64,000 nucleotides of DNA from a virus. Taxonomy: Duplodnaviria > Caudoviricetes. The notes below the pieces were generated by a model. That model did no database searches, was not told where the DNA came from, and saw only the letters and a list, made by a program, of their open reading frames with translations. The position numbers and the translations under genes are program-made. Shown here piece by piece: positions 1 to 64,000 of the stretch; positions within the stretch are counted from its first letter, which is position 1; each line of letters begins with the position of its first letter. The stretch lies in IMG/VR virus record IMGVR_UViG_3300009183_000045. One strand, 5' to 3'.

Positions 1-82
1 CCGCCGTCTTCATCACTCTCGTCGCTCGCAAGCATCGCCTTTAGTCGTTGCGGTTCCCCACACAATCCTTTAATATTATTAC

Positions 83-715
83 ATGATGAAAAAAGTATAT
101 CGCAAGAAGCTCGGAGCAGTCGCCAAAGCCGCTAAGGCTAAGATCAAGGAATCCTGCGGAGGAGACCAGTTTAAGAACCTCCAGGAATGGGTGTCCTTCT
201 TCCAAGAGAATGAGCGCCTCCCGGGACAGAAGATCACCTGCTCTATCTGTAAGAAGAAGCAGACCTCGATGTTCGGAGACAATATTAAGCGCCAGATGGC
301 TAAGCCTAAGTACAAGACCATTGAGCTTCTCCTTACTAAGTTCGAATGCTCTACCTGCCGGAAGCTTAATGATCCAGTGGAGAAGCCTAAGAAGGAAAAG
401 AAGGTTAAGCTAGTCGAAGATAAGGTCTCTACGGAATACCTTACGGTGGATGAGATGGAAGATCGTAAAGAAAAGGTCCGAGCTAACCTTCCCACCTACA
501 ATCCTGACTTCAAGCCAGTGAAGATTGATTTCAATGATGCAGAGCAAGTAGGTGAGTTAACCAATGGCACCTGTCAGCGCCCTGATATCTATCTGGATTA
601 CGGATGTGCTAATTGTCATTTGGTTAAGTTCTGTAAGGCTAGCTGTTGTGTTCCTTCCCGGAGCCTGGAAAAGGGGGATCGTCTTAAGCAGAGCAAAGGT
701 CCTAAACGTAAGTAA
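83..715 (+). CDS. Early hypothetical protein, Cys-rich (CxxC motifs, probable Zn binding), Lys-rich
   Basis: 210-aa ORF starting at predicted +1 of the cassette promoter; CSIC, CSTC, CANC, CKASCC motifs. Confidence 0.8.
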   Translation: MMKKVYRKKLGAVAKAAKAKIKESCGGDQFKNLQEWVSFFQENERLPGQKITCSICKKKQTSMFGDNIKRQMAKPKYKTIELLLTKFECSTCRKLNDPVEKPKKEKKVKLVEDKVSTEYLTVDEMEDRKEKVRANLPTYNPDFKPVKIDFNDAEQVGELTNGTCQRPDIYLDYGCANCHLVKFCKASCCVPSRSLEKGDRLKQSKGPKRK

Positions 716-719
716 CCTC

Positions 720-1016
720 ATGTCCCTTGATAAAGCTATTCAACATGGAAAAGAACATCGTAAACCCTATCGTGGGGCTGCTGCTTGGGATTCTCATTGT
801 AGGAACAACAACTACTGTTCCTGGTGCAGAAGTGACAGAACCCATTCTAATCAACTTAGAGAGTATAGTAATCGAGAAGAGTCCCTGGCTTGGAACTCAG
901 AGATGGACCAAGGATCTAGCATCGCAGATCAATGGGGAGATCAATGGACCTGGATGGATGAAGAAAGATCTCCCAGCACCCAAGAGTCCTATCCTAGCTG
1001 GAGCGGTTTGAATTAA
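720..1016 (+). CDS. Small Cys/His phage protein (MSLDKAIQHGKEHRKPYRG...CRNNNYCSWC)
   Basis: In frame with track ORF 564-1016; ATG at 720 follows TAAGTA (709-714) by 5 nt; N-terminus resembles a recurrent phage family from memory. Confidence 0.65.
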   Translation: MSLDKAIQHGKEHRKPYRGAAAWDSHCRNNNYCSWCRSDRTHSNQLREYSNREESLAWNSEMDQGSSIADQWGDQWTWMDEERSPSTQESYPSWSGLN

Positions 1017-1054
1017 TAGGGACCTTCCCCCAGCCACTCTCTAATATTAATACA

Positions 1055-1465
1055 ATGAAAGACCGCATTGCATTCCTCCTCCTGATTACTTTGAGTTGTA
1101 TTAACTCAGGATGTACGACCAACCGAGTTATGGTGGATGATCATTCTTATCACCATAATGATGTTCCTCCGCAGAATACCTCGATCATCCACAATCATTA
1201 TCCCCAGCCTGTAATGATCCAGAAGCCGAGTGTCCAACAGCTTGATAGGGAGTATCTACAGTTCCAACAGAATCAGTCCCCAGTTTCCCAGGAATCAGGA
1301 AACGGTTATACTCCTCAGATGTTCCCCAATGCTAATAGGTATCCACAGGTGCAGTCTTACTTCCAACCTTACGGTAGGTCTTATGCCTATAGCCATAGCA
1401 CGCCGGGATATTCCAGCAACGTGTATGCCTATAAGGCTCATGTGAGAGCTCAACTTGGATTCTAA
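1055..1465 (+). CDS. Early putative lipoprotein, Gln/Tyr/Pro-rich low-complexity tail
   Basis: Signal peptide MKDRIAFLLLITLS-C / NSG-C lipobox-like; own cassette promoter. Confidence 0.7.
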   Translation: MKDRIAFLLLITLSCINSGCTTNRVMVDDHSYHHNDVPPQNTSIIHNHYPQPVMIQKPSVQQLDREYLQFQQNQSPVSQESGNGYTPQMFPNANRYPQVQSYFQPYGRSYAYSHSTPGYSSNVYAYKAHVRAQLGF

Positions 1466-1646
1466 GTTCCTTATGTTTCGAATGATCCTTTGGTTAGTAT
1501 TGGGACTCCTAGTTCATCTCCTCTTCCCAGACTTCACTCTCCTCGGAGTTGCCCTGGTGCTCTTCATCGGCTACGCCGCCTGGAGTCTCCACTACATCGC
1601 TCTGGTGGGACTCGCCCTCTACGGAGTCTTCACTCTCTTCTTTTAG
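1455..1646 (+). CDS. Small multi-pass membrane protein
   Basis: 63 aa, almost entirely hydrophobic; C-ending codon bias like its neighbours; start uncertain. Confidence 0.65.
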   Translation: MDSKFLMFRMILWLVLGLLVHLLFPDFTLLGVALVLFIGYAAWSLHYIALVGLALYGVFTLFF

Positions 1647-1684
1647 CGCTTGAGGTTCCCCACTAACTCCTGCATAATAGAAAC

Positions 1685-1879
1685 ATGATTAAGACCCAAG
1701 TCCATATCGTGTTCAAGGAAGCCGGTGTCTTCTCCAACGGAGGCAATGAGTTCATCGGAGTCTTCTTCGATCGGAAGTCCGCGGAGGAGTGGATCTGGCA
1801 ACGGAAGGACTCCAAGAGGTTCTTCATCGAGACCTACGAGCAGCCTGAGTCCGGGATCGCCCACGAAGTCTTTGCTTGA
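1685..1879 (+). CDS. Early hypothetical protein
   Basis: 64 aa; ATG at predicted +1 of cassette promoter. Confidence 0.8.
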   Translation: MIKTQVHIVFKEAGVFSNGGNEFIGVFFDRKSAEEWIWQRKDSKRFFIETYEQPESGIAHEVFA

Positions 1880-1910
1880 GGTTCCCCTCAGCTTCCTCTA
1901 ATATTATTAC

Positions 1911-2114
1911 ATGATGAAAAACACCATGACCACTAAAGAGCAGTTCATTAAATTGGCAGAAGCAGAGGGCCTTGATAAGGTACTTTTGAATGATTATATC
2001 ATTGAGTCAGAAGATCAAGAGGGTATTGAATATTGGGATAGTTTTGAAAGTGCAGAAGAAGCATTGGGTGATTTGAAAGTGTATATTCAATTTGCAGAGC
2101 CCACGGCGGAATAA
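1911..2114 (+). CDS. Early acidic hypothetical protein
   Basis: 67 aa; ATG at predicted +1. Confidence 0.8.
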   Translation: MMKNTMTTKEQFIKLAEAEGLDKVLLNDYIIESEDQEGIEYWDSFESAEEALGDLKVYIQFAEPTAE

Positions 2115-2177
2115 GAGGTTTGCCCCGAGTAGGGGAATCTGGTTGAGCTTCCCCCCAACGTCCGTTAATATTATTAC

Positions 2178-2474
2178 ATGATGAAAAACAAGATGAACAC
2201 CAAGACCGAAGTCCGCGTAGCAGTCCTCCAGGCGATCGAAGCCAAGAACCCGAAGGCCATCGACTTCCGCGTCCTCGGTATCCTCACCGATGAGGAAGAA
2301 GGAACCACACACCTAGGCTTCGGGGTGAACGGAATCGCCTTCAAGACTGACTGGCTGAACACCGACTTCGTGGAAGGCCTGGCGCTGGTACAGAAGGAGA
2401 ACCTCACGACCCTCAAGCAGCTGAAGGAGCTCGACCTCCTCCTGCAGAATAGGACCACAACGATCAACCGGTAG
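2178..2474 (+). CDS. Early hypothetical protein
   Basis: 98 aa; ATG at predicted +1; strong G/C-ending codon bias. Confidence 0.85.
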   Translation: MMKNKMNTKTEVRVAVLQAIEAKNPKAIDFRVLGILTDEEEGTTHLGFGVNGIAFKTDWLNTDFVEGLALVQKENLTTLKQLKELDLLLQNRTTTINR

Positions 2475-2527
2475 TCCTGGCGGTTCCCCACTCAGTCCGT
2501 TAAGATATTAACAATCAAGAACATCAT

Positions 2528-2683
2528 ATGACCTACCAAGACCTCCTCGAAGTACTCCAGACCCTCACCCCCGAACAGCTCCAGCAGACTGTGACTGTCG
2601 AGGCTGAAGACACCATCCAACCCGATCGGCTCCGTACTGATGAAGACACCGGAGTGCTCTACTTCAAGGCGACCGTGTGCTGA
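2528..2683 (+). CDS. Early hypothetical protein, 51 aa (MTYQDLLEVLQTLTPEQLQQTV...), not in ORF track
   Basis: Read manually; follows cassette promoter 2478-2506 with a 15-nt A/C-rich leader; same codon bias. Confidence 0.75.
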   Translation: MTYQDLLEVLQTLTPEQLQQTVTVEAEDTIQPDRLRTDEDTGVLYFKATVC

Positions 2684-2746
2684 GTCTAGTGTGGCGGTTC
2701 CCCACATCCTCCTCTAAGATATATACAAGATGAATAAATAGATTAG

Positions 2747-3055
2747 ATGAAATCAAAAGACCAACAATTACTAGAAGAAGCTTACCTCAAAGTTCATGAA
2801 TCCACACACAAGAATTACTTCCAGGATGCTCTGCTCAATCCCTCACTGTATGAGCTAGTCTTGTACTCCATGAGAGATGAAGACTGGGAAGGTAATACAA
2901 TGACAGCTACAGAGGCTTCGCTGTATACAGCTGAAGGAGCCAAGGTAGACTCCCGGACCTTTGAGGAAGATAGTATCCATGCAGACGAACTTAATGATCT
3001 GATTGCTGCCTTCCAGAAGCACAATCCAGAAGGCATCTCAGACAATAGGCACTAA
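2747..3055 (+). CDS. Hypothetical protein with virion-type N-terminus (MKSKDQQLLEEAY)
   Basis: 102 aa; TAAATA at 2735-2740, 6 nt before ATG, plus an upstream early cassette. Confidence 0.75.
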   Translation: MKSKDQQLLEEAYLKVHESTHKNYFQDALLNPSLYELVLYSMRDEDWEGNTMTATEASLYTAEGAKVDSRTFEEDSIHADELNDLIAAFQKHNPEGISDNRH

Positions 3056-3117
3056 GCCGTACTTGCCCAGATCAAGTAGTCCTTGCAGTTCCCCACAACG
3101 TCCGTTAATATTATTAC

Positions 3118-3378
3118 ATGATGAATAACACATACACACGAGTCCTCAGCACGAAGCAAGTCAACGTCCTCGCCAAGGAAGCCAAGCGCGTCCAGTACAT
3201 CGTCAACAAGGTCCGCGTCTTCCATCCCTCTTCGGTGGATGCCATCACGGTGCTTGACAATGAGGACAATGCTCTGGTGTTCAAAGCCCTTCGTGCGGAC
3301 AGAGGCACCTGGGTGGTGACCTTCTCGAAGGACTACTGGCAGAGCCCAGAGGATGCCGTACTTGCCCAGGGCATCTAA
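3118..3378 (+). CDS. Early hypothetical protein
   Basis: 86 aa; ATG at predicted +1. Confidence 0.85.
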   Translation: MMNNTYTRVLSTKQVNVLAKEAKRVQYIVNKVRVFHPSSVDAITVLDNEDNALVFKALRADRGTWVVTFSKDYWQSPEDAVLAQGI

Positions 3379-3420
3379 GTAGGCCTTGCGGTTCCCCATC
3401 TCCTCTACTAATATTATTAC

Positions 3421-3678
3421 ATGATGAAGAACGACATGAACCACACCACCGCAGAAGACCACACCACCCCAATCGTCGGCGCCACCTACCTCTGGCAGGG
3501 CATGCCCTGTGCCGTCCTGGAGACGAGGCCTAGTGAGCTCAGCACCTACACGTGGGATGTGAAGGTGGAGTACTTCAGCAAGGCCGGCAAGTGCTTCCCC
3601 TCCCTCTGGACTCCGTGGCTTCCAGGATGCTTCCTCCTTACCTTCAAGCCTGGTGGTCAGCTGAGTCGAGTAGCGTAA
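3421..3678 (+). CDS. Early hypothetical protein
   Basis: 85 aa; ATG at predicted +1. Confidence 0.8.
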   Translation: MMKNDMNHTTAEDHTTPIVGATYLWQGMPCAVLETRPSELSTYTWDVKVEYFSKAGKCFPSLWTPWLPGCFLLTFKPGGQLSRVA

Positions 3679-3685
3679 GTAGTAC

Positions 3686-3850
3686 ATGACCATTAACATT
3701 GTAGAGTACGCAGGCCTCCTAGAAGACTTTGTCCAAGGCCGCATCACTAAAGAAGAGTGGTGTGCCTACTGTCAAAGGCTATTGAATGAAGAGCTTAAGG
3801 TAGAGGCCCTTAAGAGCTGTCCATGTGAAACAGACTCCAGGGTCTTTTGA
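3686..3850 (+). CDS. 54-aa hypothetical protein (MTINIVEYAGLLEDFVQGRITKEEWCAYC...), not in track
   Basis: Read manually; TAAGTA 3676-3681 just upstream of ATG. Confidence 0.55.
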   Translation: MTINIVEYAGLLEDFVQGRITKEEWCAYCQRLLNEELKVEALKSCPCETDSRVF

Positions 3851-3960
3851 CAGCGCGGGGATTTTTCGCACCGCGGTATGCAAGGACCCCGGCAGTTCAA
3901 ATACACCCTATAGTCTGAAAACGGGAATGACGGGGGGTGGGGTAATACCAGGGGGTACCA

Positions 3961-4020
3961 TCCTATATACTCCTATATACTCCTATATACTCCTATATAC
4001 TCCTATATACTCCTATATAC
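3961..4020. repeat. Perfect tandem repeat TCCTATATAC x6, flanked by inverted GGGTACC/GGTACCC
   Basis: Directly visible; inverted repeats at 3953-3959 and 4023-4029. Confidence 0.97.
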
Positions 4021-4066
4021 CCGGTACCCTATAGCTCTCCCCTTACACCCGGGGGTAAGTATTTCC

Positions 4067-4213
4067 ATGATATCCCCCTCTAAGGAAGAGCAACTCCTGG
4101 CGGCCCCTATATGGAGAGCTAAATGGCTTCTCTTCACGTGGATCGCGCGGCGAGAGATCGGATACATGGAATTTCTCTTTTTCTGGGAACTGATTAATGC
4201 TCAACCTAAGTAA
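4067..4213 (+). CDS. 48-aa Trp-rich hypothetical protein, not in track
   Basis: Read manually (MISPSKEEQLLAAPIWRAKWLLFTW...); TAAGTA about 5 nt upstream. Confidence 0.5.
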   Translation: MISPSKEEQLLAAPIWRAKWLLFTWIARREIGYMEFLFFWELINAQPK

Positions 4214-4216
4214 ATC

Positions 4217-4546
4217 ATGATGTATTACGATGGTTCCATATCTAGTAGATTAAGAGAATTACAGAAAGAGCTAGACACCTCTTATGCTCGAGTTAATTTC
4301 GTTCATGTTCTTCTTGGAGAAGCTTATAACAAAATTAAAGATCTCGAAGCAGAAAATGATCGTCTCCAGGCTTATCTCAACCCAGATATTTCTCCGGTAA
4401 ATAAAACTCTAGAAGATAACATTCCGAAGGTTCTTTCCTCCACGGAGATTGCTTCATTACCTTTAGACAAAATTACGGACAATATAGAAGAAAATATAGA
4501 ACCCGTAAAGTCGAAAAGGGTCAAGCTAGAGGCCTCTCGTAAATAA
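4217..4546 (+). CDS. Hypothetical coiled-coil protein
   Basis: 109-aa ORF, heptad-like N-half; TAAGTA upstream. Confidence 0.65.
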   Translation: MMYYDGSISSRLRELQKELDTSYARVNFVHVLLGEAYNKIKDLEAENDRLQAYLNPDISPVNKTLEDNIPKVLSSTEIASLPLDKITDNIEENIEPVKSKRVKLEASRK

Positions 4547-4595
4547 AAAATAAAAAGAGTGGAATGGAGTTCTGTTTCCTTTATTATAATTAGAT

Positions 4596-4805
4596 ATGAA
4601 TAAATCTGATTTGGAAGTAACTCTTATCAACACCGTCAAGCTTCTCCTAGACGACTCTAATGGAATCTCTGATCAAGCTTATCAGTCTCTTATGGAATTG
4701 ATTTATCTAGTATCTCCGGAGAGCAAGTCTCTAGATTATATGGCAGAGACCGAAGGCTTCAAAGGACGTAAATTCCTCAATGAAGATTTTGAATTGAATT
4801 CTTAA
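4596..4805 (+). CDS. Hypothetical protein
   Basis: 69 aa; TATAAT at 4585-4590 just upstream. Confidence 0.7.
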   Translation: MNKSDLEVTLINTVKLLLDDSNGISDQAYQSLMELIYLVSPESKSLDYMAETEGFKGRKFLNEDFELNS

Positions 4806-4808
4806 TCA

Positions 4809-4843
4809 TGGACCTTCCCCTTTAATTTTGTTATATTAATAAC
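4809..4843 (+). promoter_or_regulatory. Early cassette promoter, ATG at +1
   Basis: TGGACC, 17-bp spacer TTCCCCTTTAATTTTGT, TATATT, 6 nt, ATG 4844. Confidence 0.8.
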
Positions 4844-5554
4844 ATGAAAGAAGAAATTGAGAAAGAAGAATCGGGAGCGGGTGTTGATACTGACATTGAG
4901 GCCGGCGAGGCGAATCCTTATGTGCGAGCGGTACAGATCCTAAATAAGGCCTTTGACCACTTTAATGAAAAGTATTGTGACAACCTTTTGAAGAGACCCT
5001 TGATCACCATTCTTTCTAGAGGGAGGAAGGCTTGTCTCGGCTGGCACTGGAAAAACAAATGGAATTATCAAGACAGTCTGCACACGGAGATTATGATTGC
5101 AGCAGAAGCCTTGAGGCGTCCAGTGCCAGCTATCTTGGAGACTCTTCTCCATGAAATGGTCCATCTTTGGAATAGTCAACATGATATTCCAGATTGCAAT
5201 GCTTCTCAGTATCACAATAAGGCCTTTAAAAAGACTGCTGAGGGACGCTTTCATCTAGAGGTAGATCGGATGCCCCAACGCGGATATGCGCTGACTAGTC
5301 TTTCCGTCAAAGCAGCGGAAGATGTCCAGAATTTTATTGATCAAGAACAAGTAGGAGATTTTCGTTTGGTAAGAGTACAAGAGGCCGGAAAATTAGCAGC
5401 CAATAAGCAATACATGATTAATGTTTCAGAACAAGACTTCTTTTGGTTTCAAGACACGAAAAAGACTAGTGGAATGAAATCTAAAGAGTTTATGGCTCTT
5501 CTTCGGGAGACTTATACAGATATGTATAATAATCTAGAACAAACTGGAACTTAA
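4844..5554 (+). CDS. SprT-like zinc metalloprotease domain protein
   Basis: LLHEMVH (HExxH) followed by YHNKAFK, typical SprT-like pattern. Confidence 0.8.
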   Translation: MKEEIEKEESGAGVDTDIEAGEANPYVRAVQILNKAFDHFNEKYCDNLLKRPLITILSRGRKACLGWHWKNKWNYQDSLHTEIMIAAEALRRPVPAILETLLHEMVHLWNSQHDIPDCNASQYHNKAFKKTAEGRFHLEVDRMPQRGYALTSLSVKAAEDVQNFIDQEQVGDFRLVRVQEAGKLAANKQYMINVSEQDFFWFQDTKKTSGMKSKEFMALLRETYTDMYNNLEQTGT

Positions 5555-5557
5555 CTT

Positions 5558-6271
5558 ATGAGTAATCTATTAATCATCGGAGACATTCACAACAAAGTAG
5601 GTTTGGCAGATCTTTATCTCAAAAGATTTCCGGACACCTCAGTAATTTTCCTAGGTGATTACTTTGATGATTTCGGGGACACAGAAGAAGATGCTACCCA
5701 CACTGCAGAATGGTTAAAAGAATCTTTGACACATTCCAACAGAATTCATCTTATTGGTAATCATGATTATCCTTACATGGTAAATGGTAGAGTTATTTGT
5801 CCGGGATGGACCAAAGAAAAGCAACATGCAGTTAATAAAGTACTAAGTCCAGAAGATTGGGCAAAGTTTAAATTCTTTCATTATGAAAAAAATTATTATT
5901 TCAGCCATGCTGGTATTACCAAGTATTGGTTTGGAAAACCTCTTGATGGTGAAATTGACCCTCAACGGGTGGAAGAGGTTGTTTTATTGGCTCATTCCAA
6001 TGCCATGGCTGGATTAAATGCTGATCCTTTATGGGCGGCGGATCAATGCCGAGGTGGTTGGCATGATGTAGGAGGTCTTCTCTGGTGTGATTGGAGAGTC
6101 CTAGAACATCTACCTGGGGTAAATCAGATTGTAGGTCACACTCCAAGTAAACGTATTTTAATGAGCAGTGATAAAGATTCTAGACACATTAATGTGGATT
6201 GTTTTCTAAATGAGGCCCTGCTGTTATCAGAGAATGGTTTGCCTACGGTGATTAAGAAGTTTGGAAACTAA
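5558..6271 (+). CDS. Calcineurin-like metallophosphoesterase
   Basis: GDIH, GDYFD, GNHD, SHAG and GHT motifs. Confidence 0.9.
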   Translation: MSNLLIIGDIHNKVGLADLYLKRFPDTSVIFLGDYFDDFGDTEEDATHTAEWLKESLTHSNRIHLIGNHDYPYMVNGRVICPGWTKEKQHAVNKVLSPEDWAKFKFFHYEKNYYFSHAGITKYWFGKPLDGEIDPQRVEEVVLLAHSNAMAGLNADPLWAADQCRGGWHDVGGLLWCDWRVLEHLPGVNQIVGHTPSKRILMSSDKDSRHINVDCFLNEALLLSENGLPTVIKKFGN

Positions 6272-6398
6272 AGATTTGGCCTCTTATAGGATAAATATTA
6301 ATCTATATATGAGACAAGTTATATCAAATTGGTCTTCTCTTTTTTCCTTATTTTTTGGTCAACTCACCTTTGAAGTTAATCATTTTTTTGATACCCGC

Positions 6399-6419
6399 GG
6401 GGCTGCAAATAAAAGCCCC
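6399..6419. terminator. Possible hairpin terminator between convergent genes
   Basis: GGGGCT-N9-AGCCCC between the 5558(+) and 6461(-) genes; no adjacent strong U-tract. Confidence 0.4.
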
Positions 6420-6460
6420 AAAGGCTCTTTCCAAAAGATTCCACGAATCGGAAGATAATA

Positions 6461-7267
6461 TTAAGCCGTTTTACTCTTTAACTCATTTACTAAGTTAAAG
6501 AGTTTTTGTTTAAATTGTCTCCAACATCTGTTTGATGTTAATATATATTGTTTGTTTGTTTCTACTTCAGTTGGAACTTTGCTTATAGATTGTATAAAGG
6601 CATAGTGTTTATCTAAAAGATCTTTTGAATAGTTGTTATCTATATCACTATGGTACCAGACATCATTAGCAAATTCCTCTTTCGGTTTTCTTAAAATTTC
6701 ATTTAAGATGTTTATTACTTTAATTTTATCCTTCTTGCGATAAAAAACATCTACTATATTATGTGCTAGTTCTGCCAGTTGTGCTTCTAGTTCTGCGGGT
6801 TCTGTAAAGTAATTAAACCAATCCAACTCAGTTTCATCTGAGGTTTTATCAAGAGTCTTTACATATTTGTCAGAAAAGGTTTGATACTTCTGTAATCCGT
6901 GTATGAGTTCATGTATTATAATAGACACGGCACTGGCGGGATTGCCTATAATAACATCCAAAGAGACCGCCACGTAGGATCCGGTTTTTTTAGTACCTGG
7001 GTTCCACACACCCCTATCCCGAATGTCTTGTACCCAAATACGAACTTTCTTTCTTCCTATATAAACTTCTCCTAAAAAAACACTATGTTCTTTGTGAACC
7101 AAGTCTCTTAAGGTCTTTTCCGTTTCCAGACGAGAGGTTCCTGCTCGAGCGCCTCTCGAATGCAAATTAAGACTACGAAAAGAATTTACCATTTGTTTTA
7201 TATGATTAGTAAATACTGGCGAGGAAACTTCATCCTCAACCGTAGAAAATTTTGCTTCAGAGAACAT
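6461..7267 (-). CDS. Zincin-like metallopeptidase domain protein, late
   Basis: IIHELIH plus YFTEPAELEA; TAAATA shortly upstream on the minus strand. Confidence 0.7.
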   Translation of the reverse strand: MFSEAKFSTVEDEVSSPVFTNHIKQMVNSFRSLNLHSRGARAGTSRLETEKTLRDLVHKEHSVFLGEVYIGRKKVRIWVQDIRDRGVWNPGTKKTGSYVAVSLDVIIGNPASAVSIIIHELIHGLQKYQTFSDKYVKTLDKTSDETELDWFNYFTEPAELEAQLAELAHNIVDVFYRKKDKIKVINILNEILRKPKEEFANDVWYHSDIDNNYSKDLLDKHYAFIQSISKVPTEVETNKQYILTSNRCWRQFKQKLFNLVNELKSKTA

Positions 7268-7314
7268 GTATGTATTTAGGCCAATTGTTGTTAAAATAAA
7301 CCTAAGTATGATAT

Positions 7315-7626
7315 ATGCCCTTCGATTTAATCATTTCTATAGCTTATGCCATATGCTGCATATCTGCTTCCTTTGTTTTAGTCGGAGTAAAAAAAGGAAC
7401 ACTATGGCCTTGGAGTTCTTTAATTACTAGTCTAATAAGCATGCTTATATGGTCTATAGCAACTAGAAAAACAAAACTTTCATTGGTTCAAATCAGTGCT
7501 TTATTTGATGTAGTTGGGGCTGTGGCTTATTTTGTTGGGTTTGTTTTATTTGGAGAAATAATAACATTAACTCAGTGGATGGGCATTTCTCTCTTAATAT
7601 TTTCCCTCTACTTGATAAATAGATAA
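7315..7626 (+). CDS. Small 4-TM membrane protein (EamA/SMR-like)
   Basis: Four hydrophobic segments, GEIITLTQWMGISL C-terminal pattern; TAAGTA 7303-7308. Confidence 0.6.
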   Translation: MPFDLIISIAYAICCISASFVLVGVKKGTLWPWSSLITSLISMLIWSIATRKTKLSLVQISALFDVVGAVAYFVGFVLFGEIITLTQWMGISLLIFSLYLINR

Positions 7627-7627
7627 T

Positions 7628-8443
7628 ATGTACCGCAAAGATGATGTATCGATGGCCGATGTTTACGGTCAAATGAATAAACCAAACAACCAACCAATAG
7701 AGGAAGGTATGTTGGATAGATTATCTACCAGGTATGCCGGGGTCAAAGGAGCTGTACAGGGTGTGGGTGATAGAATAAAAGGATATGGACAAGGCCTTAA
7801 GGCAGCTGGACAATTTGCTACCGGTCAAATAGCAGCAGGGACTGAAACGGCTAAACGGGCAGGAGAAACTATAAAAGGATCTCAGAACGCAGTTTTGCGG
7901 GCTAAGATAGATAATTTGTTGGCTTCAAAATCAAAAGACTTGGTTAATGATTTAGATAAATTAGGATTAAATAGTAAAGACAAACCCCTTACTGCGGATG
8001 ACGTTAGTAGTAAATTAAGAGAAGTTTTAACCAGCAGAGGAATTTCACCAGAAGCTATTGCGGCCACTAGGTCTCATGCACCTGCTGCAGAGGCAACCCC
8101 GGAAGTGACCCCGGAAGTGACCCCGGAAGTGACCCCGGAAGTGACCCCGGAAGTGACCCCGGAAGTGACCCCGGAAGTGACCCCGGAAGATGTGCCAGCA
8201 GATGTGCCAGCGGCAGATGCGACAACATCTTTGCCTTCTATTTCTTCAAAAATAAAAGAACTGCAACAAGAAATTAGTGCTGGAAATGATAAAACCGGTT
8301 CTGCAGCCAAAGAATTAGAAAAATTATTGAAAATTCAAAAGGCAAAAGCAGGCAAACGTGTTAAGGGAATATTTGCAGCTGACAAAAAGGCTTGGAGTGA
8401 ATCTTTCCGAGCTTATTTTAAATCTAAATTTATAATTACATAA
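7628..8443 (+). CDS. Hypothetical (likely virion) protein with TPEV repeats
   Basis: 271 aa; 12-bp tandem repeat inside. Confidence 0.75.
   Translation: MYRKDDVSMADVYGQMNKPNNQPIEEGMLDRLSTRYAGVKGAVQGVGDRIKGYGQGLKAAGQFATGQIAAGTETAKRAGETIKGSQNAVLRAKIDNLLASKSKDLVNDLDKLGLNSKDKPLTADDVSSKLREVLTSRGISPEAIAATRSHAPAAEATPEVTPEVTPEVTPEVTPEVTPEVTPEVTPEDVPADVPAADATTSLPSISSKIKELQQEISAGNDKTGSAAKELEKLLKIQKAKAGKRVKGIFAADKKAWSESFRAYFKSKFIIT
8096..8191 (+). repeat. In-frame 12-bp VNTR ACCCCGGAAGTG x8 (TPEV x7 + TPED)
   Basis: Directly visible. Confidence 0.95.
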
Positions 8444-8543
8444 ATTCTTAGCTGAGTATACACAGCTTGACGACACAGTGAGAGTTCTTGCAAAGGTCGT
8501 TTAAAAATCTGGACAAACTTCACGACAAAACCAGAACAATTTA

Positions 8544-8630
8544 GGACAGTTGGTAGAGAGGTTTATTGCACCGGTCTTGAAAACCGGAGAGGTTTAAAAC
8601 CCTCCGTAGGTTCAAATCCTACACTGTCCG
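8544..8630 (+). tRNA. tRNA-Ser(UGA), long variable arm, CCA not encoded
   Basis: Acceptor GGACAGT/ACTGTCC; anticodon arm CCGGT-CTTGAAA-ACCGG; T-loop GTTCAAATC. Confidence 0.92.
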
Positions 8631-8684
8631 CTCTTAATCAAATTTAAACCATTGATTATACCCTCTTGAGGAATAAGTTTATTT

Positions 8685-9065
8685 ATGACTTTAACCCCAA
8701 TACCAGCAAATGCTCCTACTAATGGAAGTGTAGGAGACAATAATTCTTATGTACAAGTAGGCAATGATTTAGGAAGACAATTTTATGCCCAAGCAGTTTA
8801 TGTTATTGGAGGCAGTAACGGTGTTGGCTTAAATGGTTTCTCAGTAAAGACCGGTACTGGGATTCATGTGGGTCCTTTCAGTATGCTACAAAGCACAGGA
8901 ACCGCTGACAACAATTCAAATTTTAACACAACCTTTAGTTCTTTAACAGCTATGGATGGTGTTGTTTCCACAGGACCAATTACCATTCAGCCAGGAGATC
9001 AAATTTATAATGTTAAGGCATTCTCCCTCACCAATGGTCATGCTATACTAGCATATAATGCATAA
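8685..9065 (+). CDS. Hypothetical beta-rich protein, probably structural
   Basis: 126 aa, Gly/Asn/Thr-rich; TAAGTT-like motif upstream. Confidence 0.65.
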   Translation: MTLTPIPANAPTNGSVGDNNSYVQVGNDLGRQFYAQAVYVIGGSNGVGLNGFSVKTGTGIHVGPFSMLQSTGTADNNSNFNTTFSSLTAMDGVVSTGPITIQPGDQIYNVKAFSLTNGHAILAYNA

Positions 9066-9951
9066 GAATTCAGTTCTCTTTTATACCCAGAATCGATGGG
9101 CATTTGGACAAATTCACCATTCTCTTATTAAGAGACTTTGGTCACATGGAATATATGCTCATCTATTGGATTGGACTCAGAGTTATACACATAAAGAGTT
9201 TCAGCTCCTGAACTCGAGGTATGACACATTTATAACCACCCCCGAGGCAGTACATTCATTACTGGGTCGTGGTATATCTCCGAGCAAGATTGTGACAGTG
9301 GCACATGCAGAAAAAGATATTGCTGGTGGAATTCAGACTATTGGGACCGAAGCCTTTAATTCTTTGAAAGGTTACGGTGTTGTACATAAGGACCTCATAC
9401 TGGCTTCTATGGCCCGAGGAATAACTAGACGCCCAGGACTTGTGAAGGTGGGAATAGACTTTGATCATTACTATACACCCATATCAGACAGTTTAAAAGT
9501 TGTAGGGTACGCCGGAGAAAACTTACACAAAACAGTACACAATATAGACTGCAAGAGAATTCATCTGATTGCGTCTGTCATGGATGGGCTCCCTCTTGAA
9601 TTAAAAACACATGAATTTTACAACCATATATGTATGTCGGGTTATTATCCAACAATTGATGCCTTATTAGTTCCTTCATCCAGTGAAACTGCTGGACTAC
9701 CTTTTATGGAAGCAGCTGCGGCTGGCCGGTTAGTGATATCCACTGAAGTGGGGTATTTCAATGGTGAGGCTGGTCTTGTTTGTCGCACACCTGAAGAAGA
9801 GTTTATTGTAGATGCTCGAGCGGCCTTGCATCGTTGTATGGATCCTCGGGCATATAAGTTGGAGTGCGAACGCTCTCAACAGTACGCTAAAGACAATTTT
9901 GACTGGGATGTGGTTATAAAAGATTGGATTAATATTATTTATAATTCTTGA
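9058..9951 (+). CDS. Glycosyltransferase (GT-B, GT4-like)
   Basis: LLVPSSSETAGLPFMEAAAAGRLVIST matches the E-x7-E GT4 signature. Confidence 0.8.
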   Translation: MHKNSVLFYTQNRWAFGQIHHSLIKRLWSHGIYAHLLDWTQSYTHKEFQLLNSRYDTFITTPEAVHSLLGRGISPSKIVTVAHAEKDIAGGIQTIGTEAFNSLKGYGVVHKDLILASMARGITRRPGLVKVGIDFDHYYTPISDSLKVVGYAGENLHKTVHNIDCKRIHLIASVMDGLPLELKTHEFYNHICMSGYYPTIDALLVPSSSETAGLPFMEAAAAGRLVISTEVGYFNGEAGLVCRTPEEEFIVDARAALHRCMDPRAYKLECERSQQYAKDNFDWDVVIKDWINIIYNS

Positions 9952-9975
9952 TTCCTAGAAAAAAAGAAGTATAAT
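9948..9975 (+). promoter_or_regulatory. sigma70-type promoter for tRNA-Arg/Gln
   Basis: TTGATT-N16-TATAAT, 10 nt before tRNA-Arg. Confidence 0.7.
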
Positions 9976-9985
9976 ATTCGTAATA

Positions 9986-10062
9986 GCAATCATAGCTCAA
10001 TTGGATAGAGCACCGACCTTCTAAGCCGGTGGTTGTGGGTTCGATCCCCGCTGATTGCACCA
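9986..10062 (+). tRNA. tRNA-Arg(UCU), CCA encoded
   Basis: Acceptor GCAATCA/TGATTGC; anticodon loop CTTCTAA; GTTCGATC; one A-C mismatch in the anticodon stem. Confidence 0.92.
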
Positions 10063-10065
10063 TAT

Positions 10066-10139
10066 AGCCCGTTGGTGTAATGGTAACACAGGAGATTTTG
10101 AATCTCTTATTCCAAGTTCGAATCTTGGGCGGGCTACCA
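10066..10139 (+). tRNA. tRNA-Gln(UUG), CCA encoded
   Basis: Acceptor AGCCCGT/GCGGGCT; anticodon loop TTTTGAA; CCAAG-TTCGAAT-CTTGG. Confidence 0.92.
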
Positions 10140-10144
10140 TTTTT

Positions 10145-10384
10145 ATGACAGAATCAGACCTACACTGGATTATAGAATCAATAGATAAGCAATTGTCAAA
10201 AATAAACCCTTATGGAAATTGGTTAGATACTACAGTAATTCCTCTTTTAGAATTACGCAACAATTTTTTAAGAAAATTTCACTCTGATAATTCAGAGACA
10301 GATTGGTCTATTAAAGACCCTCAAGCAGTAAAAATATTAAAAAGATTAAATTGGGAAGTAAAATATGAACTTAAAAAATTATAA
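10145..10384 (+). CDS. Hypothetical protein
   Basis: Track ORF 10055 trimmed to ATG 10145 because the upstream part is tRNA. Confidence 0.6.
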   Translation: MTESDLHWIIESIDKQLSKINPYGNWLDTTVIPLLELRNNFLRKFHSDNSETDWSIKDPQAVKILKRLNWEVKYELKKL

Positions 10385-10401
10385 AAGATTATTCTTTTAA
10401 T

Positions 10402-11001
10402 ATGAAAAATTTAGATTTTTTGGAAATCGGAACAAGTGATTTTGATACTTTAATTCAAAAATGTTCTGATCAAGATACCGGACTGGTTATAGAACCTCTT
10501 AAATATTATTTAGACAGGTTACCAGATAAACCCAAGGTAACCAAATTACAATTAGCTGTGTCATTTAATGACAAAGAAGAAATGGGATTTTTATATTATA
10601 TTCACCCAGATGATATATTAAAACATAATTTACCTTTTTGGTTGAGAGGATGTAACAAGATAGGAGATTTTCATTTTCAACATATAAAATTGGGCATTCA
10701 ACACTTAATTAGAAAAGAAGAAGTGTTGTTGGTTCCTATATCTAGAATTTTAAAGGAACACGAAGTTCAAGAAATAGGTATACTAAAAATAGATACAGAG
10801 GGTGCAGACTGTCAAATTTTATTAAGATTTTTTCTATATCTTAAAGAAAATAAAAAAAGTACACCAAAACAAATTATTTTTGAAAACAATGGTTTGACGT
10901 GCCCGGTTCAATTACAAGAAGTTTTAAAAGTTGCTACAGAATTGGGATACATTATTGGAAGACAACAAGGAGATGAACTTGTTTTAAATTACTTGGTGTA
11001 A
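10402..11001 (+). CDS. FkbM-family SAM methyltransferase-like protein
   Basis: FLEIGT motif I, VIEP, ILKIDTEGAD, IIFE motifs. Confidence 0.8.
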   Translation: MKNLDFLEIGTSDFDTLIQKCSDQDTGLVIEPLKYYLDRLPDKPKVTKLQLAVSFNDKEEMGFLYYIHPDDILKHNLPFWLRGCNKIGDFHFQHIKLGIQHLIRKEEVLLVPISRILKEHEVQEIGILKIDTEGADCQILLRFFLYLKENKKSTPKQIIFENNGLTCPVQLQEVLKVATELGYIIGRQQGDELVLNYLV

Positions 11002-11582
11002 AAATCTTTAAAAGTTTTTATTTCTTTCAAAACTTCAAGGTATCCCTCTTCTTCTGAGGGATACCTTTTTAGTATTTTATTAAGATGAGTAGCTTCCACT
11101 GCTGTAGTATCCCTCCCCAATAAACATTCTGCGAGGTAGTCCATGGGTTCCATTACTCCGGGTTCATTACTTGCTATAGCATTAAGGATTAATTGTTTAT
11201 CCGCATCTTCAATGTTAGTCCGTCCACCGCTTTGATATTTGACAATAAAATCTCTTTGTTCCAAAGTCAACAATACAGGTTCCTTTGTCCTGTATTTTAA
11301 AGACAGTAAGAAATCTCTAATTGTGTTTTTGAGGGAAGGAATTAAAAAATTAGGAGGACGGGATAAAATTGTATCAACAGCAACCTCGTATCCATTAGTG
11401 TTATACACCTGATACCACTCCAGTTCTTTTACAGACGGAGGAACATTTAGCACATCTAGATAGGCTCTTCTAATCAATTGGGTTTCTTTTATTTTTACAA
11501 CTTCTGCCCCCCCGTTTCCAAAAGAGGCACAGCACATTAAAAAACTTATCAACCCAACGACAAACGTCAACAGAGTTTTCAT
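10989..11582 (-). CDS. Secreted protein with DUF1549/DUF1553-like helical motif
   Basis: Signal peptide; LIRRAYLDVLNVPPSVKEL motif; TAAGTA 4 nt before ATG. Confidence 0.6.
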   Translation of the reverse strand: MKTLLTFVVGLISFLMCCASFGNGGAEVVKIKETQLIRRAYLDVLNVPPSVKELEWYQVYNTNGYEVAVDTILSRPPNFLIPSLKNTIRDFLLSLKYRTKEPVLLTLEQRDFIVKYQSGGRTNIEDADKQLILNAIASNEPGVMEPMDYLAECLLGRDTTAVEATHLNKILKRYPSEEEGYLEVLKEIKTFKDFYTK

Positions 11583-11622
11583 GTAAATACTTAGTCTTTT
11601 TTGAAAAAGTTTATGAAAAGCC

Positions 11623-11657
11623 GTGGAGTTCCCTTCTTTAGAGGTTATTATTATAAC
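11623..11657 (+). promoter_or_regulatory. Early cassette promoter
   Basis: GTGGAG, 17-bp spacer TTCCCTTCTTTAGAGGT, TATTAT at 11646. Confidence 0.75.
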
Positions 11658-11669
11658 AACATAAAAGTT

Positions 11670-11921
11670 ATGACAACAACAACAACAAACCCAAACATCG
11701 TAATCCGTAACCTCACAGACGTAACCTTCACAGATATGTGTCCTACGACTGATAAGACAACCAAGCTTCAGGCAGTTGCAGAAGCAATCAACCCCTCAAA
11801 GTACAACATCATCGGCCTAGTTGATAGGACCAATAATGTAATTCTTGAGACTCGCTTCCACAATGTTCGTGACAATAAGGGCCGCTTTGCCCGTGTGGTG
11901 GGTAATCGTCGCAAGCGTTAA
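11670..11921 (+). CDS. Small basic-tailed early protein, monocistronic
   Basis: Start reassigned to ATG 11670; C-ending codons; RDNKGRF motif; terminator follows. Confidence 0.75.
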   Translation: MTTTTTNPNIVIRNLTDVTFTDMCPTTDKTTKLQAVAEAINPSKYNIIGLVDRTNNVILETRFHNVRDNKGRFARVVGNRRKR

Positions 11922-11941
11922 TATTAAATAATCTTTAACCC

Positions 11942-11975
11942 AAAATGCCTCTAATTAATTTTAGAGGCATTTTTT
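11942..11975. terminator. Bidirectional Rho-independent terminator
   Basis: AAAATGCCTCTAA-TTAAT-TTAGAGGCATTTT between convergent genes. Confidence 0.85.
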
Positions 11976-12219
11976 ATTGTTTAAATATGCAAGCTGACAC
12001 TAATAATAAAATTTTATAATCCTCATCTGCATTACTAAAATCATATTCCAACAAAACCTCTTCAAGCATTTCATCCAGATCTCCGTCTTTAAAAGATTCA
12101 CGGACGTGTTTTAGAAGATCTTTAGAAGTAGGATTTTCCTTATTGGAGACAAACTCATAATCATTTATTAAGAATTCTCTCGTTTCTGTTATCAATTCTA
12201 TGGTATCTCCTACATTCAT
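11974..12219 (-). CDS. Acidic hypothetical protein
   Basis: 81-aa ORF. Confidence 0.6.
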   Translation of the reverse strand: MNVGDTIELITETREFLINDYEFVSNKENPTSKDLLKHVRESFKDGDLDEMLEEVLLEYDFSNADEDYKILLLVSACIFKQ

Positions 12220-12289
12220 TTCTAATATATATACTCTATGTCCAGTATTTAAGAAAAAATCTGAGAGATAATAAGAGATAAGTAATAGT

Positions 12290-12577
12290 ATGCATAAAAT
12301 TTGTCTTAATAGTTATTATATAAAATTATTTTTATATGTTGTTACAGCATCTTTGACCGCACTTCTAGCGGATTTACAACATTATATTTGTCATTTTGGG
12401 GGAGATTTAAAAATCACTTGGTCTCAGCTTTTAATGGTTTTTATAAATTTTGCCTTACAAGGGTTAATTGCTTGGAGAGCTTTTATAGATGATTCTTCAG
12501 AAAAAAAAATAAAAAATGTTGACGTTCCATCACTTTTAACAGAAAATACCAATACAACAAATCCAAATATTAAATGA
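12290..12577 (+). CDS. 2-TM membrane protein, holin-like
   Basis: Two hydrophobic segments and charged C-tail; TAAGTA 12279-12284. Confidence 0.55.
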   Translation: MHKICLNSYYIKLFLYVVTASLTALLADLQHYICHFGGDLKITWSQLLMVFINFALQGLIAWRAFIDDSSEKKIKNVDVPSLLTENTNTTNPNIK

Positions 12578-12783
12578 ACTTAGAACAATACATCACTCAA
12601 GAAAACGGCGTCTATATTGTAGATGCGGAAAAACATAATAAAGAAAATGACATTCAATTAGAGAGTGGTGACATTTTTCACTGCATCCTTGATGGATGTA
12701 AATGTGTAGTCAAAGCTTTTGAAAAAGTTAAAGGAGATACTCTTTTTGAATTGCATATTATTAAAAAAACCGCTAAGATTTAA
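12574..12783 (+). CDS. Hypothetical protein
   Basis: 69 aa, ATGA-type overlap with upstream gene. Confidence 0.65.
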   Translation: MNLEQYITQENGVYIVDAEKHNKENDIQLESGDIFHCILDGCKCVVKAFEKVKGDTLFELHIIKKTAKI

Positions 12784-12785
12784 AT

Positions 12786-13118
12786 ATGGAAGAAATGCAA
12801 GAGTTGGCTCGTAAAGTAAAGGCTACAAATATTCAAGTAGTAGTAGATGATCCAGAATGGCAAACTTTAAGAGTGTGGCTCAAAGGTAAATGGGTTGAAC
12901 ACGGTCCAGAGTGTGTTAATAAATTAAGAAAATATTTTGAAGTGGATAAAAGTAATCCTTGGAGAGTGCGCCGAGTTCTTAATTATGTTACTTGTTCTGG
13001 GTTTCGGACCGGAGCAATTAAAGAGACTTCTGTAGACTCTCTTAGGGATGAAGTGCGAAATATTTGGAGTATTATGCTAGGAGATAAAGCCACCCATCGC
13101 GCAGGAGGCAAATTGTAA
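12786..13118 (+). CDS. Hypothetical protein
   Basis: 110 aa, tightly packed. Confidence 0.7.
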   Translation: MEEMQELARKVKATNIQVVVDDPEWQTLRVWLKGKWVEHGPECVNKLRKYFEVDKSNPWRVRRVLNYVTCSGFRTGAIKETSVDSLRDEVRNIWSIMLGDKATHRAGGKL

Positions 13119-13168
13119 ACTAATATCCCTTCAATAGCAGTTGAAGCCTAGTAAAGCTAAGTATTAAC

Positions 13169-14062
13169 ATGTTTAATTATTTAGTTGGACTGGTTGCTTT
13201 GATTGTGGCTTCTTGTGCTGCTTTTTTTTCGGTACAGGGTCTAGCAAATTTATATGCAGGGCAGTTTCTTGCTGTGTGCATAATGGCCTCTAGTTTAGAG
13301 GTGGGAAAACTGGTAGCTGCCAGTTATTTACAGCGTTATTGGAATAAAACCGCAGGCCTTTTAAAAACTTATCTGGTAACTGCGGTGTTGATATTAATGT
13401 GTATCACATCATTGGGTATATTTGGATTTTTAACAGGAGCTTATCAGGCAAATAATTCCAAAGTAGAATTGGTGGATTCTAAGCAAGACAATACTAATTC
13501 AAAGAAAGTATTTTTGGAACAAGAAATAGCTTCTTTAAACCAGCGTTTGGTTGTATTAAACAATGCCAGAGAATCCCAGGAAAAACGTTTGTCTGGATTG
13601 TCCAGTAGAGCCGCAAAGCCGGTGTATGATGATATAGAACGATCTGGGAAGGAGATATCTGAAATACATGATAAAATAAATAATATATCCAAGGAAGTTT
13701 TAAACTCTGGCGAACAAATAATAGAATTAACAGAAGAAAAACATAAATCTTCTGATATTGGAACTTTACAATTTGTTGCAAAGATCTTTGAGGTGCCAGT
13801 TGATTTGGTGGTTAAATGGTTAACCCTTGCTATTGTATTTGTTTTTGATCCCTTGGCTATTTGTTTAATTCTAGCATTTAACAGTGTACAAAAAAAATAT
13901 GTTACAGAAGAAACAATAGTTCTTCCAATTAAACCCACAGACTTACCCATTACTGCGCCAGCAGAAATTATAAAAGAACCTGTAGAAGAGCCTATAGAAG
14001 AAAATATACACGAATTTGTTCAAGGACCGGGTCGTGGGTTTGTTGCTCGATATAAGAAATAA
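13169..14062 (+). CDS. Membrane protein with central coiled coil
   Basis: 3 N-terminal TM segments, coiled coil, C-terminal TM (VFDPLAICLILA); TAAGTA 13158-13163. Confidence 0.75.
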   Translation: MFNYLVGLVALIVASCAAFFSVQGLANLYAGQFLAVCIMASSLEVGKLVAASYLQRYWNKTAGLLKTYLVTAVLILMCITSLGIFGFLTGAYQANNSKVELVDSKQDNTNSKKVFLEQEIASLNQRLVVLNNARESQEKRLSGLSSRAAKPVYDDIERSGKEISEIHDKINNISKEVLNSGEQIIELTEEKHKSSDIGTLQFVAKIFEVPVDLVVKWLTLAIVFVFDPLAICLILAFNSVQKKYVTEETIVLPIKPTDLPITAPAEIIKEPVEEPIEENIHEFVQGPGRGFVARYKK

Positions 14063-14078
14063 TTTAATAAGTAAAATT

Positions 14079-14444
14079 ATGGCCATTAGATTCTTAGATG
14101 ATATAACCGCAGACGGTTCTAGTACTTTTGCTGATAATATATCAGCACACGATTTTTTTGCAGATAGTGGCCTCTTAATGAATTCACTATGTGCAGTGAG
14201 TGCCATCTTAACAGAATTAGTAGCTAATACCGATAGAGTTGCTTGGAATAATGTTGTCACTGTAGTTTCATTGGGAGCAGATAAATGGGATCAGGCTTAT
14301 AACTACATATTATCCACCAGTGCCATAGAAGTTAATCAAGAATTAGTTACAACGTTTGTGTTAAATAACTCTGCAAATATTCTTACCGCTAATGAAATGG
14401 TTTTAAATACACCTTATTTTATCACAGATGGTGGGTTCATTTAG
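14079..14444 (+). CDS. Tail-fibre-associated structural protein
   Basis: Start moved to ATG 14079 (TAAGTA 14068-14073); ends TDGGFI like fibre-associated DGG motifs. Confidence 0.65.
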   Translation: MAIRFLDDITADGSSTFADNISAHDFFADSGLLMNSLCAVSAILTELVANTDRVAWNNVVTVVSLGADKWDQAYNYILSTSAIEVNQELVTTFVLNNSANILTANEMVLNTPYFITDGGFI

Positions 14445-14459
14445 TAAGTATTAAAAAAT

Positions 14460-15974
14460 ATGTCTCCTTATACCTCCAACATTTTAGCCATTAAACGCAG
14501 ATTAGAAGGTGCAGCCGGTGCACCAGTTGGTTTATCTGCAGCCGAACTTGCATATAATCAGGTAGATAACACTCTTTATTATGGCTTTAGTAGTCTAGAT
14601 ACAAATACAGTTACTTCTATTGCTATAGCGGGGTCTGGTGCCTATGTTTCCCTGGCAGGCAATCAAGATGTTTACGGCAACAAAACCTTTAACGGAGATG
14701 TAACTTTTAACAATCCAGTTTCTTTTAGAAATAGTGATTTTAATTTTGGCAACTTTACTTCTTATAATAGTTTATCTTCTGTGGGTATTACTACATTAAG
14801 TGCAACCAATTTTGTCGGGGTTGATGTTATAGTAGATGCTTCCACGGTAACAACATTGGTTTCTACTGCGCCAACCGATGACAAGAGCAACAAAGCGGCC
14901 TCTACAGCTTTTGTGCATGGGATGGTTGATTCTGTTGTTGGGTCTCTTTCAAGTGGCATAGTGGATACATCTACCAATCAAATTATAGAAGGCAACAAAA
15001 CTTTTATAGGATATACCACCCTTTCCTCCGTTAACATGGGATTTTCTAAAATAACAACTTTAGGAGATCCAGAAGGAGATTATGATGCGGTTAATAAAAG
15101 GTATGTAGATGGCATAGCCTCTTCTATAAACATCCATCCAGCAGTTAAAGCTGCTACAACTATACCAGTTGCAGGAGCCGTTTATAATCCAGCAGATTAT
15201 GGTCTTAATGATACTCTAGTGTGGAGTTTTGGTGGATCTCATACAGTAATTCCTTCTTCACACATAATCGGAGCCATAGACGGCGTGGATCTTTATATAG
15301 AAAGTAGAGTATTAATCAAAGATCAACAAGACCCAATACAAAACGGCGTTTGGTTGGTTGACAGTATTGTCGCCAATGGAGTAAACCATGATGTAACATT
15401 TATAAGGGCTTCAGATTATAATCAAAGCATACCAGGTGAAGTGGCTGCTGGGGATTATCTGTTTGTTACAGAAGGGACAGTTAACGCCAATAGAGGGTTT
15501 GTTCAAATTTCTACTGGTACTGGCACCGGTGGAGTTATAATCATCGGAATAGACCCCATTACATTTAGCCAATTTTCCGGCGCTGGGCAAATTACCGCTG
15601 GCACTGGACTTAAAAAGGAAGGTGACACCTTAAGTCTTACAGACGTGGGTGTTGAGGGCTCTTATTTGAGTGTCACCACAGATGGTCAGGGTCGTGTTAC
15701 AAGTGGTAGAAACCCTAATTCCTTAGTGGGTTTATCCGGAGTAGCAATGTCTGAAAGGCAATTGCCTTTGTACACTGGGACAAGTTCTGTATGTGCTGTA
15801 TCATTGACAAATTTTGGTGAGACCTTAATAGGCAGTACTTCTTATTATACAGCAAGTGCTGCTTTAGGATTAGGAGATTTGGCCTTTCAGTCTTCCTCTA
15901 ATGTGTCTTTTACAGGCGGCACCATTCAAGGGGTGACAGTTGTCGACTCTTATATAGATGCTGGCACATTCTAA
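14460..15974 (+). CDS. Tail fibre / fibre-base protein
   Basis: AAELAYN, GNKTF, DAVNKRYVD, VLIKDQQDPIQNGVW, ITFSQFSG, VTTDGQGRVT, IDAGTF motifs common in phage fibre proteins. Confidence 0.75.
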   Translation: MSPYTSNILAIKRRLEGAAGAPVGLSAAELAYNQVDNTLYYGFSSLDTNTVTSIAIAGSGAYVSLAGNQDVYGNKTFNGDVTFNNPVSFRNSDFNFGNFTSYNSLSSVGITTLSATNFVGVDVIVDASTVTTLVSTAPTDDKSNKAASTAFVHGMVDSVVGSLSSGIVDTSTNQIIEGNKTFIGYTTLSSVNMGFSKITTLGDPEGDYDAVNKRYVDGIASSINIHPAVKAATTIPVAGAVYNPADYGLNDTLVWSFGGSHTVIPSSHIIGAIDGVDLYIESRVLIKDQQDPIQNGVWLVDSIVANGVNHDVTFIRASDYNQSIPGEVAAGDYLFVTEGTVNANRGFVQISTGTGTGGVIIIGIDPITFSQFSGAGQITAGTGLKKEGDTLSLTDVGVEGSYLSVTTDGQGRVTSGRNPNSLVGLSGVAMSERQLPLYTGTSSVCAVSLTNFGETLIGSTSYYTASAALGLGDLAFQSSSNVSFTGGTIQGVTVVDSYIDAGTF

Positions 15975-15998
15975 CCTACTTAACGCATAAGTAGTAAT

Positions 15999-18632
15999 AT
16001 GGCCGAACCTACTAATATAATTCAACATTTTAGAACCAATGTTCAAGGAAGAGCTCCCGCAGTCTCTTCCTTGAGCGCGGGCATGTTGTCTATTAATTAT
16101 TATGATGGCAAAATTTTTACGCTCCAAGAACAAGGGGCTCATCAAGAAGTATTAGAATTTTCTGCCAACAAATATCAACCCTATACTTTAAATTCTGATA
16201 CCAGTTCTATTAATGTAAATTATGACTCCAATTTAGTTACGGGTTATTATAGTAATATAAACGGGGGTTATGGAAATGTAGTTTCTGGTTCAGGATCTTC
16301 TATATTAGGAGGAGAAGGCAATATTGTTGATAGTGATTTGAGCATTGCTGCTGGCTTAAATAACAATACAAACGGATTTGATAACACAGTTTTATTGGGT
16401 TCCGGTTTAATAGCCTCTCAAGCCAACACCACTTATGTTAATAATTTAAGTGTTCAAAATAAATTATACGGAGACGGCAGCAATTTGACTGGCATTACCG
16501 GCATTGGTGCAAGAACTGATAGATTATCAAGTGGTTCTTATAGTGTAGTTTTAAATACAGATGGCAGTTTAACTTTGCCTAACAGTGCCTTTTTAGGTGA
16601 TTACTGGGACGCCGGTGGCGTAGATTTAGTAGGAGCTCCTAATACATGGGCTTCCATGACATCAAATGATCATGATGTTTTTGTAGCTGTAACTGATAAT
16701 AATTTTTTATATAACAATGCTTATGGTGAATTATCTGGAGCATTTAATATAGTAACCAATTTACACCCAAATGGAGGTGTTGATTATCATCGATGGGCGT
16801 TTACCAAGGAAGGTACAATGTTATTGCCTCTTAGTGGAGATATCTTAGATAGTAATGCAAGCAGCGTTTTAAGTGGACGAAATTTATGGAATTCAACTTA
16901 TACCACTGTTCAATCTAATTCTGGTTTGTGGATGGAAAATACAGGAGCCACTGGCCCAGAAGGAGCCACTGGCCCAGAAGGAGCCTCAGGACCGGACGGA
17001 CCTACAGGAGCCACTGGCCCAGAAGGAGCCACTGGAGCCACGGGGCCTGCAGGAGATAAGGGAGCCACAGGAACTGGAGGGGATACGTATATAGGTGCTA
17101 CTGGAATAGGAGAGACAGGACCCATTGGACCCACGGGAGCAACAGGGCCTGAGGGTCCCGTTGGACCCTCAGGCGGGCCCACAGGAGCTACTGGGCCACA
17201 GGGAGGAAATGGAGGAGAGGGAGCCACCGGACCTACAGGAGCCACCGGAGTCGCCGGTCCTACAGGAGCCACTGGTCCGGCTGGTAGTGATGCATCCCAA
17301 ATTGGGCCCACAGGAGCTACTGGGCCACAGGGAGGAAACGGAGGAGAAGGTCCTCAAGGAGCCACGGGAGTCGCGGGCAGAGATGGTAGTGATGCATCTC
17401 AGATTGGACCTCAAGGCCCGCAAGGAGCTACTGGGCCACAGGGAGGAAATGGAGGAGAAGGGGCAGCCGGCCCTACAGGAGCCACTGGAGTTGACGGCCC
17501 TACAGGGGCCACCGGAGTTGAAGGGCCTGCTGTATCTGTTAGCGGCACTGGCTTATTAAAAGCAAGTGACGACATAATTCAACCCACAGCTTCTTTAATA
17601 TTTAATGATGATGTTGATGTTGATGCAGCAATTTCACAAAATAAAATTTATGGATTAACTACTTCTTTAGATGGAAAATTTTCTGTTACCGGGGGGACTC
17701 TGTCCGGCGGATTAACAGCTAATTCTGGAACATTTACAACTTATTTAAGTTCACCTTCTATAAGTGGAACGTATTATGGTGACGGAAGTAATTTAACCGG
17801 CATTCCAGTATATACTAATGTTCAGACGTTTTCTGCAACCGGAACATTTAATTGGACAAAACCTGCTAATGCAAAAAGTGTATATGTAATGCTAATAGGA
17901 GGTGGAGGAGGTGGAGGCGGCGGTGCAAGATACGCCTCAGGAACATCTTGTGCAGGTGGCGGCGGCGGCGGTGGTGGCGGGCTGTGGGAGGGTTATTTAG
18001 ATGCCTCCACTATTGCACCCACGGTGTCTGTTGTAGTAGGTGCAGCTGGCACTGGAGGCGCCGGAGCGGCGTCCATCGGCGCAGGGATTGTTGGAGTCGC
18101 CGGCGGTTCCTCAAAGTTTGATAATTATTTACAGGTTACAGGAGGTGCAAATGGTCTTGGAGGAAACGTAACAACAGCGGGGGCAGGTGCCGGCGGTATT
18201 TATTCAGGAAATCCGGGTGGTGGCGGCGGCTATGGTGCATCTGGATCCAGTGGCACACAGACAAATAGAGGTGGTGCAGGCGGCGGAGGTGGTGGAGGTA
18301 TTTCCGCAACACCTGCTGTATTCAACGGAGGTGCTGGTGGCAGCGGCGCTGCTTCACTTCTTGCAGCTGGCTCTGGTGGCGCCGGATCCACGACTGCTTC
18401 TGGAGGTGCTGGAGGAAATGGTGGCTCTACTGGAGTTTATGCGTCTTCCGTTTCTTCTGCAGGCGGCGGCGGCGGCTCATCAACATTTGCAACTGGTTCT
18501 GGTGGCAACGGAGGAAGCGGAGGCGGTTATGGTGCTGGCGGCGGAGGAGGCGGGGCAACCATAGGTAGCGGTGCTGGTGGTGCTGGTGGTGCCGGAACCG
18601 GGGGACTTGTTATAGTAACTACGTTCTTTTAA
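15999..18632 (+). CDS. Long tail fibre with collagen-like Gly-X-Y region and Gly-rich C-terminal domain
   Basis: GATGP repeats about 16945-17530; YGDGSNLTG repeats; C-terminal [20 protein letters not shown]...GGGGGG...[10 protein letters not shown]. Confidence 0.85.
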
Positions 18633-18660
18633 ACTAGATTTTAGCATAAATATATAAAAT

Positions 18661-18897
18661 ATGAAAATTGTAGTACAACCCGAAATTGCCATAGAATTAG
18701 CTGAAGTTTCTGTTCTAGCTGTGAGAGATCAAATGTCAGATAAAAAAATTGTAGCCAAAATAAATGGCTTGCCTCGCGCTGTAGTGCTGTGGGGCCCTGC
18801 AGAATATGACTCTCATGAAGCTACATACTGGACAAATGAAACTGCTCAACAAAGAGCCACAGTTGTTCTTCAACAAATTCCCGTGCCATTTGAATAA
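18661..18897 (+). CDS. Small protein after fibre gene, possible fibre chaperone
   Basis: 78 aa; TAAATA 18647-18652; position only. Confidence 0.55.
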   Translation: MKIVVQPEIAIELAEVSVLAVRDQMSDKKIVAKINGLPRAVVLWGPAEYDSHEATYWTNETAQQRATVVLQQIPVPFE

Positions 18898-18932
18898 GCT
18901 TGTGGTATATTGTTTATAGATCTTTTATATTT

Positions 18933-19359
18933 GGGGGCGTATTGGTTTCGACTGAGCGCTGAAAACTTTAGTTGCAATCCGAGGAAGTCTGGTTGGCCTC
19001 GTTAAAATCTCTGGACAAAACAAATAAATGCAACTGATAATACAGAAGCACTCTTAGCTGAAGCAGAATATATCTTCAACAACGCTGACTCGTTCATCGC
19101 TGATGAAGAATATGCCCTAGCAGCCTAACAAACAGAAATGGATCCTATTAAAATTTTCTGGAGTAACACAATAGGTTGTAGCACCAGATCGTGTAGTGCT
19201 TTGAAAATAAAAATCGAGAGGAATTGGTTCCCTTACTAATCAATAGGTAGACCCAAAACTAGTTAACAACCTTTGGTCTTAAAATGTTAACAAAATATGA
19301 TTGTAGACGCTAAAGTCTAAGTTTTCAGGACAGGGGTTCAACTCCCCTCGCCTCCACCA
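18933..19359 (+). ncRNA. ssrA: tmRNA (SsrA), 427 nt, tag (A)ATDNTEALLAEAEYIFNNADSFIADEEYALAA*
   Basis: 5' GGGGGCGTATTGGTTTCGAC; 3' GGGGTTCAACTCCCCTCGCCTCCACCA with G.U acceptor pair; resume codon GCA 19030 after ATAAAT; tag stop at 19128 ending YALAA. Confidence 0.95.
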
Positions 19360-19381
19360 TTCTCCTTGGTAAATATATCAT

Positions 19382-20644
19382 ATGCCTCTCAATCACCATT
19401 TCTGGAAACAAGTTACCAAAAACAAATTTGTACACAAACCTCTAAAAGAGGCATATAGTAATGTCTTGTTAAGACAGAATATAAACCATATAAAACAATT
19501 TTGTTTAGTAGAAGAATACGATTTAATTGCAGAGAGAGTTGGTTTGAATAAAATGGTTGGAGTCCAACTAGCAAAAATAATGCCGGGTTGGAGAGATGGG
19601 GGCATTAAAAATGGAGGTGCCAGACTGCAACCGCAAGATACAAAAAACAGCCCGATCCTAACGGATCAAGCTGTTAAAGATGCTGTAGAGTCTTTGGGTT
19701 ATAAATATGTAGCAAAACATATCCCAGGAGCATTTGGGTCTGCCAAAGGAGAAAAAAATAAATCTTCAAAATTTCCAACTTACGAATTAGAAGTTGATGG
19801 ATTGCCGGTTTATGTAGTATTTGGAGTTGGAGGAAATAAAGGCAATGAATTTGAGAAGAAAGCCAATGAAGAAATGGCTGCAATGAAAGGAGAACATCCT
19901 ATTCTAAAACCTTTAGTGCCGTTGATAGCTCCTGATACAATTGCGTCAGTCACTGCAAGAGCTGGCTCTACACGAAGATCCTTCACAGGCAAGGTAGAAA
20001 ACGTGAGTCAAATAATAGCCGATACTTGGGTAATAGGTGAATCTGGTAAAACTTATTTTGTTTCTTTAAAGAATACAGCAGGAGCCACTATTAGTAATCA
20101 TGGCTGTGGTGGTATCTTTAAATCCTGGGACACTGAGGGTAAATTATCTTTTGCAGCAAATGCCTTTCCTCCTTTAACAAATTTGTTCAGAGCTTTAAAT
20201 GTTAATATTGATTTATTGATTAACAATCTTCAACAATATATAAACGCCATGCAAGGAAGAGAGTGGATTCCATCTACCGTTACAGATACAATTTCAAATG
20301 GAGATTTAAATGCTTTTAAAGAAGCTGTAATGTCTTCTATTGGATACGGATATTATTATGCCAGAGAAAAATCTGGAGGAAAAATTCAATTTGAAGATCT
20401 TACTACACCAGAAAAATTATCAGAGTTTGTAGGAAATGTACAAAAAGTTGAAATAAGATATCCCTATGTTAAAGGAATGGGTCTTAGAGAAAAACGAAAG
20501 AGTTTAGATTTAATAGGCCAAACTTCTAAAGGTTGGAAATTTATATTTCAATTCCGCAATGCCTCGAGTGGTCTTATTCCCAGACAATTGAATTTGATGA
20601 TATCAGGCAACGGAACACCTGAGCAGACCCCACAAGAATCTTGA
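19382..20644 (+). CDS. Late protein, possible PD-(D/E)xK nuclease-like fold
   Basis: IIADTWV...YFVSLK resembles D-x-(S/E)xK endonuclease core; TAAATA 19370-19375. Confidence 0.45.
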   Translation: MPLNHHFWKQVTKNKFVHKPLKEAYSNVLLRQNINHIKQFCLVEEYDLIAERVGLNKMVGVQLAKIMPGWRDGGIKNGGARLQPQDTKNSPILTDQAVKDAVESLGYKYVAKHIPGAFGSAKGEKNKSSKFPTYELEVDGLPVYVVFGVGGNKGNEFEKKANEEMAAMKGEHPILKPLVPLIAPDTIASVTARAGSTRRSFTGKVENVSQIIADTWVIGESGKTYFVSLKNTAGATISNHGCGGIFKSWDTEGKLSFAANAFPPLTNLFRALNVNIDLLINNLQQYINAMQGREWIPSTVTDTISNGDLNAFKEAVMSSIGYGYYYAREKSGGKIQFEDLTTPEKLSEFVGNVQKVEIRYPYVKGMGLREKRKSLDLIGQTSKGWKFIFQFRNASSGLIPRQLNLMISGNGTPEQTPQES

Positions 20645-20675
20645 ACTTCCCCCAATTTCTCTATAAGATTCTTGT
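20641..20675 (+). promoter_or_regulatory. Early cassette promoter
   Basis: TTGAAC, 17-bp spacer TTCCCCCAATTTCTCTA, TAAGAT; predicted +1 is 2 nt before ATG 20678. Confidence 0.8.
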
Positions 20676-20677
20676 AT

Positions 20678-20944
20678 ATGAATTGTCTGACTTGTGAATC
20701 TGATATTGAATGGGAACGCCTAGAAGCTCTGCCAGATACTATGTATTGCAGTTGCTGTGCTCGAAAAGGTGCAGGACAGAAATCCAAACCCCGAGGAGTG
20801 ATGGTCTTTGGTCAAAAGACAAACGGGGCTATTCAAATTCTTTCCGAAGACGCCCACAAGGAATGGAAAAAATATAACCCATATGGTCGTTATACTGGCA
20901 GAGGATCTGGAGTCCATCGAATGATGACTAGTTCTGCTAAATAA
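20678..20944 (+). CDS. TraR/DksA C4-type zinc-finger protein
   Basis: CLTC..IEWERLEALPDTMYCSCC matches the C4 TraR/DksA pattern. Confidence 0.8.
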   Translation: MNCLTCESDIEWERLEALPDTMYCSCCARKGAGQKSKPRGVMVFGQKTNGAIQILSEDAHKEWKKYNPYGRYTGRGSGVHRMMTSSAK

Positions 20945-21032
20945 CCCGCCCCAACTTCACGCGGCATGCTAACTTAAAGGAGGTTAGTGTGCCTAATTTA
21001 GTTAGTATAACCCTTTTTGTGTAAATAGTTAC

Positions 21033-21605
21033 ATGAAGAGGGTTTTTTTATTGTTGTTATTTTCATTAATATCTTGTGCCCCTACACGATATATACCAAA
21101 AGATTCTGAGCCACTGTCACAAGCAGTTTATGCCACCAGTGAGTCTATAGAAAAGGGTCGTATAGATTTAGCAGATCAATATGCTAAAAATGCTAAATTG
21201 TTAGTAGACCCTCCGAAAAATCCTTTCACGGTTAAAGCCATAATATCCAAAGCAAAGGAAAAAGACATAGGAAAGGCAGTTGTGGTTGTTCCATCGTATC
21301 TTACCAACATGGATGTAATAGTAGTGGGATCTGAACAGTATAAAAAACTTCTAGAAATAAAGGAGAATGCGGTTCAATTACAGGTTGAGTTTGAAAATCT
21401 ACAAAAAGAAAAGGAAGAAGTTTATAAGGCCTTAACAGATCAAAGAGAGGCTAAAATGCAATTACTAAAAGATTATGATAAAGTTGTATCGGATCTTAAA
21501 GATAAACAGCTTGCACTGTTAAAGCGAAATATAATTATTACTTCTATGAGTTTTTTCATAGGTCTTTATATATTCTTAAAAGTGAAAGGATTAATACCAT
21601 TTTAA
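21033..21605 (+). CDS. Putative unimolecular spanin
   Basis: Lipobox LIS-C, coiled coil, C-terminal TM helix; upstream of endolysin; TAAATA 21022-21027. Confidence 0.65.
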   Translation: MKRVFLLLLFSLISCAPTRYIPKDSEPLSQAVYATSESIEKGRIDLADQYAKNAKLLVDPPKNPFTVKAIISKAKEKDIGKAVVVVPSYLTNMDVIVVGSEQYKKLLEIKENAVQLQVEFENLQKEKEEVYKALTDQREAKMQLLKDYDKVVSDLKDKQLALLKRNIIITSMSFFIGLYIFLKVKGLIPF

Positions 21606-21607
21606 TT

Positions 21608-21724
21608 ATGATCGATTTTATTATAGCCTCTCTAGACTGGATGCTTGATATAGAACAATATCATCCTCGTAAATGTTATTTTGTTTTGGGTTTAATTTGT
21701 GGGTTAATTATAAAATATGGATAA
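21608..21724 (+). CDS. 38-aa hydrophobic peptide in lysis cassette, not in track
   Basis: MIDFIIASLDWMLDIEQYHPRKCYFVLGLICGLIIKYG fills the gap and overlaps the next start. Confidence 0.45.
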   Translation: MIDFIIASLDWMLDIEQYHPRKCYFVLGLICGLIIKYG

Positions 21725-22055
21725 GCAAAGAAGTCTGCATGAAAAGGAAGGATTTTTAAAAGGAAATCGGCAAAGGTGGTTAGTGATCTTTTTAATTTGT
21801 ATGTTTCTAATTTTAGGATTAGATGCTATAGGAAAGGTTGAAAGGGTCGATAGTTATTTAACCTTTTTAACATTCCTGAGCGGTTCATTCATTTTAGGAT
21901 ATTCTGGCACTGAAACTATGAAATTGTTTTCAGTTTCTTCAACCAGTCAAAATGTCAATCAGCAAAGTGTTAGCAAACAAGAAACTGTACAAACTATACA
22001 CACCATTAATGAAACCTTAACACACAATGCTAAGGAGGATGATTATACTGTATGA
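21717..22055 (+). CDS. Putative holin (2 TM)
   Basis: Two TM segments; immediately upstream of and overlapping endolysin. Confidence 0.55.
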   Translation: MDKQRSLHEKEGFLKGNRQRWLVIFLICMFLILGLDAIGKVERVDSYLTFLTFLSGSFILGYSGTETMKLFSVSSTSQNVNQQSVSKQETVQTIHTINETLTHNAKEDDYTV

Positions 22056-22663
22056 AGCAACCCTCAGAAAACACTTTAAATCTTTTATTTGAATATGAAG
22101 TCGGTGGTGGTCAATCTTATTACGAAAAGAAACTTTCAAAATTTACTTGGCCTGGTGGCGCTAGCGGACCAACCATAGGAATCGGAATAGATACTGCCTA
22201 CTACAATGCTCGAGAGATTGCAGATATATTTAAATTTCTCCCAGAAGATCAAATTCATTTAATTCAAGGAGCTGCCGGAAGGACCGGGGCTCGTGGAAAA
22301 GAATATACAGCAAAATTGCGCAAAGAAGGAATTGTGGTTACCTGGAGTCATGCAGTTGAAATTTTTAATGAATTAACTTGGACCAAATTTTCCAAAGCAG
22401 CTGAAAGAGCATTTCCGGGATTGGAAGAATTGTGTGAAGATGCTTACGGGGCTATAGTGTCCTTGGTTTTTAATAGAGGAACTGCCATGAAGGGAGATTC
22501 CCGGAGAGAAATGCGGAACATAAGGTCTTTGATAGGAGACCAGGATTATAAAAAGATAGCCAAAGAATTGAGATCTATGAAACGTATCTGGGAGGGTCAA
22601 GAATTGGATGGACTTCTCAAGAGAAGAGATGCGGAAGCAGATTTGGTGGAATCCTGTTCTTAA
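22052..22663 (+). CDS. Endolysin, lysozyme superfamily (pesticin/GH24-like)
   Basis: YEVGG, SGPTIGIGID, VSLVFNRG, GLLKRRDAEADL. Confidence 0.8.
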   Translation: MKQPSENTLNLLFEYEVGGGQSYYEKKLSKFTWPGGASGPTIGIGIDTAYYNAREIADIFKFLPEDQIHLIQGAAGRTGARGKEYTAKLRKEGIVVTWSHAVEIFNELTWTKFSKAAERAFPGLEELCEDAYGAIVSLVFNRGTAMKGDSRREMRNIRSLIGDQDYKKIAKELRSMKRIWEGQELDGLLKRRDAEADLVESCS

Positions 22664-22873
22664 ATGTTTGCCGGAATTCAAAGAGAAAGAGATCCTAATC
22701 TCATTAACTTGGAGCAAAATGTTTTCGGACAATTGGCTCAAGTGGGATTCGAGGAAGACAAAGTGGTCGGATATATAGAACCTAAAAAGTTAAATTCTAA
22801 CGGAATTTTGTCTTCTCTCTCCGTAGAAGATGCTATAAAAGAGTTGCTTAACATGGAAAAAAATTTAAAATAA
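22664..22873 (+). CDS. Hypothetical protein
   Basis: 69 aa, abuts endolysin stop. Confidence 0.55.
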   Translation: MFAGIQRERDPNLINLEQNVFGQLAQVGFEEDKVVGYIEPKKLNSNGILSSLSVEDAIKELLNMEKNLK

Positions 22874-22878
22874 ACAGT

Positions 22879-23211
22879 ATGGGTCCTATATTTCAAATTA
22901 ATGAAGATGTTAAGGAATCTTTAGTTTTGAATTTTGCAGCAAAGAAAGCAAAAACAGTTTATCACAAAAACGGTTCAATATATCTATCAGATCCGTTTTT
23001 AGAAACAGAAATAACCTGGGAATCTATTGATGATTTTAGATCTTTAAGTATGGAAGAGGCTACTAAATTGGGGTCTCTCTTAAGAGATTTGCAATTTAAA
23101 GTTACAGATCTTGGAGGACAAATGACTCCTCCGATGTTTGAGTATGTTAAAAAATCACCAACACTTGTCTGGGCACAATTTTTTACCAACGGCTTAGAAA
23201 AAAATTCTTAA
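22879..23211 (+). CDS. Hypothetical protein
   Basis: 110 aa. Confidence 0.6.
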   Translation: MGPIFQINEDVKESLVLNFAAKKAKTVYHKNGSIYLSDPFLETEITWESIDDFRSLSMEEATKLGSLLRDLQFKVTDLGGQMTPPMFEYVKKSPTLVWAQFFTNGLEKNS

Positions 23212-25843
23212 AACTTTCATTTAAAGGAAGACCCAAACCTTCTCTTACAGATTGATAAAGAGATTTGCCATTAACTTTTACCTCACTAGATACTCCAGTT
23301 GCTTGTTGAAATCCTGCTTCATTTTTTTCAACAGCAAATTTACGAGCAAGACTAGCAGAAATGCCACTGACATCATTAATATCTCCGTCAGCATCCCTGT
23401 CCCCACTGCTAACAAATTTCAAAGCCACTTGTTCTCTTCCAGTGGCACCAAAATTTAAATCCTTAGATCTTATAGGACCACTATTCCATCCATTTAATAA
23501 TTTTTCTAAACTACCCGGATTATCACCTAAACGATCAGCTCCGGCTATGAATACTAAATTTCGAAATCCCTTTGCATATAGATAATTTGCAGCTAGCACT
23601 GGATTTAATACCTTTTCTGAAACAATGTGTGAGGCAAATTCGGGATATATTTTTTTAACAAATTCTGCTTTTGTTTCTGGGTTTAACGGATCTTTTTTAG
23701 GATTTTGAGTGTTGCTTAAAAATATAAAGGAATTAGTTCCACCCGCATCAACAGTTTTTTGCATTAAGAGGCGATGACCCACCGTTGGAGGATTCATGCG
23801 ACCGAAACAAAAAGAAGCCACCGGCATTTTACTCTTAGCTTCAAGGTCATTTCCGGAAGTAACATTTTTAGCAAAATTGGCTTTACTAAAGCCTAAACGA
23901 TCCACTAATTTAAGTTTATTTCCGCCGGAGCCAAACACATAACCTTCGTGTGAGTTTTCTTCACCTATTCTAGCTTGTATAGGCAACCCCGTTTGTTGAA
24001 TATCTATTTGTTTTTTGATATTCAATTTTAAGTCTGTTAAAGCTGCCCAAATTGCCCAAACACCCATAATGCCTTTGAGTCCTTCTTTATACAACCAACC
24101 ATTTTGATTAATGCCCAACATTATTGCACTTTGTTTGGGTGACAAACGAGTCTTTAAAAATTCTAAAAATCTAGGCACAATATTGTTTGCAATATCATTC
24201 TGGGCTAACATGGAAGTTATAAATGGGCCCATGGAAGTTATAACACTTTTGGCTTTAAGTTGCTCTAAATCTGATATAAATTTTTGAGTTTCAGCTTTGT
24301 GTTGTTTTAATGTTTCTTTAGTTTGATTTAATAAATTAGAAGATATAGAAACCCGGGGTTTTTCTTCTATTTCACCTACAAGAAAAGTTATTCCTTCATT
24401 TTGTTTAAGGCCCTGTAAACCTTTTAAAGGCCTATCTTCTGTTCCCATTCCAGGAATAAAGGTATGAACCGCTATTCCACCCACACTCCTAGAAATTGTG
24501 TGTCCTAAATTAGAATCTATTTTAACTCTATATTCCACTGTATTTGGTTTAAATGTATAATAACCATTATCTGTCTTTGGCATTTGAGACCACATCAAAT
24601 CTCCAAAGAAAAATTGATTTTCTTTTGGAGGAGTAACCCTCTTGAGAGTAGGAACCATTACAGCAGCCGCTTCCCAAAGACTTTGCCTATTTGACCCGCG
24701 AGCTTTATCATATTCCTCTATAGTGGTAAATTCCATTTTACCCTTAGAGATTTTATCATACATATGTTTGTCTACGAACAAAAATTGTCCAGATGGATTA
24801 TTTTTTGAAGGAGCTTCTAACCATCCAAAAATAATAGCAGGAAAACCATCCCATTTAATGGTAACTGTATTACTATTTTTTACTAAAGATGAAAGCTCTT
24901 TAAAAGTTTTTTCAGCGCCCTCATATCCACTTGAAATGATAGTGTCTTCTGGATGTTCAATGCCTTCTGATATTAAAGAACCTTTAATATAAAAGTTTTC
25001 TTGCACCGCTGGAAAGAATTGCTTAACTGCATTCCATTTTTCTGGATGATTCAATAATATTTTCTTCATGCCACTAATACTAGACATGTCTCTGGCAGTG
25101 GCTTCAGGACCCAATAATAACTGAGATATTTTATCTTTTTGAGACCAAGGAAATAATACTTTACCGGTTTCTCTATCGACAACTCCTTTATCGGGGCTAA
25201 GCTGGAGAGCTCCTTTGGGCAGTCCAGTGAGTCTATCTATTTCGTTAGTTGTAATTTTTCCTGATATAGGACTCGGTATTAATCTTATAAGGTTTGGATA
25301 TATATTAAGCCAGACGTCACTGCCTCTCATTCCAACATCTTGAGAATAGTCTAGAGTGTGTCCGTGAATGGTGGATTCAGCATCTTGCTTCACTATCAAA
25401 TCTACTTGGATATTTTTTCCGTTAATTTCATAATTTAAACTCAAAGAAACTCCATTATTAGAAAATCCATTTTGAGTTAAATAATCAGAAAGTTGTTGCT
25501 TACTGCTTTCTATTAATTCCTTTTTTAAAGTCTCGGGTTTGACTTCTCGTGTTCTTTGAACTGGTACAGGGGGAAATGCTTGTTGTAGATCGTCTAAATC
25601 TATCATTACATCTACATCACCGGCTTCTGACTTAAGAGAATTTTCTGTATAATAAGGATGACTTTTAGACCATGAACCCGCACTACCCATTTGCCATTTT
25701 TGAATCTTTAATCCGGCTTGAGATAATACACCTCCTAGTTTATGTTCTATTTCTAAAAATTCTGGTTTGTTTAGACGTGAAACTTGAATATCTAATTTTT
25801 TAAGAGCCTTGCCGCTCTCAGTAAAAAAATGTTTAAAAGACAT
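23183..25843 (-). CDS. Three-domain nucleotidyltransferase: Pol-beta-type NTase + KxDG ligase-like domain + cytidylyltransferase-like (HxGH) domain
   Basis: GSAGS...GDVDVMID...QVDLI; TIKWDG...FGDLMW...HEGYVF...KLKLVDR; FGRMNPPTVGH...FIAGADRL; late motif TAAATA at 25861-25856. Confidence 0.8.
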   Translation of the reverse strand: MSFKHFFTESGKALKKLDIQVSRLNKPEFLEIEHKLGGVLSQAGLKIQKWQMGSAGSWSKSHPYYTENSLKSEAGDVDVMIDLDDLQQAFPPVPVQRTREVKPETLKKELIESSKQQLSDYLTQNGFSNNGVSLSLNYEINGKNIQVDLIVKQDAESTIHGHTLDYSQDVGMRGSDVWLNIYPNLIRLIPSPISGKITTNEIDRLTGLPKGALQLSPDKGVVDRETGKVLFPWSQKDKISQLLLGPEATARDMSSISGMKKILLNHPEKWNAVKQFFPAVQENFYIKGSLISEGIEHPEDTIISSGYEGAEKTFKELSSLVKNSNTVTIKWDGFPAIIFGWLEAPSKNNPSGQFLFVDKHMYDKISKGKMEFTTIEEYDKARGSNRQSLWEAAAVMVPTLKRVTPPKENQFFFGDLMWSQMPKTDNGYYTFKPNTVEYRVKIDSNLGHTISRSVGGIAVHTFIPGMGTEDRPLKGLQGLKQNEGITFLVGEIEEKPRVSISSNLLNQTKETLKQHKAETQKFISDLEQLKAKSVITSMGPFITSMLAQNDIANNIVPRFLEFLKTRLSPKQSAIMLGINQNGWLYKEGLKGIMGVWAIWAALTDLKLNIKKQIDIQQTGLPIQARIGEENSHEGYVFGSGGNKLKLVDRLGFSKANFAKNVTSGNDLEAKSKMPVASFCFGRMNPPTVGHRLLMQKTVDAGGTNSFIFLSNTQNPKKDPLNPETKAEFVKKIYPEFASHIVSEKVLNPVLAANYLYAKGFRNLVFIAGADRLGDNPGSLEKLLNGWNSGPIRSKDLNFGATGREQVALKFVSSGDRDADGDINDVSGISASLARKFAVEKNEAGFQQATGVSSEVKVNGKSLYQSVREGLGLPLNESFKNFFLSRW

Positions 25844-25886
25844 ATATTATATATCTATTTAGGTTATCGGACATATAAATATATGT

Positions 25887-26075
25887 ATGCCATATAAAAT
25901 AAAAAAAAGTGGAGTGGGTTTCAAGGTTTGTAAAAAAACTGGCAAAAAATGTTTTAGTAAAAAGCCAATGCCAAAGAAAAGAGCAAAGGCTCAATTGGCT
26001 GCCATTCAAATTCATTCTAAAGAGTCTACAAATTACTTTGAGCGTCTTATAGAATCTTATCTAAATGAAATCTAA
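25887..26075 (+). CDS. Small basic protein
   Basis: MPYKIKKSG...AKAQLAAI; full TATAAATA at 25874-25881. Confidence 0.75.
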   Translation: MPYKIKKSGVGFKVCKKTGKKCFSKKPMPKKRAKAQLAAIQIHSKESTNYFERLIESYLNEI

Positions 26076-26241
26076 ATTGCCATATAAAAACGGAATAGTT
26101 AGTACCAAGACTCATCCAGAATTAAAATTTGGTCAAGCGGTTATGATTGTAGATTCAACTCCAGATTTATATACTGTAAAAATACATGCAAATAGCTTAG
26201 CCACTATTATAGCCAAAGAAGACTTAATGGTTACTCATTAA
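26065..26241 (+). CDS. 58-aa hypothetical protein, not in track
   Basis: Read manually (MKSKLPYKNGIVSTKTHPELKFGQ...); fills the gap. Confidence 0.55.
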   Translation: MKSKLPYKNGIVSTKTHPELKFGQAVMIVDSTPDLYTVKIHANSLATIIAKEDLMVTH

Positions 26242-26250
26242 ATATTACAC

Positions 26251-26607
26251 ATGATAACTAAAATTAAAGATGTACTTCAAGGCAAGGCTCCTATTTCTGT
26301 TTCTAGGTCTCCTCATTGGTCCACCACCAGAAAAAAACATTTAGAATATCAAAGTAAATGTATAGTTTGTGAAGGGACTGAAAAATTAAATGTCCATCAT
26401 ATTAAACCATTTCATCTTCATCCAGAATTAGAATTAGAACCCTCTAATCTAGTAACTTTGTGTGAATCGGAACATCACGGAGTAAATTGTCATTTATTAT
26501 TTGGCCACTTGGGCAATTTTAGAAACATTAACCCTAACGTAATATTAGACACCGCTGAATGGAATGGAAGACTCAAAGAAGATCATACAAAAATAGTTGA
26601 ATCTTAA
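26251..26607 (+). CDS. Small HNH endonuclease
   Basis: CIVC...VHHIKP...NLVTLC...CHLLFGH. Confidence 0.85.
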   Translation: MITKIKDVLQGKAPISVSRSPHWSTTRKKHLEYQSKCIVCEGTEKLNVHHIKPFHLHPELELEPSNLVTLCESEHHGVNCHLLFGHLGNFRNINPNVILDTAEWNGRLKEDHTKIVES

Positions 26608-26629
26608 TTTTTTTTATCCATAATAGAAT

Positions 26630-27151
26630 ATGGATAAAAATATAACATGTCTTATTAATCAAACTGATATTCGCAATGTTATTAGAGGGTTAGGGACCAC
26701 TATTTCATATGATTATCGAAATAAAGATTTAAATGTGGTCTGTTTATTGGAAGGCAGTTTGGTTTTTACAGCAAATCTTCTTTTGCAGATAAAAATTCCA
26801 GTCAACCTCTTTTCTATTAAAGTTTCCAGCTATGAAGGAAAGAACAGCACCGGTAAATTAACTTACAACGTAAAGGACTTAGACTTTTGCAAGGATAAAG
26901 ATATTCTTTTAATAGATGATATTCTTGATTCTGGATTAACTCTTTCAACTGTAGTATCTGAAATGAAACAAGCTGGGGCGAGTTCTGTAAGAACCTGTGT
27001 CCTTTTAAACAAACAAGTAGATCGAATGGTAAACATTATACCAGATTATAAAGCATTTGATATAGATAATGAATTCGTAATTGGATATGGCATGGATTGT
27101 AACGGATTACATCGCAATTTACCTTATATAGGGGTGTTAAAGGATAAATAA
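26630..27151 (+). CDS. hpt: Hypoxanthine phosphoribosyltransferase
   Basis: ILLIDDILDSGLTL PRPP loop; LEGSLVFTANL; FVIGYGMD..GLHRNLPYIG. Confidence 0.92.
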   Translation: MDKNITCLINQTDIRNVIRGLGTTISYDYRNKDLNVVCLLEGSLVFTANLLLQIKIPVNLFSIKVSSYEGKNSTGKLTYNVKDLDFCKDKDILLIDDILDSGLTLSTVVSEMKQAGASSVRTCVLLNKQVDRMVNIIPDYKAFDIDNEFVIGYGMDCNGLHRNLPYIGVLKDK

Positions 27152-27155
27152 AAAT

Positions 27156-27479
27156 ATGAAGTTTGATAAATTAGTAAAAAAAATGATGTCTGAGTCTTTC
27201 GGGTCTAGACCCGGCCGTGGTCCCGGCATGGGATATGGTTCCAATCCAGAAGATGACGCAGATCTTCGTCGAGCATTTGGGAGGACACCAGATGCCTCTA
27301 ATAACCTTTCTTGGAAAGAAAAGGAACAAACTGTGGGTGAGGGTGAAACTTGGGATATTACAGATACAAACACCGGAAAGATAGTTCATTCTGCTGCCGC
27401 TAAAGAAGATGCTCTCTCCTGGGCCAGAAGCCAGCCAAAAGGCCAACATTTTTCCATTCGCAGAGTGAGACAAAGTTAA
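27156..27479 (+). CDS. Late hypothetical protein with virion-type leader
   Basis: MKFDKLVKKMMSES; TAAATA 27145-27150. Confidence 0.7.
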   Translation: MKFDKLVKKMMSESFGSRPGRGPGMGYGSNPEDDADLRRAFGRTPDASNNLSWKEKEQTVGEGETWDITDTNTGKIVHSAAAKEDALSWARSQPKGQHFSIRRVRQS

Positions 27480-27528
27480 TTTTTTAGTTCCCTTCCCTTA
27501 AACATCTAGTATCATACACAAAGATGTT

Positions 27529-28119
27529 ATGTATAGAAAAATTCTGCAAAGAGAAGTTGTCTTAGTCCTTAATAAAAGTTGGCAGGCAATAAATGTCAAA
27601 ACTCCATTAGATGCCATATCTATGATGTTTTGTGATGCAGCCACTGGTCTGTATATAACTGGGGAAGACAACATGAATCCTTTAAAATGGAATGAATGGG
27701 TAGAACTACCCTTTTTTACAAAAGAGGAATATGTATACTCTGTAAGAGGACCCATTTTAATACCCAAGGTAATTATCTTATCAAAATTTAATGAAGTTCC
27801 TAGAAAGCGGCCTAAATTTACTACCAAAAATCTTTGGGACAGAGATGAAGGAAGGTGTCAATATACTGGAAAAAAATTAACTCCTAATGAGGGTAATATA
27901 GATCATGTTATTCCTAAGTCGCGAGGAGGAAAGACTGATTGGTCTAATTGTGTGTTGACTCATAAAGACATCAACGCAAAAAAAGGAGATAGAACTCCTA
28001 CAGAGGCTGGTCTAAAACTAATTAGACCTATTAAAGTTCCTAAGACAATGCCCTCTACTTGTTATATTCGTAATCAGTATAATATCAAAGAATGGACACC
28101 GTTTCTTATCAGCGCATAA
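27529..28119 (+). CDS. HNH endonuclease (McrA-like)
   Basis: RDEGRCQYTG...NIDHVIPKSRGGKTDWSNCV...INAKKG. Confidence 0.9.
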   Translation: MYRKILQREVVLVLNKSWQAINVKTPLDAISMMFCDAATGLYITGEDNMNPLKWNEWVELPFFTKEEYVYSVRGPILIPKVIILSKFNEVPRKRPKFTTKNLWDRDEGRCQYTGKKLTPNEGNIDHVIPKSRGGKTDWSNCVLTHKDINAKKGDRTPTEAGLKLIRPIKVPKTMPSTCYIRNQYNIKEWTPFLISA

Positions 28120-28523
28120 ATTGGGACGAGTATGCCTTGCGCATGGCCGAAGTTGCTTCAATGCGAAGTGAAGACCCTTATAAAAAGGTTGGAGCATGTG
28201 CTCTGGATGAAAATCATAGAGTCATTGGAGTTGCCTATAACGGATTAGCGTCTGGTGTAAATGTAGACCCCTCTTTTTGGTCTGATAGAGATACCAGAAG
28301 AAAATACATGATTCACGCAGAAGCAAATTTACTATCTTTATTTGAACGCAATAAGTGTAAATTACTAGCATGTACCCTCCTTCCGTGTCAAAGTTGTGCT
28401 ACATTAATAGCTGCTCACGGTATTACTCGGGTGGTTTATAAAGAAATGTATTTCAGAGACCCGAATGCATTAGATATTTTTAAATTTTACAACATTGAGT
28501 GTGTAAATATATCATATGAATAA
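28092..28523 (+). CDS. dCMP deaminase
   Basis: HAEAN and PCQSC motifs; RSEDP..KVGAC..AYNG. Confidence 0.92.
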   Translation: MDTVSYQRINWDEYALRMAEVASMRSEDPYKKVGACALDENHRVIGVAYNGLASGVNVDPSFWSDRDTRRKYMIHAEANLLSLFERNKCKLLACTLLPCQSCATLIAAHGITRVVYKEMYFRDPNALDIFKFYNIECVNISYE

Positions 28524-28698
28524 GTTTGATATATGTGTCAGCAGAATATTAGAAGCTGCAAAATTAGATTTTACTAAAGATGATGTCAACAAAGACGGCA
28601 AAGTTGACAAAACAGATGGATATCTCAAAAAGAAAAATGCTGCCATAGCAGCCTCCTTGGCTAAAAAATCTGATAAAAAAGGGTCCTCTAAAAAATAA
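28516..28698 (+). CDS. Small late protein with DxNxDG Ca-binding-like loop
   Basis: DVNKDGKVDKTD; TAAATA upstream. Confidence 0.65.
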   Translation: MNKFDICVSRILEAAKLDFTKDDVNKDGKVDKTDGYLKKKNAAIAASLAKKSDKKGSSKK

Positions 28699-28706
28699 GT
28701 ATTGGG

Positions 28707-29150
28707 ATGAACTCCCAATTTATATCTGAAAAATTTGGTCAATGGGCAGAGACGTTTGCTAGATTTTTCGGTACCCCTATATTTATTATAGGTCAAACAA
28801 TTTTAGTTTTTCTTTGGATATGGATCAATTGTTTTGATAAAATAACATTTGATCCATATCCATTTATACTTTTAAATCTAGCATTTAGTACTCAGGCCGC
28901 CTATGCTGCACCTTTAATTTTATTGGCCCAGAGTAGACAGACAGACAGGGACAAAATATGGGCAGAGGCGGATGCTAAACATCGAGAAGAAGTGAGCCAA
29001 TCTTTAATCAAGAGACAAAAAAATGCCATGGAAGCAGATAAAAGAGTGATGGCATTAATGGAAGAACTTGCCAATCACAATCTTTTATTACTAGATATAT
29101 CTCAACGAGTGGAAGTGTTAACAAAAGAGATACACTCCAAGTTACATTAA
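28707..29150 (+). CDS. DUF1003-like membrane protein
   Basis: FDPYPFILLNLAFSTQAAYAAPLILLAQSRQ signature. Confidence 0.85.
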   Translation: MNSQFISEKFGQWAETFARFFGTPIFIIGQTILVFLWIWINCFDKITFDPYPFILLNLAFSTQAAYAAPLILLAQSRQTDRDKIWAEADAKHREEVSQSLIKRQKNAMEADKRVMALMEELANHNLLLLDISQRVEVLTKEIHSKLH

Positions 29151-30208
29151 AGTTCCATTCCTTTAAATTGGGCCATATCAACTTGAGTGTCTCTGGCACC
29201 TATCTTATAAGAGGAGATCTCTGTTTCTTGAGGAGCAACCTGAACTTTATCAGAGTTCATAAATTGATCATACCACGTTCCTAATGGATTCTTTTTAGTC
29301 TCAAAAATTTTCTTATATCCTAAAGAGGTTAAACGATTATTAGCCAACCATTCTACATATCCCTTTAAGATATCTGCATTAAGCCCAAGAAGACTACCCT
29401 TTGAAAAGAGATAATCAGCCCAACGCTTTTCGTGTTTAACTGCCATAGTGTATGCATCATACACTTTTTGTTCACTGGCCTTGATTATATCCTGAAACCC
29501 CTCATCTTCATTGTCCCTCAAATAATCTAATACATTTTTAGAAATTGCGACATGAAGATTTTCATCTCTCGCGATGAGCTTGATAATCTTTCCATTACCT
29601 TCCATTTTTCCACGAGCGGCGAAGAAAAAAGAACACACAAAAGAGCTATAAAAAGACAGACCTTCTGTGATCTGTGTTGATAACAAGGCATCAAATATTT
29701 TTTGTTTAATATCTCCGTCTGAGTTAAAGAATTTATCATAATCATTTTTAATTTCATCAGCTCTTCGTGTTACTTCTTCATCTTCTAGAATAGAATTCCA
29801 GAAAACGGATTCATCTGAATAAACATTTTTAAGAATGTGAGAATAAGACCGAGAATGAATGTTAGATTCAAAAAAAGTCCAGGCATTCATACAAGCTTCT
29901 AATTCAGGATTAGTTACATACTGAGTAAGAATTTGTAAACTTCTAGACAACATAGAGTCTGTAGCTGTCTGCCATTTGAGATTGGTATCAAAAACAAATC
30001 GCTCAGCATCTGATAATTCTAGATAATCATTTCTGTCTTTCATCAGACTAACCTCTTTGGCTCTCCAGAAATATTCCTCCATCTGTTCGGCCAGATCATA
30101 TAATTTTGGATATTTAAGTTGGTCGTATCGTTGAAGGGATAAGGGTTCACCTAAGAAAAGGGGCTGAGAGCGTGTGTCAATGTTTTTAGTTGAAAGTACC
30201 GTTTGCAT
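29147..30208 (-). CDS. nrdB: Ribonucleotide reductase class Ia beta subunit
   Basis: ESNIHSRSY (radical Tyr), EGLSFY, IARDENLH, VAPQETEISSY. Confidence 0.96.
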   Translation of the reverse strand: MQTVLSTKNIDTRSQPLFLGEPLSLQRYDQLKYPKLYDLAEQMEEYFWRAKEVSLMKDRNDYLELSDAERFVFDTNLKWQTATDSMLSRSLQILTQYVTNPELEACMNAWTFFESNIHSRSYSHILKNVYSDESVFWNSILEDEEVTRRADEIKNDYDKFFNSDGDIKQKIFDALLSTQITEGLSFYSSFVCSFFFAARGKMEGNGKIIKLIARDENLHVAISKNVLDYLRDNEDEGFQDIIKASEQKVYDAYTMAVKHEKRWADYLFSKGSLLGLNADILKGYVEWLANNRLTSLGYKKIFETKKNPLGTWYDQFMNSDKVQVAPQETEISSYKIGARDTQVDMAQFKGMEL

Positions 30209-30222
30209 TTTGTTTTTATGTT

Positions 30223-31272
30223 CTATATGCTACAGGCTCCGCTGGCACATCCTTCATCTGTAGCTGATTGTTTATCGCCGTCATATGTGTTGCTGTAATA
30301 CAGCGTCTTAACTCCCATGCTGTATGCATATAATAATTCTTTTATAAGCATTGAATCCGGAAGAGCCTTGTTAGGATAATGGTCATAATTGTAATAAAGG
30401 TTTGTAGAAATTGACATATCTACCCACTTCTGTAAGGCAGCAACAATATTAATATATCCTATGTTATCCTGCATGTCAAATTGAAGAGTATATTTATTTT
30501 TACAAGTGGAATAATTTGGAACCAGAACCGGAACAGAATTGGCTTTAGACCCTTTGTATGTCAACAAAGAGCGGGGCGGTTCAATGCCGTTTGTAGTGTT
30601 TTGAATGACTGAACTAGATTCACACGGCATAAGAGCTGTCAGTGTAGAATGTCTCATGCCAGTCGATACCACCCTTTGACGCAAAGCCTCCCAATCTAGA
30701 GAAGGTTTTCTTGTAATTATGCTATCAATTTTCTTCTTGTAAGTGTCTATAGGAAGAATGCCTTTGGAATATTTTGTGCTTTCAAATTTTTCACACACAC
30801 CTTTTTCTGCTGCCAGATTAACGGAAGAAGAAATAAGATTATATTGTATTTTTTCCATCAAAGCGTCTACAAAATTAGGAGCTTCCTTGTCAGTGTACTT
30901 AAGATTGTTTTTGGCTAACAAAGCCGCTAGGTTGGTGATACCAACTCCAAGACTTCTACGTTTCTTTGTAAAGTTCTCTGCTGCTTTGGTGAAGTAATCT
31001 TGATAATCAATTAATTCATCCAACATGCGAACAATGATATCGCAAGTATCAGCCAAATCTTGATCATCCTTAATTTCTAGCACGTTGATGGCTGAGAGAA
31101 CACATATACCAATCTCTCCTTCAGGGTCATCAATATGCTGTAGAGGTTTTGTGGGATGTGTCACTTCTACGCAGTTATGCACTAGTATTTTATTAGCAAA
31201 GAAGTTTTGTGTGTGCTGAACAGTAATATCATACACAGGTACATTTTTTTTAATTTTTTTAATTTTTAACAT
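30223..31272 (-). CDS. nrdA: RNR alpha C-terminal half, preceded by 33-aa C-intein
   Basis: MLKIKK...VYDITV...NFFANKILVHN then CVEVTHPT (catalytic Cys), ICVLSAIN, GIEP, C-terminal CASGACSI. Confidence 0.93.
   Translation of the reverse strand: MLKIKKIKKNVPVYDITVQHTQNFFANKILVHNCVEVTHPTKPLQHIDDPEGEIGICVLSAINVLEIKDDQDLADTCDIIVRMLDELIDYQDYFTKAAENFTKKRRSLGVGITNLAALLAKNNLKYTDKEAPNFVDALMEKIQYNLISSSVNLAAEKGVCEKFESTKYSKGILPIDTYKKKIDSIITRKPSLDWEALRQRVVSTGMRHSTLTALMPCESSSVIQNTTNGIEPPRSLLTYKGSKANSVPVLVPNYSTCKNKYTLQFDMQDNIGYINIVAALQKWVDMSISTNLYYNYDHYPNKALPDSMLIKELLYAYSMGVKTLYYSNTYDGDKQSATDEGCASGACSI
31174..31272 (-). mobile_element. Split intein, C-terminal part (33 aa, blocks F/G)
   Basis: VYDITV (F) and ILVHN|C (G, +1 Cys). 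Confidence 0.93.
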
Positions 31273-31276
31273 AATC

Positions 31277-32119
31277 TTATTTATTTTTAATGCGTCTTGA
31301 ATAGTAAGGGTCGTATTTCAGCCCAGTCGCTTCTTTTACGGCTTTTATAAAACCTAGCTGCCCGGCACGGTTAAACCGGCACGCGCAAGCCACCATCCAT
31401 ACAAAGTTTCTCTCTTTAGATAAAATATACATCTCTTGCCAATTAATAATTCGGTTAAATTCTTTAGATAATTCTATACCCTTTTCAATAAAATAGCTAT
31501 CATTTAAACCGCAAGAGTTTGAATTTTTAATACCTTTAGAACGCTCTTTTAGCTTTATTCTTTCTTTTAAGCTAGCTTTTCTGCCTTTTGAGTGATGTAC
31601 CCACTCGCCGCTTTTTATTTTGGGGTGAGTGGTTTCTACAGAACCGATAATAATGCCGGTAGTAGCATCTTTTACCACCACTGTACCTTTTCTCGCTTCT
31701 GATATTCGTTGACGACCTTCTGGGGTTTGCCATCCGGTAGTTTCTCTCACTGTTGCAGACTGATGTTTTAACCAGGCGTACCCCATACGGAGAGATTTAG
31801 TGAGGCTGTACACTGGCTTACATGTTTTATTTTTATTATATCCATTTAAACAGAATCTTACTGCAAGTATGTCGTTTCTAATATTAAATATTTTCCATCG
31901 AAGCATATGAATAAAAATATGCTCTTCTGGTAGTAGTGTAACAAGATTATTAATCATATCTGTTCCTTCAAGAGATCTTGGAATTATGTGATGTACTTCA
32001 ACATATATGTGATTATTTTTAAGTCTTAAGTCTTTTAGATTTCTTTGCTCAAGCCTAAATCTTGGAGTTGTTTGTCTGCAATAATTAATTAATTTGTCGT
32101 GTATATTTTTGTAATTCAT
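31277..32119 (-). CDS. Free-standing HNH homing endonuclease between nrdA halves
   Basis: EVHHIIPRS...NNLVTLLPEEHIFIH; NUMOD-like basic repeats (RISEARKG). Confidence 0.85.
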   Translation of the reverse strand: MNYKNIHDKLINYCRQTTPRFRLEQRNLKDLRLKNNHIYVEVHHIIPRSLEGTDMINNLVTLLPEEHIFIHMLRWKIFNIRNDILAVRFCLNGYNKNKTCKPVYSLTKSLRMGYAWLKHQSATVRETTGWQTPEGRQRISEARKGTVVVKDATTGIIIGSVETTHPKIKSGEWVHHSKGRKASLKERIKLKERSKGIKNSNSCGLNDSYFIEKGIELSKEFNRIINWQEMYILSKERNFVWMVACACRFNRAGQLGFIKAVKEATGLKYDPYYSRRIKNK

Positions 32120-32160
32120 AATCTCGTTACATAATTACTTATGCTCTGAGGTCATGGATA

Positions 32161-33789
32161 TTAAGCGTCTAATACAAGAATATCTGTTACAAGCAGATCT
32201 TTTGCTTCCACATACCCTCGATTGTGAGTGTAAATCTTATGTTCTGGAGTGCATTGAATTGTATAACCGGTAGTTTCATCTTCAATTTCAATTAACTCTT
32301 CAGATACACCGGTCTGTGCAAACGCACTAATTAATGAGACTGCATTAGTATCTGCTGCAATATCATATGATCTAATATGTACTGTACCTTCTTGCATATA
32401 TTTTTCAAGATCTTTAATTTGAATTGTCAGGTCACCGTATATCGCGGTGCTGATATCAATTAAGGTTTCTCCAACTAAACACAGATTAGTCATAGATACT
32501 CTCTCCAAAAAGGATCCGTGTTCATTGCAATGATCAATATTCATCACATATAGGCGACCAGTTTCAGTACGTTCCTTTACAAATTGAGACATCAAAGAAC
32601 TGGCCTTCACTTTTCTCTTATAACGAATATTTTTATCTGATTCATATTTTTCATACAATTCATCAAAATGAGGAAGACCAAACGCTTCTGTCAAATCTGG
32701 TACTTCATGTGAGGAAAACAAAGTGATTGATTCATTTTTCATGAAGCGTTCATAAAAGATCTTGGAAAATTGTATCACATAATCAACTTTACGAACTCGA
32801 TTGTCTTCTGTTCCTCCGTTGTTTTTAAGAGATAAAACATCTTCTATTTCATAGTGCCAGAACGGAAAATTTACAGTAGCGCCGCCGCCACGAATTCCGT
32901 TTTGTTGACAACTTTTGACGGTGGCTTCAAATACCTTGAGAAAAGGAATTACTCCAGTGTGAATAACGCTGCCATTTTTAATTTCAGTGCCGATACCGCG
33001 AATCCTTCCAAAATTTAATCCGATTCCGTATCGCTGAGTAGTAGCAAAGCCAGCAGCAGTATTGGAACTAAAAATAGACTCCTTAGTATCATCCACATCA
33101 ATGAGGCAACACGACGCATACTGTTTAAGCAAACCGCGGATACCCGCCATTTGGGGTGTGGGTAAATTGATTTTAAATTTACTAAATCGGTCGTAGGCTC
33201 TTTTAACATATTGTAATCGGTTTTCTGGTGGATATTTCATGTAGCTCACCATGGCTGCCATCATATAGGCAAACTGGGGTGTTTCGTAAATTTCTTTGCT
33301 CTTACGATTTTGAATCAAATATTTATCACACAATTGTTTGAGGCCTGAATATGTAAAGTCATAATCTCTGTTATGAACTATCTTTTCATCTAATTTATCT
33401 ATTTCCGCCTTGGTATAGTGTTGAAGAATCTCCGGGTGATATATTTTTCTTTCAACATTGGCTTCTATAAAATCATAAAATTTCGGGGGATTTTTTCCTC
33501 CCCACACATCTTTACGCAATTGATAACTTAATAACCGAGAAGCTACCCATTGATAATTGGGATTTTCTTCATTAAAAAGATTAATAGCAGATTCTACTAA
33601 CACTTTATGGATTTCTTTAGTAGAGATACCATCTACAAGGTTTAATTTGGTATTAATTTCAATGTCTGAAATACTAACACCGGTTATTTCTTGAGTTGCC
33701 CATATAATAACTTTGTTGATGTTGTCTACATTAAAAGGAACCAAGGTACCATCTCTTTTTCTGACTTTGAGGATATTATTTTCACTCAT
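32161..33789 (-). CDS. nrdA: RNR alpha N-terminal half (ATP cone) ending in 106-aa N-intein
   Basis: VRKRDG ATP cone, LPTPQMAG, ASCCLI, QNGIRGG, SMTNL then CLVGET...CTPEHKIYT...EAKDL, stop. Confidence 0.95.
   Translation of the reverse strand: MSENNILKVRKRDGTLVPFNVDNINKVIIWATQEITGVSISDIEINTKLNLVDGISTKEIHKVLVESAINLFNEENPNYQWVASRLLSYQLRKDVWGGKNPPKFYDFIEANVERKIYHPEILQHYTKAEIDKLDEKIVHNRDYDFTYSGLKQLCDKYLIQNRKSKEIYETPQFAYMMAAMVSYMKYPPENRLQYVKRAYDRFSKFKINLPTPQMAGIRGLLKQYASCCLIDVDDTKESIFSSNTAAGFATTQRYGIGLNFGRIRGIGTEIKNGSVIHTGVIPFLKVFEATVKSCQQNGIRGGGATVNFPFWHYEIEDVLSLKNNGGTEDNRVRKVDYVIQFSKIFYERFMKNESITLFSSHEVPDLTEAFGLPHFDELYEKYESDKNIRYKRKVKASSLMSQFVKERTETGRLYVMNIDHCNEHGSFLERVSMTNLCLVGETLIDISTAIYGDLTIQIKDLEKYMQEGTVHIRSYDIAADTNAVSLISAFAQTGVSEELIEIEDETTGYTIQCTPEHKIYTHNRGYVEAKDLLVTDILVLDA
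32164..32481 (-). mobile_element. Split intein, N-terminal part (106 aa, blocks A/B)
   Basis: C1 CLVGETLI; block B TPEH; ends at stop without F/G blocks. Confidence 0.93.
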
Positions 33790-33831
33790 AAAATTATTGT
33801 TTGTTGTTTATTTAGACGGATCAAAGTCCAT

Positions 33832-34200
33832 TCACTTCTTCTTTCTTTTTTTAGATTTTGGTGCAGTTTCTGGGATAAGTTTTTGTACTTCTCTTTTATA
33901 TATTTTGTCGGCTAAATGTTTTAAAAATTCAGCAACTTCAAAAGAGGAACAAACGTTGATGATCCTAGATTCTGCATATTTAATGTCTGATTCCGGCCAA
34001 TCAGGATACAAGTAGTGGAGTAATTCATGAAAGGCTGTAGGAATTATATCTCTTCTATAATCTAATTCTATGTCAGTCCAGTAACAAAGACCTACAGAAT
34101 TGTTCATTTTTCTCAAATTAAAAAATTCTGGAGGTTTAGTTTTGACTAAATCTAAGGTTTTCTCGTAGAGATCTTTAACCTCTTTGTTTGTCAATTTCAT
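33832..34200 (-). CDS. Small HExxH-motif protein
   Basis: FHELLHYLYP. Confidence 0.6.
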   Translation of the reverse strand: MKLTNKEVKDLYEKTLDLVKTKPPEFFNLRKMNNSVGLCYWTDIELDYRRDIIPTAFHELLHYLYPDWPESDIKYAESRIINVCSSFEVAEFLKHLADKIYKREVQKLIPETAPKSKKRKKK

Positions 34201-34207
34201 TGAAAAA

Positions 34208-34540
34208 TTACTTTTTCTTTTTCTTGATATTGGCTTCTTTGGTTAAGACTGCCTGTGCTGCGGTTTTTTTGGCAGTCTCAAAACGACTCTCTGCAGCTTC
34301 AATAGTGTTACAAGTCCAACCCATGTTTCCCCATTGGGACCCACTAGGATATAGTTCACCGGGTTCAATGTAATTCCCATCAATGGTTATTCCATTATGA
34401 GAAGATATAATCACTACCTCAAAATGAGGATTCCTGGAGGAAGTAACTGGGTGTCTCTTATAAATTGCAACATTTTCTTCTCTCTTCAGCAGAAGGTGCT
34501 TAAATCCCTTTTTGATAAACTTTTCTGGTACGAGCTTCAT
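34208..34540 (-). CDS. Hypothetical protein
   Basis: 110 aa, YPSGSQWG..GWT motif. Confidence 0.65.
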   Translation of the reverse strand: MKLVPEKFIKKGFKHLLLKREENVAIYKRHPVTSSRNPHFEVVIISSHNGITIDGNYIEPGELYPSGSQWGNMGWTCNTIEAAESRFETAKKTAAQAVLTKEANIKKKKK

Positions 34541-34601
34541 ATAATTATTATCTATGGTTTTGGGTTTGATGTCACGAGAAAATGGTGTATCATTGTGATA
34601 T

Positions 34602-35411
34602 ATGAATTTTAAAGAGTTGGTTCTTTTGGAAAGGGGATTTGAAGATGTAATTTTTTCTGAAAAGGATCATTCTTATAAAATAAGAGGAGAAAAGGCTTAC
34701 TCTTCTGTTACTCAACTGTTAAAAAAGTATGAAAAACCTTTTGATACTAAAAAATTGTCGAAGATTGTTGCAAACCGGCAAGGGGTTCTTGAAGAAGATA
34801 TTGTACACTTGTGGGATTTTAAAAGAGATTATGCATGTTTGAAGGGTACTTTGTTCCATTTGTATGTAGAAAATTTCTTACAGAAGAAAAGGTCTCCTTT
34901 AAACAAAAATGAAATTGAAGATTTTGTTAAAAATCATAGAGAGTATATTACTACAGAGGAATTTTATAATGACATAGCCTCTTATATTTCCAATTTTAAT
35001 AATTTTTATGAATGGTGGAAAGCAGATCATATTTTAGTGAGGCCAGAGTTAGTGGTTGGAGATGTTGCTACTGGAGTTTGTGGATGTGTAGATAACCTTT
35101 CTTTGAATTGTAAAACCGGTGAATTGGTTATATTTGATTACAAGAGTAACAAAGAAATTAAACAAAAAAGCAAAGACAGACTTCTGGGTATGTTAAGTCA
35201 CTTGGAGGCCACTACATTAGTAAAATATTCACTTCAAATGGCACTTTATTCTGAAATTATAGAAAGAAATACTCCTTTTAAAATTTTTGATAATAAAATT
35301 GTTTGGGTTGGGGGTTCTTCCTATGAATTAATTTCATGTCTTGATATGAGACAAGAGGCTAAAGCTTTACTAAATCAGGTTGAATTGCAAAAAGGTGTTG
35401 ATATAAAATGA
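34602..35411 (+). CDS. PD-(D/E)xK Cas4/RecB-like exonuclease
   Basis: SVTQLL, GTLFHLY, E..V...CGCVD...IFDYKSN, YSLQMALY; TTGATG-N16-TATCAT upstream. Confidence 0.82.
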   Translation: MNFKELVLLERGFEDVIFSEKDHSYKIRGEKAYSSVTQLLKKYEKPFDTKKLSKIVANRQGVLEEDIVHLWDFKRDYACLKGTLFHLYVENFLQKKRSPLNKNEIEDFVKNHREYITTEEFYNDIASYISNFNNFYEWWKADHILVRPELVVGDVATGVCGCVDNLSLNCKTGELVIFDYKSNKEIKQKSKDRLLGMLSHLEATTLVKYSLQMALYSEIIERNTPFKIFDNKIVWVGGSSYELISCLDMRQEAKALLNQVELQKGVDIK

Positions 35412-35433
35412 CAATTCTTTAATATAAAATACT

Positions 35434-35829
35434 ATGAAATTTAAATATACAAACTCTAACAATGAGGAGGCTTTTTTTGAGGCAGTTCCGTTGACTACAG
35501 AACTTTATACAGAGTTGATAGAAATAGACAAAGAATTTCTTCAAAATGTTGCAGAAGGCAAAGAAGTTTTTTTTAAGGATGAGCCCTTGATAGAAGCGGC
35601 GAAAAGTTTGTTAATCTCTTTTGGTAAAGGAAAAGAAATTCAACCTTCTTCTCTTTCAGATACTCATGAAGTTCTATTAGTGACTTCAAAAACAATTCTC
35701 AAAGAGGCAGAAGAATATAAGAAAACCAATTACACACCCAAAAGAATTGTAAGAGATAAAATGATCACTAGTAAGATTAGATCCTTCAAAAAAGAAAAAA
35801 TGGAATTAAATTTTGATTTGGCCCACTAA
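35434..35829 (+). CDS. Hypothetical protein
   Basis: 131 aa; TTGATA-N16-TAATAT upstream. Confidence 0.7.
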   Translation: MKFKYTNSNNEEAFFEAVPLTTELYTELIEIDKEFLQNVAEGKEVFFKDEPLIEAAKSLLISFGKGKEIQPSSLSDTHEVLLVTSKTILKEAEEYKKTNYTPKRIVRDKMITSKIRSFKKEKMELNFDLAH

Positions 35830-35852
35830 AAAGGTAAATATTGTTACAACAT

Positions 35853-36731
35853 ATGTCATTGCTCAACGCCTATACACAAATTTTAAATGAAAGTGGAAAA
35901 GACCACGAAGTTAAAGGAGCCGTAAAAAAGGGTCAAGATTTTGCCTCGGGTTTAAAGGTTAATAAACAAGAAGGACCCAAGGTTGAATCTCCTAAAGAAG
36001 ATAAAGAACATTCTGTAGATGGTGAAAACAATGGCGTTCCTAAGAAGTTAGCCAAAGAATCTTCTAATCCCTTTGATGCTATTTACAATAAAATCTTAGC
36101 CCAAGAAAATTGGGAAGCTGAAGAAGAAGCTAACGAACAACCTAACTTTGGATCACCCACTGGTCATGATTCCAACAATATGGAGTTTAGTGGTGACAAC
36201 TCTTCCGGAGAGGGTGAAGTTGAATTAACAGATGATTCGGATGAACATCCAATGAGCCAGGTCCTCTCTGCCTTAAAGGCCGCTGTCGAAGCTTTAGAAA
36301 AAGTTATCAGTCCAGAGAGTGGTGAAGAAGGTGAAGGTGAAGAAGAAGGTGAAGAAGGTGAAGAACACGAAGAGGATGAAAGTGACGAAGAAGAAAAAGA
36401 AGAACATCAAGAATTTGGTGAATCAACCGAGGAAGACGACGATGACGATGACGATGAAGATGAAGACGGTGATGTTAAAAAGGAAGAAGTAGATGCTCAA
36501 GTTTTGGGCCATGCTTTAATTGACTTGGAAAAATTGGCAGCCAGCTTAACGAGTCCTAAAAACCAAGTTGTTAAGGGAGCAGTGCCAGTTAATAAAGGAA
36601 AGGCTCAAGTGCCTAAGGGTGTTAAGACAACTCCAAGACCCACAGAATTAAAGGGCAAGGGCGAAAGTCTTCAAAGCAAAAAAGTTGACACTGGTTATGT
36701 CAAGAAAGACAAAAACTGGTACGATCAGTAA
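35853..36731 (+). CDS. Highly acidic late protein (possible head core/scaffold component)
   Basis: Poly-E/D tracts; MSLLNAYTQILNES leader; TAAATA upstream; role inferred. Confidence 0.65.
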   Translation: MSLLNAYTQILNESGKDHEVKGAVKKGQDFASGLKVNKQEGPKVESPKEDKEHSVDGENNGVPKKLAKESSNPFDAIYNKILAQENWEAEEEANEQPNFGSPTGHDSNNMEFSGDNSSGEGEVELTDDSDEHPMSQVLSALKAAVEALEKVISPESGEEGEGEEEGEEGEEHEEDESDEEEKEEHQEFGESTEEDDDDDDDEDEDGDVKKEEVDAQVLGHALIDLEKLAASLTSPKNQVVKGAVPVNKGKAQVPKGVKTTPRPTELKGKGESLQSKKVDTGYVKKDKNWYDQ

Positions 36732-36748
36732 ATTTGATTAAACAAATT

Positions 36749-36778
36749 AAAAACTCCGCTTAAGCGGAGTTTTTTTTT
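36749..36778 (+). terminator. Rho-independent terminator
   Basis: AAAACTCCGC-TTAA-GCGGAGTTTTTTTTT. Confidence 0.9.
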
Positions 36779-36789
36779 CTAAATATATC

Positions 36790-37200
36790 ATGGAAGATAA
36801 TTTTTATTCTTTTTATAAAAAAAATCAGGGACTGCCTTCTGCTTTTACTAAGAGTCACGGTGTTACAAAAAATACCAGAAAACATCATCAGAGTGTCGAT
36901 AGACTTGCCAAAATAGGTCATCGCAAAAGTGGTAAGGTTAATTTGGTTGCGGCAAGTGAAAACCAATCCTTAAAAAATCCAGTAGTAAATGCTTTTGCAA
37001 ATTCTAATCGAACTTTTATAAAAGGATTAACTTGGGCAATAGTAAAACCTATACTAGATGCATACAAGATTCAACATGATGTAGAATCTGAAGAGACTTA
37101 TGATAAATCTCTTAATAGAGTTCAATGTAAATTAACCGGTGCTAAAATAATTATTCGTTATATTCCTCAAAACAAAACTTGGGTGCTTTTTAAGAAATAA
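36790..37200 (+). CDS. Late hypothetical protein
   Basis: 136 aa; TAAATA 36780-36785. Confidence 0.7.
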   Translation: MEDNFYSFYKKNQGLPSAFTKSHGVTKNTRKHHQSVDRLAKIGHRKSGKVNLVAASENQSLKNPVVNAFANSNRTFIKGLTWAIVKPILDAYKIQHDVESEETYDKSLNRVQCKLTGAKIIIRYIPQNKTWVLFKK

Positions 37201-37201
37201 T

Positions 37202-37831
37202 ATGGAAACTTTACGTTATCTTAATAAACAACACAACCAATCTGAAAGACAGAACTTTTCAAATTGGTGGAAGGAACAGATTCAAATTAATGGACAGGAA
37301 ATAGTTTATTATAGCAATCAAACCTCTTTATCCGGAAGCAATCCTCTATACGGAGAGCAACCAGACGCGGGGTTCGGAGATGGACATCCTTTGATAGTAT
37401 TAGGTAATTTAAACGGTGATTCTGTTTTATTATCTAAATTTGGTTTAATAGCAGACGGTGAATGGTCCGGAGTTCTACACAAAGATACCTATACAACTGT
37501 ATATGGTTTATCTTCTGAACCCAAAAGAGGAGATCTTATGGCGTTAGTTGAATACGGAGTAGATCGAATCAATTATCCTAAAAGAGGAACTACTATATAT
37601 GAATTAACAGATGTAGTTGACGAGTTTAAAGGAAATCCTTTGATGGGCCATTACGTGTGGTTTTTTACAGGCAAGAGATATGACTACAGCCAAGAACCAC
37701 ACAGTCCTGGTGCTGGTATGGGAAATCTTCCATTAGAAGATAATGATGTTATACAACAAATTGCAGACGAGAATTTTAATTATATAGAAGAAAACCCAGA
37801 CAGTAATACTAGTGTTTACGGTGAATATTAA
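37202..37831 (+). CDS. Neck/head-completion protein (T4 gp14-like)
   Basis: LYGE, SKFGL, PKRGDL motifs typical of gp14. Confidence 0.7.
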   Translation: METLRYLNKQHNQSERQNFSNWWKEQIQINGQEIVYYSNQTSLSGSNPLYGEQPDAGFGDGHPLIVLGNLNGDSVLLSKFGLIADGEWSGVLHKDTYTTVYGLSSEPKRGDLMALVEYGVDRINYPKRGTTIYELTDVVDEFKGNPLMGHYVWFFTGKRYDYSQEPHSPGAGMGNLPLEDNDVIQQIADENFNYIEENPDSNTSVYGEY

Positions 37832-38166
37832 TATTCACGTAGACTTACATCTATTTCTGGAAACAATGCTTTCATTTCAGAAGAAGCATCTTCATTGTGG
37901 CATATGTTGATCTTATAATCTTCCATCAAGAGTTTGCGTAAATATATGTCCTGAGTAGACGACATATACTCTCGTATCTCCAGGGGTTTAAATTCAATCT
38001 TATCTAGCGGAATCTTTTTTTCTGTGGCTTTATCTGCTATAAGATTCACTGCTTCATATAGAGCAATCCACTTTGCCGTGGTTAAAGACTTCTCCTGAGC
38101 TTCGCCCCACCAGTCTAGAGGATTTTGATAGACTTCTGTTTCTTGTTTTGGATTAATGGTCTTCAT
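37828..38166 (-). CDS. Hypothetical protein
   Basis: 112 aa. Confidence 0.65.
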   Translation of the reverse strand: MKTINPKQETEVYQNPLDWWGEAQEKSLTTAKWIALYEAVNLIADKATEKKIPLDKIEFKPLEIREYMSSTQDIYLRKLLMEDYKINICHNEDASSEMKALFPEIDVSLREY

Positions 38167-38170
38167 ATTA

Positions 38171-38605
38171 TTACTTGGTGGCTGGGCCGGAAATAGTGGG
38201 CGCGGGCATCATAGGATCTGTGAATTCTGTAACTTTAGCAACTACAAAATTAATGTTTACCACATTCTTAGCATCACAATTTTGACACACGAATTCAAAA
38301 CGTTCATTTTGATCCGGAACAAACGTGTTGATGTTAGAGGCATTACACGCCGCACATTCAAGAATAGTTGAAAGGGGTGCTAATTTATCCAATTCCTTTT
38401 GTCGAGTTTGGTGGCTAAAGTAATTGTTGACAGTTCCGGCAATCACGGAAAACAGAATATATTGCATAGCCACTGCCAAGATAAAGGCAGGGAGAAATGG
38501 TTTGCCTGCTAGAACAAAGCCTAATCCAATTAGTGATGAGAGGAAACAAACGGTGGTGGTTGATTTTAAAAATTCAAATAAATTTTTATTAAGATATAGT
38601 TTCAT
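38171..38605 (-). CDS. 2-TM membrane protein with C-terminal CxxC...CxxC
   Basis: Hydrophobic N-half; CAAC, CQNC. Confidence 0.7.
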   Translation of the reverse strand: MKLYLNKNLFEFLKSTTTVCFLSSLIGLGFVLAGKPFLPAFILAVAMQYILFSVIAGTVNNYFSHQTRQKELDKLAPLSTILECAACNASNINTFVPDQNERFEFVCQNCDAKNVVNINFVVAKVTEFTDPMMPAPTISGPATK

Positions 38606-38616
38606 TAAGAAACATT

Positions 38617-39102
38617 TTACTTAGATTTTCCGGGAACTACCACCATATTTTTATTTATATCTCTTTCTTGAGCTGGATTTATACCCTCCAGACTAGAGGC
38701 TAAATCCATATAAAATGTTAATTTTGCATCCAAGTCCTTGATGGCACCTAGAATTTTGGCTGAATATGCAATTAAGGAATTTAATTTCTTTTTTTGTTTT
38801 GCATCCAACGTGGTGTTAAGTTGTAAACAATTTTCCATTTTATTGGAAGCTGTTAACAAATATATAAAACTATCAGCGAGATCATTGGTCACGGTCTGTA
38901 GTGGCCACGGCATATCTGCAGTTTGTTCTACAGGAGGACCAACTGCCGGAAAGAGTGGATTATTTTTTTGATATGGAAAATTATATCCTTGTTGATTACT
39001 TTGAGGGCCCCAGTCTTTTCTGGGTGCATCACTATAACCCCCGTAATTAGGATTATTGTACATGCCATCTAAAGCCTCATTCAAAGCATTATGCAAGTCC
39101 AT
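38617..39102 (-). CDS. Hypothetical protein
   Basis: Start reassigned to ATG 39102 (MDLHNALNEA), one nt after the upstream stop. Confidence 0.65.
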   Translation of the reverse strand: MDLHNALNEALDGMYNNPNYGGYSDAPRKDWGPQSNQQGYNFPYQKNNPLFPAVGPPVEQTADMPWPLQTVTNDLADSFIYLLTASNKMENCLQLNTTLDAKQKKKLNSLIAYSAKILGAIKDLDAKLTFYMDLASSLEGINPAQERDINKNMVVVPGKSK

Positions 39103-39103
39103 A

Positions 39104-39292
39104 TTAAGCCAATTTACCGATACGAACTCGATTACCACAACGACTACAATTCCATTTTACCAATTTTTCTGATTGTTTGGTTTTTGGATCTACATTTTCA
39201 ACAACTTGTCCTCTTACATAATCACCACAAAAATGACATGCAATGGGTTTATTTGTTACCGGCTGATAATCTGATTTTCTTTGATCGCTCAT
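39104..39292 (-). CDS. Small zinc-ribbon protein
   Basis: CHFC...CSRC. Confidence 0.7.
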   Translation of the reverse strand: MSDQRKSDYQPVTNKPIACHFCGDYVRGQVVENVDPKTKQSEKLVKWNCSRCGNRVRIGKLA

Positions 39293-39317
39293 ATCTTAAT
39301 ATTTAGCACTAAAAAGG

Positions 39318-40136
39318 TTAATTGCTAGGAAACATTTCTTTGGAAGAATCTTGTGTTTCAAACTTGTCATGGGTTTCAAGTTTACCAACGACAAATTTAA
39401 CAAATTCAGATCTTACAATGTCATCCTTATTAAATTGAAAGTGGTGCACACCATGTTCTTTACTAACCTCATCATTAAACATTTTACACATCCTACTAAA
39501 TCCTCCACTTTTGCTGTAAGGAAGATCTGATTGATATGGGTCACCCAAAAATATTATTTTTGAAAACTCACCGAGACGAGTGATTGTGGTAACTAATTCT
39601 TTGAAAGTTATGTTTTGGCATTCATCAACTATAATCACCTTGGCTGGCCAATGAAGGCCTCTAATATAGTTAACTGGCATAGCATTAACTCTTTTATCTG
39701 CATGTAATCTCTTAATCGTACTAGCATCTAAAAATTCTTCCATCTTTTCTGTGAAAGGTGCCATATATGCTTCAAATTTTTCATCTATAGTACCTGGCAG
39801 ATAACCTATTTTACTATCAGCACTTTCAACGGCACTTCTAACAAAGATAATATCAGATGCTTTTTTAAGTTTTAACAATTGTAAAGCAGCATAAACTGCG
39901 GTACTAGTTTTGGCACAACCAGCGGGTCCTTCTATAAAGACACATTTGGTGTGTTTGTCTAATAAAAGAGATATAAGTCCTTTTTGTTTTTCTGTCCACG
40001 GCAGTGGTCTGCAACTGAAATCAAAATTTATTTTATCTCTTTGAAATACTCTTGGTGATGTATCCTTTGGATGTTCCGTGTTTTCTAACACTTCTTCATT
40101 CATTGGCCGGCTTTTAGAGCGGGGTTTTTTGCCCAT
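39318..40136 (-). CDS. phoH: PhoH-family ATPase
   Basis: GPAGCAKT, YIRG, DECQN, GDPYQSD, DIVRS; start moved to ATG 40136 after TAAGTA. Confidence 0.93.
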   Translation of the reverse strand: MGKKPRSKSRPMNEEVLENTEHPKDTSPRVFQRDKINFDFSCRPLPWTEKQKGLISLLLDKHTKCVFIEGPAGCAKTSTAVYAALQLLKLKKASDIIFVRSAVESADSKIGYLPGTIDEKFEAYMAPFTEKMEEFLDASTIKRLHADKRVNAMPVNYIRGLHWPAKVIIVDECQNITFKELVTTITRLGEFSKIIFLGDPYQSDLPYSKSGGFSRMCKMFNDEVSKEHGVHHFQFNKDDIVRSEFVKFVVGKLETHDKFETQDSSKEMFPSN

Positions 40137-40158
40137 GTTACAACTACTTACCACCGTG

Positions 40159-40557
40159 TTAGGGGATTATTGGATTTTGTCCGGCAGACGGTGAACTCGG
40201 AGAGGCTCCTGTGGGATTGGAACCAGTTGAATCCGGTACTTGGGCCTGAGCTTGGGACGGTGTCGTGGTTGTAGAAGTGGACGGTTTTGAAGATTTGCCT
40301 GCTTGATACGCATCAAATGCCGCTTTAACATCCGGACTTTGAGTCGCGGTAGAAATAGTCTGGCTGTTAATTTGAGGATTTGTTTGAGAATTTTTGGCAA
40401 ATGTATTATAAACATCCGCTATTCTCTTTTGATCATCTGGGCTCAACTGCAAAAAATTTTGTATAGGAAGATGTACATTGTCAGGTGAAGAGGCAGATGT
40501 ATCATCTTCATTCATTTGAAGCATGGCTGTGTTGAATACGTTATCAAAGGATTTCAT
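40159..40557 (-). CDS. Late hypothetical protein, Ser/Thr/Pro-rich tail
   Basis: MKSFDNVFN leader; TAAATA 5 nt before ATG 40557. Confidence 0.65.
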   Translation of the reverse strand: MKSFDNVFNTAMLQMNEDDTSASSPDNVHLPIQNFLQLSPDDQKRIADVYNTFAKNSQTNPQINSQTISTATQSPDVKAAFDAYQAGKSSKPSTSTTTTPSQAQAQVPDSTGSNPTGASPSSPSAGQNPIIP

Positions 40558-40611
40558 AACGTTATTTAGTCTAAAATCCTCTTCAATCACGATAGGGTCC
40601 CTGAATTAGGA

Positions 40612-40617
40612 TAAATA
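40612..40617 (+). promoter_or_regulatory. Late promoter core TAAATA (representative of many TAA[A/G]TA copies)
   Basis: 12 nt before sheath ATG; same motif at 43112, 43676, 46312, 15988, 14445, 14068, 19370, 21022, 25876, 27145, 36780. Confidence 0.75.
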
Positions 40618-40629
40618 TTTTATAATTTT

Positions 40630-43107
40630 ATGTCAACAAGAACTATAACTTCACCAGGTGTACAGATTACAGAGATAGATCAGTCTCAAATTGCGCGCAA
40701 TTCAGCCGGAACAAATGTGTTTATGACCGGTTTTGCTTCTCAAGGCCCTACCGATGAGGTGGTTTACATTGGCAGCGTTTCTGAATTTGAATCCACTTTC
40801 GGCACACCTACAAATGAAGCGGAAAGATATTTGTACCATTCTGCCAGACAAGTTTTGGTTCAGTCTCCTGCCAATTTAAAGGTGACAAGAATGGCATATG
40901 GGTCAGGATCGGGAATAGGTTTTGGTAATTCTTACAGTGCTTTAGTGTTTCCTGTGAAGGGATATATTCAATCTGTTGCAAATCAATTGAGTTCAAATGT
41001 TATTAATTTTACTAATGACTCTTGGGGTGGAAGGAATGGATCTACCCCTGAACTAGCATTAAATGCATTTACACTAGACAGTATTGTATATGGTACTAGT
41101 GCTTATCATTATCAAACATTCTTTACAGATACTACAGGAAATTATAGACTTTCTATAACTGGAGCTACTAGTGCTTATACATTAACAATTAACAACAGTG
41201 CAGTTTTAAGCACTTATATTAATAATCTTCCTTCCAATTATAAGGATGCAAATTATTATGAAATTCAGCCGCCACAATCTGTGTTGTTAACTGAATCTGA
41301 ATATCAGGATGTTATATCTAATAACATTTCTTGGGATGCAAGTTATTCAGAACAAGATATAAACAGCAGTTCTAAATTAGGCCACAGTGGTATAATTGTA
41401 TTAAACCCCACAAAGGTTGCAGTGGATAATATACATCAAGGTTATTATATAGGATTTGCTGATAACAGGGATAATAATCCAGGATCAGATTTCAAGAGTG
41501 TAACCGGGGTTAAAGCTGTTGACCAAGTTTACAATAATCAATATCAAACTTTTACAAACATACCCACCAATCGTTTAAATTTTGCTTTGAGTGGTTCACA
41601 TTTAAATGTTTCTAATAGCATATCCCGCACGATGGAACAATATCCAACTGGATACGACTTTTCGTCTTCAACTTATAATGATTGCTTAACTTTGATGACA
41701 TTTAAGTTAAGAACTTCTATATATGCTCAAGACACAGTTACTTTGGATTACAGAGTCCAAGAAGGTTATACAGGTTCTTTATATAACAACAAAACCCAAA
41801 ATAATCCTAACGGAGGGGCCCCCGTTACTTTTGCATTAGAAAAAGTAGCTGCACAGAATTCAAGATCCTCTGATATGAAGGTTATAGTAAACCCGATTAT
41901 TTCTAGTACAGGAGATTGGATTTCTTCCGATGGTAAAACTCCTAAAAAATCAGTGAGGGTAAGTGATGCTGCCAGAAACATTTATTCTTTGGGTGTTTAT
42001 GTGTCTCAAACTGATACTACCAGTTGTGATATTGGAAATGTTCCTCTAAAACTTCAGAGAATTTTAAACAGACTGGATGACATGGATGAAGAAATAGATC
42101 TTATTCCTGAAGCTGGTTTAGGTACAATATGGGCAGGAGCTGCTGCTAAAAAGGCGTCTGTCTCTCCTGGCAATACTTCAGACGGTGGTTACTTTTTTGA
42201 TGAAAAGTATCCCATTTCTTCTGCTCTTATGGCAGAATTAAAAAATCAAACAGGCGGCAATGAAAGTATATTAAAGCAGAATTATGATTCAATAGTCCAG
42301 CAATTTTATACTTTTGCGGAAAAGACTCGTATGGATCATATGTTCATACCAGATCCTTTGCGTTATATTTTTGTCAATGGTCCTGATTTTAAAACCACCA
42401 AAATATCCACTTACAATTTTTCATTAGACATTTATTGGCCGTTGAAAAATCTTTTCGGAGATATTTCTTCTAGTTACGGAGCAACTTACGGCAACTGGAT
42501 CAAATTTAATGATGTTTATTCCAATCAAATGGTTTGGCTTCCAAACTCTGGTTACGTGGCTGCAGATATAGCATTTTCTTCTGCGGTTAATTTTCCGTGG
42601 TCAGCCCCTGCTGGTTTTAATAGAGGTGTATTAACCAATATTGTTGATATTGCAATTAATCCTACTCAAAAGCAAAGAGATCTATTATATAGAATTAATA
42701 TAAACCCAATTGCATATTTCCCAGGTGAAGGTTATGTTATCTACGGGCAAAAAACCTTAATGAATAAGCCATCTGCCTTTGATAGAATTAATGTTCGCAG
42801 ACTTTTCTTGACTCTTGAAAAGGTCACTAAAAATTTATTAAAATACTATGTGTTCGAACCCAACACCTTCGCCACCAGATCTAGATTAATAAATGCTTTA
42901 TCACCAACTTTTAATCAAGCAAAGGCGAATGATGGTTTATACGATTATAGAATTATTTGCGACGAAAGAAATAACACTCCAGATGTTATAGATAATAATG
43001 AATTGAAGATTTCCATTTATATACAAGCAGTGCGCACAGCTGAGTACATTTTAGCAGACTTTGTAGGCACTCGTACCGGGATAAACTTCAATGAACTAAC
43101 GTCCTAG
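40630..43107 (+). CDS. Tail sheath protein (gp18-like)
   Basis: SPGVQITEID, GPTDE, FGTP, WSAPAGFNRG, RININPI, GQKTL, DRINVRRLF, CDERNNT. Confidence 0.96.
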   Translation: MSTRTITSPGVQITEIDQSQIARNSAGTNVFMTGFASQGPTDEVVYIGSVSEFESTFGTPTNEAERYLYHSARQVLVQSPANLKVTRMAYGSGSGIGFGNSYSALVFPVKGYIQSVANQLSSNVINFTNDSWGGRNGSTPELALNAFTLDSIVYGTSAYHYQTFFTDTTGNYRLSITGATSAYTLTINNSAVLSTYINNLPSNYKDANYYEIQPPQSVLLTESEYQDVISNNISWDASYSEQDINSSSKLGHSGIIVLNPTKVAVDNIHQGYYIGFADNRDNNPGSDFKSVTGVKAVDQVYNNQYQTFTNIPTNRLNFALSGSHLNVSNSISRTMEQYPTGYDFSSSTYNDCLTLMTFKLRTSIYAQDTVTLDYRVQEGYTGSLYNNKTQNNPNGGAPVTFALEKVAAQNSRSSDMKVIVNPIISSTGDWISSDGKTPKKSVRVSDAARNIYSLGVYVSQTDTTSCDIGNVPLKLQRILNRLDDMDEEIDLIPEAGLGTIWAGAAAKKASVSPGNTSDGGYFFDEKYPISSALMAELKNQTGGNESILKQNYDSIVQQFYTFAEKTRMDHMFIPDPLRYIFVNGPDFKTTKISTYNFSLDIYWPLKNLFGDISSSYGATYGNWIKFNDVYSNQMVWLPNSGYVAADIAFSSAVNFPWSAPAGFNRGVLTNIVDIAINPTQKQRDLLYRININPIAYFPGEGYVIYGQKTLMNKPSAFDRINVRRLFLTLEKVTKNLLKYYVFEPNTFATRSRLINALSPTFNQAKANDGLYDYRIICDERNNTPDVIDNNELKISIYIQAVRTAEYILADFVGTRTGINFNELTS

Positions 43108-43124
43108 TTGATAAGTATTGATAT

Positions 43125-43661
43125 ATGGCTGATATATTCTCAAATCAAAGTATACAAAATTTTTATCAAACTGCTTATAAAAAGGATTTTGCTAGGAAAA
43201 ATTTATTTAGAGTGATTTCTATAGAGACCGGCATTAATGGCCTTTCTTTTGATAACACTGATTTGGTTTATGTCACATCCACATCTTTACCTCAGAGGGC
43301 TATTACTAATATTAAATTGCCTTATATGGGAATGAGTTTTAATCTTCCAAGCACCGCCAGTTATCCTGGAAGTGATGCTTGGAAGATTAAATTCAGGATG
43401 CCACAAGATCTTTCCATAAGAGCTAAGTTAGAAGCGTGGACTAGAGTTATATTTAATGATGCCACGACTACAGGTTCCTATGAGTTAAAAAACTTGGGCA
43501 CTGTAATGCTTTCTTTGATGAGCAAAGGAGGACAACCTATTCGTAATTACAAATTAGTAGGTGCCTATTGTGTGTCCTTAGGAGACTATGCCTTAGATGT
43601 TGCTGATACTGGCTCTGTGGTGGAACAAGAAGCTACTCTTGCCTATCAATATTGGGAGTAA
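43125..43661 (+). CDS. Tail tube protein (gp19-like)
   Basis: FARKNLFRV, TSLPQ, YMG, LAYQYW; follows sheath. Confidence 0.85.
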   Translation: MADIFSNQSIQNFYQTAYKKDFARKNLFRVISIETGINGLSFDNTDLVYVTSTSLPQRAITNIKLPYMGMSFNLPSTASYPGSDAWKIKFRMPQDLSIRAKLEAWTRVIFNDATTTGSYELKNLGTVMLSLMSKGGQPIRNYKLVGAYCVSLGDYALDVADTGSVVEQEATLAYQYWE

Positions 43662-43687
43662 TTGAAATGCTTTAATAAGTATTTTCA

Positions 43688-44506
43688 ATGTCATTTCTAT
43701 CTAAAGCCTTTCAGCCTGTTAATCCTCTTAATAGTGGATTTGTTTCTAGGGCCGGTGGATCAGCAAATCCATTGACTCAGATGTTTAGTTTAAACAGTGA
43801 TGTATTAAACAAAGCACCTAGTCCATATTCCTTTTATTTAGACATATTGAGCCAGTGGCCTACTGCACCGGCTTTGGCTTCAATGTGGCTGGTTGTAATA
43901 AACCTGAGAAGTGTTTCTGCTCTGATGAATAATCCGGCGGCACTGGTTAGTCTCTTTGATTCAGGAGATTTTCAACCTTGGGAAATTTCTCAGGGCACGG
44001 TTGACGATTTAACAAAACCAGAATATCAACAAACTATAGAAAATCTTATGGGGTGTGTTTTTGCTCAGGAGGTTTCAATTCCAGGAGAAACTATAACAGC
44101 TACTCAAGAAAATTTAAATTGGGGAGGGTTACAAACTCCTTATATTATTAAAGGCAGAAACTCTTTTGACAAAATTAAAATGTCTTTTTTAGAAACTAAT
44201 GCCTCTTTTGCAGATTTAGTTATTCGACCTTGGATAGTATTGGCCAGCCATCTTGGATTAATTGCTCGGTCGCCTGGTTCACCAAAAAATGTAAAGTGTG
44301 ATTTCATGGATGTAATACAATTTGCAAAAACTGGTCCGTATTCCTCTGTTGCCATACGCAAGATTGTAAGATATTATGATGTGGTTCCTGTAACTCTGGA
44401 CTCATTAACTTTATCTCATTTAGAAGAGGGTTTAAAAAGAAGGAACGTTTCTTTTATATATAACGGTTATTCAGTCATGGAAGCCGGTACTGCAAATATG
44501 ATGTAG
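43688..44506 (+). CDS. Tube-like baseplate protein (gp54/gp48-like)
   Basis: VSIPGE, SFLETN, RPW, VTLDS..RRNVSFIY tube-fold pattern. Confidence 0.65.
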   Translation: MSFLSKAFQPVNPLNSGFVSRAGGSANPLTQMFSLNSDVLNKAPSPYSFYLDILSQWPTAPALASMWLVVINLRSVSALMNNPAALVSLFDSGDFQPWEISQGTVDDLTKPEYQQTIENLMGCVFAQEVSIPGETITATQENLNWGGLQTPYIIKGRNSFDKIKMSFLETNASFADLVIRPWIVLASHLGLIARSPGSPKNVKCDFMDVIQFAKTGPYSSVAIRKIVRYYDVVPVTLDSLTLSHLEEGLKRRNVSFIYNGYSVMEAGTANMM

Positions 44507-44522
44507 ACCTGTAATTATATAA

Positions 44523-45449
44523 ATGGAATTATATTTGTATAGTGTAGAAATGCCTTTCTCTGGCGTTAAGCTTTTTTACAGAGAAATGTCTTCTAAAGAA
44601 CAAATATATGTCTCAAAGGCACATACCATGTTACCTTTAGACCCAGAATATACTGAAGACTATGGTCGAGCGTTACAGAAAGTTGTATTACAATGTGTAG
44701 AAAATAAAGAAGATTTTTACAAACTTAATATAATAGAATATATTTTATTTTTATGCAAGTTGCGTATTGTGTCTATAGGTGAAGAAATTGAATTACAATT
44801 TCAAAACCCAGTAGAAGAAGAAACTGATCAAAAAAAGATAAAGTTGACTTTAAACCTGTCAACTTTAATGAGAAATTTATACAACACAACAAAAGATATA
44901 TTAACAACTGAAGAATTGCAAATAGATCAGTTAAACATCAAGTTTGAATGGCCTTTAATAAATTCTGAACATTTTTTTTTAAAACCTAACAAAGACCTAT
45001 TAATAGATTCAGTGGCTTTATATATAAAAAGTTTTACTTTAAATGATAAAACTTTCCATATGAAAGATTTTAATACTTCTCAAAAATTAGAAATGTTTGA
45101 GAAATTTCCTATAAAATATCAAAGCAAAATACAAGATATTGTTTTTAATTATATTAAATTATTTTCAGAATCTAATATATTCACGGATCATTTAGCAGAT
45201 TATTTAAATTTTAATTTTTATAACTCATCATATCAAAGTATTTTGAGAATGTTTTTTACAGAAAATTTAAGGAATTTGTATCAACAATACTACATATTGG
45301 CCTCGAGGAAAATATCACCCTCTTATACAGACTCCATGACAATTGCAGAAAGGTCTATATATTATTCTTTTATAGAAAGTGAATCAGAACAACAAAATTC
45401 AGAAGAAGGAGAATGGTCTGAAGAAATGAATATTGATCCAACTGCCTAG
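44523..45449 (+). CDS. Baseplate hub assembly protein (gp26-like)
   Basis: LFYREM..KEQ, EYILFLCKLRIVSIGEEIEL. Confidence 0.7.
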   Translation: MELYLYSVEMPFSGVKLFYREMSSKEQIYVSKAHTMLPLDPEYTEDYGRALQKVVLQCVENKEDFYKLNIIEYILFLCKLRIVSIGEEIELQFQNPVEEETDQKKIKLTLNLSTLMRNLYNTTKDILTTEELQIDQLNIKFEWPLINSEHFFLKPNKDLLIDSVALYIKSFTLNDKTFHMKDFNTSQKLEMFEKFPIKYQSKIQDIVFNYIKLFSESNIFTDHLADYLNFNFYNSSYQSILRMFFTENLRNLYQQYYILASRKISPSYTDSMTIAERSIYYSFIESESEQQNSEEGEWSEEMNIDPTA

Positions 45450-45486
45450 AGAATAAAGTGATATAATCTCTAATTATTATTAATAT

Positions 45487-46296
45487 ATGTCTGAAAATTT
45501 AAATTTCAACGATGCTTTAAATACTTTAGAGGTTTTCAAAGAATTGTGTGTAGCTAAAGCGTGGTCACCTACTTTAGGTAAAAACATTCTTATTAAAGAA
45601 CTATCTGCTAAGCAGCAAAAGCAATTATTATCTTCGGCGGTAGAGTCCGCTTCTGAATATAAATCATATTTTATTAAAAATTTATATGAAATTTTATTAC
45701 AGAATTGCAATGAACCCAAAGAAACTATAAATTCTTTAAATTTTATTGATTATACATCTATTGTTATTTCTCTTCGCAAACAAACTTCTAAAGAAGTTTT
45801 AATATCCTTCAGTAAGGAAGATGATAAAAGGGTAGAAGAGGTAATAGATTTAGATGGGGTACTGGACAAACTTTCGGCTCTTGTAATTCCAATCCCAGAA
45901 AACATCGCGGTAAAAAAGGATAATATTGAAATCAACATATCGTTAAAGATACCCACTATTACAGATGATGTTACATTCTTTGAATTTTTACCAGCAGTTA
46001 AAAAACAAGATACCCAAGCAGAAACCTTGAAGCAATTAATTGCGGAAACTTATATGTATGAATCTGCAAAGTGCATAGACAAGGTTGAAGTGGCGGGCAA
46101 AGACTTGGGATATAACACCCTTTCCGTTAAACAAAAATATGCTTTAGTTGAAAAATTACCAGCTTCTTTAATTCAAAAATTGTTATCTCAGTATGCCTCT
46201 TGGAAAGAATCTGTTAATAAAGCATTAACCGTAAAGAGTTCTAATGGAATTGAAAAACAATTAGATATTGATTCTATCTTATTTTTAACTTCTTAA
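45487..46296 (+). CDS. Second gp26-like baseplate hub protein
   Basis: IKELSAKQQK, IVISLR, LKIPT pattern paralogous to previous gene. Confidence 0.6.
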   Translation: MSENLNFNDALNTLEVFKELCVAKAWSPTLGKNILIKELSAKQQKQLLSSAVESASEYKSYFIKNLYEILLQNCNEPKETINSLNFIDYTSIVISLRKQTSKEVLISFSKEDDKRVEEVIDLDGVLDKLSALVIPIPENIAVKKDNIEINISLKIPTITDDVTFFEFLPAVKKQDTQAETLKQLIAETYMYESAKCIDKVEVAGKDLGYNTLSVKQKYALVEKLPASLIQKLLSQYASWKESVNKALTVKSSNGIEKQLDIDSILFLTS

Positions 46297-46323
46297 TCCT
46301 GCTATAGAATCTAAGTATTCTAT

Positions 46324-47967
46324 ATGGCACTATTTGACACCACAGAAGAAGTAAATCAACATTATATTGATTTTATGAACTCTCAAAAAGTGTCCATAGA
46401 AGAATTAAAAGCAATAAAAATGAGTTTATTTGAGCTCACTAAAGGTATACATACTACTCTTTTAGGGGCTACTAAAGAAAATACATCTACTCTTAAAGCT
46501 TTATACGATCACTTAAATCCTCCAGGAGCCGAGGCTCGGAGTTATAGTTCCTTAAAGGCAGGAGGGGACAGAGAAGGAGATAATGAAACTCTAAAATTTT
46601 TAAAAGACTTTATGTCTAAAATACCATTGCCGGGTCAAGGTGGCGGAAATGTAAAGACTTTATTAGATGAAATAGGAAGTTTAATAGTAACCGGTTTGTT
46701 GGCATTAGTGGCTCTGCCTTTTATGGGGCCCATTATAAAATGGTTTGATGATAATTTTGGAACCAACATTAAAGCTAGTTTTGATAAAATAATTCGTCCC
46801 TTTGAAGGTTATATTACTAGAGCACATGAAGCCGTGGTTACACTTACAACTTGGTTGCACAAAACTATAGATTGGTTTAAATTGCTAATGAATGATCCGA
46901 AAGAGGCTTTGCTTCAGGCATGGGAAGGTCTTAAAAATTTAGGGCACACTATATATGAAAAATTAAAGCCTTTTATCAAAGTTGGCGAAGACGTTTTTAA
47001 CTCTATATACACCTATCTTAAAGATCAACTTAAGATATATTTTGATCAATTTTTAGATTTTCTCGGAGGTGCCACAAAAACTAATAATGTTTTTGAAAAT
47101 ACCTATAATAAAATATCGAGTTATTTCAATAGTTTCATTTCTTCTATAGAAAAGTGGTCAGACAATAATGGGTTTCATGATGTCTTTCAAACCATGAAAG
47201 GATATTTCACCACAGTGTTAAAAACGGGAGAGTCTTTTATGGAAGAATTAAAGCCTTTATATGCAGGTTCAAAGAATATATTTGCCACTACAATGCATTT
47301 ATTGGGCACTATATGGGATTCCGGGGTCATACAACAAAAAATTACTAATATAGTGGGTGATGTAACTGACGCGGTCAAAAAAAAGGCTGATAAGCTTTGG
47401 GATTCTTTATCTACTATTTTAGAAAATTTATTGCAAAATATAGGGGATCGAATATTGTTGTCTATTGCAGGAAACGGTAAAAAAAAGAATGAAAAGGGAG
47501 ACGAGTGGAATTGGTTTTCAGATGTTGATCCCTCGGAATGGATTCCCGGAGTTAAAGAGGCTCGAGAAAGGATGAAAGAAAAGGAAAACAAAGAACTCTT
47601 AGAACAAAAGAAAACTATTAATGACAAAAAATTAAGAGATGAAACCTATGATAATTCTGTCCAAAATTTAAAAAATAAATTAGGAATAGAGTCTCCTAAT
47701 TTCAAAAGAGTAATGGATGGGCTGTCTGAGGGTGCTGCTTCTACTGAGAAAAGTTTAAGAGCACAGGCTGATTATATATCTGGTGCCATATCCGAAGCCT
47801 TAAAGGAGTATCAGGAAGCTGATAAACAACCCATTATAATACAGCCACCTGCAAAAAATTCTTCTCCCGGCTCTATGACTCCTATACCCACAATGCAATC
47901 TAATGAAGTGGGTAGAATAAGGGGGCAATTTTATTCCACAAGACCTTCCTTTGGTGTACTTGGTTAA
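46324..47967 (+). CDS. Helical tail protein, possible tape measure/hub (gp29-like)
   Basis: Amphipathic helical repeats with Trp/Phe, hydrophobic segment; position. Confidence 0.45.
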   Translation: MALFDTTEEVNQHYIDFMNSQKVSIEELKAIKMSLFELTKGIHTTLLGATKENTSTLKALYDHLNPPGAEARSYSSLKAGGDREGDNETLKFLKDFMSKIPLPGQGGGNVKTLLDEIGSLIVTGLLALVALPFMGPIIKWFDDNFGTNIKASFDKIIRPFEGYITRAHEAVVTLTTWLHKTIDWFKLLMNDPKEALLQAWEGLKNLGHTIYEKLKPFIKVGEDVFNSIYTYLKDQLKIYFDQFLDFLGGATKTNNVFENTYNKISSYFNSFISSIEKWSDNNGFHDVFQTMKGYFTTVLKTGESFMEELKPLYAGSKNIFATTMHLLGTIWDSGVIQQKITNIVGDVTDAVKKKADKLWDSLSTILENLLQNIGDRILLSIAGNGKKKNEKGDEWNWFSDVDPSEWIPGVKEARERMKEKENKELLEQKKTINDKKLRDETYDNSVQNLKNKLGIESPNFKRVMDGLSEGAASTEKSLRAQADYISGAISEALKEYQEADKQPIIIQPPAKNSSPGSMTPIPTMQSNEVGRIRGQFYSTRPSFGVLG

Positions 47968-47977
47968 CCTATAATAT

Positions 47978-50035
47978 ATGTCTTTTAATTTTTTCTCCAT
48001 ACAGCAAACACCTAATAGATTTCTCAAGACAACTACGGCTTTTTATCCAACCGCGGTGCCTACCGGTGGGTCTGGTACTATAGATGTATACGGTGATTTT
48101 AGATGGAAAAACACTGGTTCCATAGATGAGGTGCCTCAAATATTGCTATCTGAGTTTAAATTAAATACTGGAGCCCGGACTGCTAATTTATTAGAATTGT
48201 GGGGTGAGATGACCTCCAATCTTTCTAAATCTAATACAAGTAGTGTGGGCAACTTTGCTTCGTCAGCTGGAGGGATAGCCAAAGAAGCATTGGCGCGAAC
48301 CGTTTTTGGAGACCCGTATGAGGGGTTATATAAGGGAGAACCTACAGGGTTCTATTACAACCTGCCCTATATAAAAAACGGTTCCATAAGAGGTGATGGC
48401 ATGAAAAATAATTGGGCCAATGATGAGACAATATTTGATATGTTAGGCAAGGCGTTTCCCGCTTTAAAGAGTGTGGGAAATGCTATGGGCTCACTTGCGG
48501 CTCAATTAAAAGATGAAGCTTGGGGTGCGGAAGATATAAAAAAATTTACAGGGTCAAATGCTAGAACAGTTACTATCCAATTTCCTTTATATAATACCTA
48601 TTCTATAAAAGAGGCTAATGATAATTTTAGTTTTATAAGTTTGTTTGGATTTCAAAATTTAAGAACTAGAACTTCTTATATGACTTTTTTGCCTCCAAAA
48701 GTTTACACTGTAGACACCTTAGACGAAGGGGGCATATATATGCCAATTGCAGTGGTAACTGATTTTAAAGTGGAAAATATGGGCACTTTAAGGAGAATGA
48801 CTGATTTTGGCACTAGCATATCCGGACCGTCTGCCACTGGATATCGTTTGGTGCCGGAGGCTTATAAAGTAACTATAACCCTGACAGAACTTATACCAGA
48901 AACTACTAACATTATGCAAGGGGCTCTCGGCCACGGCAAAGTGCAGGTTATTAATAATTCTCTTGGAAGCAATATGGGTAATGTTGATTTGAATAACATA
49001 TCCTCAAGTGGGCTGTTTGATTTCTTAGACGGAAGCTCCGCTGGAACTCTCGGTGCCTCCACAGCAGACAATCTTTCACCTACTCAAGAATTTAATCAGA
49101 ATAATTCATGGAGTACTTCCGATTCCTTAACCTCTCCAGAAGTGCTATCAAGCACTGGTATGACAGATTTGGATAAAATAAAATTGGTGGAATATCAACA
49201 AGAGATCCAACAAGAAAAAACATTTGCAGATATGCAATTGAACAGCACGCCAATGTCTGAGGAACAAACTGCTGCAGTTGAGGCATATAGACCATCTCCA
49301 GTGGAACAATTACCGGGGATGAAAACTTCCTATCAATTGCCCGGCATGGAGATACCAGAAGTGGTATCTCCGGTGTATGAAAGAGAATTAATACCTGGTA
49401 TGGATTTCAATGCCCCCGAGGAATCTAATGTAAAACCTGAATTGACTGTCCCTGTTATAGAGGAGAGAGCACCTCAATATACACCGGAGGCACCTATAGA
49501 AGAAAATCGAATACAAATAAACACACCGGTAACTCTTCAAGATTCATCTCTTGAAGAATATACTGCCCCCCAAACTAAAGAATTTCTAGGAGGCGGTTTA
49601 AATGTTGATTATGAGTCTTCTTCACTCTCTTTTCAACCACCAGCTTTAATTACAAATACTGATACCACAAAACCTAGCATAGTATTAGACACTCAAAAAT
49701 CATTTAGTACAGTTGCTGGTGACGTAACAATACCTAGAGGTGAATTAGACATGGAAGCCTTTAATCTGGCAGTGAGAATGAGATCTGAGAGCGGTAAGAA
49801 TGTAACCTTTTTGCCAGATAACAACGGTGGTTACACGGTGGTTTCTGTGGATAAAAATGGAGTTGCCACGCCTTTTAATGTTTTAGATGCATTGCCAAGC
49901 GGGCAAACTGTGGGAGAATTAATAAATTTGGCGCCGACCAAAAAAGACGCCGTGATAATAAAAAAAGAATTATTGGCTGGAAGACCTCAATATGCAGGAA
50001 ACCAAGGCAATCAACCCTCACCAACTTCTTTATAA
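47978..50035 (+). CDS. Baseplate protein (gp48-like N-half) with acidic Pro-rich extension
   Basis: RTVTIQFPL, FLPP..YTV, VVTDFKVE, AYKVTITLTEL. Confidence 0.55.
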   Translation: MSFNFFSIQQTPNRFLKTTTAFYPTAVPTGGSGTIDVYGDFRWKNTGSIDEVPQILLSEFKLNTGARTANLLELWGEMTSNLSKSNTSSVGNFASSAGGIAKEALARTVFGDPYEGLYKGEPTGFYYNLPYIKNGSIRGDGMKNNWANDETIFDMLGKAFPALKSVGNAMGSLAAQLKDEAWGAEDIKKFTGSNARTVTIQFPLYNTYSIKEANDNFSFISLFGFQNLRTRTSYMTFLPPKVYTVDTLDEGGIYMPIAVVTDFKVENMGTLRRMTDFGTSISGPSATGYRLVPEAYKVTITLTELIPETTNIMQGALGHGKVQVINNSLGSNMGNVDLNNISSSGLFDFLDGSSAGTLGASTADNLSPTQEFNQNNSWSTSDSLTSPEVLSSTGMTDLDKIKLVEYQQEIQQEKTFADMQLNSTPMSEEQTAAVEAYRPSPVEQLPGMKTSYQLPGMEIPEVVSPVYERELIPGMDFNAPEESNVKPELTVPVIEERAPQYTPEAPIEENRIQINTPVTLQDSSLEEYTAPQTKEFLGGGLNVDYESSSLSFQPPALITNTDTTKPSIVLDTQKSFSTVAGDVTIPRGELDMEAFNLAVRMRSESGKNVTFLPDNNGGYTVVSVDKNGVATPFNVLDALPSGQTVGELINLAPTKKDAVIIKKELLAGRPQYAGNQGNQPSPTSL

Positions 50036-50038
50036 TAT

Positions 50039-50398
50039 ATGAAACAATCAGACTTTTCAGAATTACCCGTTTTGTCTTCTTATAGATATGAAAACTTTTT
50101 CAACATTTATACTGATCCAACTAACAATGAAAAATACTACAATCTGCTAAGGTCTATAAATGTTTTTCCTGCTAATAGCCAGTTAGTAGAAGAGGATTAT
50201 ATTATAAAACATCATGACACTTGGTATGGTATTGCTTATAATTATTATAACACTGCAGATTTGTGGTGGCTAATTTGTACCTATAATCAAATTTTAGATG
50301 CCTCTAAATTACCAGAGCAGGGCACTTCTATAAAATTATTAAAACCACAATATGTGGGTTATATCTTACAAGAATTGACTCAGCAAGTAAATAGATAA
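50039..50398 (+). CDS. Baseplate wedge protein (gp53-like, LysM-like)
   Basis: YIIKHHDTWYGIAYNYYNTADLWWLICTYN. Confidence 0.8.
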   Translation: MKQSDFSELPVLSSYRYENFFNIYTDPTNNEKYYNLLRSINVFPANSQLVEEDYIIKHHDTWYGIAYNYYNTADLWWLICTYNQILDASKLPEQGTSIKLLKPQYVGYILQELTQQVNR

Positions 50399-50399
50399 T

Positions 50400-53276
50400 A
50401 TGAGTTCTGGATTAAATGAAGATGATGATTTAGATCCGGAAGATGTTTTAGTTGACGGAAAATTTTATCAAGGCAATGAAAACATCCTGAGAAAGGATGG
50501 TACTTTTAAATGGACAGATGAAATGATTGCTGATTTTAAACTCTGCAATAAAAGCATACTACATTTTGCCGAAAACCATTTTTATATAGTTTCTCTAGAC
50601 AGAGGAAAAGAAAGAATAGAATTATACAAATATCAAAAAAGACTTTTAAAGGCATTTAAGAGTAATCGTTTTAATGTAGTATTGAGTAGTCGGCAAAGTG
50701 GCAAAGCCTTGGATATTAATACCCCTATTCCTACACCTAATGGAAATGTGAAAATGGGTGATTTAAAAGACGGAGATCAAATTTACGGACTAGACGGAAA
50801 TGTATATAATGTAATCAAGGCTCATGATTTTTTATACAACAGAAATTGTTATAAAGTAATATTTGATAACGGAGAAGAAATCATAGCAGATGAAGATCAT
50901 CTATGGTTTACACAGGAAAGATTGGAAAGAAAAAAGAAATTAGCTGGTAGTGTAAAGACAACAAAAGAAATTTTAAATACATTAACTGTTGGTAGTAAAA
51001 AGGAACCAAGACATCGTATACCCATGGCCAGAAACGGAATAATGGGAAAAGAAACAAATTTACCAATAGATCCGTATGTACTCGGTTTGTGGTTAGGAGA
51101 CGGAAATACAGACGGGGCAAATATAACTGTTGGTCCACGAGATGTTGAATTTTTACTTGAAAAATTAAATAACAACAAACAGTTTAATAAAATTACTTTA
51201 TATCAATTCAAAGAACGTTTGTGGGCTATAAATCCTACTCACACAGATAAAAAACAATCTCTTTGGTCCTGTTTAAAACAAAATAATTTATTAGGAAATA
51301 AACATATACCAGAAATATATTTTAAATCCTCTAGAGAGCAGCGTTTGGAGTTATTAAAAGGTTTGATGGACTCAGATGGTTATATTTCTCCATCTGGCCA
51401 AGCTAATTTTGATAATAGTAATTTGGAATTGGGACATCAAGTCATAAAACTTGTCAGGGAATTAGGATATAGTGTTACTCACATCATACACACTCCAAAA
51501 TTTAACGGCAAAGAATGTGCGGATTCTATGAGAGTTTGTTTTAAACCTCGGGAAGAAGTAGTGAGTATACCTTATAAAAAAAATAAATTAAAATTAACAG
51601 ATGAATTAAGAAGAAATACTTGGCATTATATTAAAGAAATAATTCCAGTAGAAAGCCGGCCAGTTAGGTGTATTACGGTGGATAGTCCAGATAACCTATA
51701 TCTTTGCGGCAAATCTCTTATCCCTACTCACAACACCACAACCATTACCATATATGCGTTGTGGATTGCTTGCTTTCAAAAAGATAAAAAAATAACCATT
51801 GTTGCAAATAAAGAAGCAACTGCAAAAGAAATATTTGCAAGAGTAAAAATGGCATATGAACAATTGCCTATTTATTTAAAACCCGCTATTAAATCCTGGA
51901 GAAAGGACGGTTTTCAATTATCCAATGATTCTGAAATAAAAATTAGTACCACATCAGGATCTGCTGGCCGTGGTGGCAGTAGTAATTTGCTTATCATTGA
52001 TGAAATGGCACACTGTCCTTCTGAGGTGATGAAAGAATTGTGGAGATCCGCTATACCCATTATTACCGCTTCAACCACTTCTCAAATTGTTATTATTAGT
52101 ACTCCAAACGGAACAGATAATAAATTTTATGAATTGTGTGAAGATTCTAAAAAGAAAAATAGTTCTTGGAATCTAGAAAGAGTTGATTGGACAGATGTTC
52201 CAGGGAGAGATGAGACTTGGAAAAAAATGACCATGGATTTGCTTGGCGGCAATGAAGACGACTTTAATCAAGAATATGGAAATGTATTCAATGTGCCTGG
52301 CAGATCTCTTTTAGATGCAAAATATCTAGAAGAACTAAAGGCTCAGTGTCCTGAACCTGTATTAGTTACGGACGAAGGGTGTTATAAGATTTTTCATTTA
52401 CCTAAACCAGAATCCTTTTATGTAATAGGTGTTGATGTTGGGGAAGGAATAGGCCGATCTAACAGTACAGCTCAGATTTTTGATGTGTCAAATCTTCAAA
52501 ATATTATACAAGTGGCTACCTATGCTGCAAATTCTATTAACCCTTATCATTTTGGGTCTAGGTTAATGAATATAATAAATGACTGGGGTAGACCTCCGGT
52601 TTTAGTGGAAAGTAATAATTATGGGCAGCAAGTATTAGATGTTTTACACCAAGCTCATAATTATGAAAACATTGTATCTTATCAAGCAACCGGAAGCAGC
52701 AAACATTATAAAACTGAACACCGGAAGGGTATTTTTAATCACACAAATACTAGATATAATGGCATTACAAATTTTAGATATTGGAGCAATAGTTTAAAAG
52801 CAGTCAAATTTAATGATCCAGAAACTTTATTTGAATTAAATTCTTTTGTAAGATTACCTAATTATACATACACCAAAAGAACCGATAAAGACTTGGATGA
52901 TAGAGTGTTTGGGTGTATTTGGGCATTGTATATTTTAATGCCGGACATAGTTTCTTCTTATTTTTACGTAAGAGAATATGATGACCAAGGCAAACCGACT
53001 AAAATTATTCCTTTAGTTGATAACAGTGATTTAATATTAAAAAGTCCACTCTTACACGGCAATGTAAGTAATATAATAAATAGTAAAAACAGAAGTGTCA
53101 ATGTTACTTCAGTTTTAATATCACCAAAAAATTCTAACACTTCTGCTTTAGATGATGAGGCAAGAGAATTGTGGAGGTGGTTACATTGTGATACTTTTAA
53201 AAGTAAAGAAGAAAATTCTTTTTTAGAAAATAAAGAAGAAACCGTTGAAGAATATAGGCCTATAATTTTATTTTAA
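50400..53276 (+). CDS. terL: Terminase large subunit (gp17-like), intein-containing
   Basis: SRQSGK|TTT Walker A, ANK, IIDEMAH, ISTPNG, FNQEY, GVDVGEG, DDRV. Confidence 0.96.
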   Translation: MSSGLNEDDDLDPEDVLVDGKFYQGNENILRKDGTFKWTDEMIADFKLCNKSILHFAENHFYIVSLDRGKERIELYKYQKRLLKAFKSNRFNVVLSSRQSGKALDINTPIPTPNGNVKMGDLKDGDQIYGLDGNVYNVIKAHDFLYNRNCYKVIFDNGEEIIADEDHLWFTQERLERKKKLAGSVKTTKEILNTLTVGSKKEPRHRIPMARNGIMGKETNLPIDPYVLGLWLGDGNTDGANITVGPRDVEFLLEKLNNNKQFNKITLYQFKERLWAINPTHTDKKQSLWSCLKQNNLLGNKHIPEIYFKSSREQRLELLKGLMDSDGYISPSGQANFDNSNLELGHQVIKLVRELGYSVTHIIHTPKFNGKECADSMRVCFKPREEVVSIPYKKNKLKLTDELRRNTWHYIKEIIPVESRPVRCITVDSPDNLYLCGKSLIPTHNTTTITIYALWIACFQKDKKITIVANKEATAKEIFARVKMAYEQLPIYLKPAIKSWRKDGFQLSNDSEIKISTTSGSAGRGGSSNLLIIDEMAHCPSEVMKELWRSAIPIITASTTSQIVIISTPNGTDNKFYELCEDSKKKNSSWNLERVDWTDVPGRDETWKKMTMDLLGGNEDDFNQEYGNVFNVPGRSLLDAKYLEELKAQCPEPVLVTDEGCYKIFHLPKPESFYVIGVDVGEGIGRSNSTAQIFDVSNLQNIIQVATYAANSINPYHFGSRLMNIINDWGRPPVLVESNNYGQQVLDVLHQAHNYENIVSYQATGSSKHYKTEHRKGIFNHTNTRYNGITNFRYWSNSLKAVKFNDPETLFELNSFVRLPNYTYTKRTDKDLDDRVFGCIWALYILMPDIVSSYFYVREYDDQGKPTKIIPLVDNSDLILKSPLLHGNVSNIINSKNRSVNVTSVLISPKNSNTSALDDEARELWRWLHCDTFKSKEENSFLENKEETVEEYRPIILF
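50706..51734 (+). mobile_element. 343-aa class 3 (Ala-start, WCT) intein with LAGLIDADG homing endonuclease
   Basis: Starts ALDINTP, block B DHLW, block F RCITV, block G PTHN|T; YVLGLWLGDG and LLKGLMDSDG. Confidence 0.92.
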
Positions 53277-53277
53277 A

Positions 53278-53877
53278 ATGAATCAAACTATACTAAACAG
53301 ATCTCGTGCAGATAAATTTACTCTTGTTTTAGATTTGCCTATAGCCATGAAGCAAATGAAGGACAATGTAATGCAGGAATATTATAAACCAGATAAAATT
53401 GAATTTACTGTATTCGGCTCACCGGTGCCCAAAATAGAGGTTAAGTCTATAGATTTGCCCTTTAGCGGCCAACACATGAATATTACAAGCGGAGCCCGCA
53501 CTGATTACGGTCCTTTAAATTTAAAATTTTTGTTAGACAGCGGTTATCAAAATTATTGGACTCTTTGGAATTGGTTAAATCTTTTTAATAATAATGAATT
53601 GAGTAATTCAGATATTAATGAACCAGAGACTTTTCCGTGGAGTAGCAATTATCTCACCAAAAATCCATTCTCAAATTATGTCACAGATTTTGCCCTTTTT
53701 GCATTAGATGAATATAATAATAAAATAGTAGAATTTAAATATTCGGGAAGTTTTATAACTTCTTTAAGTGAAATAAGTTATTCACATCAAGATGAAAACA
53801 TTATATCTTGTACCGCTTCATTTGCCTACAATCAAATGATTGTAAAGTTGCTCAGAGATATAAATCGAGGAATATAA
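53278..53877 (+). CDS. Tail tube terminator/completion protein (gp3-like)
   Basis: VPKI, YGPLNLKFLLD..YQNY...W, ITSLS, CTASFAY. Confidence 0.7.
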   Translation: MNQTILNRSRADKFTLVLDLPIAMKQMKDNVMQEYYKPDKIEFTVFGSPVPKIEVKSIDLPFSGQHMNITSGARTDYGPLNLKFLLDSGYQNYWTLWNWLNLFNNNELSNSDINEPETFPWSSNYLTKNPFSNYVTDFALFALDEYNNKIVEFKYSGSFITSLSEISYSHQDENIISCTASFAYNQMIVKLLRDINRGI

Positions 53878-53878
53878 A

Positions 53879-55483
53879 ATGGCATCAAATTCTACAAATC
53901 AAAATATAGATTCCCGTTTTGTTTATCAAATAGGACAAGATTTTTTTTGGGTTGAAGTGTGGATGTATAATTTTTTAGACAATTTTCCACCCACACAAAT
54001 ACCTTTTTTCTTTATTAATCAATTAGTTATAGAAGAAACTTTGAATGAATGGTCAACTCGTGGATACCTAGTATTGGAAAATGATTATGAAATATTAGAA
54101 AGAGGATCGCCTGCTTATGTAGGAGATACATCTAATAACAATAACAATTCTGGCGCTTATAAAGCACCTTATCTTTTTAGAACAGATGGCAGAAACAAGC
54201 TAAGTGTAAAATTGTTTCCTTATAAATCTTCTCAGGGTGATGTATCAGATGTATTGCCTCTTTCTCACTGGCAAATGTGTTTTGATTTTATTATATATGA
54301 TGTTCAAGACATTTCTCAAAATGAGCCAGGTAAAAAACTTAGAGCATATTATTTTAAAGATGAAAGACATCAAATATTTTCAGAGCGAAATTTAGAATGG
54401 TCTACTTCGATGAATGCTCCTATAGGAGCCAAAGATGCAGATAGAACTATGTATGCAAATGATGCCATAAAAAGTATCATCTCCGCGGCTACAAATTTAA
54501 ACGGATCTCCTTTAAAGATAGGATATACCACAAAAGGAGCCATAAATAAACCAGACATAAATTTAGATTCTTTTGATGACAATGCTTGGGCTGCAAGTCC
54601 CTCTGAACCAAGCGCAAAATTATTTTACACTTCTCCTGGACACCATACGGTATTAGATGATTTACAATATTTATTAACTCACGCAAAATCTTCAGATAAC
54701 AGTCCGGTCATTCTGCAATTTGGTCGCTCTGAGACAGATAAAAAATGGAAATTAATTCCACTATCAGCTCTCTTTAAATTATCTCAAAAAAATCAAGTAG
54801 AGAGATTAATGATTAATGATGGAGTGGACTCAACAAACTTTCCTCCTACAATTCCTAGGGCGGACTCCTCTCAATCATCTGCCATACATAATTTTACTTC
54901 AGGAACCGCTTCGATGATAACAAATTATCATTATGCTCCTATGGTTTCAACTGATGATATGTTGTTATGCAATTCGCCTTTATTTAATTATAATTTTTCT
55001 AATGCTTCATATAATGTGTTTTTTGAAAAAAACAAAATATCAAATGTGTTGTCGTCCGCTACAAAAATAGTTGAAAACGGATTATTTAATTTTTCATCTT
55101 CTAATCCAAATGGGCAGATACAGATGAATATTAATAAAACTAAACAATCAGGTATAATGAATAGAAATTATTTTACACCACAGAATTTTTTCTTAAAAGA
55201 TTTTCCTTTAATGAATATGTTGAAAGATTTAGTTTTTCTGTCGAGTGCTATATATTTTCAAGTTGCTGGATTAACTATTAGATCTCCTGGAAAATTTGTG
55301 TACATAGATCGATTGGGATCGGGAGACAAAAATGGCTTCGATGACAGATTTTTGGGCCAGTGGTTAATAACCAAAGTCACTCATTATTTCACCAAAAATA
55401 GTTATTTAAATGATGTAGTGGCTACAAAAATAGATTCATTTAGTAAAATATTTCCGGATCCTAAAAACGACACCTCTTATTAA
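53879..55483 (+). CDS. Baseplate hub protein (gp27-like)
   Basis: LVIEETL..RGYLVL, GLTIRSPG, FLGQWLITKVTHYF. Confidence 0.65.
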   Translation: MASNSTNQNIDSRFVYQIGQDFFWVEVWMYNFLDNFPPTQIPFFFINQLVIEETLNEWSTRGYLVLENDYEILERGSPAYVGDTSNNNNNSGAYKAPYLFRTDGRNKLSVKLFPYKSSQGDVSDVLPLSHWQMCFDFIIYDVQDISQNEPGKKLRAYYFKDERHQIFSERNLEWSTSMNAPIGAKDADRTMYANDAIKSIISAATNLNGSPLKIGYTTKGAINKPDINLDSFDDNAWAASPSEPSAKLFYTSPGHHTVLDDLQYLLTHAKSSDNSPVILQFGRSETDKKWKLIPLSALFKLSQKNQVERLMINDGVDSTNFPPTIPRADSSQSSAIHNFTSGTASMITNYHYAPMVSTDDMLLCNSPLFNYNFSNASYNVFFEKNKISNVLSSATKIVENGLFNFSSSNPNGQIQMNINKTKQSGIMNRNYFTPQNFFLKDFPLMNMLKDLVFLSSAIYFQVAGLTIRSPGKFVYIDRLGSGDKNGFDDRFLGQWLITKVTHYFTKNSYLNDVVATKIDSFSKIFPDPKNDTSY

Positions 55484-55491
55484 ATATAAAT

Positions 55492-55794
55492 ATGGACAAA
55501 GAACAATTACAAAAAAGGTTAGATGAAATAAAAAAATCTATGCCTCGCGAAGTTTCTTATCCACCAACACCTGAAATGTTAAAAAATGTTGCAAAGAGTA
55601 TTATAAATAATGCTCAAAATGTAATGAACGGAAACTCTTTAAGTGCTACATCTCAGGAGTCACTTCAACGATTAAATGTGTGCAGATCTTGTGAATTTTT
55701 TGATTATACACAAGAGAGATGTAAAAAATGTGGCTGTAAATTAGCCCTAAAAACTTATTTAAAAGCAGAAAAATGTCCTATAGGAAAATGGTAA
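55492..55794 (+). CDS. Small Cys-rich Zn-binding protein
   Basis: CRSC...CKKCGC.L..K...CPIGKW. Confidence 0.75.
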   Translation: MDKEQLQKRLDEIKKSMPREVSYPPTPEMLKNVAKSIINNAQNVMNGNSLSATSQESLQRLNVCRSCEFFDYTQERCKKCGCKLALKTYLKAEKCPIGKW

Positions 55795-55795
55795 T

Positions 55796-57211
55796 ATGGC
55801 CACACAAATAACTAGTTGCTCGAGTCAGTCATCAAATCCTTTGATTGAAAAGGGTACACTTAGAGGAAATGATTCTATACCCTCTTTAAAAATACAAACA
55901 GGACTTACAGAAATAGAACTGGCTGTGCTGTATAACAACGGAGCCGGCAAAAATCTTAATCAATTTGCCGGGTACTTGTACACACTAGTTCATGGATGGA
56001 AGGCTTTTGATAAATCTTTTAGTTACCACACAGTTCTAGCTCCATATGTAGTGACTCCGGATACTTATAAAGACTTTATTAACAAAGAGGCAGGTATACT
56101 ATATAACTGCGGAATACTTGAAAAATGTAAAAAAACTTGTCCGGCGGGCAAAGTTGGGCAATTAAATGATTTAGGAAGACTGGGCCTCTTTAGTCGATTG
56201 ACCGGCTTTCAAATTACAAATCCAATGACAGGGCCAGCATCAACTTTGCCTCCTGGAGTAAAAGATACTTTAGACGCACAGCACAGTGGATTTGTGGACG
56301 GATTACAAAACTTTTGTGAGAGCATAAACACCCATGCTTATTTAAAATGTTTTGCTATAGGGTCTTATGGAGGCATTCAAGAAGCCGTTCACAGCCTCAC
56401 CAATGTTGTTCAAGATTTTTATAGTGCTATGTATGACTTATACCAGGACATGCAGCTTTTAATGATACAAGCTCAAATGGTTATACAGCAGTATATAGCA
56501 GATCTAGAATTCTTTTTAACTACAGAATTTTTAGGAGGAAAAATTGGGTTATTTCTGGCTATAATATGTATGATATTGTCCACAGTTCAAACTCTTATAG
56601 ATGACGTAGCATTTTTTGCGTCCCTATTTAATGGGTCTGATAATTTGTATGCAGTTTTAAATTCAATTCAATCTGTTGTTAATATAGGTGCGCAGGCAAT
56701 GGAGTATATATACCATCCAATAACCGCCGGATTACCAGCTGCTTTTCCTAAAGAAGCAAAACAAGTGGTAGATTTTATTAACAATTTAGGCAATGTGCCT
56801 TCTAATTATTTAGGTATTTTGTTAAAGCATTTTTCTTTTGGAAAAATAATGCATAACAAAGGAATAGCAATTGCAAATAGCATAATACAACATTATGGCT
56901 TAGGCGCTCAATTGGGAGATTTAAATCCCATGATGCAATCTTTTGGATGTGCTGCTCCTTCTGGAAACTGGCACAGGACCGCGCCTCCAGTGTTAAAGGG
57001 TCCTATTAAATTTAAAAATGCTAAAATTCCTTCTAATTTAAAAAACCGAGTCAAGGTAGATCCTTATAGTGTTTCTAGTTTGTGGCAGATGGTTAAATCT
57101 GATTTCTCTAATTTAACAACTGATGGCGGTGTATTAGAAAAAGATGTTGAAAAATTTGGTTCTCAATTGAAAGGAATTTTTTCGCCTTCTAATGTGGTGA
57201 CTGGAAATTAA
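55796..57211 (+). CDS. Hypothetical structural-region protein
   Basis: 471 aa, helical/hydrophobic middle; between hub and gp5. Confidence 0.7.
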   Translation: MATQITSCSSQSSNPLIEKGTLRGNDSIPSLKIQTGLTEIELAVLYNNGAGKNLNQFAGYLYTLVHGWKAFDKSFSYHTVLAPYVVTPDTYKDFINKEAGILYNCGILEKCKKTCPAGKVGQLNDLGRLGLFSRLTGFQITNPMTGPASTLPPGVKDTLDAQHSGFVDGLQNFCESINTHAYLKCFAIGSYGGIQEAVHSLTNVVQDFYSAMYDLYQDMQLLMIQAQMVIQQYIADLEFFLTTEFLGGKIGLFLAIICMILSTVQTLIDDVAFFASLFNGSDNLYAVLNSIQSVVNIGAQAMEYIYHPITAGLPAAFPKEAKQVVDFINNLGNVPSNYLGILLKHFSFGKIMHNKGIAIANSIIQHYGLGAQLGDLNPMMQSFGCAAPSGNWHRTAPPVLKGPIKFKNAKIPSNLKNRVKVDPYSVSSLWQMVKSDFSNLTTDGGVLEKDVEKFGSQLKGIFSPSNVVTGN

Positions 57212-57212
57212 T

Positions 57213-58952
57213 ATGAATCCAATATACGGCAATCATATAGGCATAGTTGTAAATTCAAATCCAGACCCCGAAGGAAGAGGAAGGGTTCAAATTTTTGTGC
57301 CTCATCTTTCCACTACATTATATGATAATTGGAATAAAGACGCCAAAGACATCAGTATTACTCAAGGCAGTTTGGCTGGTTTAAATGTAGGTGTACTACA
57401 AAGACTTCAACAAAATCTGCCGTGGGCAGAATACGCATTCCCTTTGTTTGGCTCGGGAGGTACTACATATGCAGACCCTTCTACAGGATTAACCAGACCC
57501 TCTCAGTCAAGCTCTGCACCTTCTGTTAATATATCTGGTATTAATGCTTTAGGGGCAGACAATAAAACTTCACCAAAAATAGACATACCCCTTTCAAATG
57601 AAAATGTTTCATCTTTAAATTTAAGTAATCAATTATCTTTAAATAATCAATTTCCTACAGCTTCATCTACTGTAAAAGCCAATGCGGCAAACAACCCAGG
57701 AAATTTGCATATTTATAACACGACATCTCCTAATTCAAACTATACAGGCCAAATAGGAATTACAGGTGATGTGAAGGACGGGCAGTATAGGGGTAGTATA
57801 GCAACTTTTGCAACTATGTCTGATGGAATAGCTGCTAATTTAAACCAATTAAACAAATATATTAACGGATCGGCAGCAGCTGCTCAATCAGCCGGAGGAC
57901 CTTTAGACACAATAAGAAAAATAGAAAATGCTTGGGTTGGAGGAGACAACCCAACAGCCGCTGGCGAGGTTTCTAAATTTTCTGGTATACCAATTGATGA
58001 AAAAATTGACCCCAATAATGCCAATCAAATGATGAATTTAATGGCTGGTATGATGAGGGTTGAAGCCGGCGGCATTCCTGCTAATTTTACAGAAAATTTT
58101 AAAACTGGTTTTGAAACTTTTCAACAAAGAAAAGGATTAACTACAGAATTGTCAGTGAGTCAAAATCAAACATATACAGGTAAAGTTTTAGACTCTACAA
58201 GGCAATTGCCTGGAGTAGATATGAGGCACCCCAACGGAGTCAATTCATTTCCACTACCGGGCACATTTGTTTGGTGTTTCTTTCTCGGCGGTGATATCCA
58301 ACGACCAGTTTATTTTGCAGGTGTGTCTGAAAAAAATTCAGCAGCGAGAACATCAAATATTCCCTCACAAGTTGTTCCTTTGGGAGTAAAGGGAAATACT
58401 TTAACCGGAAATTCGCTTTCTACTAACAGTGTGTTAATTAATGGAGGCACCGAAGGAACTAGTGTTCTCACAGATATAAACGGCAATCCAGTTAGGGATT
58501 CAGAAGGCAATCCAGTTTATGTAGATCCAGGCGCATTAAACTTGTTAGCAAAAGCCGCAACAAATGCAAATGTGGGTTCCTCACCCGGAGGATATTGTTA
58601 TTCAAATGTTAAAAATTTATTGCAAGCCGCGGGAATGATTAATAATGCCAATGATTTGAGGGGTGATTCTTCTTTTGCCTCAGCTTATATGGCAGCAGAT
58701 AATTTAACAAATATAAACACACAAGGAGGTTTAACGGAACCTTATTCCTGGCAGACCCTGCCTTCTACAGATGTTAGTAAGGCCCCTCCAGGCTCAGTTG
58801 TTGTGTGGGATAAAACAGATTCTCATCCAAACGGTCATATAGCTATTATAGACTCTTCCGGCAATCAAGTATCAGATTTTAGATCTTCTAATATGTCTAG
58901 TTTGCCTGTTAAAGCTATACTAGTTCCTATTAAAGCAAATACAAGAGCATAA
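57213..58952 (+). CDS. gp5/VgrG-like OB-fold protein with inserted lysozyme-like domain and C-terminal CHAP-like amidase
   Basis: GIVVNSNPDPEGRGRVQI..PWA and PLPGTFVWCFFLGGD..RPV; NNPGNL insert; GYCY...VVVWD...GHIAI. Confidence 0.75.
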   Translation: MNPIYGNHIGIVVNSNPDPEGRGRVQIFVPHLSTTLYDNWNKDAKDISITQGSLAGLNVGVLQRLQQNLPWAEYAFPLFGSGGTTYADPSTGLTRPSQSSSAPSVNISGINALGADNKTSPKIDIPLSNENVSSLNLSNQLSLNNQFPTASSTVKANAANNPGNLHIYNTTSPNSNYTGQIGITGDVKDGQYRGSIATFATMSDGIAANLNQLNKYINGSAAAAQSAGGPLDTIRKIENAWVGGDNPTAAGEVSKFSGIPIDEKIDPNNANQMMNLMAGMMRVEAGGIPANFTENFKTGFETFQQRKGLTTELSVSQNQTYTGKVLDSTRQLPGVDMRHPNGVNSFPLPGTFVWCFFLGGDIQRPVYFAGVSEKNSAARTSNIPSQVVPLGVKGNTLTGNSLSTNSVLINGGTEGTSVLTDINGNPVRDSEGNPVYVDPGALNLLAKAATNANVGSSPGGYCYSNVKNLLQAAGMINNANDLRGDSSFASAYMAADNLTNINTQGGLTEPYSWQTLPSTDVSKAPPGSVVVWDKTDSHPNGHIAIIDSSGNQVSDFRSSNMSSLPVKAILVPIKANTRA

Positions 58953-58978
58953 TAAGAGAAGTTTCCTAATTAATAGAT

Positions 58979-61039
58979 ATGTCTGATGTAGCTGATGGTA
59001 ATAATATATTAAAAACTGACACCATAAAGGGTATGTATGGGCATTTGAGTTTTAATAACACTCAAGTTGATCAAGGGATCGGCTCCACACTCACAGAAGA
59101 TTATTCTTATGTTCAATTAGCAAATAACGACAATGCTCAAATAAGTTTACAAGCCGGTGGTAAAATAAGAACAGATGCTCCTAGTGACATGTCTATAAAT
59201 GTTGGCAGGAATAAAATTCAAAATATTCTAGGAGACAGTCAACTCTCAGTAGGAAGAGATAATCACATAACTATAGACGGAAAGGTTTCTGTTAATATCG
59301 GTAAATACGGATCAAAGGAAAAAGAAGCCTATAAAAAGTTAACAGAATTGGCTTCTACTATACAAAAAGAATCCATAAGCACGGCCAAGACTACTACAAA
59401 CAACCGTATACCCTGCCCAGTTTGCAATTCAAAAGTATTGACCCAACCAGCCTCAGTTGCAGCTAAGATATCTTCAGCCAGAGCCGCAGAATTAATGAAT
59501 GATGTGAATACTGGATGGAAACATCTAATAAGAACATTTAAAAGAATCATTTGGCTTGTGCCAGATATTTTTAAAAAATCTACCACAGCATCTTTTCACC
59601 AAAAAACTGGTTCTTGTGGTTCTCCAGATTGTATAAACCACACGGTTCCGGATTTAAAATTATCATTAGACGCCTATAGTAAAAAGGCTACAGATTTAAT
59701 AGAGCAAAACAAAACCCAAATAGAACAACTTCAGACAGCTCTGGGCCAAAGTTCTGGAGGATTGACGTTAATAACCAAAGGTACCTGCTTTGTCAGTACG
59801 GGTTTGTATAAAAATGAATCAGTTACTGGATACGAACACGGGAATCATACGTTTCCTACGGGGTTTGTTGCGGGTCCTAGTGGTAAGGGTCCTGCCTTGT
59901 CTTCTGCCGGTGCTCCTAAAAGGACTATACAAGTAGGTGCCATACGTCTCACAGAGGGTGACATGTACTTAAACTCTTCTGAAAAGTTTACAGTCAATGC
60001 AGGAGCTCCTGGTATTGCTTTAGAAACAAATGGTCCTTTAAATGCTAGAGGAAATTCAGTGGAGATAAGAGCAACAGACGGAGAGGCACATTTTTCTTCC
60101 GGTAATTTAACTGTAATAAGTGGTGCCACAGTTTCTATTAAGGGGGGTTTAAAAACTGGAGAGACTGGAATAGTTTTGCAATCTGAAAAGGTGCATGTTG
60201 CTGGTGGGTTAACTGTGCAGGGTAATATGATTACAAAAGGAGGAGGCCACTTTGACGGGCCTTTAACTGCTCCTATTTTGAGTGTTCCTACATATGCTCA
60301 GCCGGTGACTCCTTCAAAACCCCCTCAAGATGTTTCTTCACACGGTTCATGGTTTCCTATGAATATAGTCCACAATACTTTACAGGAAGTATTGGATAAT
60401 ACTCAAAGAAACGTGCCAGATCCCTTTTACATATGCCAGGTAAGAATATTGACGGAATATGCAAAAAAGTGGTATAGTGAGGTAATGAGTGCTATACCTT
60501 TAGAATGCACTCTTACGGGATGGTGTCTTGTCACAACATGGGGAACTTTTTTTGGTACCACTGTGTGTGGTGCTGGCGCTGGTACATGCGTGGCTATGGG
60601 ATTTACATATGGAACAGATGCTGGATTTTGTCCAGTTTGGAATTTGCCTCATAATCATGCAAAATATAATGAATATCATGCAGGTGAAACGGTTTCACCT
60701 CTTATGTTGGGGCACGATCAATTTGAAGGGGCCACCGCCGCTGGAACATATCCAAGTCATATACCAATTCCCGCTCCAACAAAAACAAGCTTAGGAACAA
60801 GACCTGCTCCTTATAGTATGCCAGGACCATGTGGTGGTGGTGGACAGTTTATCAAGGATAGAAATTTAGATTATGGAGTTGATCCTTTAGATGCTTTTAA
60901 TGGTCTAAATTATGTAGACAGAGGAACTGATAACGGATTAAACACTTACACAACTCCTGGATTTACGCAATTTACCTATGGATTTAATACCCTGTCCGGT
61001 GTAGACACCACAGGAATTAATAATGTAGATTGTAAATAA
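58979..61039 (+). CDS. gp5 C-terminal beta-helix spike-like protein
   Basis: Beta-solenoid-like repeats (INVGRNK, VGRDNHITIDG, VEIRA, TVISG); follows OB-fold gene. Confidence 0.6.
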   Translation: MSDVADGNNILKTDTIKGMYGHLSFNNTQVDQGIGSTLTEDYSYVQLANNDNAQISLQAGGKIRTDAPSDMSINVGRNKIQNILGDSQLSVGRDNHITIDGKVSVNIGKYGSKEKEAYKKLTELASTIQKESISTAKTTTNNRIPCPVCNSKVLTQPASVAAKISSARAAELMNDVNTGWKHLIRTFKRIIWLVPDIFKKSTTASFHQKTGSCGSPDCINHTVPDLKLSLDAYSKKATDLIEQNKTQIEQLQTALGQSSGGLTLITKGTCFVSTGLYKNESVTGYEHGNHTFPTGFVAGPSGKGPALSSAGAPKRTIQVGAIRLTEGDMYLNSSEKFTVNAGAPGIALETNGPLNARGNSVEIRATDGEAHFSSGNLTVISGATVSIKGGLKTGETGIVLQSEKVHVAGGLTVQGNMITKGGGHFDGPLTAPILSVPTYAQPVTPSKPPQDVSSHGSWFPMNIVHNTLQEVLDNTQRNVPDPFYICQVRILTEYAKKWYSEVMSAIPLECTLTGWCLVTTWGTFFGTTVCGAGAGTCVAMGFTYGTDAGFCPVWNLPHNHAKYNEYHAGETVSPLMLGHDQFEGATAAGTYPSHIPIPAPTKTSLGTRPAPYSMPGPCGGGGQFIKDRNLDYGVDPLDAFNGLNYVDRGTDNGLNTYTTPGFTQFTYGFNTLSGVDTTGINNVDCK

Positions 61040-61040
61040 C

Positions 61041-62522
61041 TTACATTTGCAAATAATCTGGTATAGGATCTGCTAAAGAAGCAAGGGCTCCTATATGTTT
61101 CTGATCTGCTACTAAATTATTTGCATTTATAAGCCCAACGCCCAAGGCATTGGCTATATATTCTTTTCTGTCCGGATAGTATCTTTTGAACATAAAATTC
61201 ATGTCCACAGTTTCTATTCTACCCGGCTTTCCAGGAGGAAATGCAGGACTGACTAATATTTTTTTTCCTGGAAACATAGGATCTTCCTTATAAACTGCGG
61301 GACGAGCTGGTGGTGCTGGAGCATCGGGGTCATCCCTGTCAGGATAACCATAAGGGTTATAGGCACTACCCGATTCTTTCTCTTCTTTATACCCGCCTAA
61401 ATAACTGTACACAAAATACATTATTATTCTTCTATTGCCATTGCCGTTATGATCCTCCGGATCGGGTTCTATTATATATTGTCCTATAACATTATCTTCA
61501 GGAAAATCTGGAGGATGGGGGCGATATTTTTGAACCTCATTTTCGCCTACTAAGATAACTTCCATAGCAGGATCTTTTTCAATAATTTCTTGTGTTAATT
61601 TTATAAAAAACATTCCCGGCCCCTTTAAATAAATGGGTTGAGCAGTCCAGGGCAAAGCTACTTTAGTGGGGTTGGTGCTTAAGGTTCTAGGAGCAATGTC
61701 TAGAAAATTAACATGTAAATATTTTAAAAAGGCGTCTGCGTGGTCTGTAAAAGCTTTGTCTTTAGCGGCTGTAAACATTTTCTTCAACTCTTGAACAGTT
61801 GGTGGTTTGGTAATAGTTCCGGGCAATCTAGAATAATCTATAACCCCGTTTACATCAAATGAAAGAGCAGAATCCATCTGAGATGTAGGAATTGGATTTC
61901 CATCAGCATCACATATTACACCCCTTTCATTAACATATGTAGCAAGAGGAGTAATAGATTTTACAAAATTTGTAATTAAAGGAATGCCTTTTTGAAACAT
62001 GGTTTGCATTGCAGCGCCCAAGGACCATCTAGGATCACCCATTAAAGCATATGGGTTTAAATCTGGCATGAAACTTTTAGGATTCATTTCATGACTCAAA
62101 CCTGTAATATTTGAAGTTTCAAAGGTTTCATCCTTTGCCAACTGTCTGCCTAATTGAGCAATTAAAGGGCCCCTGTCTTTAATAAGAGTGGGGTTGTCTG
62201 GATCTGATCCCATAGGACTTGCCAGCCCAGCTGGAAAATTCGGATCTGGATATACCGCTGTTATTTCTGTAGCATGAACTACACCCATGTTGTGAGCGGA
62301 TTGTAGCGCTGAATTCTTATATTCTTCTTCTGTAGAAAGAGGACTTATAAGGGGTGTGCCATCTAAATGTGTGTTTAATACGCCTGGATAATATTCCTGA
62401 TCAGCTCCGGTATCGTGTTGAGTAAAATTTTCTACAGGACTTTCTTCGGCTACATAATTTGAAACAGTTTGTTTTTGCCCATAGGGCATGTCTACTACTG
62501 TTGTAGATACTAATTTAATCAT
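61041..62522 (-). CDS. Pro-rich hypothetical protein
   Basis: 493-aa ORF, convergent with spike gene. Confidence 0.7.
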   Translation of the reverse strand: MIKLVSTTVVDMPYGQKQTVSNYVAEESPVENFTQHDTGADQEYYPGVLNTHLDGTPLISPLSTEEEYKNSALQSAHNMGVVHATEITAVYPDPNFPAGLASPMGSDPDNPTLIKDRGPLIAQLGRQLAKDETFETSNITGLSHEMNPKSFMPDLNPYALMGDPRWSLGAAMQTMFQKGIPLITNFVKSITPLATYVNERGVICDADGNPIPTSQMDSALSFDVNGVIDYSRLPGTITKPPTVQELKKMFTAAKDKAFTDHADAFLKYLHVNFLDIAPRTLSTNPTKVALPWTAQPIYLKGPGMFFIKLTQEIIEKDPAMEVILVGENEVQKYRPHPPDFPEDNVIGQYIIEPDPEDHNGNGNRRIIMYFVYSYLGGYKEEKESGSAYNPYGYPDRDDPDAPAPPARPAVYKEDPMFPGKKILVSPAFPPGKPGRIETVDMNFMFKRYYPDRKEYIANALGVGLINANNLVADQKHIGALASLADPIPDYLQM

Positions 62523-62527
62523 AAAAT

Positions 62528-63016
62528 TTAGTCCTCATCATCTTCGTCTTCATCTTCCTCATCAAATTCTCTATCTTCTAGGTCTAAAAAATTAGTTTGC
62601 TGTTGTTGAACAAATATTGTTTTTAAAAATTCTACAATGGCATCTCGATCTCGTGCATTGGTTGCATGTTGGACAATAATTCTTTCTCCTTTAGTATCAT
62701 ATCCAAATAATATATAACTATCTAGGTATTCTGTTATTACGGATTTTAAAAGTAAATAATCTCTTTCTTCTATGTTATTTTCTGAATGATTTTCTTTTAC
62801 CCAAGTATCTAAAGACTTTTGGAGTTCAGCATCATTGATGGAATTAAATATGTTATTTCTAACCTCTTCAAGAACTGCAGCAGTTGCTGTAGCGTCCATG
62901 CCAGATAAAGAAGGTACTGCTACTGAAATGTGCAGCCTGTTCTTTTCTGGTTTGGCTGTCTGGTCTTGAGAACCTTTCGAATTAACTTTAGGAGTTGGTT
63001 TCTTGCGAGGTGCCAT
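62528..63016 (-). CDS. Hypothetical protein with acidic tail
   Basis: Probable start ATG 63016 (MAPRKKP); track starts at 63061. Confidence 0.65.
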   Translation of the reverse strand: MAPRKKPTPKVNSKGSQDQTAKPEKNRLHISVAVPSLSGMDATATAAVLEEVRNNIFNSINDAELQKSLDTWVKENHSENNIEERDYLLLKSVITEYLDSYILFGYDTKGERIIVQHATNARDRDAIVEFLKTIFVQQQQTNFLDLEDREFDEEDEDEDDED

Positions 63017-63326
63017 ATGTAGAAGACTTATTGTTGATACCAAATTTAACAAGGTATTCAATAATTACCTCAATAGAACTAGTTTTGATTTTGAACCTCT
63101 CTGGTATAAATTGACCTCCGTCATATATTTCAAAATATTCATCATCTATTTCTCTGTGATTGTTATAACATGTTACAAATACAGAAGCAATTCCTGGATC
63201 TATAATGACTGTCCAGGTTCTTGGGTCTATTTGAGAATAATCTGTAAATAATTTATCAGTTATATATCCACTGTCTCTTAGACGTTTAATAAAGTAGCTA
63301 ACAGTTGTAATTTTATTTTTAGACAT
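62988..63326 (-). CDS. Hypothetical protein
   Basis: 112 aa, follows clamp gene. Confidence 0.7.
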   Translation of the reverse strand: MSKNKITTVSYFIKRLRDSGYITDKLFTDYSQIDPRTWTVIIDPGIASVFVTCYNNHREIDDEYFEIYDGGQFIPERFKIKTSSIEVIIEYLVKFGINNKSSTYGTSQETNS

Positions 63327-63334
63327 AATTGATT

Positions 63335-64000
63335 TTATTTTACCAAAGCTGATATAATGTATTTTAACTCTACATTTTCTTCTTCTGTATTTTGAAAGAT
63401 AAAAACTTTATATTGAGAATTAAGTCTCACTCGAATATCTGATCTACAATGTGCTAGATTTTTGAACACTTCCATGCTCAAAGGAATAGCTTCTTCTATG
63501 GGCTCCCCTATAAACGTGGGTGTCACAATCAAATTAATGTGGTCCACGTTTTGTAGGGTTTTATCATTTATTTCTGCTACTACATTATTTTCTCGGGTTG
63601 AGAAATAAATTTTAGTAAGATCAGAGGCAAATGCATATCCTGCCATTAGCTGTTTAATTTTATTTGTGCTAATTACAAATTCTGTATCAAATTTGAGTGA
63701 TGCTATTTTATTAATGTTCACAGGAGCTTCTTTAACCACACTATCATCAACGAGATGATATTTAAAGAAAGTTTTTTCCTGTGTCTCGTGGTCAATATTT
63801 TGACACTTAATAAAATTAACATCACTCTCTATTGAAAATTCACCATTATCTCCTAAACATTCCAATCCTGAAAGTAACTTTTTAATGCTAATCAAATTTA
63901 ATCTAACTGGTGAACACATACTAGATGGTAATTTGGCTTTAGCATATAGAATTACGGTACTGTCTAATGAAGAACAAATAGTGTATAAAGATTCTTCATT
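63335..64000 (-). CDS. DNA polymerase sliding clamp (gp45-like), 5'-truncated at window edge
   Basis: Frame stays open from 63919 to 64000; FKYHLVDD and overall pattern resemble gp45-like clamps. Confidence 0.6.
   Translation of the reverse strand, partial: NEESLYTICSSLDSTVILYAKAKLPSSMCSPVRLNLISIKKLLSGLECLGDNGEFSIESDVNFIKCQNIDHETQEKTFFKYHLVDDSVVKEAPVNINKIASLKFDTEFVISTNKIKQLMAGYAFASDLTKIYFSTRENNVVAEINDKTLQNVDHINLIVTPTFIGEPIEEAIPLSMEVFKNLAHCRSDIRVRLNSQYKVFIFQNTEEENVELKYIISALVK

Follow-up and report, generated by a model that had tools for sequence, protein, structure and literature searches.

The small genes of an uncultured freshwater phage, to all appearances a T4-like myovirus with repeated early promoters, are preceded one after another by copies of a common cassette. 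We put at roughly 0.7 the probability that these cassettes are σ70-type pre-replicative (early) promoters giving leaderless mRNAs, that the sequence TTCCCC is an extra determinant of their function, and that the cassette itself is recombining. The cassette begins at the upstream stop codon and continues through a weak -35 element, (T/G)(T/G)G, the invariant sequence TTCCCC at -29 to -24 and a C-rich spacer (T-17, C-16) to a -10 element, TA(A/T)(G/T)AT, followed by NNNNAC and ATG(ATG)AA. Host RNA polymerase would start at the A located 7 bp past the -10 element. In ~70% of copies this base opens the start codon, and in most others it lies 1-3 nt ahead of it, so that the mRNAs would be leaderless and left to 5'-AUG-dependent initiation. 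Leaderless mRNAs would account both for the separate promoter of nearly all the small genes and for the promoterless few starting no more than 8 nt past the preceding stop. The ~50 bp of conserved cassette would also supply the homology for inserting, deleting and reordering ORFan genes, which is the role of the PeSL (promoter-early stem-loop) in T4-type coliphages.

The analysis set out from a 64,000-nt stretch of phage DNA (the window), in which the first-pass annotation had located nine cassettes between 48 and 3420 and three others at 4809, 11623 and 20641. All 12 were found, with the geometry ascribed to them, and two looser copies besides, at 27493 (+) and 38636 (-). The order of elements is a matter of direct observation and is the same in 12 of 12: a hexamer of the form xxG, a spacer of strictly 17 bp opening with TTCCC, as had been claimed, a TAnnAT-type -10 hexamer (TAATAT, TAAGAT, CATAAT, TATATT or TATTAT), and a downstream ATG. 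In the strict form, rightly said to comprise seven copies, 6 nt separate the -10 hexamer from the A of ATG; gaps of 7 and 8 nt account for two further copies, described as having leaders of 1-2 nt, and wider gaps for the rest (Table 1). Overlooked until now is that the cassette also takes in the upstream stop codon, 3 nt ahead of the -35 hexamer, and the first codons of the gene (MMKN). Such arrangements are far commoner than chance would make them: TTCCCC-N10-13-WAWDAT occurs nine times in the window (1.36 expected) and TTCCC-N12-NANNNT-N6-ATG seven times (0.27 expected), a level reached by none of 100 shuffles. Family matches were found for only one of the 10 array proteins tested.

Table 1. 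Cassettes and array genes of the window (cassette intervals begin at the -35 hexamer; +1 positions and leaders are predicted)
Feature	Position	Strand	Elements	-10-to-ATG gap (nt)	Gene and remarks
Cassette 1	48-85	+	TTGCGG, TTCCCC, N11, TAATAT, TATTAC, ATG	6	83-715; conserved Cys-rich ORFan, 69 homologs
Cassette 2	1019-1057	+	GGGACC, TTCCCC, N11, TAATAT, TAATACA, ATG	7	1055-1465; predicted 1-nt leader
Cassette 3	1650-1687	+	TTGAGG, TTCCCC, N11, CATAAT, AGAAAC, ATG	6	1685-1879
Cassette 4	1876-1913	+	TTGAGG (-35), enclosing the TGA stop of the upstream gene	6	1911-2114; N-terminus MMKNTM; intergenic gap 31 nt
Cassette 5	2143-2180	+		6	2178-2474; left partner of the L029 deletion
Cassette 6	2478-2530	+	TGGCGG, TTCCCC, N11, TAAGAT, ATTAAC, then A	21	2528-2683; predicted +1 at 2513, 15-nt leader
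Cassette 7	2692-2749	+		9 (to 2730)	predicted +1 at 2727; 3-codon mini-ORF 2730-2741; late-type TAAATA box 2735-2740, 6 nt ahead of the ATG of gene 2747-3055
Cassette 8	3083-3120	+		6	3118-3378; right partner of the L029 deletion
Cassette 9	3386-3423	+		6	3421-3678; N-terminus MMKNDM
Cassette 10	4809-4846	+	TGGACC, TTCCCC, N11, TATATT, AATAAC, ATG	6	4844-5554; SprT-like metalloprotease
Cassette 11	11623-11672	+	GTGGAG, TTCCCT, N11, TATTAT, TATAAC, then A	18	ATG 11670; predicted 12-nt leader
Cassette 12	20641-20680	+	TTGAAC, TTCCCC, N11, TAAGAT, TCTTGT, then A	8	20678-20944; predicted 2-nt leader
Gene without own cassette	720-1016	+			starts 4 nt past upstream stop
Gene without own cassette	1474-1646				8-nt gap
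Gene without own cassette	3686-3850				7-nt gap
Three-gene module	2191-3082	+			genes 2178-2474, 2528-2683 and 2747-3055; bounded by cassettes 5 and 8

Relatives of this phage permit a much closer look. The cassette was found in 49 metagenome stretches, and ~220 copies are spread over roughly 35 freshwater phage contigs; among 185,579 prokaryote genomes none matched. In a complete 227-kb relative, 38 sites were counted, all but three of them on one strand, where a reversed-pattern control gave none. Of 231 ATGs that follow a cassette, 220 begin reading frames at least 30 codons long. When the -10 region was tallied over 128 unique TTCCCC-N23-ATG sites, with no hexamer imposed, positions -12 to -7 came out as T116, A127, A101, G/T, A124 and T126, that is, as a σ70-type -10 element dominated by A-11 and T-7. 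The ATG follows TTCCCC by N23 in these 128 sites and by N24 in 31; no other offset has more than 12, apart from N26, whose 112 ATGs are second ATGs. With the box left out of the search and only the -10 element plus N4-AC-ATG as anchor (148 sites), TTCCC falls at exactly -29 to -25 in 131, and a shift of 1-2 bp is never seen. The earlier suggestion that TTCCC is an additional promoter determinant is to that extent borne out: by position, it behaves as a locked element. The -35 hexamer is another matter: TTG is found in 120 of 221 copies (54%) and G-33 in ~92%, the 3' half is never ACA-like, and the spacing is always 17 bp. Scored against the E. coli consensus, cassettes reach 7-9 out of 12, with only two of the 10 in 1-5200 attaining 9; by that standard they are moderate promoters only.

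What, then, reads TTCCCC? That the host holoenzyme reads it directly or uses it structurally, and that a phage-supplied activator or shut-off repressor reads it, are suggestions that we would each place somewhat below even odds, leaving a small share for something else. One version of the second has the cassettes as middle-type promoters of delayed-early genes that keep the leaderless geometry: at approximately -30, TTCCCC would bind a phage-encoded or virion-delivered activator working with a remodelled σ, as the T4 MotA box does with AsiA. The box is invariant and register-locked, as a protein site would be; it is placed where T4 middle promoters have their MotA box, 11 bp from the -10 element; the degenerate -35 and the modest consensus scores just cited would fit an activator's assistance; and other promoters of the window, such as TTGATA-16-TAATAT at 35398, have a better -35 and no TTCCC. 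The likeness to T4 middle promoters, with their MotA box at -30 and σ70 -10 element read by MotA and AsiA (reviewed in PMC2988021), extends to the whole design: a short, asymmetric, register-locked element just past or overlapping a poor -35, and a normal -10. The differences are that the box is TTCCCC rather than TGCTT, that TTG at -35 is mostly kept here, and that T4 middle mRNAs have leaders. We nevertheless consider a middle-type assignment unlikely, on three counts: 1) MotA_activ, AsiA and Sigma70_r4 are unmatched in the complete 227-kb relative, although the first two of these results are weak because the MotA and AsiA controls matched nowhere; 2) with G-33 retained in 92% of copies, binding by σ region 4 has probably not been lost; 3) codon usage is fitted to a host tRNA pool, as would suit genes expressed as soon as infection begins. 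Another parallel is the generic four-region bacterial spacer with its Y-1R+1Y+2 "start" element (Kuo et al. 2025, PMC12641261), in which T's beside the -35 element are also followed by a GC-enriched stretch, and which the cassette matches in its C-A-T centred 7 bp past the -10 element; what are weak compositional trends in bacteria are, however, six near-invariant bases here (89-100%) in hundreds of copies.

The proposal that +1 falls on the start codon applies rules established in E. coli, from which the host of this phage may differ. In E. coli, transcription starts 7 bp after the -10 element (PMC5730371) and, in 93% of cases, on a YRY triplet centred 7 bp past it (PMC12641261). The cassettes have a C-A-T triplet (Y-1 R+1 Y+2) centred at precisely that distance (over 128 sites, C-1 in 120 and A-2 in 116), which puts the predicted +1 on the first base of the ATG; this is so for seven of the 12 copies in the window and, among the 231 copies with an ATG 5-9 nt past the -10 element, for 168. 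Every start is an ATG. The earlier assignment of a promoter with +1 on the ATG is supported indirectly, on strong positional grounds, through the unimposed -10 element, the rigid 17-bp spacing, the YRY triplet, the linkage to ORFs and the ~220 copies. Leaderless middle and late transcripts have reportedly been described for Thermus phage phiYS40 by Sevostyanova et al. in 2007; the present case would differ in involving the early class of a T4-like phage of cool lakes and mobile, repeated cassettes. Among the Deinococcus-Thermus bacteria, a -10 element 6-7 bp ahead of the ORF yields experimentally verified leaderless mRNAs (PMC12340547), likewise with no 5' UTR and no Shine-Dalgarno (SD) sequence, but those promoters mostly dispense with a -35 element and have no fixed spacer box.

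An SD sequence had been said to be lacking, and at the cassettes it is; this is not special to them. A core SD 4-mer precedes 6 of the 83 starts of the window (8.1 ± 2.9 at random positions; no enrichment), and the lack, being genome-wide, does not single out cassette genes. The first 35 nt of cassette genes fold at -1.0 kcal/mol, compared with -5.1 for internal windows (P = 1e-68), and such predicted, unstructured 5' ends fit the known requirements of leaderless initiation (PMC8459731). Three genes do have the second in-frame ATG at codon 6 noted previously (1911, 2178, 3421). More generally, codon 5 or 6 is an in-frame Met in ~19% of cassette genes (24 and 18 of 217; background 2.4%), and for some of them a second, downstream start on an A-rich leader of 12-15 nt is therefore conceivable. 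Within the window, the exceptions to the leaderless form are the cassettes at 2478 and 11623 (12-15-nt leaders) and at 2692 (mini-ORF only). No plus-strand terminator-like sites were found between cassettes in 1-5200; read-through transcripts with internal, non-leaderless copies of these genes must therefore exist too.

Could the block instead be a signal to ribosomes? TAAGAT-ATATAC might be an A/U-rich, SD-independent landing site on long polycistronic mRNAs from a few upstream promoters, and these mRNAs would then not be leaderless. A phage that makes no use of SD sequences must have some A/U-rich initiation signal for its internal cistrons, and the cassettes are not separated by terminators. 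Four observations nonetheless make this very improbable: the block has the signature of a σ70 -10 element (A-11 and T-7 near-invariant, the middle free); its distance to a TTG-type element is exactly 17 bp, a spacing for which ribosomes offer no reason; in the 7-nt and 9-nt gap classes AC-A keeps its distance to the -10 element and not to the ATG; and the array genes that have no cassette also lack the block and abut the upstream stop instead. The three such genes of Table 1 are presumably translationally coupled to their upstream neighbors.

The cassette is also a module of recombination, a property that the first-pass annotation overlooked. Strain L029, 99.4-99.8% identical to the window, lacks 2191-3082, and its junction cassette is chimeric, with the crossover mapped between the -35 hexamer and -23, an interval that encloses the box. 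Other relatives have the common genes in other orders with different cassette genes in between. In pairs of cassettes that share the downstream gene but not the upstream one, no single position is broken more often than -30 (6 of 33 pairs), and the other breaks are scattered through the full length of the cassette (-48 to +15). It might be argued from the L029 interval and the peak at -30 that TTCCCC is mainly the crossover core of a site-specific or targeted recombinase and that its placement in a promoter is incidental. This is the most far-fetched of the readings considered here: the spread of the other breaks is what plain homologous recombination predicts, patches of less than 50 bp suffice for T4-type recombination (PMC2839356), and strict register to the -10 element has no recombination rationale.

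Shuffling of this kind has its precedent in the PeSL cassettes of the T4-type phages RB49/phi1, T4/PST and KVP40/nt-1 (Arbiol et al. 2010, PMC2839356; Comeau et al. 2014, PMC4122927), which are likewise repeated σ70-like early promoters ahead of small ORFans, clustered where a T4-like genome is hyperplastic, and likewise provide homology for gene insertion, deletion and replacement, here exemplified by the L029 indel, which spans precisely three genes and has a chimeric cassette at its junction. The stem-loop/terminator, however, is absent: folds of -50 to +6 in 120 cassettes have a mean MFE z of -0.12, with eight of 120 below -2. Nor is there an AT-rich UP region; PeSLs end in an SD and start codon, whereas here the -10 element abuts the ATG (6 nt) with no SD; the invariant TTCCCC takes the place of what in PeSLs are often GGGG...CCCC stems; and the phage cassette runs on into the first four codons (MMKN).

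That these genes are early, as had been supposed, gains independent support from codon usage, from which we infer the timing. Array genes shun codons favored by late genes: ATA (0 of 43; 54% in late genes), TTA (2% and 51%), AGA (15% and 60%) and AAA (24% and 78%). The phage tRNA genes are tRNA-Arg(TCT), tRNA-Gln(TTG) and tRNA-Ser(TGA). Late-type promoters, TAA(A/G)TA, precede 27 of the 83 ORFs, and these are without the TTCCCC box. The latter observation would also suit a shut-off operator, that is, an early or middle phage repressor binding TTCCCC in every early promoter spacer once late transcription begins. One short spacer site in all members of a temporal class is the usual layout of class-wide repression, and five of 221 cassettes have tandem boxes (GTTCCC, then TTCCCC). 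Yet 6 asymmetric bp make a short site for a repressor, the decay of the -35 element is left unexplained, and no candidate protein was found, the best-conserved array protein (gene 83-715) having no recognisable DNA-binding fold; we regard such an operator as distinctly improbable. A bolder and doubtful proposal is that nearly the whole genome is expressed through leaderless mRNAs, with an early class dependent on a TTCCCC reader not yet described: either a novel activator of the sigma-appropriation type that is not related to MotA/AsiA or a base-specific spacer contact of the host holoenzyme unknown in model bacteria.

Should early promoters with leaderless mRNAs be confirmed, the early genes of a T4-like phage would be doing without 5' leaders and ribosome-binding sites, the layout of its array, one promoter to a gene, would be explained, and more than 200 natural leaderless promoter-gene units would become available for the study of 5'-AUG initiation. 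PeSL-type modular shuffling is possible without a stem-loop. The invariant TTCCCC offers a clean, testable handle on the promoter-recognition step, and the cassette as a whole is a sequence tag with which this group of phages and its pool of accessory genes can be sought in lake metagenomes.

All 12 cassettes listed in the first-pass annotation are present in the window as it described them: a -35-like hexamer whose first triplet ends in G in each copy (TTGCGG, TTGAGG, TGGCGG, GGGACC and others), a 17-bp spacer starting TTCCC, and then a TAnnAT-type hexamer. Its claim that the gap between -10 and ATG is exactly 6 nt in 7 of the 12 copies also holds on inspection; the remaining gaps are 7, 8, 9, 18 and 21 nt. 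The strict form of the pattern occurs 7 times in the window against 0.27 expected from shuffles, and a looser form 9 times against 1.36. The proposed motif scan, carried beyond the window, finds the cassette again: ~220 distinct copies remain after duplicates are removed. Metagenomes contributed 49 stretches with the cassette, from ~35 lake contigs. A 227-kb relative (found by pattern scan of IMG/VR; CheckV 100% complete) has 38 strict sites against none for the reversed-pattern control; 35 of these share a strand and lie in the stretch from 47 to 110 kb, and 24 are packed into 15 kb. The same pattern, as a full cassette with ATGATG, has no match among 185,579 bacterial and archaeal genomes.

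Is the promoter-like appearance of the cassette built into the search? Two checks address this circularity: the first fixes nothing but TTCCCC and an ATG at a distance of 23 nt; the second imposes only a -10-like hexamer followed by N4-AC-ATG. 1) With TTCCCC and ATG as anchors (n = 128), positions -12 to -7 read T (116), A (127), A (101), G/T, A (124), T (126): the unimposed hexamer matches the σ70 -10 signature. The offset of the ATG from the box is sharply peaked, with 128 sites at N23 and 31 at N24; N26, with 112 sites, is the second ATG of ATGATG, and every other offset has at most 12. 2) With the box left free, 131 of 148 sites have TTCCC at exactly -29 to -25, and shifts of 1-2 bp do not occur; box variants (TTCCTC, GTCCCC and similar) are few. 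Conservation extends to G-33 (~92%), T-17, C-16, A-2, C-1 and positions +4 to +8 (ATGAA).

The C-A-T at -1/+1/+2 constitutes a Y-R-Y "start" triplet centered 7 bp past the -10 element. In E. coli, transcription most often begins 7 bp downstream of the -10 (PMC5730371), and 93% of promoters have their start within a YRY triplet centered at that distance (PMC12641261). In copies with the ATG 7 or 9 nt away, AC-A keeps its distance from the -10 (NNNNACA-ATG and NNNNACAAG-ATG, respectively); the initiating A is thus conserved independently of the ATG, and the predicted leaders are 0, 1 or 3 nt long. The same 6-7 bp distance between -10 and ORF yields experimentally verified leaderless mRNAs in Deinococcus-Thermus (PMC12340547). 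For window positions 1-5000, contigs assembled from three DNA runs and from a metatranscriptome (X12) were compared; those of the RNA library span cassettes, and contig ends inside cassettes are what repeats would produce. The reading of the cassette as a putative promoter with its predicted +1 on the ATG is well supported by sequence logic.

The ATGs themselves look genuine: 220 of 231 open ORFs of at least 30 codons, and homologous cassette proteins align from their first residues. When the -10 is TAATAT or TAAGAT, its TAA is an in-frame stop 12 nt upstream of the ATG, and the ORF therefore cannot begin any farther upstream in that frame. The first-pass annotation had seen no Shine-Dalgarno sequence at these genes; there is none, and the observation is unspecific, being the same for all 83 ORFs of the window (a core SD 4-mer at 6 of 83 starts, against 8.1 +/- 2.9 at random positions). 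The absence of SD sequences is a property of the phage, not of the cassette gene class. Rich in A, poor in G and nearly unstructured, the predicted 5' ends have a folding energy of -1.0 kcal/mol for their first 35 nt against -5.1 for internal windows (P = 1e-68). Leaderless initiation is known to depend on a 5' AUG without additional nucleotides and on low structure (PMC8459731), and the predicted 5' ends of the cassette genes match these requirements.

Three genes of the window had been flagged for a second ATG at codon 6, which might be the real start. The caveat extends well beyond them: across 217 cassette genes, Met is ~4-fold enriched at codons 5 and 6 (24 and 18 of 217, against a background of 2.4%), in frame only. 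Most cassette genes begin MMK(N), codon 2 being Met in 132 of the 217, and the excess sits directly past this conserved MMKN. For one protein, some homologs have alternative N-termini that derive from the cassette (MMKKVYR and MKNKQTKSEKKVYR). On our reading, the cassette looks like a unit that carries its own first four codons, fused in frame to the gene's original ATG; some cassette genes may have a second, downstream start.

The window comes from the genome of an uncultured freshwater T4-like myovirus, of which it is a part. The phage collection contains no close relative, and the only sources of DNA nearly identical to the window are freshwater and lake metagenomes. The tmRNA tag ends ...EEYALAA as read by ARAGORN.

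Selected features of the window
Feature	Coordinates	Strand	Remarks
Array gene 83-715	83-715	+	Most widespread array gene; 69 metagenomic homologs
tmRNA	18933-19359	+	Rfam RF00023, 136 bits
NrdA	32161-33789	-	Intein-like C-terminal extension
Tail sheath	40630-43107		
Large terminase, T4-type	50400-53276	+	LAGLIDADG-type insert

The cassette-preceded genes at the start of the window stand apart in composition: G+C is 47-50% in the first ~3.9 kb and ~35% in the remainder, and GC3 is 61% in the array genes (83-3850) against 26% in the structural genes (13169-61039). ATA accounts for none of 43 Ile codons in the array and 54% in structural genes; the corresponding shares are 2% and 51% for TTA among Leu codons, 15% and 60% for AGA, and 24% and 78% for AAA. 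The phage encodes tRNA-Arg(TCT), tRNA-Gln(TTG) and tRNA-Ser(TGA), which serve late-gene codons. Because the array genes avoid the very codons that the phage later supplies, they are best explained as being translated first, on the host's own tRNA pool; the contrast in codon usage points to a host with GC-rich codon usage. In prokaryotic genomes, the phage NrdA finds matches (53-54% identity) only in four MAGs of unrelated phyla (Planctomycetota, Hydrogenothermaceae, SAR202, Flavobacteriales; L058-L061). Three of their contigs are short (6.6-10.9 kb) and that of SAR202 is 152,655 bp; these may be phage contigs binned into MAGs.

The array encodes ORFan proteins: of ten compared with Pfam and PHROG, one is SprT-like and the other nine have no match. 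The 83-715 protein, the best conserved of the array, has no counterpart in Pfam, in PHROG or among PDB folds; it has basic N- and C-termini and two invariant four-cysteine sites, C53/C56/C89/C92 and C164/C175/C178/C184. The second contains a CX2CX5C motif (CX2CX5CX3C) that looks SPASM-like, as one JGI automatic name also has it. An assignment as WhiB-like was considered and dropped. The protein was also considered as a reader of TTCCCC and set aside: it has no recognisable DNA-binding fold (AF2 pLDDT 80).

What, then, reads the box? The host holoenzyme may do so directly: bacterial spacers generally start with a T-tract that gives way to a GC-enriched stretch, and the strength of a promoter can vary up to 600-fold with the composition of its spacer (PMC12641261). 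Immediate-early promoters must, moreover, fire before any phage protein exists. In 201 Planctomycetota genomes, TTG-N3-TTCCCC-N11-TANNNT shows no excess over its reversed control, no genome having more than 4 matches, and it is likewise unenriched in the four MAGs reached through NrdA. Alternatively, a dedicated factor may recognise the box: six invariant, register-locked bases exceed any compositional trend, and the -35 is free to decay. The box also occupies the position of the T4 MotA box, which counts for a dedicated factor. The complete 227-kb relative has no match to Sigma70_r4; nor has it one to MotA_activ or AsiA, these last being weak negatives, as the family controls also gave no signal anywhere.

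The cassettes also appear to be places where genomes are rejoined. Contig L029, from a near-identical strain, matches the window over 3.1 kb at 99.4-99.8% identity, but the stretch 2191-3082, with its three genes, is absent from it. Its two alignments to the window overlap by a 48-nt cassette, and this junction cassette combines the -35 of cassette 5 (TTGAGC) with the spacer and first codons of cassette 8. Another contig (L015) has the gene order of the window; in more distant relatives some of the window's genes recur at 93-98% identity, in altered order and with other cassette genes between them. The joints of relatives' contigs relative to the window lie mostly inside cassettes, but an aligner can hop among repeat copies, and the recombination reading rests on the clean L029 comparison instead. 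Breakpoints among pairs of relatives are spread from -48 to +15, over the whole cassette, which speaks against site-specific crossover at TTCCCC; the pattern fits ordinary homologous recombination on a ~50-bp patch. Homologous recombination at repeated promoter cassettes has been proposed for the PeSLs, the promoter-early stem-loop cassettes of T4-type phages (PMC2839356, PMC4122927). The putative early-promoter cassettes of this phage are PeSL-like, but they lack a stem-loop (mean z = -0.12), a UP region and an SD sequence, and they are fused to start codons, with an invariant box in the spacer.

Why should nearly every small gene have its own promoter? If translation is leaderless, only the first cistron of a message has a 5'-terminal AUG, and one promoter per gene follows. 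Between positions 1 and 3900, nine genes have their own cassette and three (720, 1474, 3686) begin 4-8 nt past the upstream stop; no plus-strand terminator is predicted in the array region. Packing is tight: the gap that holds a cassette can shrink to 31 nt, the -35 hexamer then containing the TGA of the preceding gene, and 100 of 221 cassettes have their -35 exactly 3 nt past the stop codon of the gene upstream. The array is closed by a non-coding GC-rich gap (3851-4066) with six tandem copies of TCCTATATAC at 3961-4020; a structured RNA there (3845-4065) was considered and rejected (folding z = -0.12, no excess; no Rfam match at the gathering threshold).

One cassette (2692-2749, plus strand) has an ATG that opens only a 3-codon mini-ORF (MNK-stop), overlapping a late-type TAAATA box 6 nt before the ATG of the real gene at 2747. 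That gene thus seems to be served by two promoters, one early and one late. Late-type TAA(A/G)TA boxes lie 3-8 nt before 27 of the 83 crude ORF starts in the window. As SD sequences are not enriched anywhere in the window, a leaderless layout seems to extend across the genome, beyond the early class.

Follow-up and report, generated by a model that had tools for sequence, protein, structure and literature searches.

The 64-kb stretch of DNA analysed here (the window) comes from an uncultured, freshwater, T4-like phage with a genomic G+C content of 33-37%. About one third of the genes in the window have a TAAATA or TAAGTA box (together TAARTA), mostly 5-6 nt upstream of the ATG. The window was compared with two relatives, G001 and G002, the terminase identity of the relatives being 61-79%.

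In the early part of the window, a TAAATA box at 7273-7278 (-) and a TAAGTA box at 7303-7308 (+) share a 47-nt divergent intergenic region, 24 nt apart, and lie 5 nt before ATG 7267 and 6 nt before ATG 7315, respectively. They are followed by TAAATA at 7616-7621 (+; 6 nt before ATG 7628) and TAAGTA at 11588-11593 (-; 5 nt before ATG 11582). On the plus strand, TAAGTA boxes with a gap of 5 nt precede ATG 12290 (12279-12284; 95 aa), ATG 13169 (13158-13163; 297 aa; TAAATA at 9 nt in the G001 orthologue), ATG 14079 (14068-14073) and ATG 15999 (15988-15993; an 877-aa tail-fibre-like protein), and one with a gap of 9 nt (14445-14450) precedes ATG 14460 (504 aa, fibre/decoration-like). TAAATA boxes on the same strand lie at 18647-18652 (8 nt before ATG 18661; tandem TAAATA at 5 nt in the G002 orthologue), at 19370-19375 (beginning 10 nt past the 3' CCA of the tmRNA and 6 nt before ATG 19382) and at 21022-21027 (5 nt before ATG 21033, within a hairpin at 21009-21044). 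A 43-nt divergent intergenic region holds TAAATA at 25876-25881 (+), 5 nt before ATG 25887; on the opposite strand TAAATA at 25856-25861 (-) lies 12 nt before ATG 25843, which opens an 886-aa DUF6267 and cytidylyltransferase fusion (gap 12-13 nt in G002). Further boxes are TAAATA at 26239-26244 (+; 6 nt before ATG 26251), 27145-27150 (+; 5 nt before ATG 27156) and 28504-28509 (+; 6 nt before ATG 28516), TAAGTA at 28696-28701 (+; 5 nt before ATG 28707; kept in G002 with diverged flanks) and TAAATA at 31278-31283 (-), 5 nt before ATG 31272 of the C-terminal nrdA piece, which arose by homing-endonuclease insertion.

Beyond this, the N-terminal nrdA piece (ATG 33789) has TAAATA at 33809-33814 (-), 19 nt away, a gap kept in G002. 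TAAATA at 35835-35840 (+; 12 nt before ATG 35853) is identical in sequence in G002, and TAAATA at 36780-36785 (+; 4 nt before ATG 36790) is the sole promoter-like element between a terminator and the ATG. On the minus strand, TAAGTA at 38618-38623 (12 nt before ATG 38605) is absent in G002, indicating turnover, and both TAAGTA at 40145-40150 (8 nt before ATG 40136, PhoH-like; box and gap) and TAAATA at 40563-40568 (5 nt before ATG 40557) are kept there. The tail genes on the plus strand carry TAAATA at 40612-40617 before the sheath (12 nt before ATG 40630; a 12-13 nt gap is kept in three relatives), TAAGTA at 43112-43117 before the tube (7 nt before ATG 43125; TAAGTA in G002, TAAATA at 6 nt in G001), the variant TAATTA at 44512-44517 before a baseplate-hub-like gene (5 nt before ATG 44523; TAAATA at 8 nt in G002) and TAAGTA at 46312-46317 before a tape-measure-like gene (6 nt before ATG 46324; same box and gap in G002 and G001). 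TAAGTA at 43676-43681 (+) lies 6 nt before ATG 43688, TAAATA at 50388-50393 (+) lies 6 nt before ATG 50400 of the large terminase, inside the 3'-terminal part of the preceding ORF, and TAAATA at 55481-55486 (+), 5 nt before ATG 55492, is kept in G002. The public assemblies contain no record of the exact tube protein.

The box is thus used on both strands, and it precedes all independently starting structural genes (fibre, sheath, tube, hub, tape-measure-like and terminase). It is also found before some non-structural genes, namely PhoH, the C-terminal nrdA piece and small ORFs of the early region, so the box is not confined to late genes. Eight divergent gene pairs are separated by only 30-72 nt, and in seven of these regions a box stands directly before at least one ATG. 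Box-less late genes on the plus strand between 53278 and 58952 have their ATG 1 nt past the upstream stop (starts 53278, 53879, 55796 and 57213) and are probably translated by coupling, as are, probably, box-less genes generally, which start within 4 nt of an upstream stop; coupled genes seldom carry a box (4/98 in G001). A TAnnnW hexamer ends 4-8 nt upstream of the ATG in 86% of the non-coupled genes in the window vs 23% of other ATGs, and nearly all independently started genes possess either their own box or a sigma70-type -10 element in the same position. The fifteen sites listed in the earlier note all have the hexamer and gap given there, before an ATG opening a long ORF; sites beyond that list, inside and outside its range, include 709, 2735, 3676 and 4207, and TAATTA, which may be a rarer version of the box, also lies upstream of start 58979, as it does at 44523.

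TAARTA ended 4-9 nt before the ATG at 28/82 ATG gene starts vs 13/2038 other ATGs, an approximately 50-fold enrichment, and 22 of the 28 gaps were 5 nt (n=13) or 6 nt (n=9). The enrichment over shuffled sequence that the earlier note had left to be checked was found: TAARTA-N5-ATG occurred 16 times vs 3.1 expected and TAARTA-N6-ATG 9 times vs 2.75 expected, counts reached in 0/100 shuffles in either case. The word TAAGTA was under-represented in the window overall (27 vs 50 expected), with some 18 of its 27 copies lying just upstream of a gene start. The low G+C content and the TAA contained in the motif might suggest a chance product of AT-rich intergenic DNA, upstream stops or ORF-calling, but this can be ruled out with near certainty by the enrichment and the shuffles, by the conservation of the box at orthologous starts in the relatives, by the complete absence of TAACTA from box positions before gene starts, and by the fact that the box TAA is the stop codon of the upstream gene in only 3/28 cases. 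The commonest class, with a gap of 5 nt, has no in-frame stop, indicating that ORF-calling cannot produce it.

No -35 signal accompanied the box in the window, the information content being flat between positions -40 and -2 relative to the box, and A/T dominated the three positions downstream of it. In G001, A was favoured immediately upstream (33/48, giving aTAARTA). The base preceding the ATG was a pyrimidine in 25/28 box genes vs 8/15 coupled genes, which is the usual -1/+1 preference at transcription starts; the preference was weaker in G001 (67% vs 56%). T4 late transcription is a textbook system, whose promoters normally yield leaders with ribosome-binding sites. The T4 late box TATAAATA lies at -13 to -6, with an AT-rich segment downstream of it and no conserved -35 region, and serves transcripts of either polarity (PMC2988020). 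The window phage resembles T4 in the core TAAATA, in the missing -35 element, in the AT-rich stretch after the box, in the use of either polarity and in the placement before virion genes. It differs in that the T4 box lies 14-46 nt (mostly 23-28 nt) before the ATG, with SD sequences in the leaders of 31/52 T4 genes and none evident here, in that the upstream TA pair of the T4 box is not conserved, and in that G is accepted at -8 (TAAGTA). The TAAATA core was already known; the TAAGTA variant is new, and the placement of the box at the ATG in this phage and its relatives was found in none of the three comparators, T4, a cyanophage and a marine methylophage.

TAAATA corresponds to the 3' six bases of TATAAATA, so a gap of 5 nt sets +1 on the A of the ATG; we infer this position from the T4 geometry only. 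It is therefore probable that TAARTA serves as the -10 box in late promoters of the gp55 type, with +1 on or adjacent to the A of the ATG. Such a box would be read by a gp55-type phage sigma bound to the host RNA polymerase, with no need for a -35 element and often with a preceding A. The lineage may have shifted the box to 5-6 nt from the ATG, as far as the T4 box lies from its own +1. Since the box stands at this distance, late transcripts would begin at the A of the AUG or no more than about 1-2 nt away from it. The late messages most likely lack a ribosome-binding leader, their 5' end coinciding with the start codon, and would be translated as leaderless mRNAs without Shine-Dalgarno.

A spacing of 5-9 nt is also compatible with a ribosome-binding element. 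TAARTA might accordingly be purely a translation-initiation signal on the mRNA, a non-SD ribosome-binding motif with no promoter function; its spacing is like that from SD to ATG, it precedes about one third of the genes in a genome without SD, and the choice of A or G would suit pairing with U. This is very unlikely, because antisense copies were purged as strongly as sense copies, which a signal in RNA does not predict. When word counts in gene bodies were compared with synonymous-codon shuffles, TAAGTA was depleted in the window (sense 5 vs 13.3 expected, antisense 4 vs 19.5), in G001 (sense 13 vs 43.6, antisense 10 vs 52.2) and in G002 (sense 12 vs 28.2, antisense 14 vs 40.1), with control hexamers only mildly low. 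The motif is moreover identical to the T4 late box core; early genes lack TAARTA, and a promoter of two blocks, TTGnnn-17-TAATAT, stands equally far from their ATG; and genes that come first after a terminator or lie in the 30-72 nt divergent regions have no other promoter candidate. The purging of the late word from gene bodies is shared with T4: antisense ATAAATA occurred 0 times vs 27.2 expected in cyanophage P-SSM4, 1 vs 16.6 in marine methylophage Melnitz and 1 vs 14.3 in T4, so the test recovers the known late box as a positive control, and two-strand depletion offers a route to recognising promoter words.

No depletion of TAAGTA was found in the gene bodies of T4, P-SSM4 or Melnitz, and among the six phages tested both-strand purging of this word was restricted to the window phage, G001 and G002. 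Footprinting against G002 showed the box and its gap kept at at least 12 orthologous starts with diverged flanks, and the identity of the box as G or A kept at 12/12; at the greater distance of G001, TAAGTA and TAAATA interchange at orthologous starts. These selection signatures lend indirect support to a lineage-specific extension of specificity to TAAGTA, as the earlier note proposed for a variant late sigma. That the box acts at the DNA level as a gp55-type late-promoter core, with a geometry setting +1 on the ATG, is supported by indirect evidence.

In T4, gp55 reads the late promoters together with gp33 and the gp45 clamp. The gp55 homologue sought for the window phage was found in the relatives, adjoining gp47 in both G001 (E 1e-27) and G002 (E 4e-30), and not within the 64-kb window. 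Both homologues retain Y97, T99 and L54 of the DNA pocket; they differ from T4 gp55 by an N-terminal extension of about 100 aa and the pocket changes H95F and N13P, and lack a T4-like C-terminal clamp-binding tail. In P-SSM4 and Melnitz, gp55 shows 39-49% identity over the sigma-region-2 part. Searches of G001 and G002 for gp33 and gp45 gave no match; since P-SSM4 likewise went undetected with both the gp33 query and the gp45 Pfam model, these searches lack sensitivity. If the box is indeed gp55-dependent, the lineage would provide a natural gp55 specificity variant, with G accepted at -8, for structure-function work.

The earlier description of the genes as lacking an evident SD agrees with the counts: SD cores (GGAG, GAGG or AGGA at -18 to -4) stood before 7/86 window genes vs 10% of other ATGs, and were at background in G001 (20/273 genes) and G002 (5/138). 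In P-SSM4 and Melnitz, SD cores precede 28% and 53% of genes, respectively, and TAAGTA is neither start-associated nor depleted; in these phages and T4, SDs occur and the distance from box to ATG peaks at about 19-31 nt. A whole lineage of T4 relatives appears to have joined the late box to the start codon and to have lost SD altogether. In annotating such phages the box can be used to call start codons, which SD-based gene finders will mis-call. Similarity of the tmRNA tentatively points to Chthoniobacterales as the host lineage, in which SD is used by only about one quarter of the genes for ribosomal proteins and by 6% of genes in a general sample; the alternative that the host simply lacks SD usage is therefore partly right, in that this candidate lineage itself uses few SDs. 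The missing SDs are accordingly less surprising than the promoter-on-ATG geometry.

The low SD use of the likely host, where many genes are AT-rich before the ATG, also bears on an unlikely alternative in which the box does act as a late promoter but longer read-through polycistronic transcripts are the main source of protein, with the AT-rich box and spacer serving on them as an SD-independent ribosome landing site; the mRNAs would then not be functionally leaderless, or the element would have a dual role. Boxes do lie inside tight co-directional arrays, even within upstream ORFs, and sheath and nrdA have implied leaders of 7-14 nt without SD. Two structures argue against it. The hairpin at 21009-21044 (+), a 16-bp stem followed by a U7 run, encloses the TAAATA box and ATG 21033 (-18.2 kcal/mol, z -5.4), and its G002 counterpart is as stable (-18.3 kcal/mol, z -5.8) with compensatory changes; it would bury the ATG and terminate transcripts from upstream, and transcripts beginning at ATG 21033 lack its 5' arm. 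At 36749-36774 (+), an intrinsic terminator (11-bp stem and U9) has a U-run that stops 1 nt short of the box at 36780, which leaves no other transcript source, and the arrangement of terminator abutting TAAATA-4-ATG is kept in G002. Both layouts are only sensible with a start within a few nt of the ATG, and lend indirect support to translation from a 5'-terminal AUG; the peak at 5-6 nt is also sharper than a standby site predicts. Hairpins spanning box and ATG would terminate or silence read-through transcripts, and transcripts starting within them would remain open. T4 late promoters likewise lie inside inhibitory hairpins at I-TevI, soc and e (PMC2988022), a further likeness to T4.

With late promoters firing at the start codon as the preferred reading, not every late gene is strictly leaderless: the longer conserved gaps at sheath (12-13 nt), the DUF6267 fusion (12-13 nt) and nrdA (19 nt) imply short leaders of 7-14 nt, that of the N-terminal nrdA piece also without SD.

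In the large myovirus phiYS40 of Thermus, most middle and late mRNAs are leaderless, and late expression depends on leaderless translation, according to the review PMC3594737 (citing Sevostyanova et al. 2007). It resembles the window phage in this, but it lacks a gp55-type late box and is not T4-like, and leaderless genes are abundant in its own host phylum (PMC12340547). In Deinococcus-Thermus and Actinobacteria, leaderless expression requires no more than a -10 hexamer lying a few bp upstream of the start codon (PMC12340547; PMC4633059). The -10 of these cellular genes is read by the housekeeping sigma; in the window phage a phage late sigma would take this role, and the arrangement spans most of the phage genome with no clear excess in the likely host lineage, a gene sample of which showed no strong leaderless signature. 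If the favoured reading is true, this would be a naturally occurring example of nearly complete reliance on leaderless and coupled translation in a large virulent phage.

Nothing was found in support of the earlier suggestions that the phage disables canonical host initiation and that its tmRNA recycles ribosomes for a leaderless regime. For phiYS40, altered levels of IF2 and IF3 have been reported; neither an IF3 nor an IF1 homologue was found in the relatives of the window phage. In line with the proposal for phiYS40, it is conceivable, if doubtful, that the phage runs a translation regime of its own, in which nearly all messages are SD-free and either leaderless or coupled and translation parts are carried (the tmRNA in the window phage, ribosomal protein bS21 in G001), and that this moves the ribosomes of infected cells to leaderless initiation and puts host mRNAs at a disadvantage.

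The window is a segment of a distant T4-like myovirus that has not been cultured. Genes for the tail sheath (start 40630), tail tube (start 43125) and large terminase (start 50400) are present, together with tail-fibre-like, hub-like and tape-measure-like genes, a ribonucleotide reductase, three tRNAs and one tmRNA. The window has no nucleotide match among phage records and no closely related isolate. T-even phages gave the best sheath matches (36% identity), the nearest matches of sheath and gp55 reach no more than 36-49% identity, and public assemblies contain no exact copy of the tube protein. Comparisons were made with two IMG/VR relatives, G002 (128.7 kb, terminase identity 79%) and G001 (211.6 kb, complete with terminal repeats, terminase identity 61%).

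In a simple motif-blind call of 82 ATG-started genes, the hexamer TAARTA (the box) ended 4-9 nt upstream of the ATG at 28 of the 82 starts versus 13 of 2038 other ATGs, with a gap of 5 nt at 13 of these starts and 6 nt at 9. TAARTA-N5-ATG was observed 16 times against 3.1 expected, and TAARTA-N6-ATG 9 times against 2.75. All 15 box sites and gaps reported in an earlier note on this DNA were recovered exactly, the motif is enriched, and the note's description of these starts as lacking an evident SD was borne out, SD cores being at background level (7 of 86 genes versus 10% of other ATGs). TAAGTA was rarer than expected across the window (27 versus 50), and about two thirds of its copies were at gene starts; at box positions of the window TAATTA was occasional and TAACTA was not found. 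ORF-calling cannot create the gap-5 class, the commonest, because it has no in-frame stop, and the TAA of the box is the stop codon of the upstream gene in only 3 of 28 cases. The looser hexamer TAnnnW ended 4-8 nt before the ATG of 86% of non-coupled window genes versus 23% of other ATGs, coupled genes being those with the ATG within 4 nt of the upstream stop. The box pattern is also present in G001 and G002. Non-structural carriers of the box were PhoH, the nrdA C-piece and a few small ORFs of the early region. Longer gaps are conserved at some late genes (sheath, 12-13 nt; nrdA, 19 nt), and short SD-less leaders are therefore predicted there.

Spacing alone does not decide between a promoter and a ribosome site, because a -10 box could lie 5-9 nt ahead of +1 and an SD equally far ahead of AUG. 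A promoter acting at the DNA level is favoured by six lines of evidence. The T4 late box TATAAATA lies at -13 to -6 without a -35 partner, precedes an AT-rich segment and occurs in both polarities (PMC2988020). Its six 3'-most bases are TAAATA, and a 5-nt gap therefore sets the predicted +1 on the A of the ATG. When sites of the window and G001 were aligned on the box, no information was found from -40 to -2, T was avoided immediately upstream of the box (A there in 33 of 48 G001 sites), and A/T predominated downstream.

Hexamer counts in gene bodies, with gene ends trimmed, were also compared with synonymous-codon shuffles. TAAGTA was purged from both strands in the window (sense 5 versus 13.3 expected, antisense 4 versus 19.5), G001 (13 versus 43.6 and 10 versus 52.2) and G002 (12 versus 28.2 and 14 versus 40.1), and control hexamers were only mildly low. 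If the box were an mRNA-level signal, as a ribosome site would be, there would be no reason for purging of the antisense strand. The test was validated on phages with accepted gp55 promoters, in which antisense ATAAATA was observed 0 times versus 27.2 expected (cyanophage P-SSM4), once versus 16.6 (methylophage Melnitz) and once versus 14.3 (a 49-kb segment of T4). TAAGTA was undepleted in the gene bodies of all three, indicating that it is a late-promoter-like word in the lineage of the window only.

Comparison with G002 showed that the window shares box and gap with it at 12 or more orthologous starts despite diverging flanks, and the G/A choice within the box was kept at 12 of 12. Gain or loss of a box was observed at 34200, 38166, 38605 and 50039, and between the window and G001 TAAGTA and TAAATA were swapped at the tube gene and the gene following it. 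Eight divergent gene pairs are separated by only 30-72 nt, and in seven of them the box directly precedes at least one ATG. A pyrimidine stood immediately before the ATG in 25 of 28 box genes versus 8 of 15 coupled genes, with a weaker effect in G001. The best-supported reading, which we consider probable, is that the late genes are leaderless and served by a gp55 that accepts TAAGTA.

A variant late sigma of this kind had been proposed in the earlier note, and a gp55 homologue was indeed found in both G001 and G002 (phrog_234, E 1e-27 and 4e-30), directly adjoining the gp47 homologue as in T4; the gp55 of the window's own phage presumably lies outside the 64 kb. The two homologues (L009:1519-2256 and L008:1507-2166, both on the minus strand) share 39-49% identity with annotated late sigmas of cyanophages and Melnitz. 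The residues of T4 gp55 that form the pockets for A-12, A-9 and A-8 have been described (PMC7892883). Y97, T99 and L54 are invariant in the homologues, and the pocket changes are R57A together with H95F and N13P, the latter two in the A-9 pocket. Both proteins have an N-terminal extension of about 100 aa, basic then acidic, and lack the T4-like C-terminal clamp-binding tail; searches of G001 and G002 for gp45 and gp33, which were insensitive, gave no match.

In the late region of T4 the distance from TAAATA to the ATG is 14-46 nt (mostly 23-28), and a strict SD core is present at 31 of 52 genes. For P-SSM4 and Melnitz the peak is at 19-31 nt, and SD cores precede 28% and 53% of genes, respectively. 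Among the genomes compared, a 5-6 nt peak for both TAAATA and TAAGTA was found only in the window, G001 and G002. The literature searched contained no description of late genes that are leaderless in a T4-type phage. The nearest precedent for the layout is phiYS40, a Thermus phage with mostly leaderless middle and late mRNAs (PMC3594737); cellular precedents are the Deinococcus-Thermus genes with a -10 element next to the ORF (PMC12340547).

Two box sites are associated with RNA structures. A hairpin with a 16-bp stem and U7 (21009-21044; -18.2 kcal/mol, z -5.4) encloses the box and ATG of gene 21033, and its G002 counterpart (-18.3 kcal/mol, z -5.8) is kept via compensatory changes, one of them within the coding arm; the distant G001 yielded no orthologues of the hairpin genes, and the closer G002 was compared instead. 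In a transcript begun upstream, the ATG would be buried and termination would occur about 15 nt into the gene, whereas a transcript begun at ATG 21033 would lack the 5' arm. This layout is that of T4 I-TevI, soc and e, where a late promoter within a hairpin frees late transcripts only (PMC2988022). At 36749-36774, a strong terminator kept in G002 has a U-run ending 1 nt upstream of TAAATA-4-ATG; the box is the only promoter candidate there, and any leader could be no longer than a few nt.

At early genes the promoter has two blocks, TTGnnn-17-TAATAT, and its -10 likewise ends 6 nt from the ATG; TAADTA is found at structural genes that are started independently. Where both are missing, the ATG lies within 4 nt of the preceding stop, and the box is absent at 89 of 98 coupled genes of G001. 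No TAARTA was found upstream of the tmRNA and tRNAs of the window, and RNA genes say nothing on the late box. A sigma70-type promoter, TTGATT-16-TATAAT (9940-9986, plus strand), stops about 8 nt short of the tRNA-Arg 5' end, indicating that RNA genes too have abutting promoters. In G001 gene bodies (L010-L020) GGAGG (58 versus 113.5) and AGGAG (105 versus 165) were depleted on the sense strand only, which suggests that G001 avoids internal SD-like words though it uses no SD; GGAGG depletion was not seen in the window, whose glycine-rich fibre genes are full of this word.

The phage tmRNA (18933-19359, plus strand; a long tag of 32 residues ending YALAA) has a 27-nt 3' end that recurs exactly in many phyla. 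Among the matches listed that share this end, the whole tmRNA is closest to those of MAGs of Chthoniobacterales (Verrucomicrobiota), its first 99 nt being 81% identical, and this lineage is tentatively taken as the host; G+C is mismatched (55-63% in the MAGs versus 33-37% in the phage). The earlier note's alternative that the host simply lacks SD usage holds in part: SDs were found at 6% of constrained starts in a general sample, with TAnnnT at 5-8 nt also at 6%, but clear SDs precede about a quarter of S10-spc-alpha operon genes. An excess of TAnnnT at 5-8 nt was weak or absent across roughly 700 kb from the MAGs, in which start calls are uncertain. The likely host therefore can use SD, mostly does not and has no obvious leaderless excess; the missing SD of the phage is thus in keeping with its host, and the promoter-on-ATG layout looks like the phage's own. 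The only 16S found in these MAGs is partial and lacks the 3' end with the anti-SD. A Bacteroidota-type host, considered as a reason for the missing SD, was rejected because TTGnnn-17-TAATAT, the early promoter of the phage, is not known as a promoter of Bacteroidota type. In the 20 nt upstream of long ORFs of the MAGs (L150-L162), CCCC, TTCC, TCCC and CTTC were the most frequent 4-mers; they recall the invariant TTCCC box of the phage early promoters and may represent a promoter or leader feature of the host.

Nothing was found in support of two further suggestions, active disabling of host initiation and a special role of the tmRNA, and no IF3 or IF1 homologue was found in G001 or G002. A bS21 homologue is encoded in G001 (L196, G001:C1:about 70270-70490; 71 aa, Pfam E 3e-8) downstream of TTGACT-16-TAAATT-6-ATG, and is absent from the window and the G002 fragment.

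The large terminase (50400-53276, plus strand) has 958 aa versus about 620 aa in relatives, and a LAGLIDADG-like match in the extra roughly 340 aa makes an intein-like insertion likely. A 280-aa homing-endonuclease gene (31277-32119) splits nrdA (30223-33789, minus strand; unsplit in G002) into an N-piece of 542 aa and a C-piece of 349 aa, resembling the Aeh1 nrdA/mobE 'genes in pieces' case, and the new C-piece starts with TAAATA-5-ATG. The early-cassette region (1-4000) has 47-51% G+C versus 33-37% in the remaining window, and at 2698-2749 the ATG of one cassette runs into a stop after three codons, with TAAATA-6-ATG beyond it.
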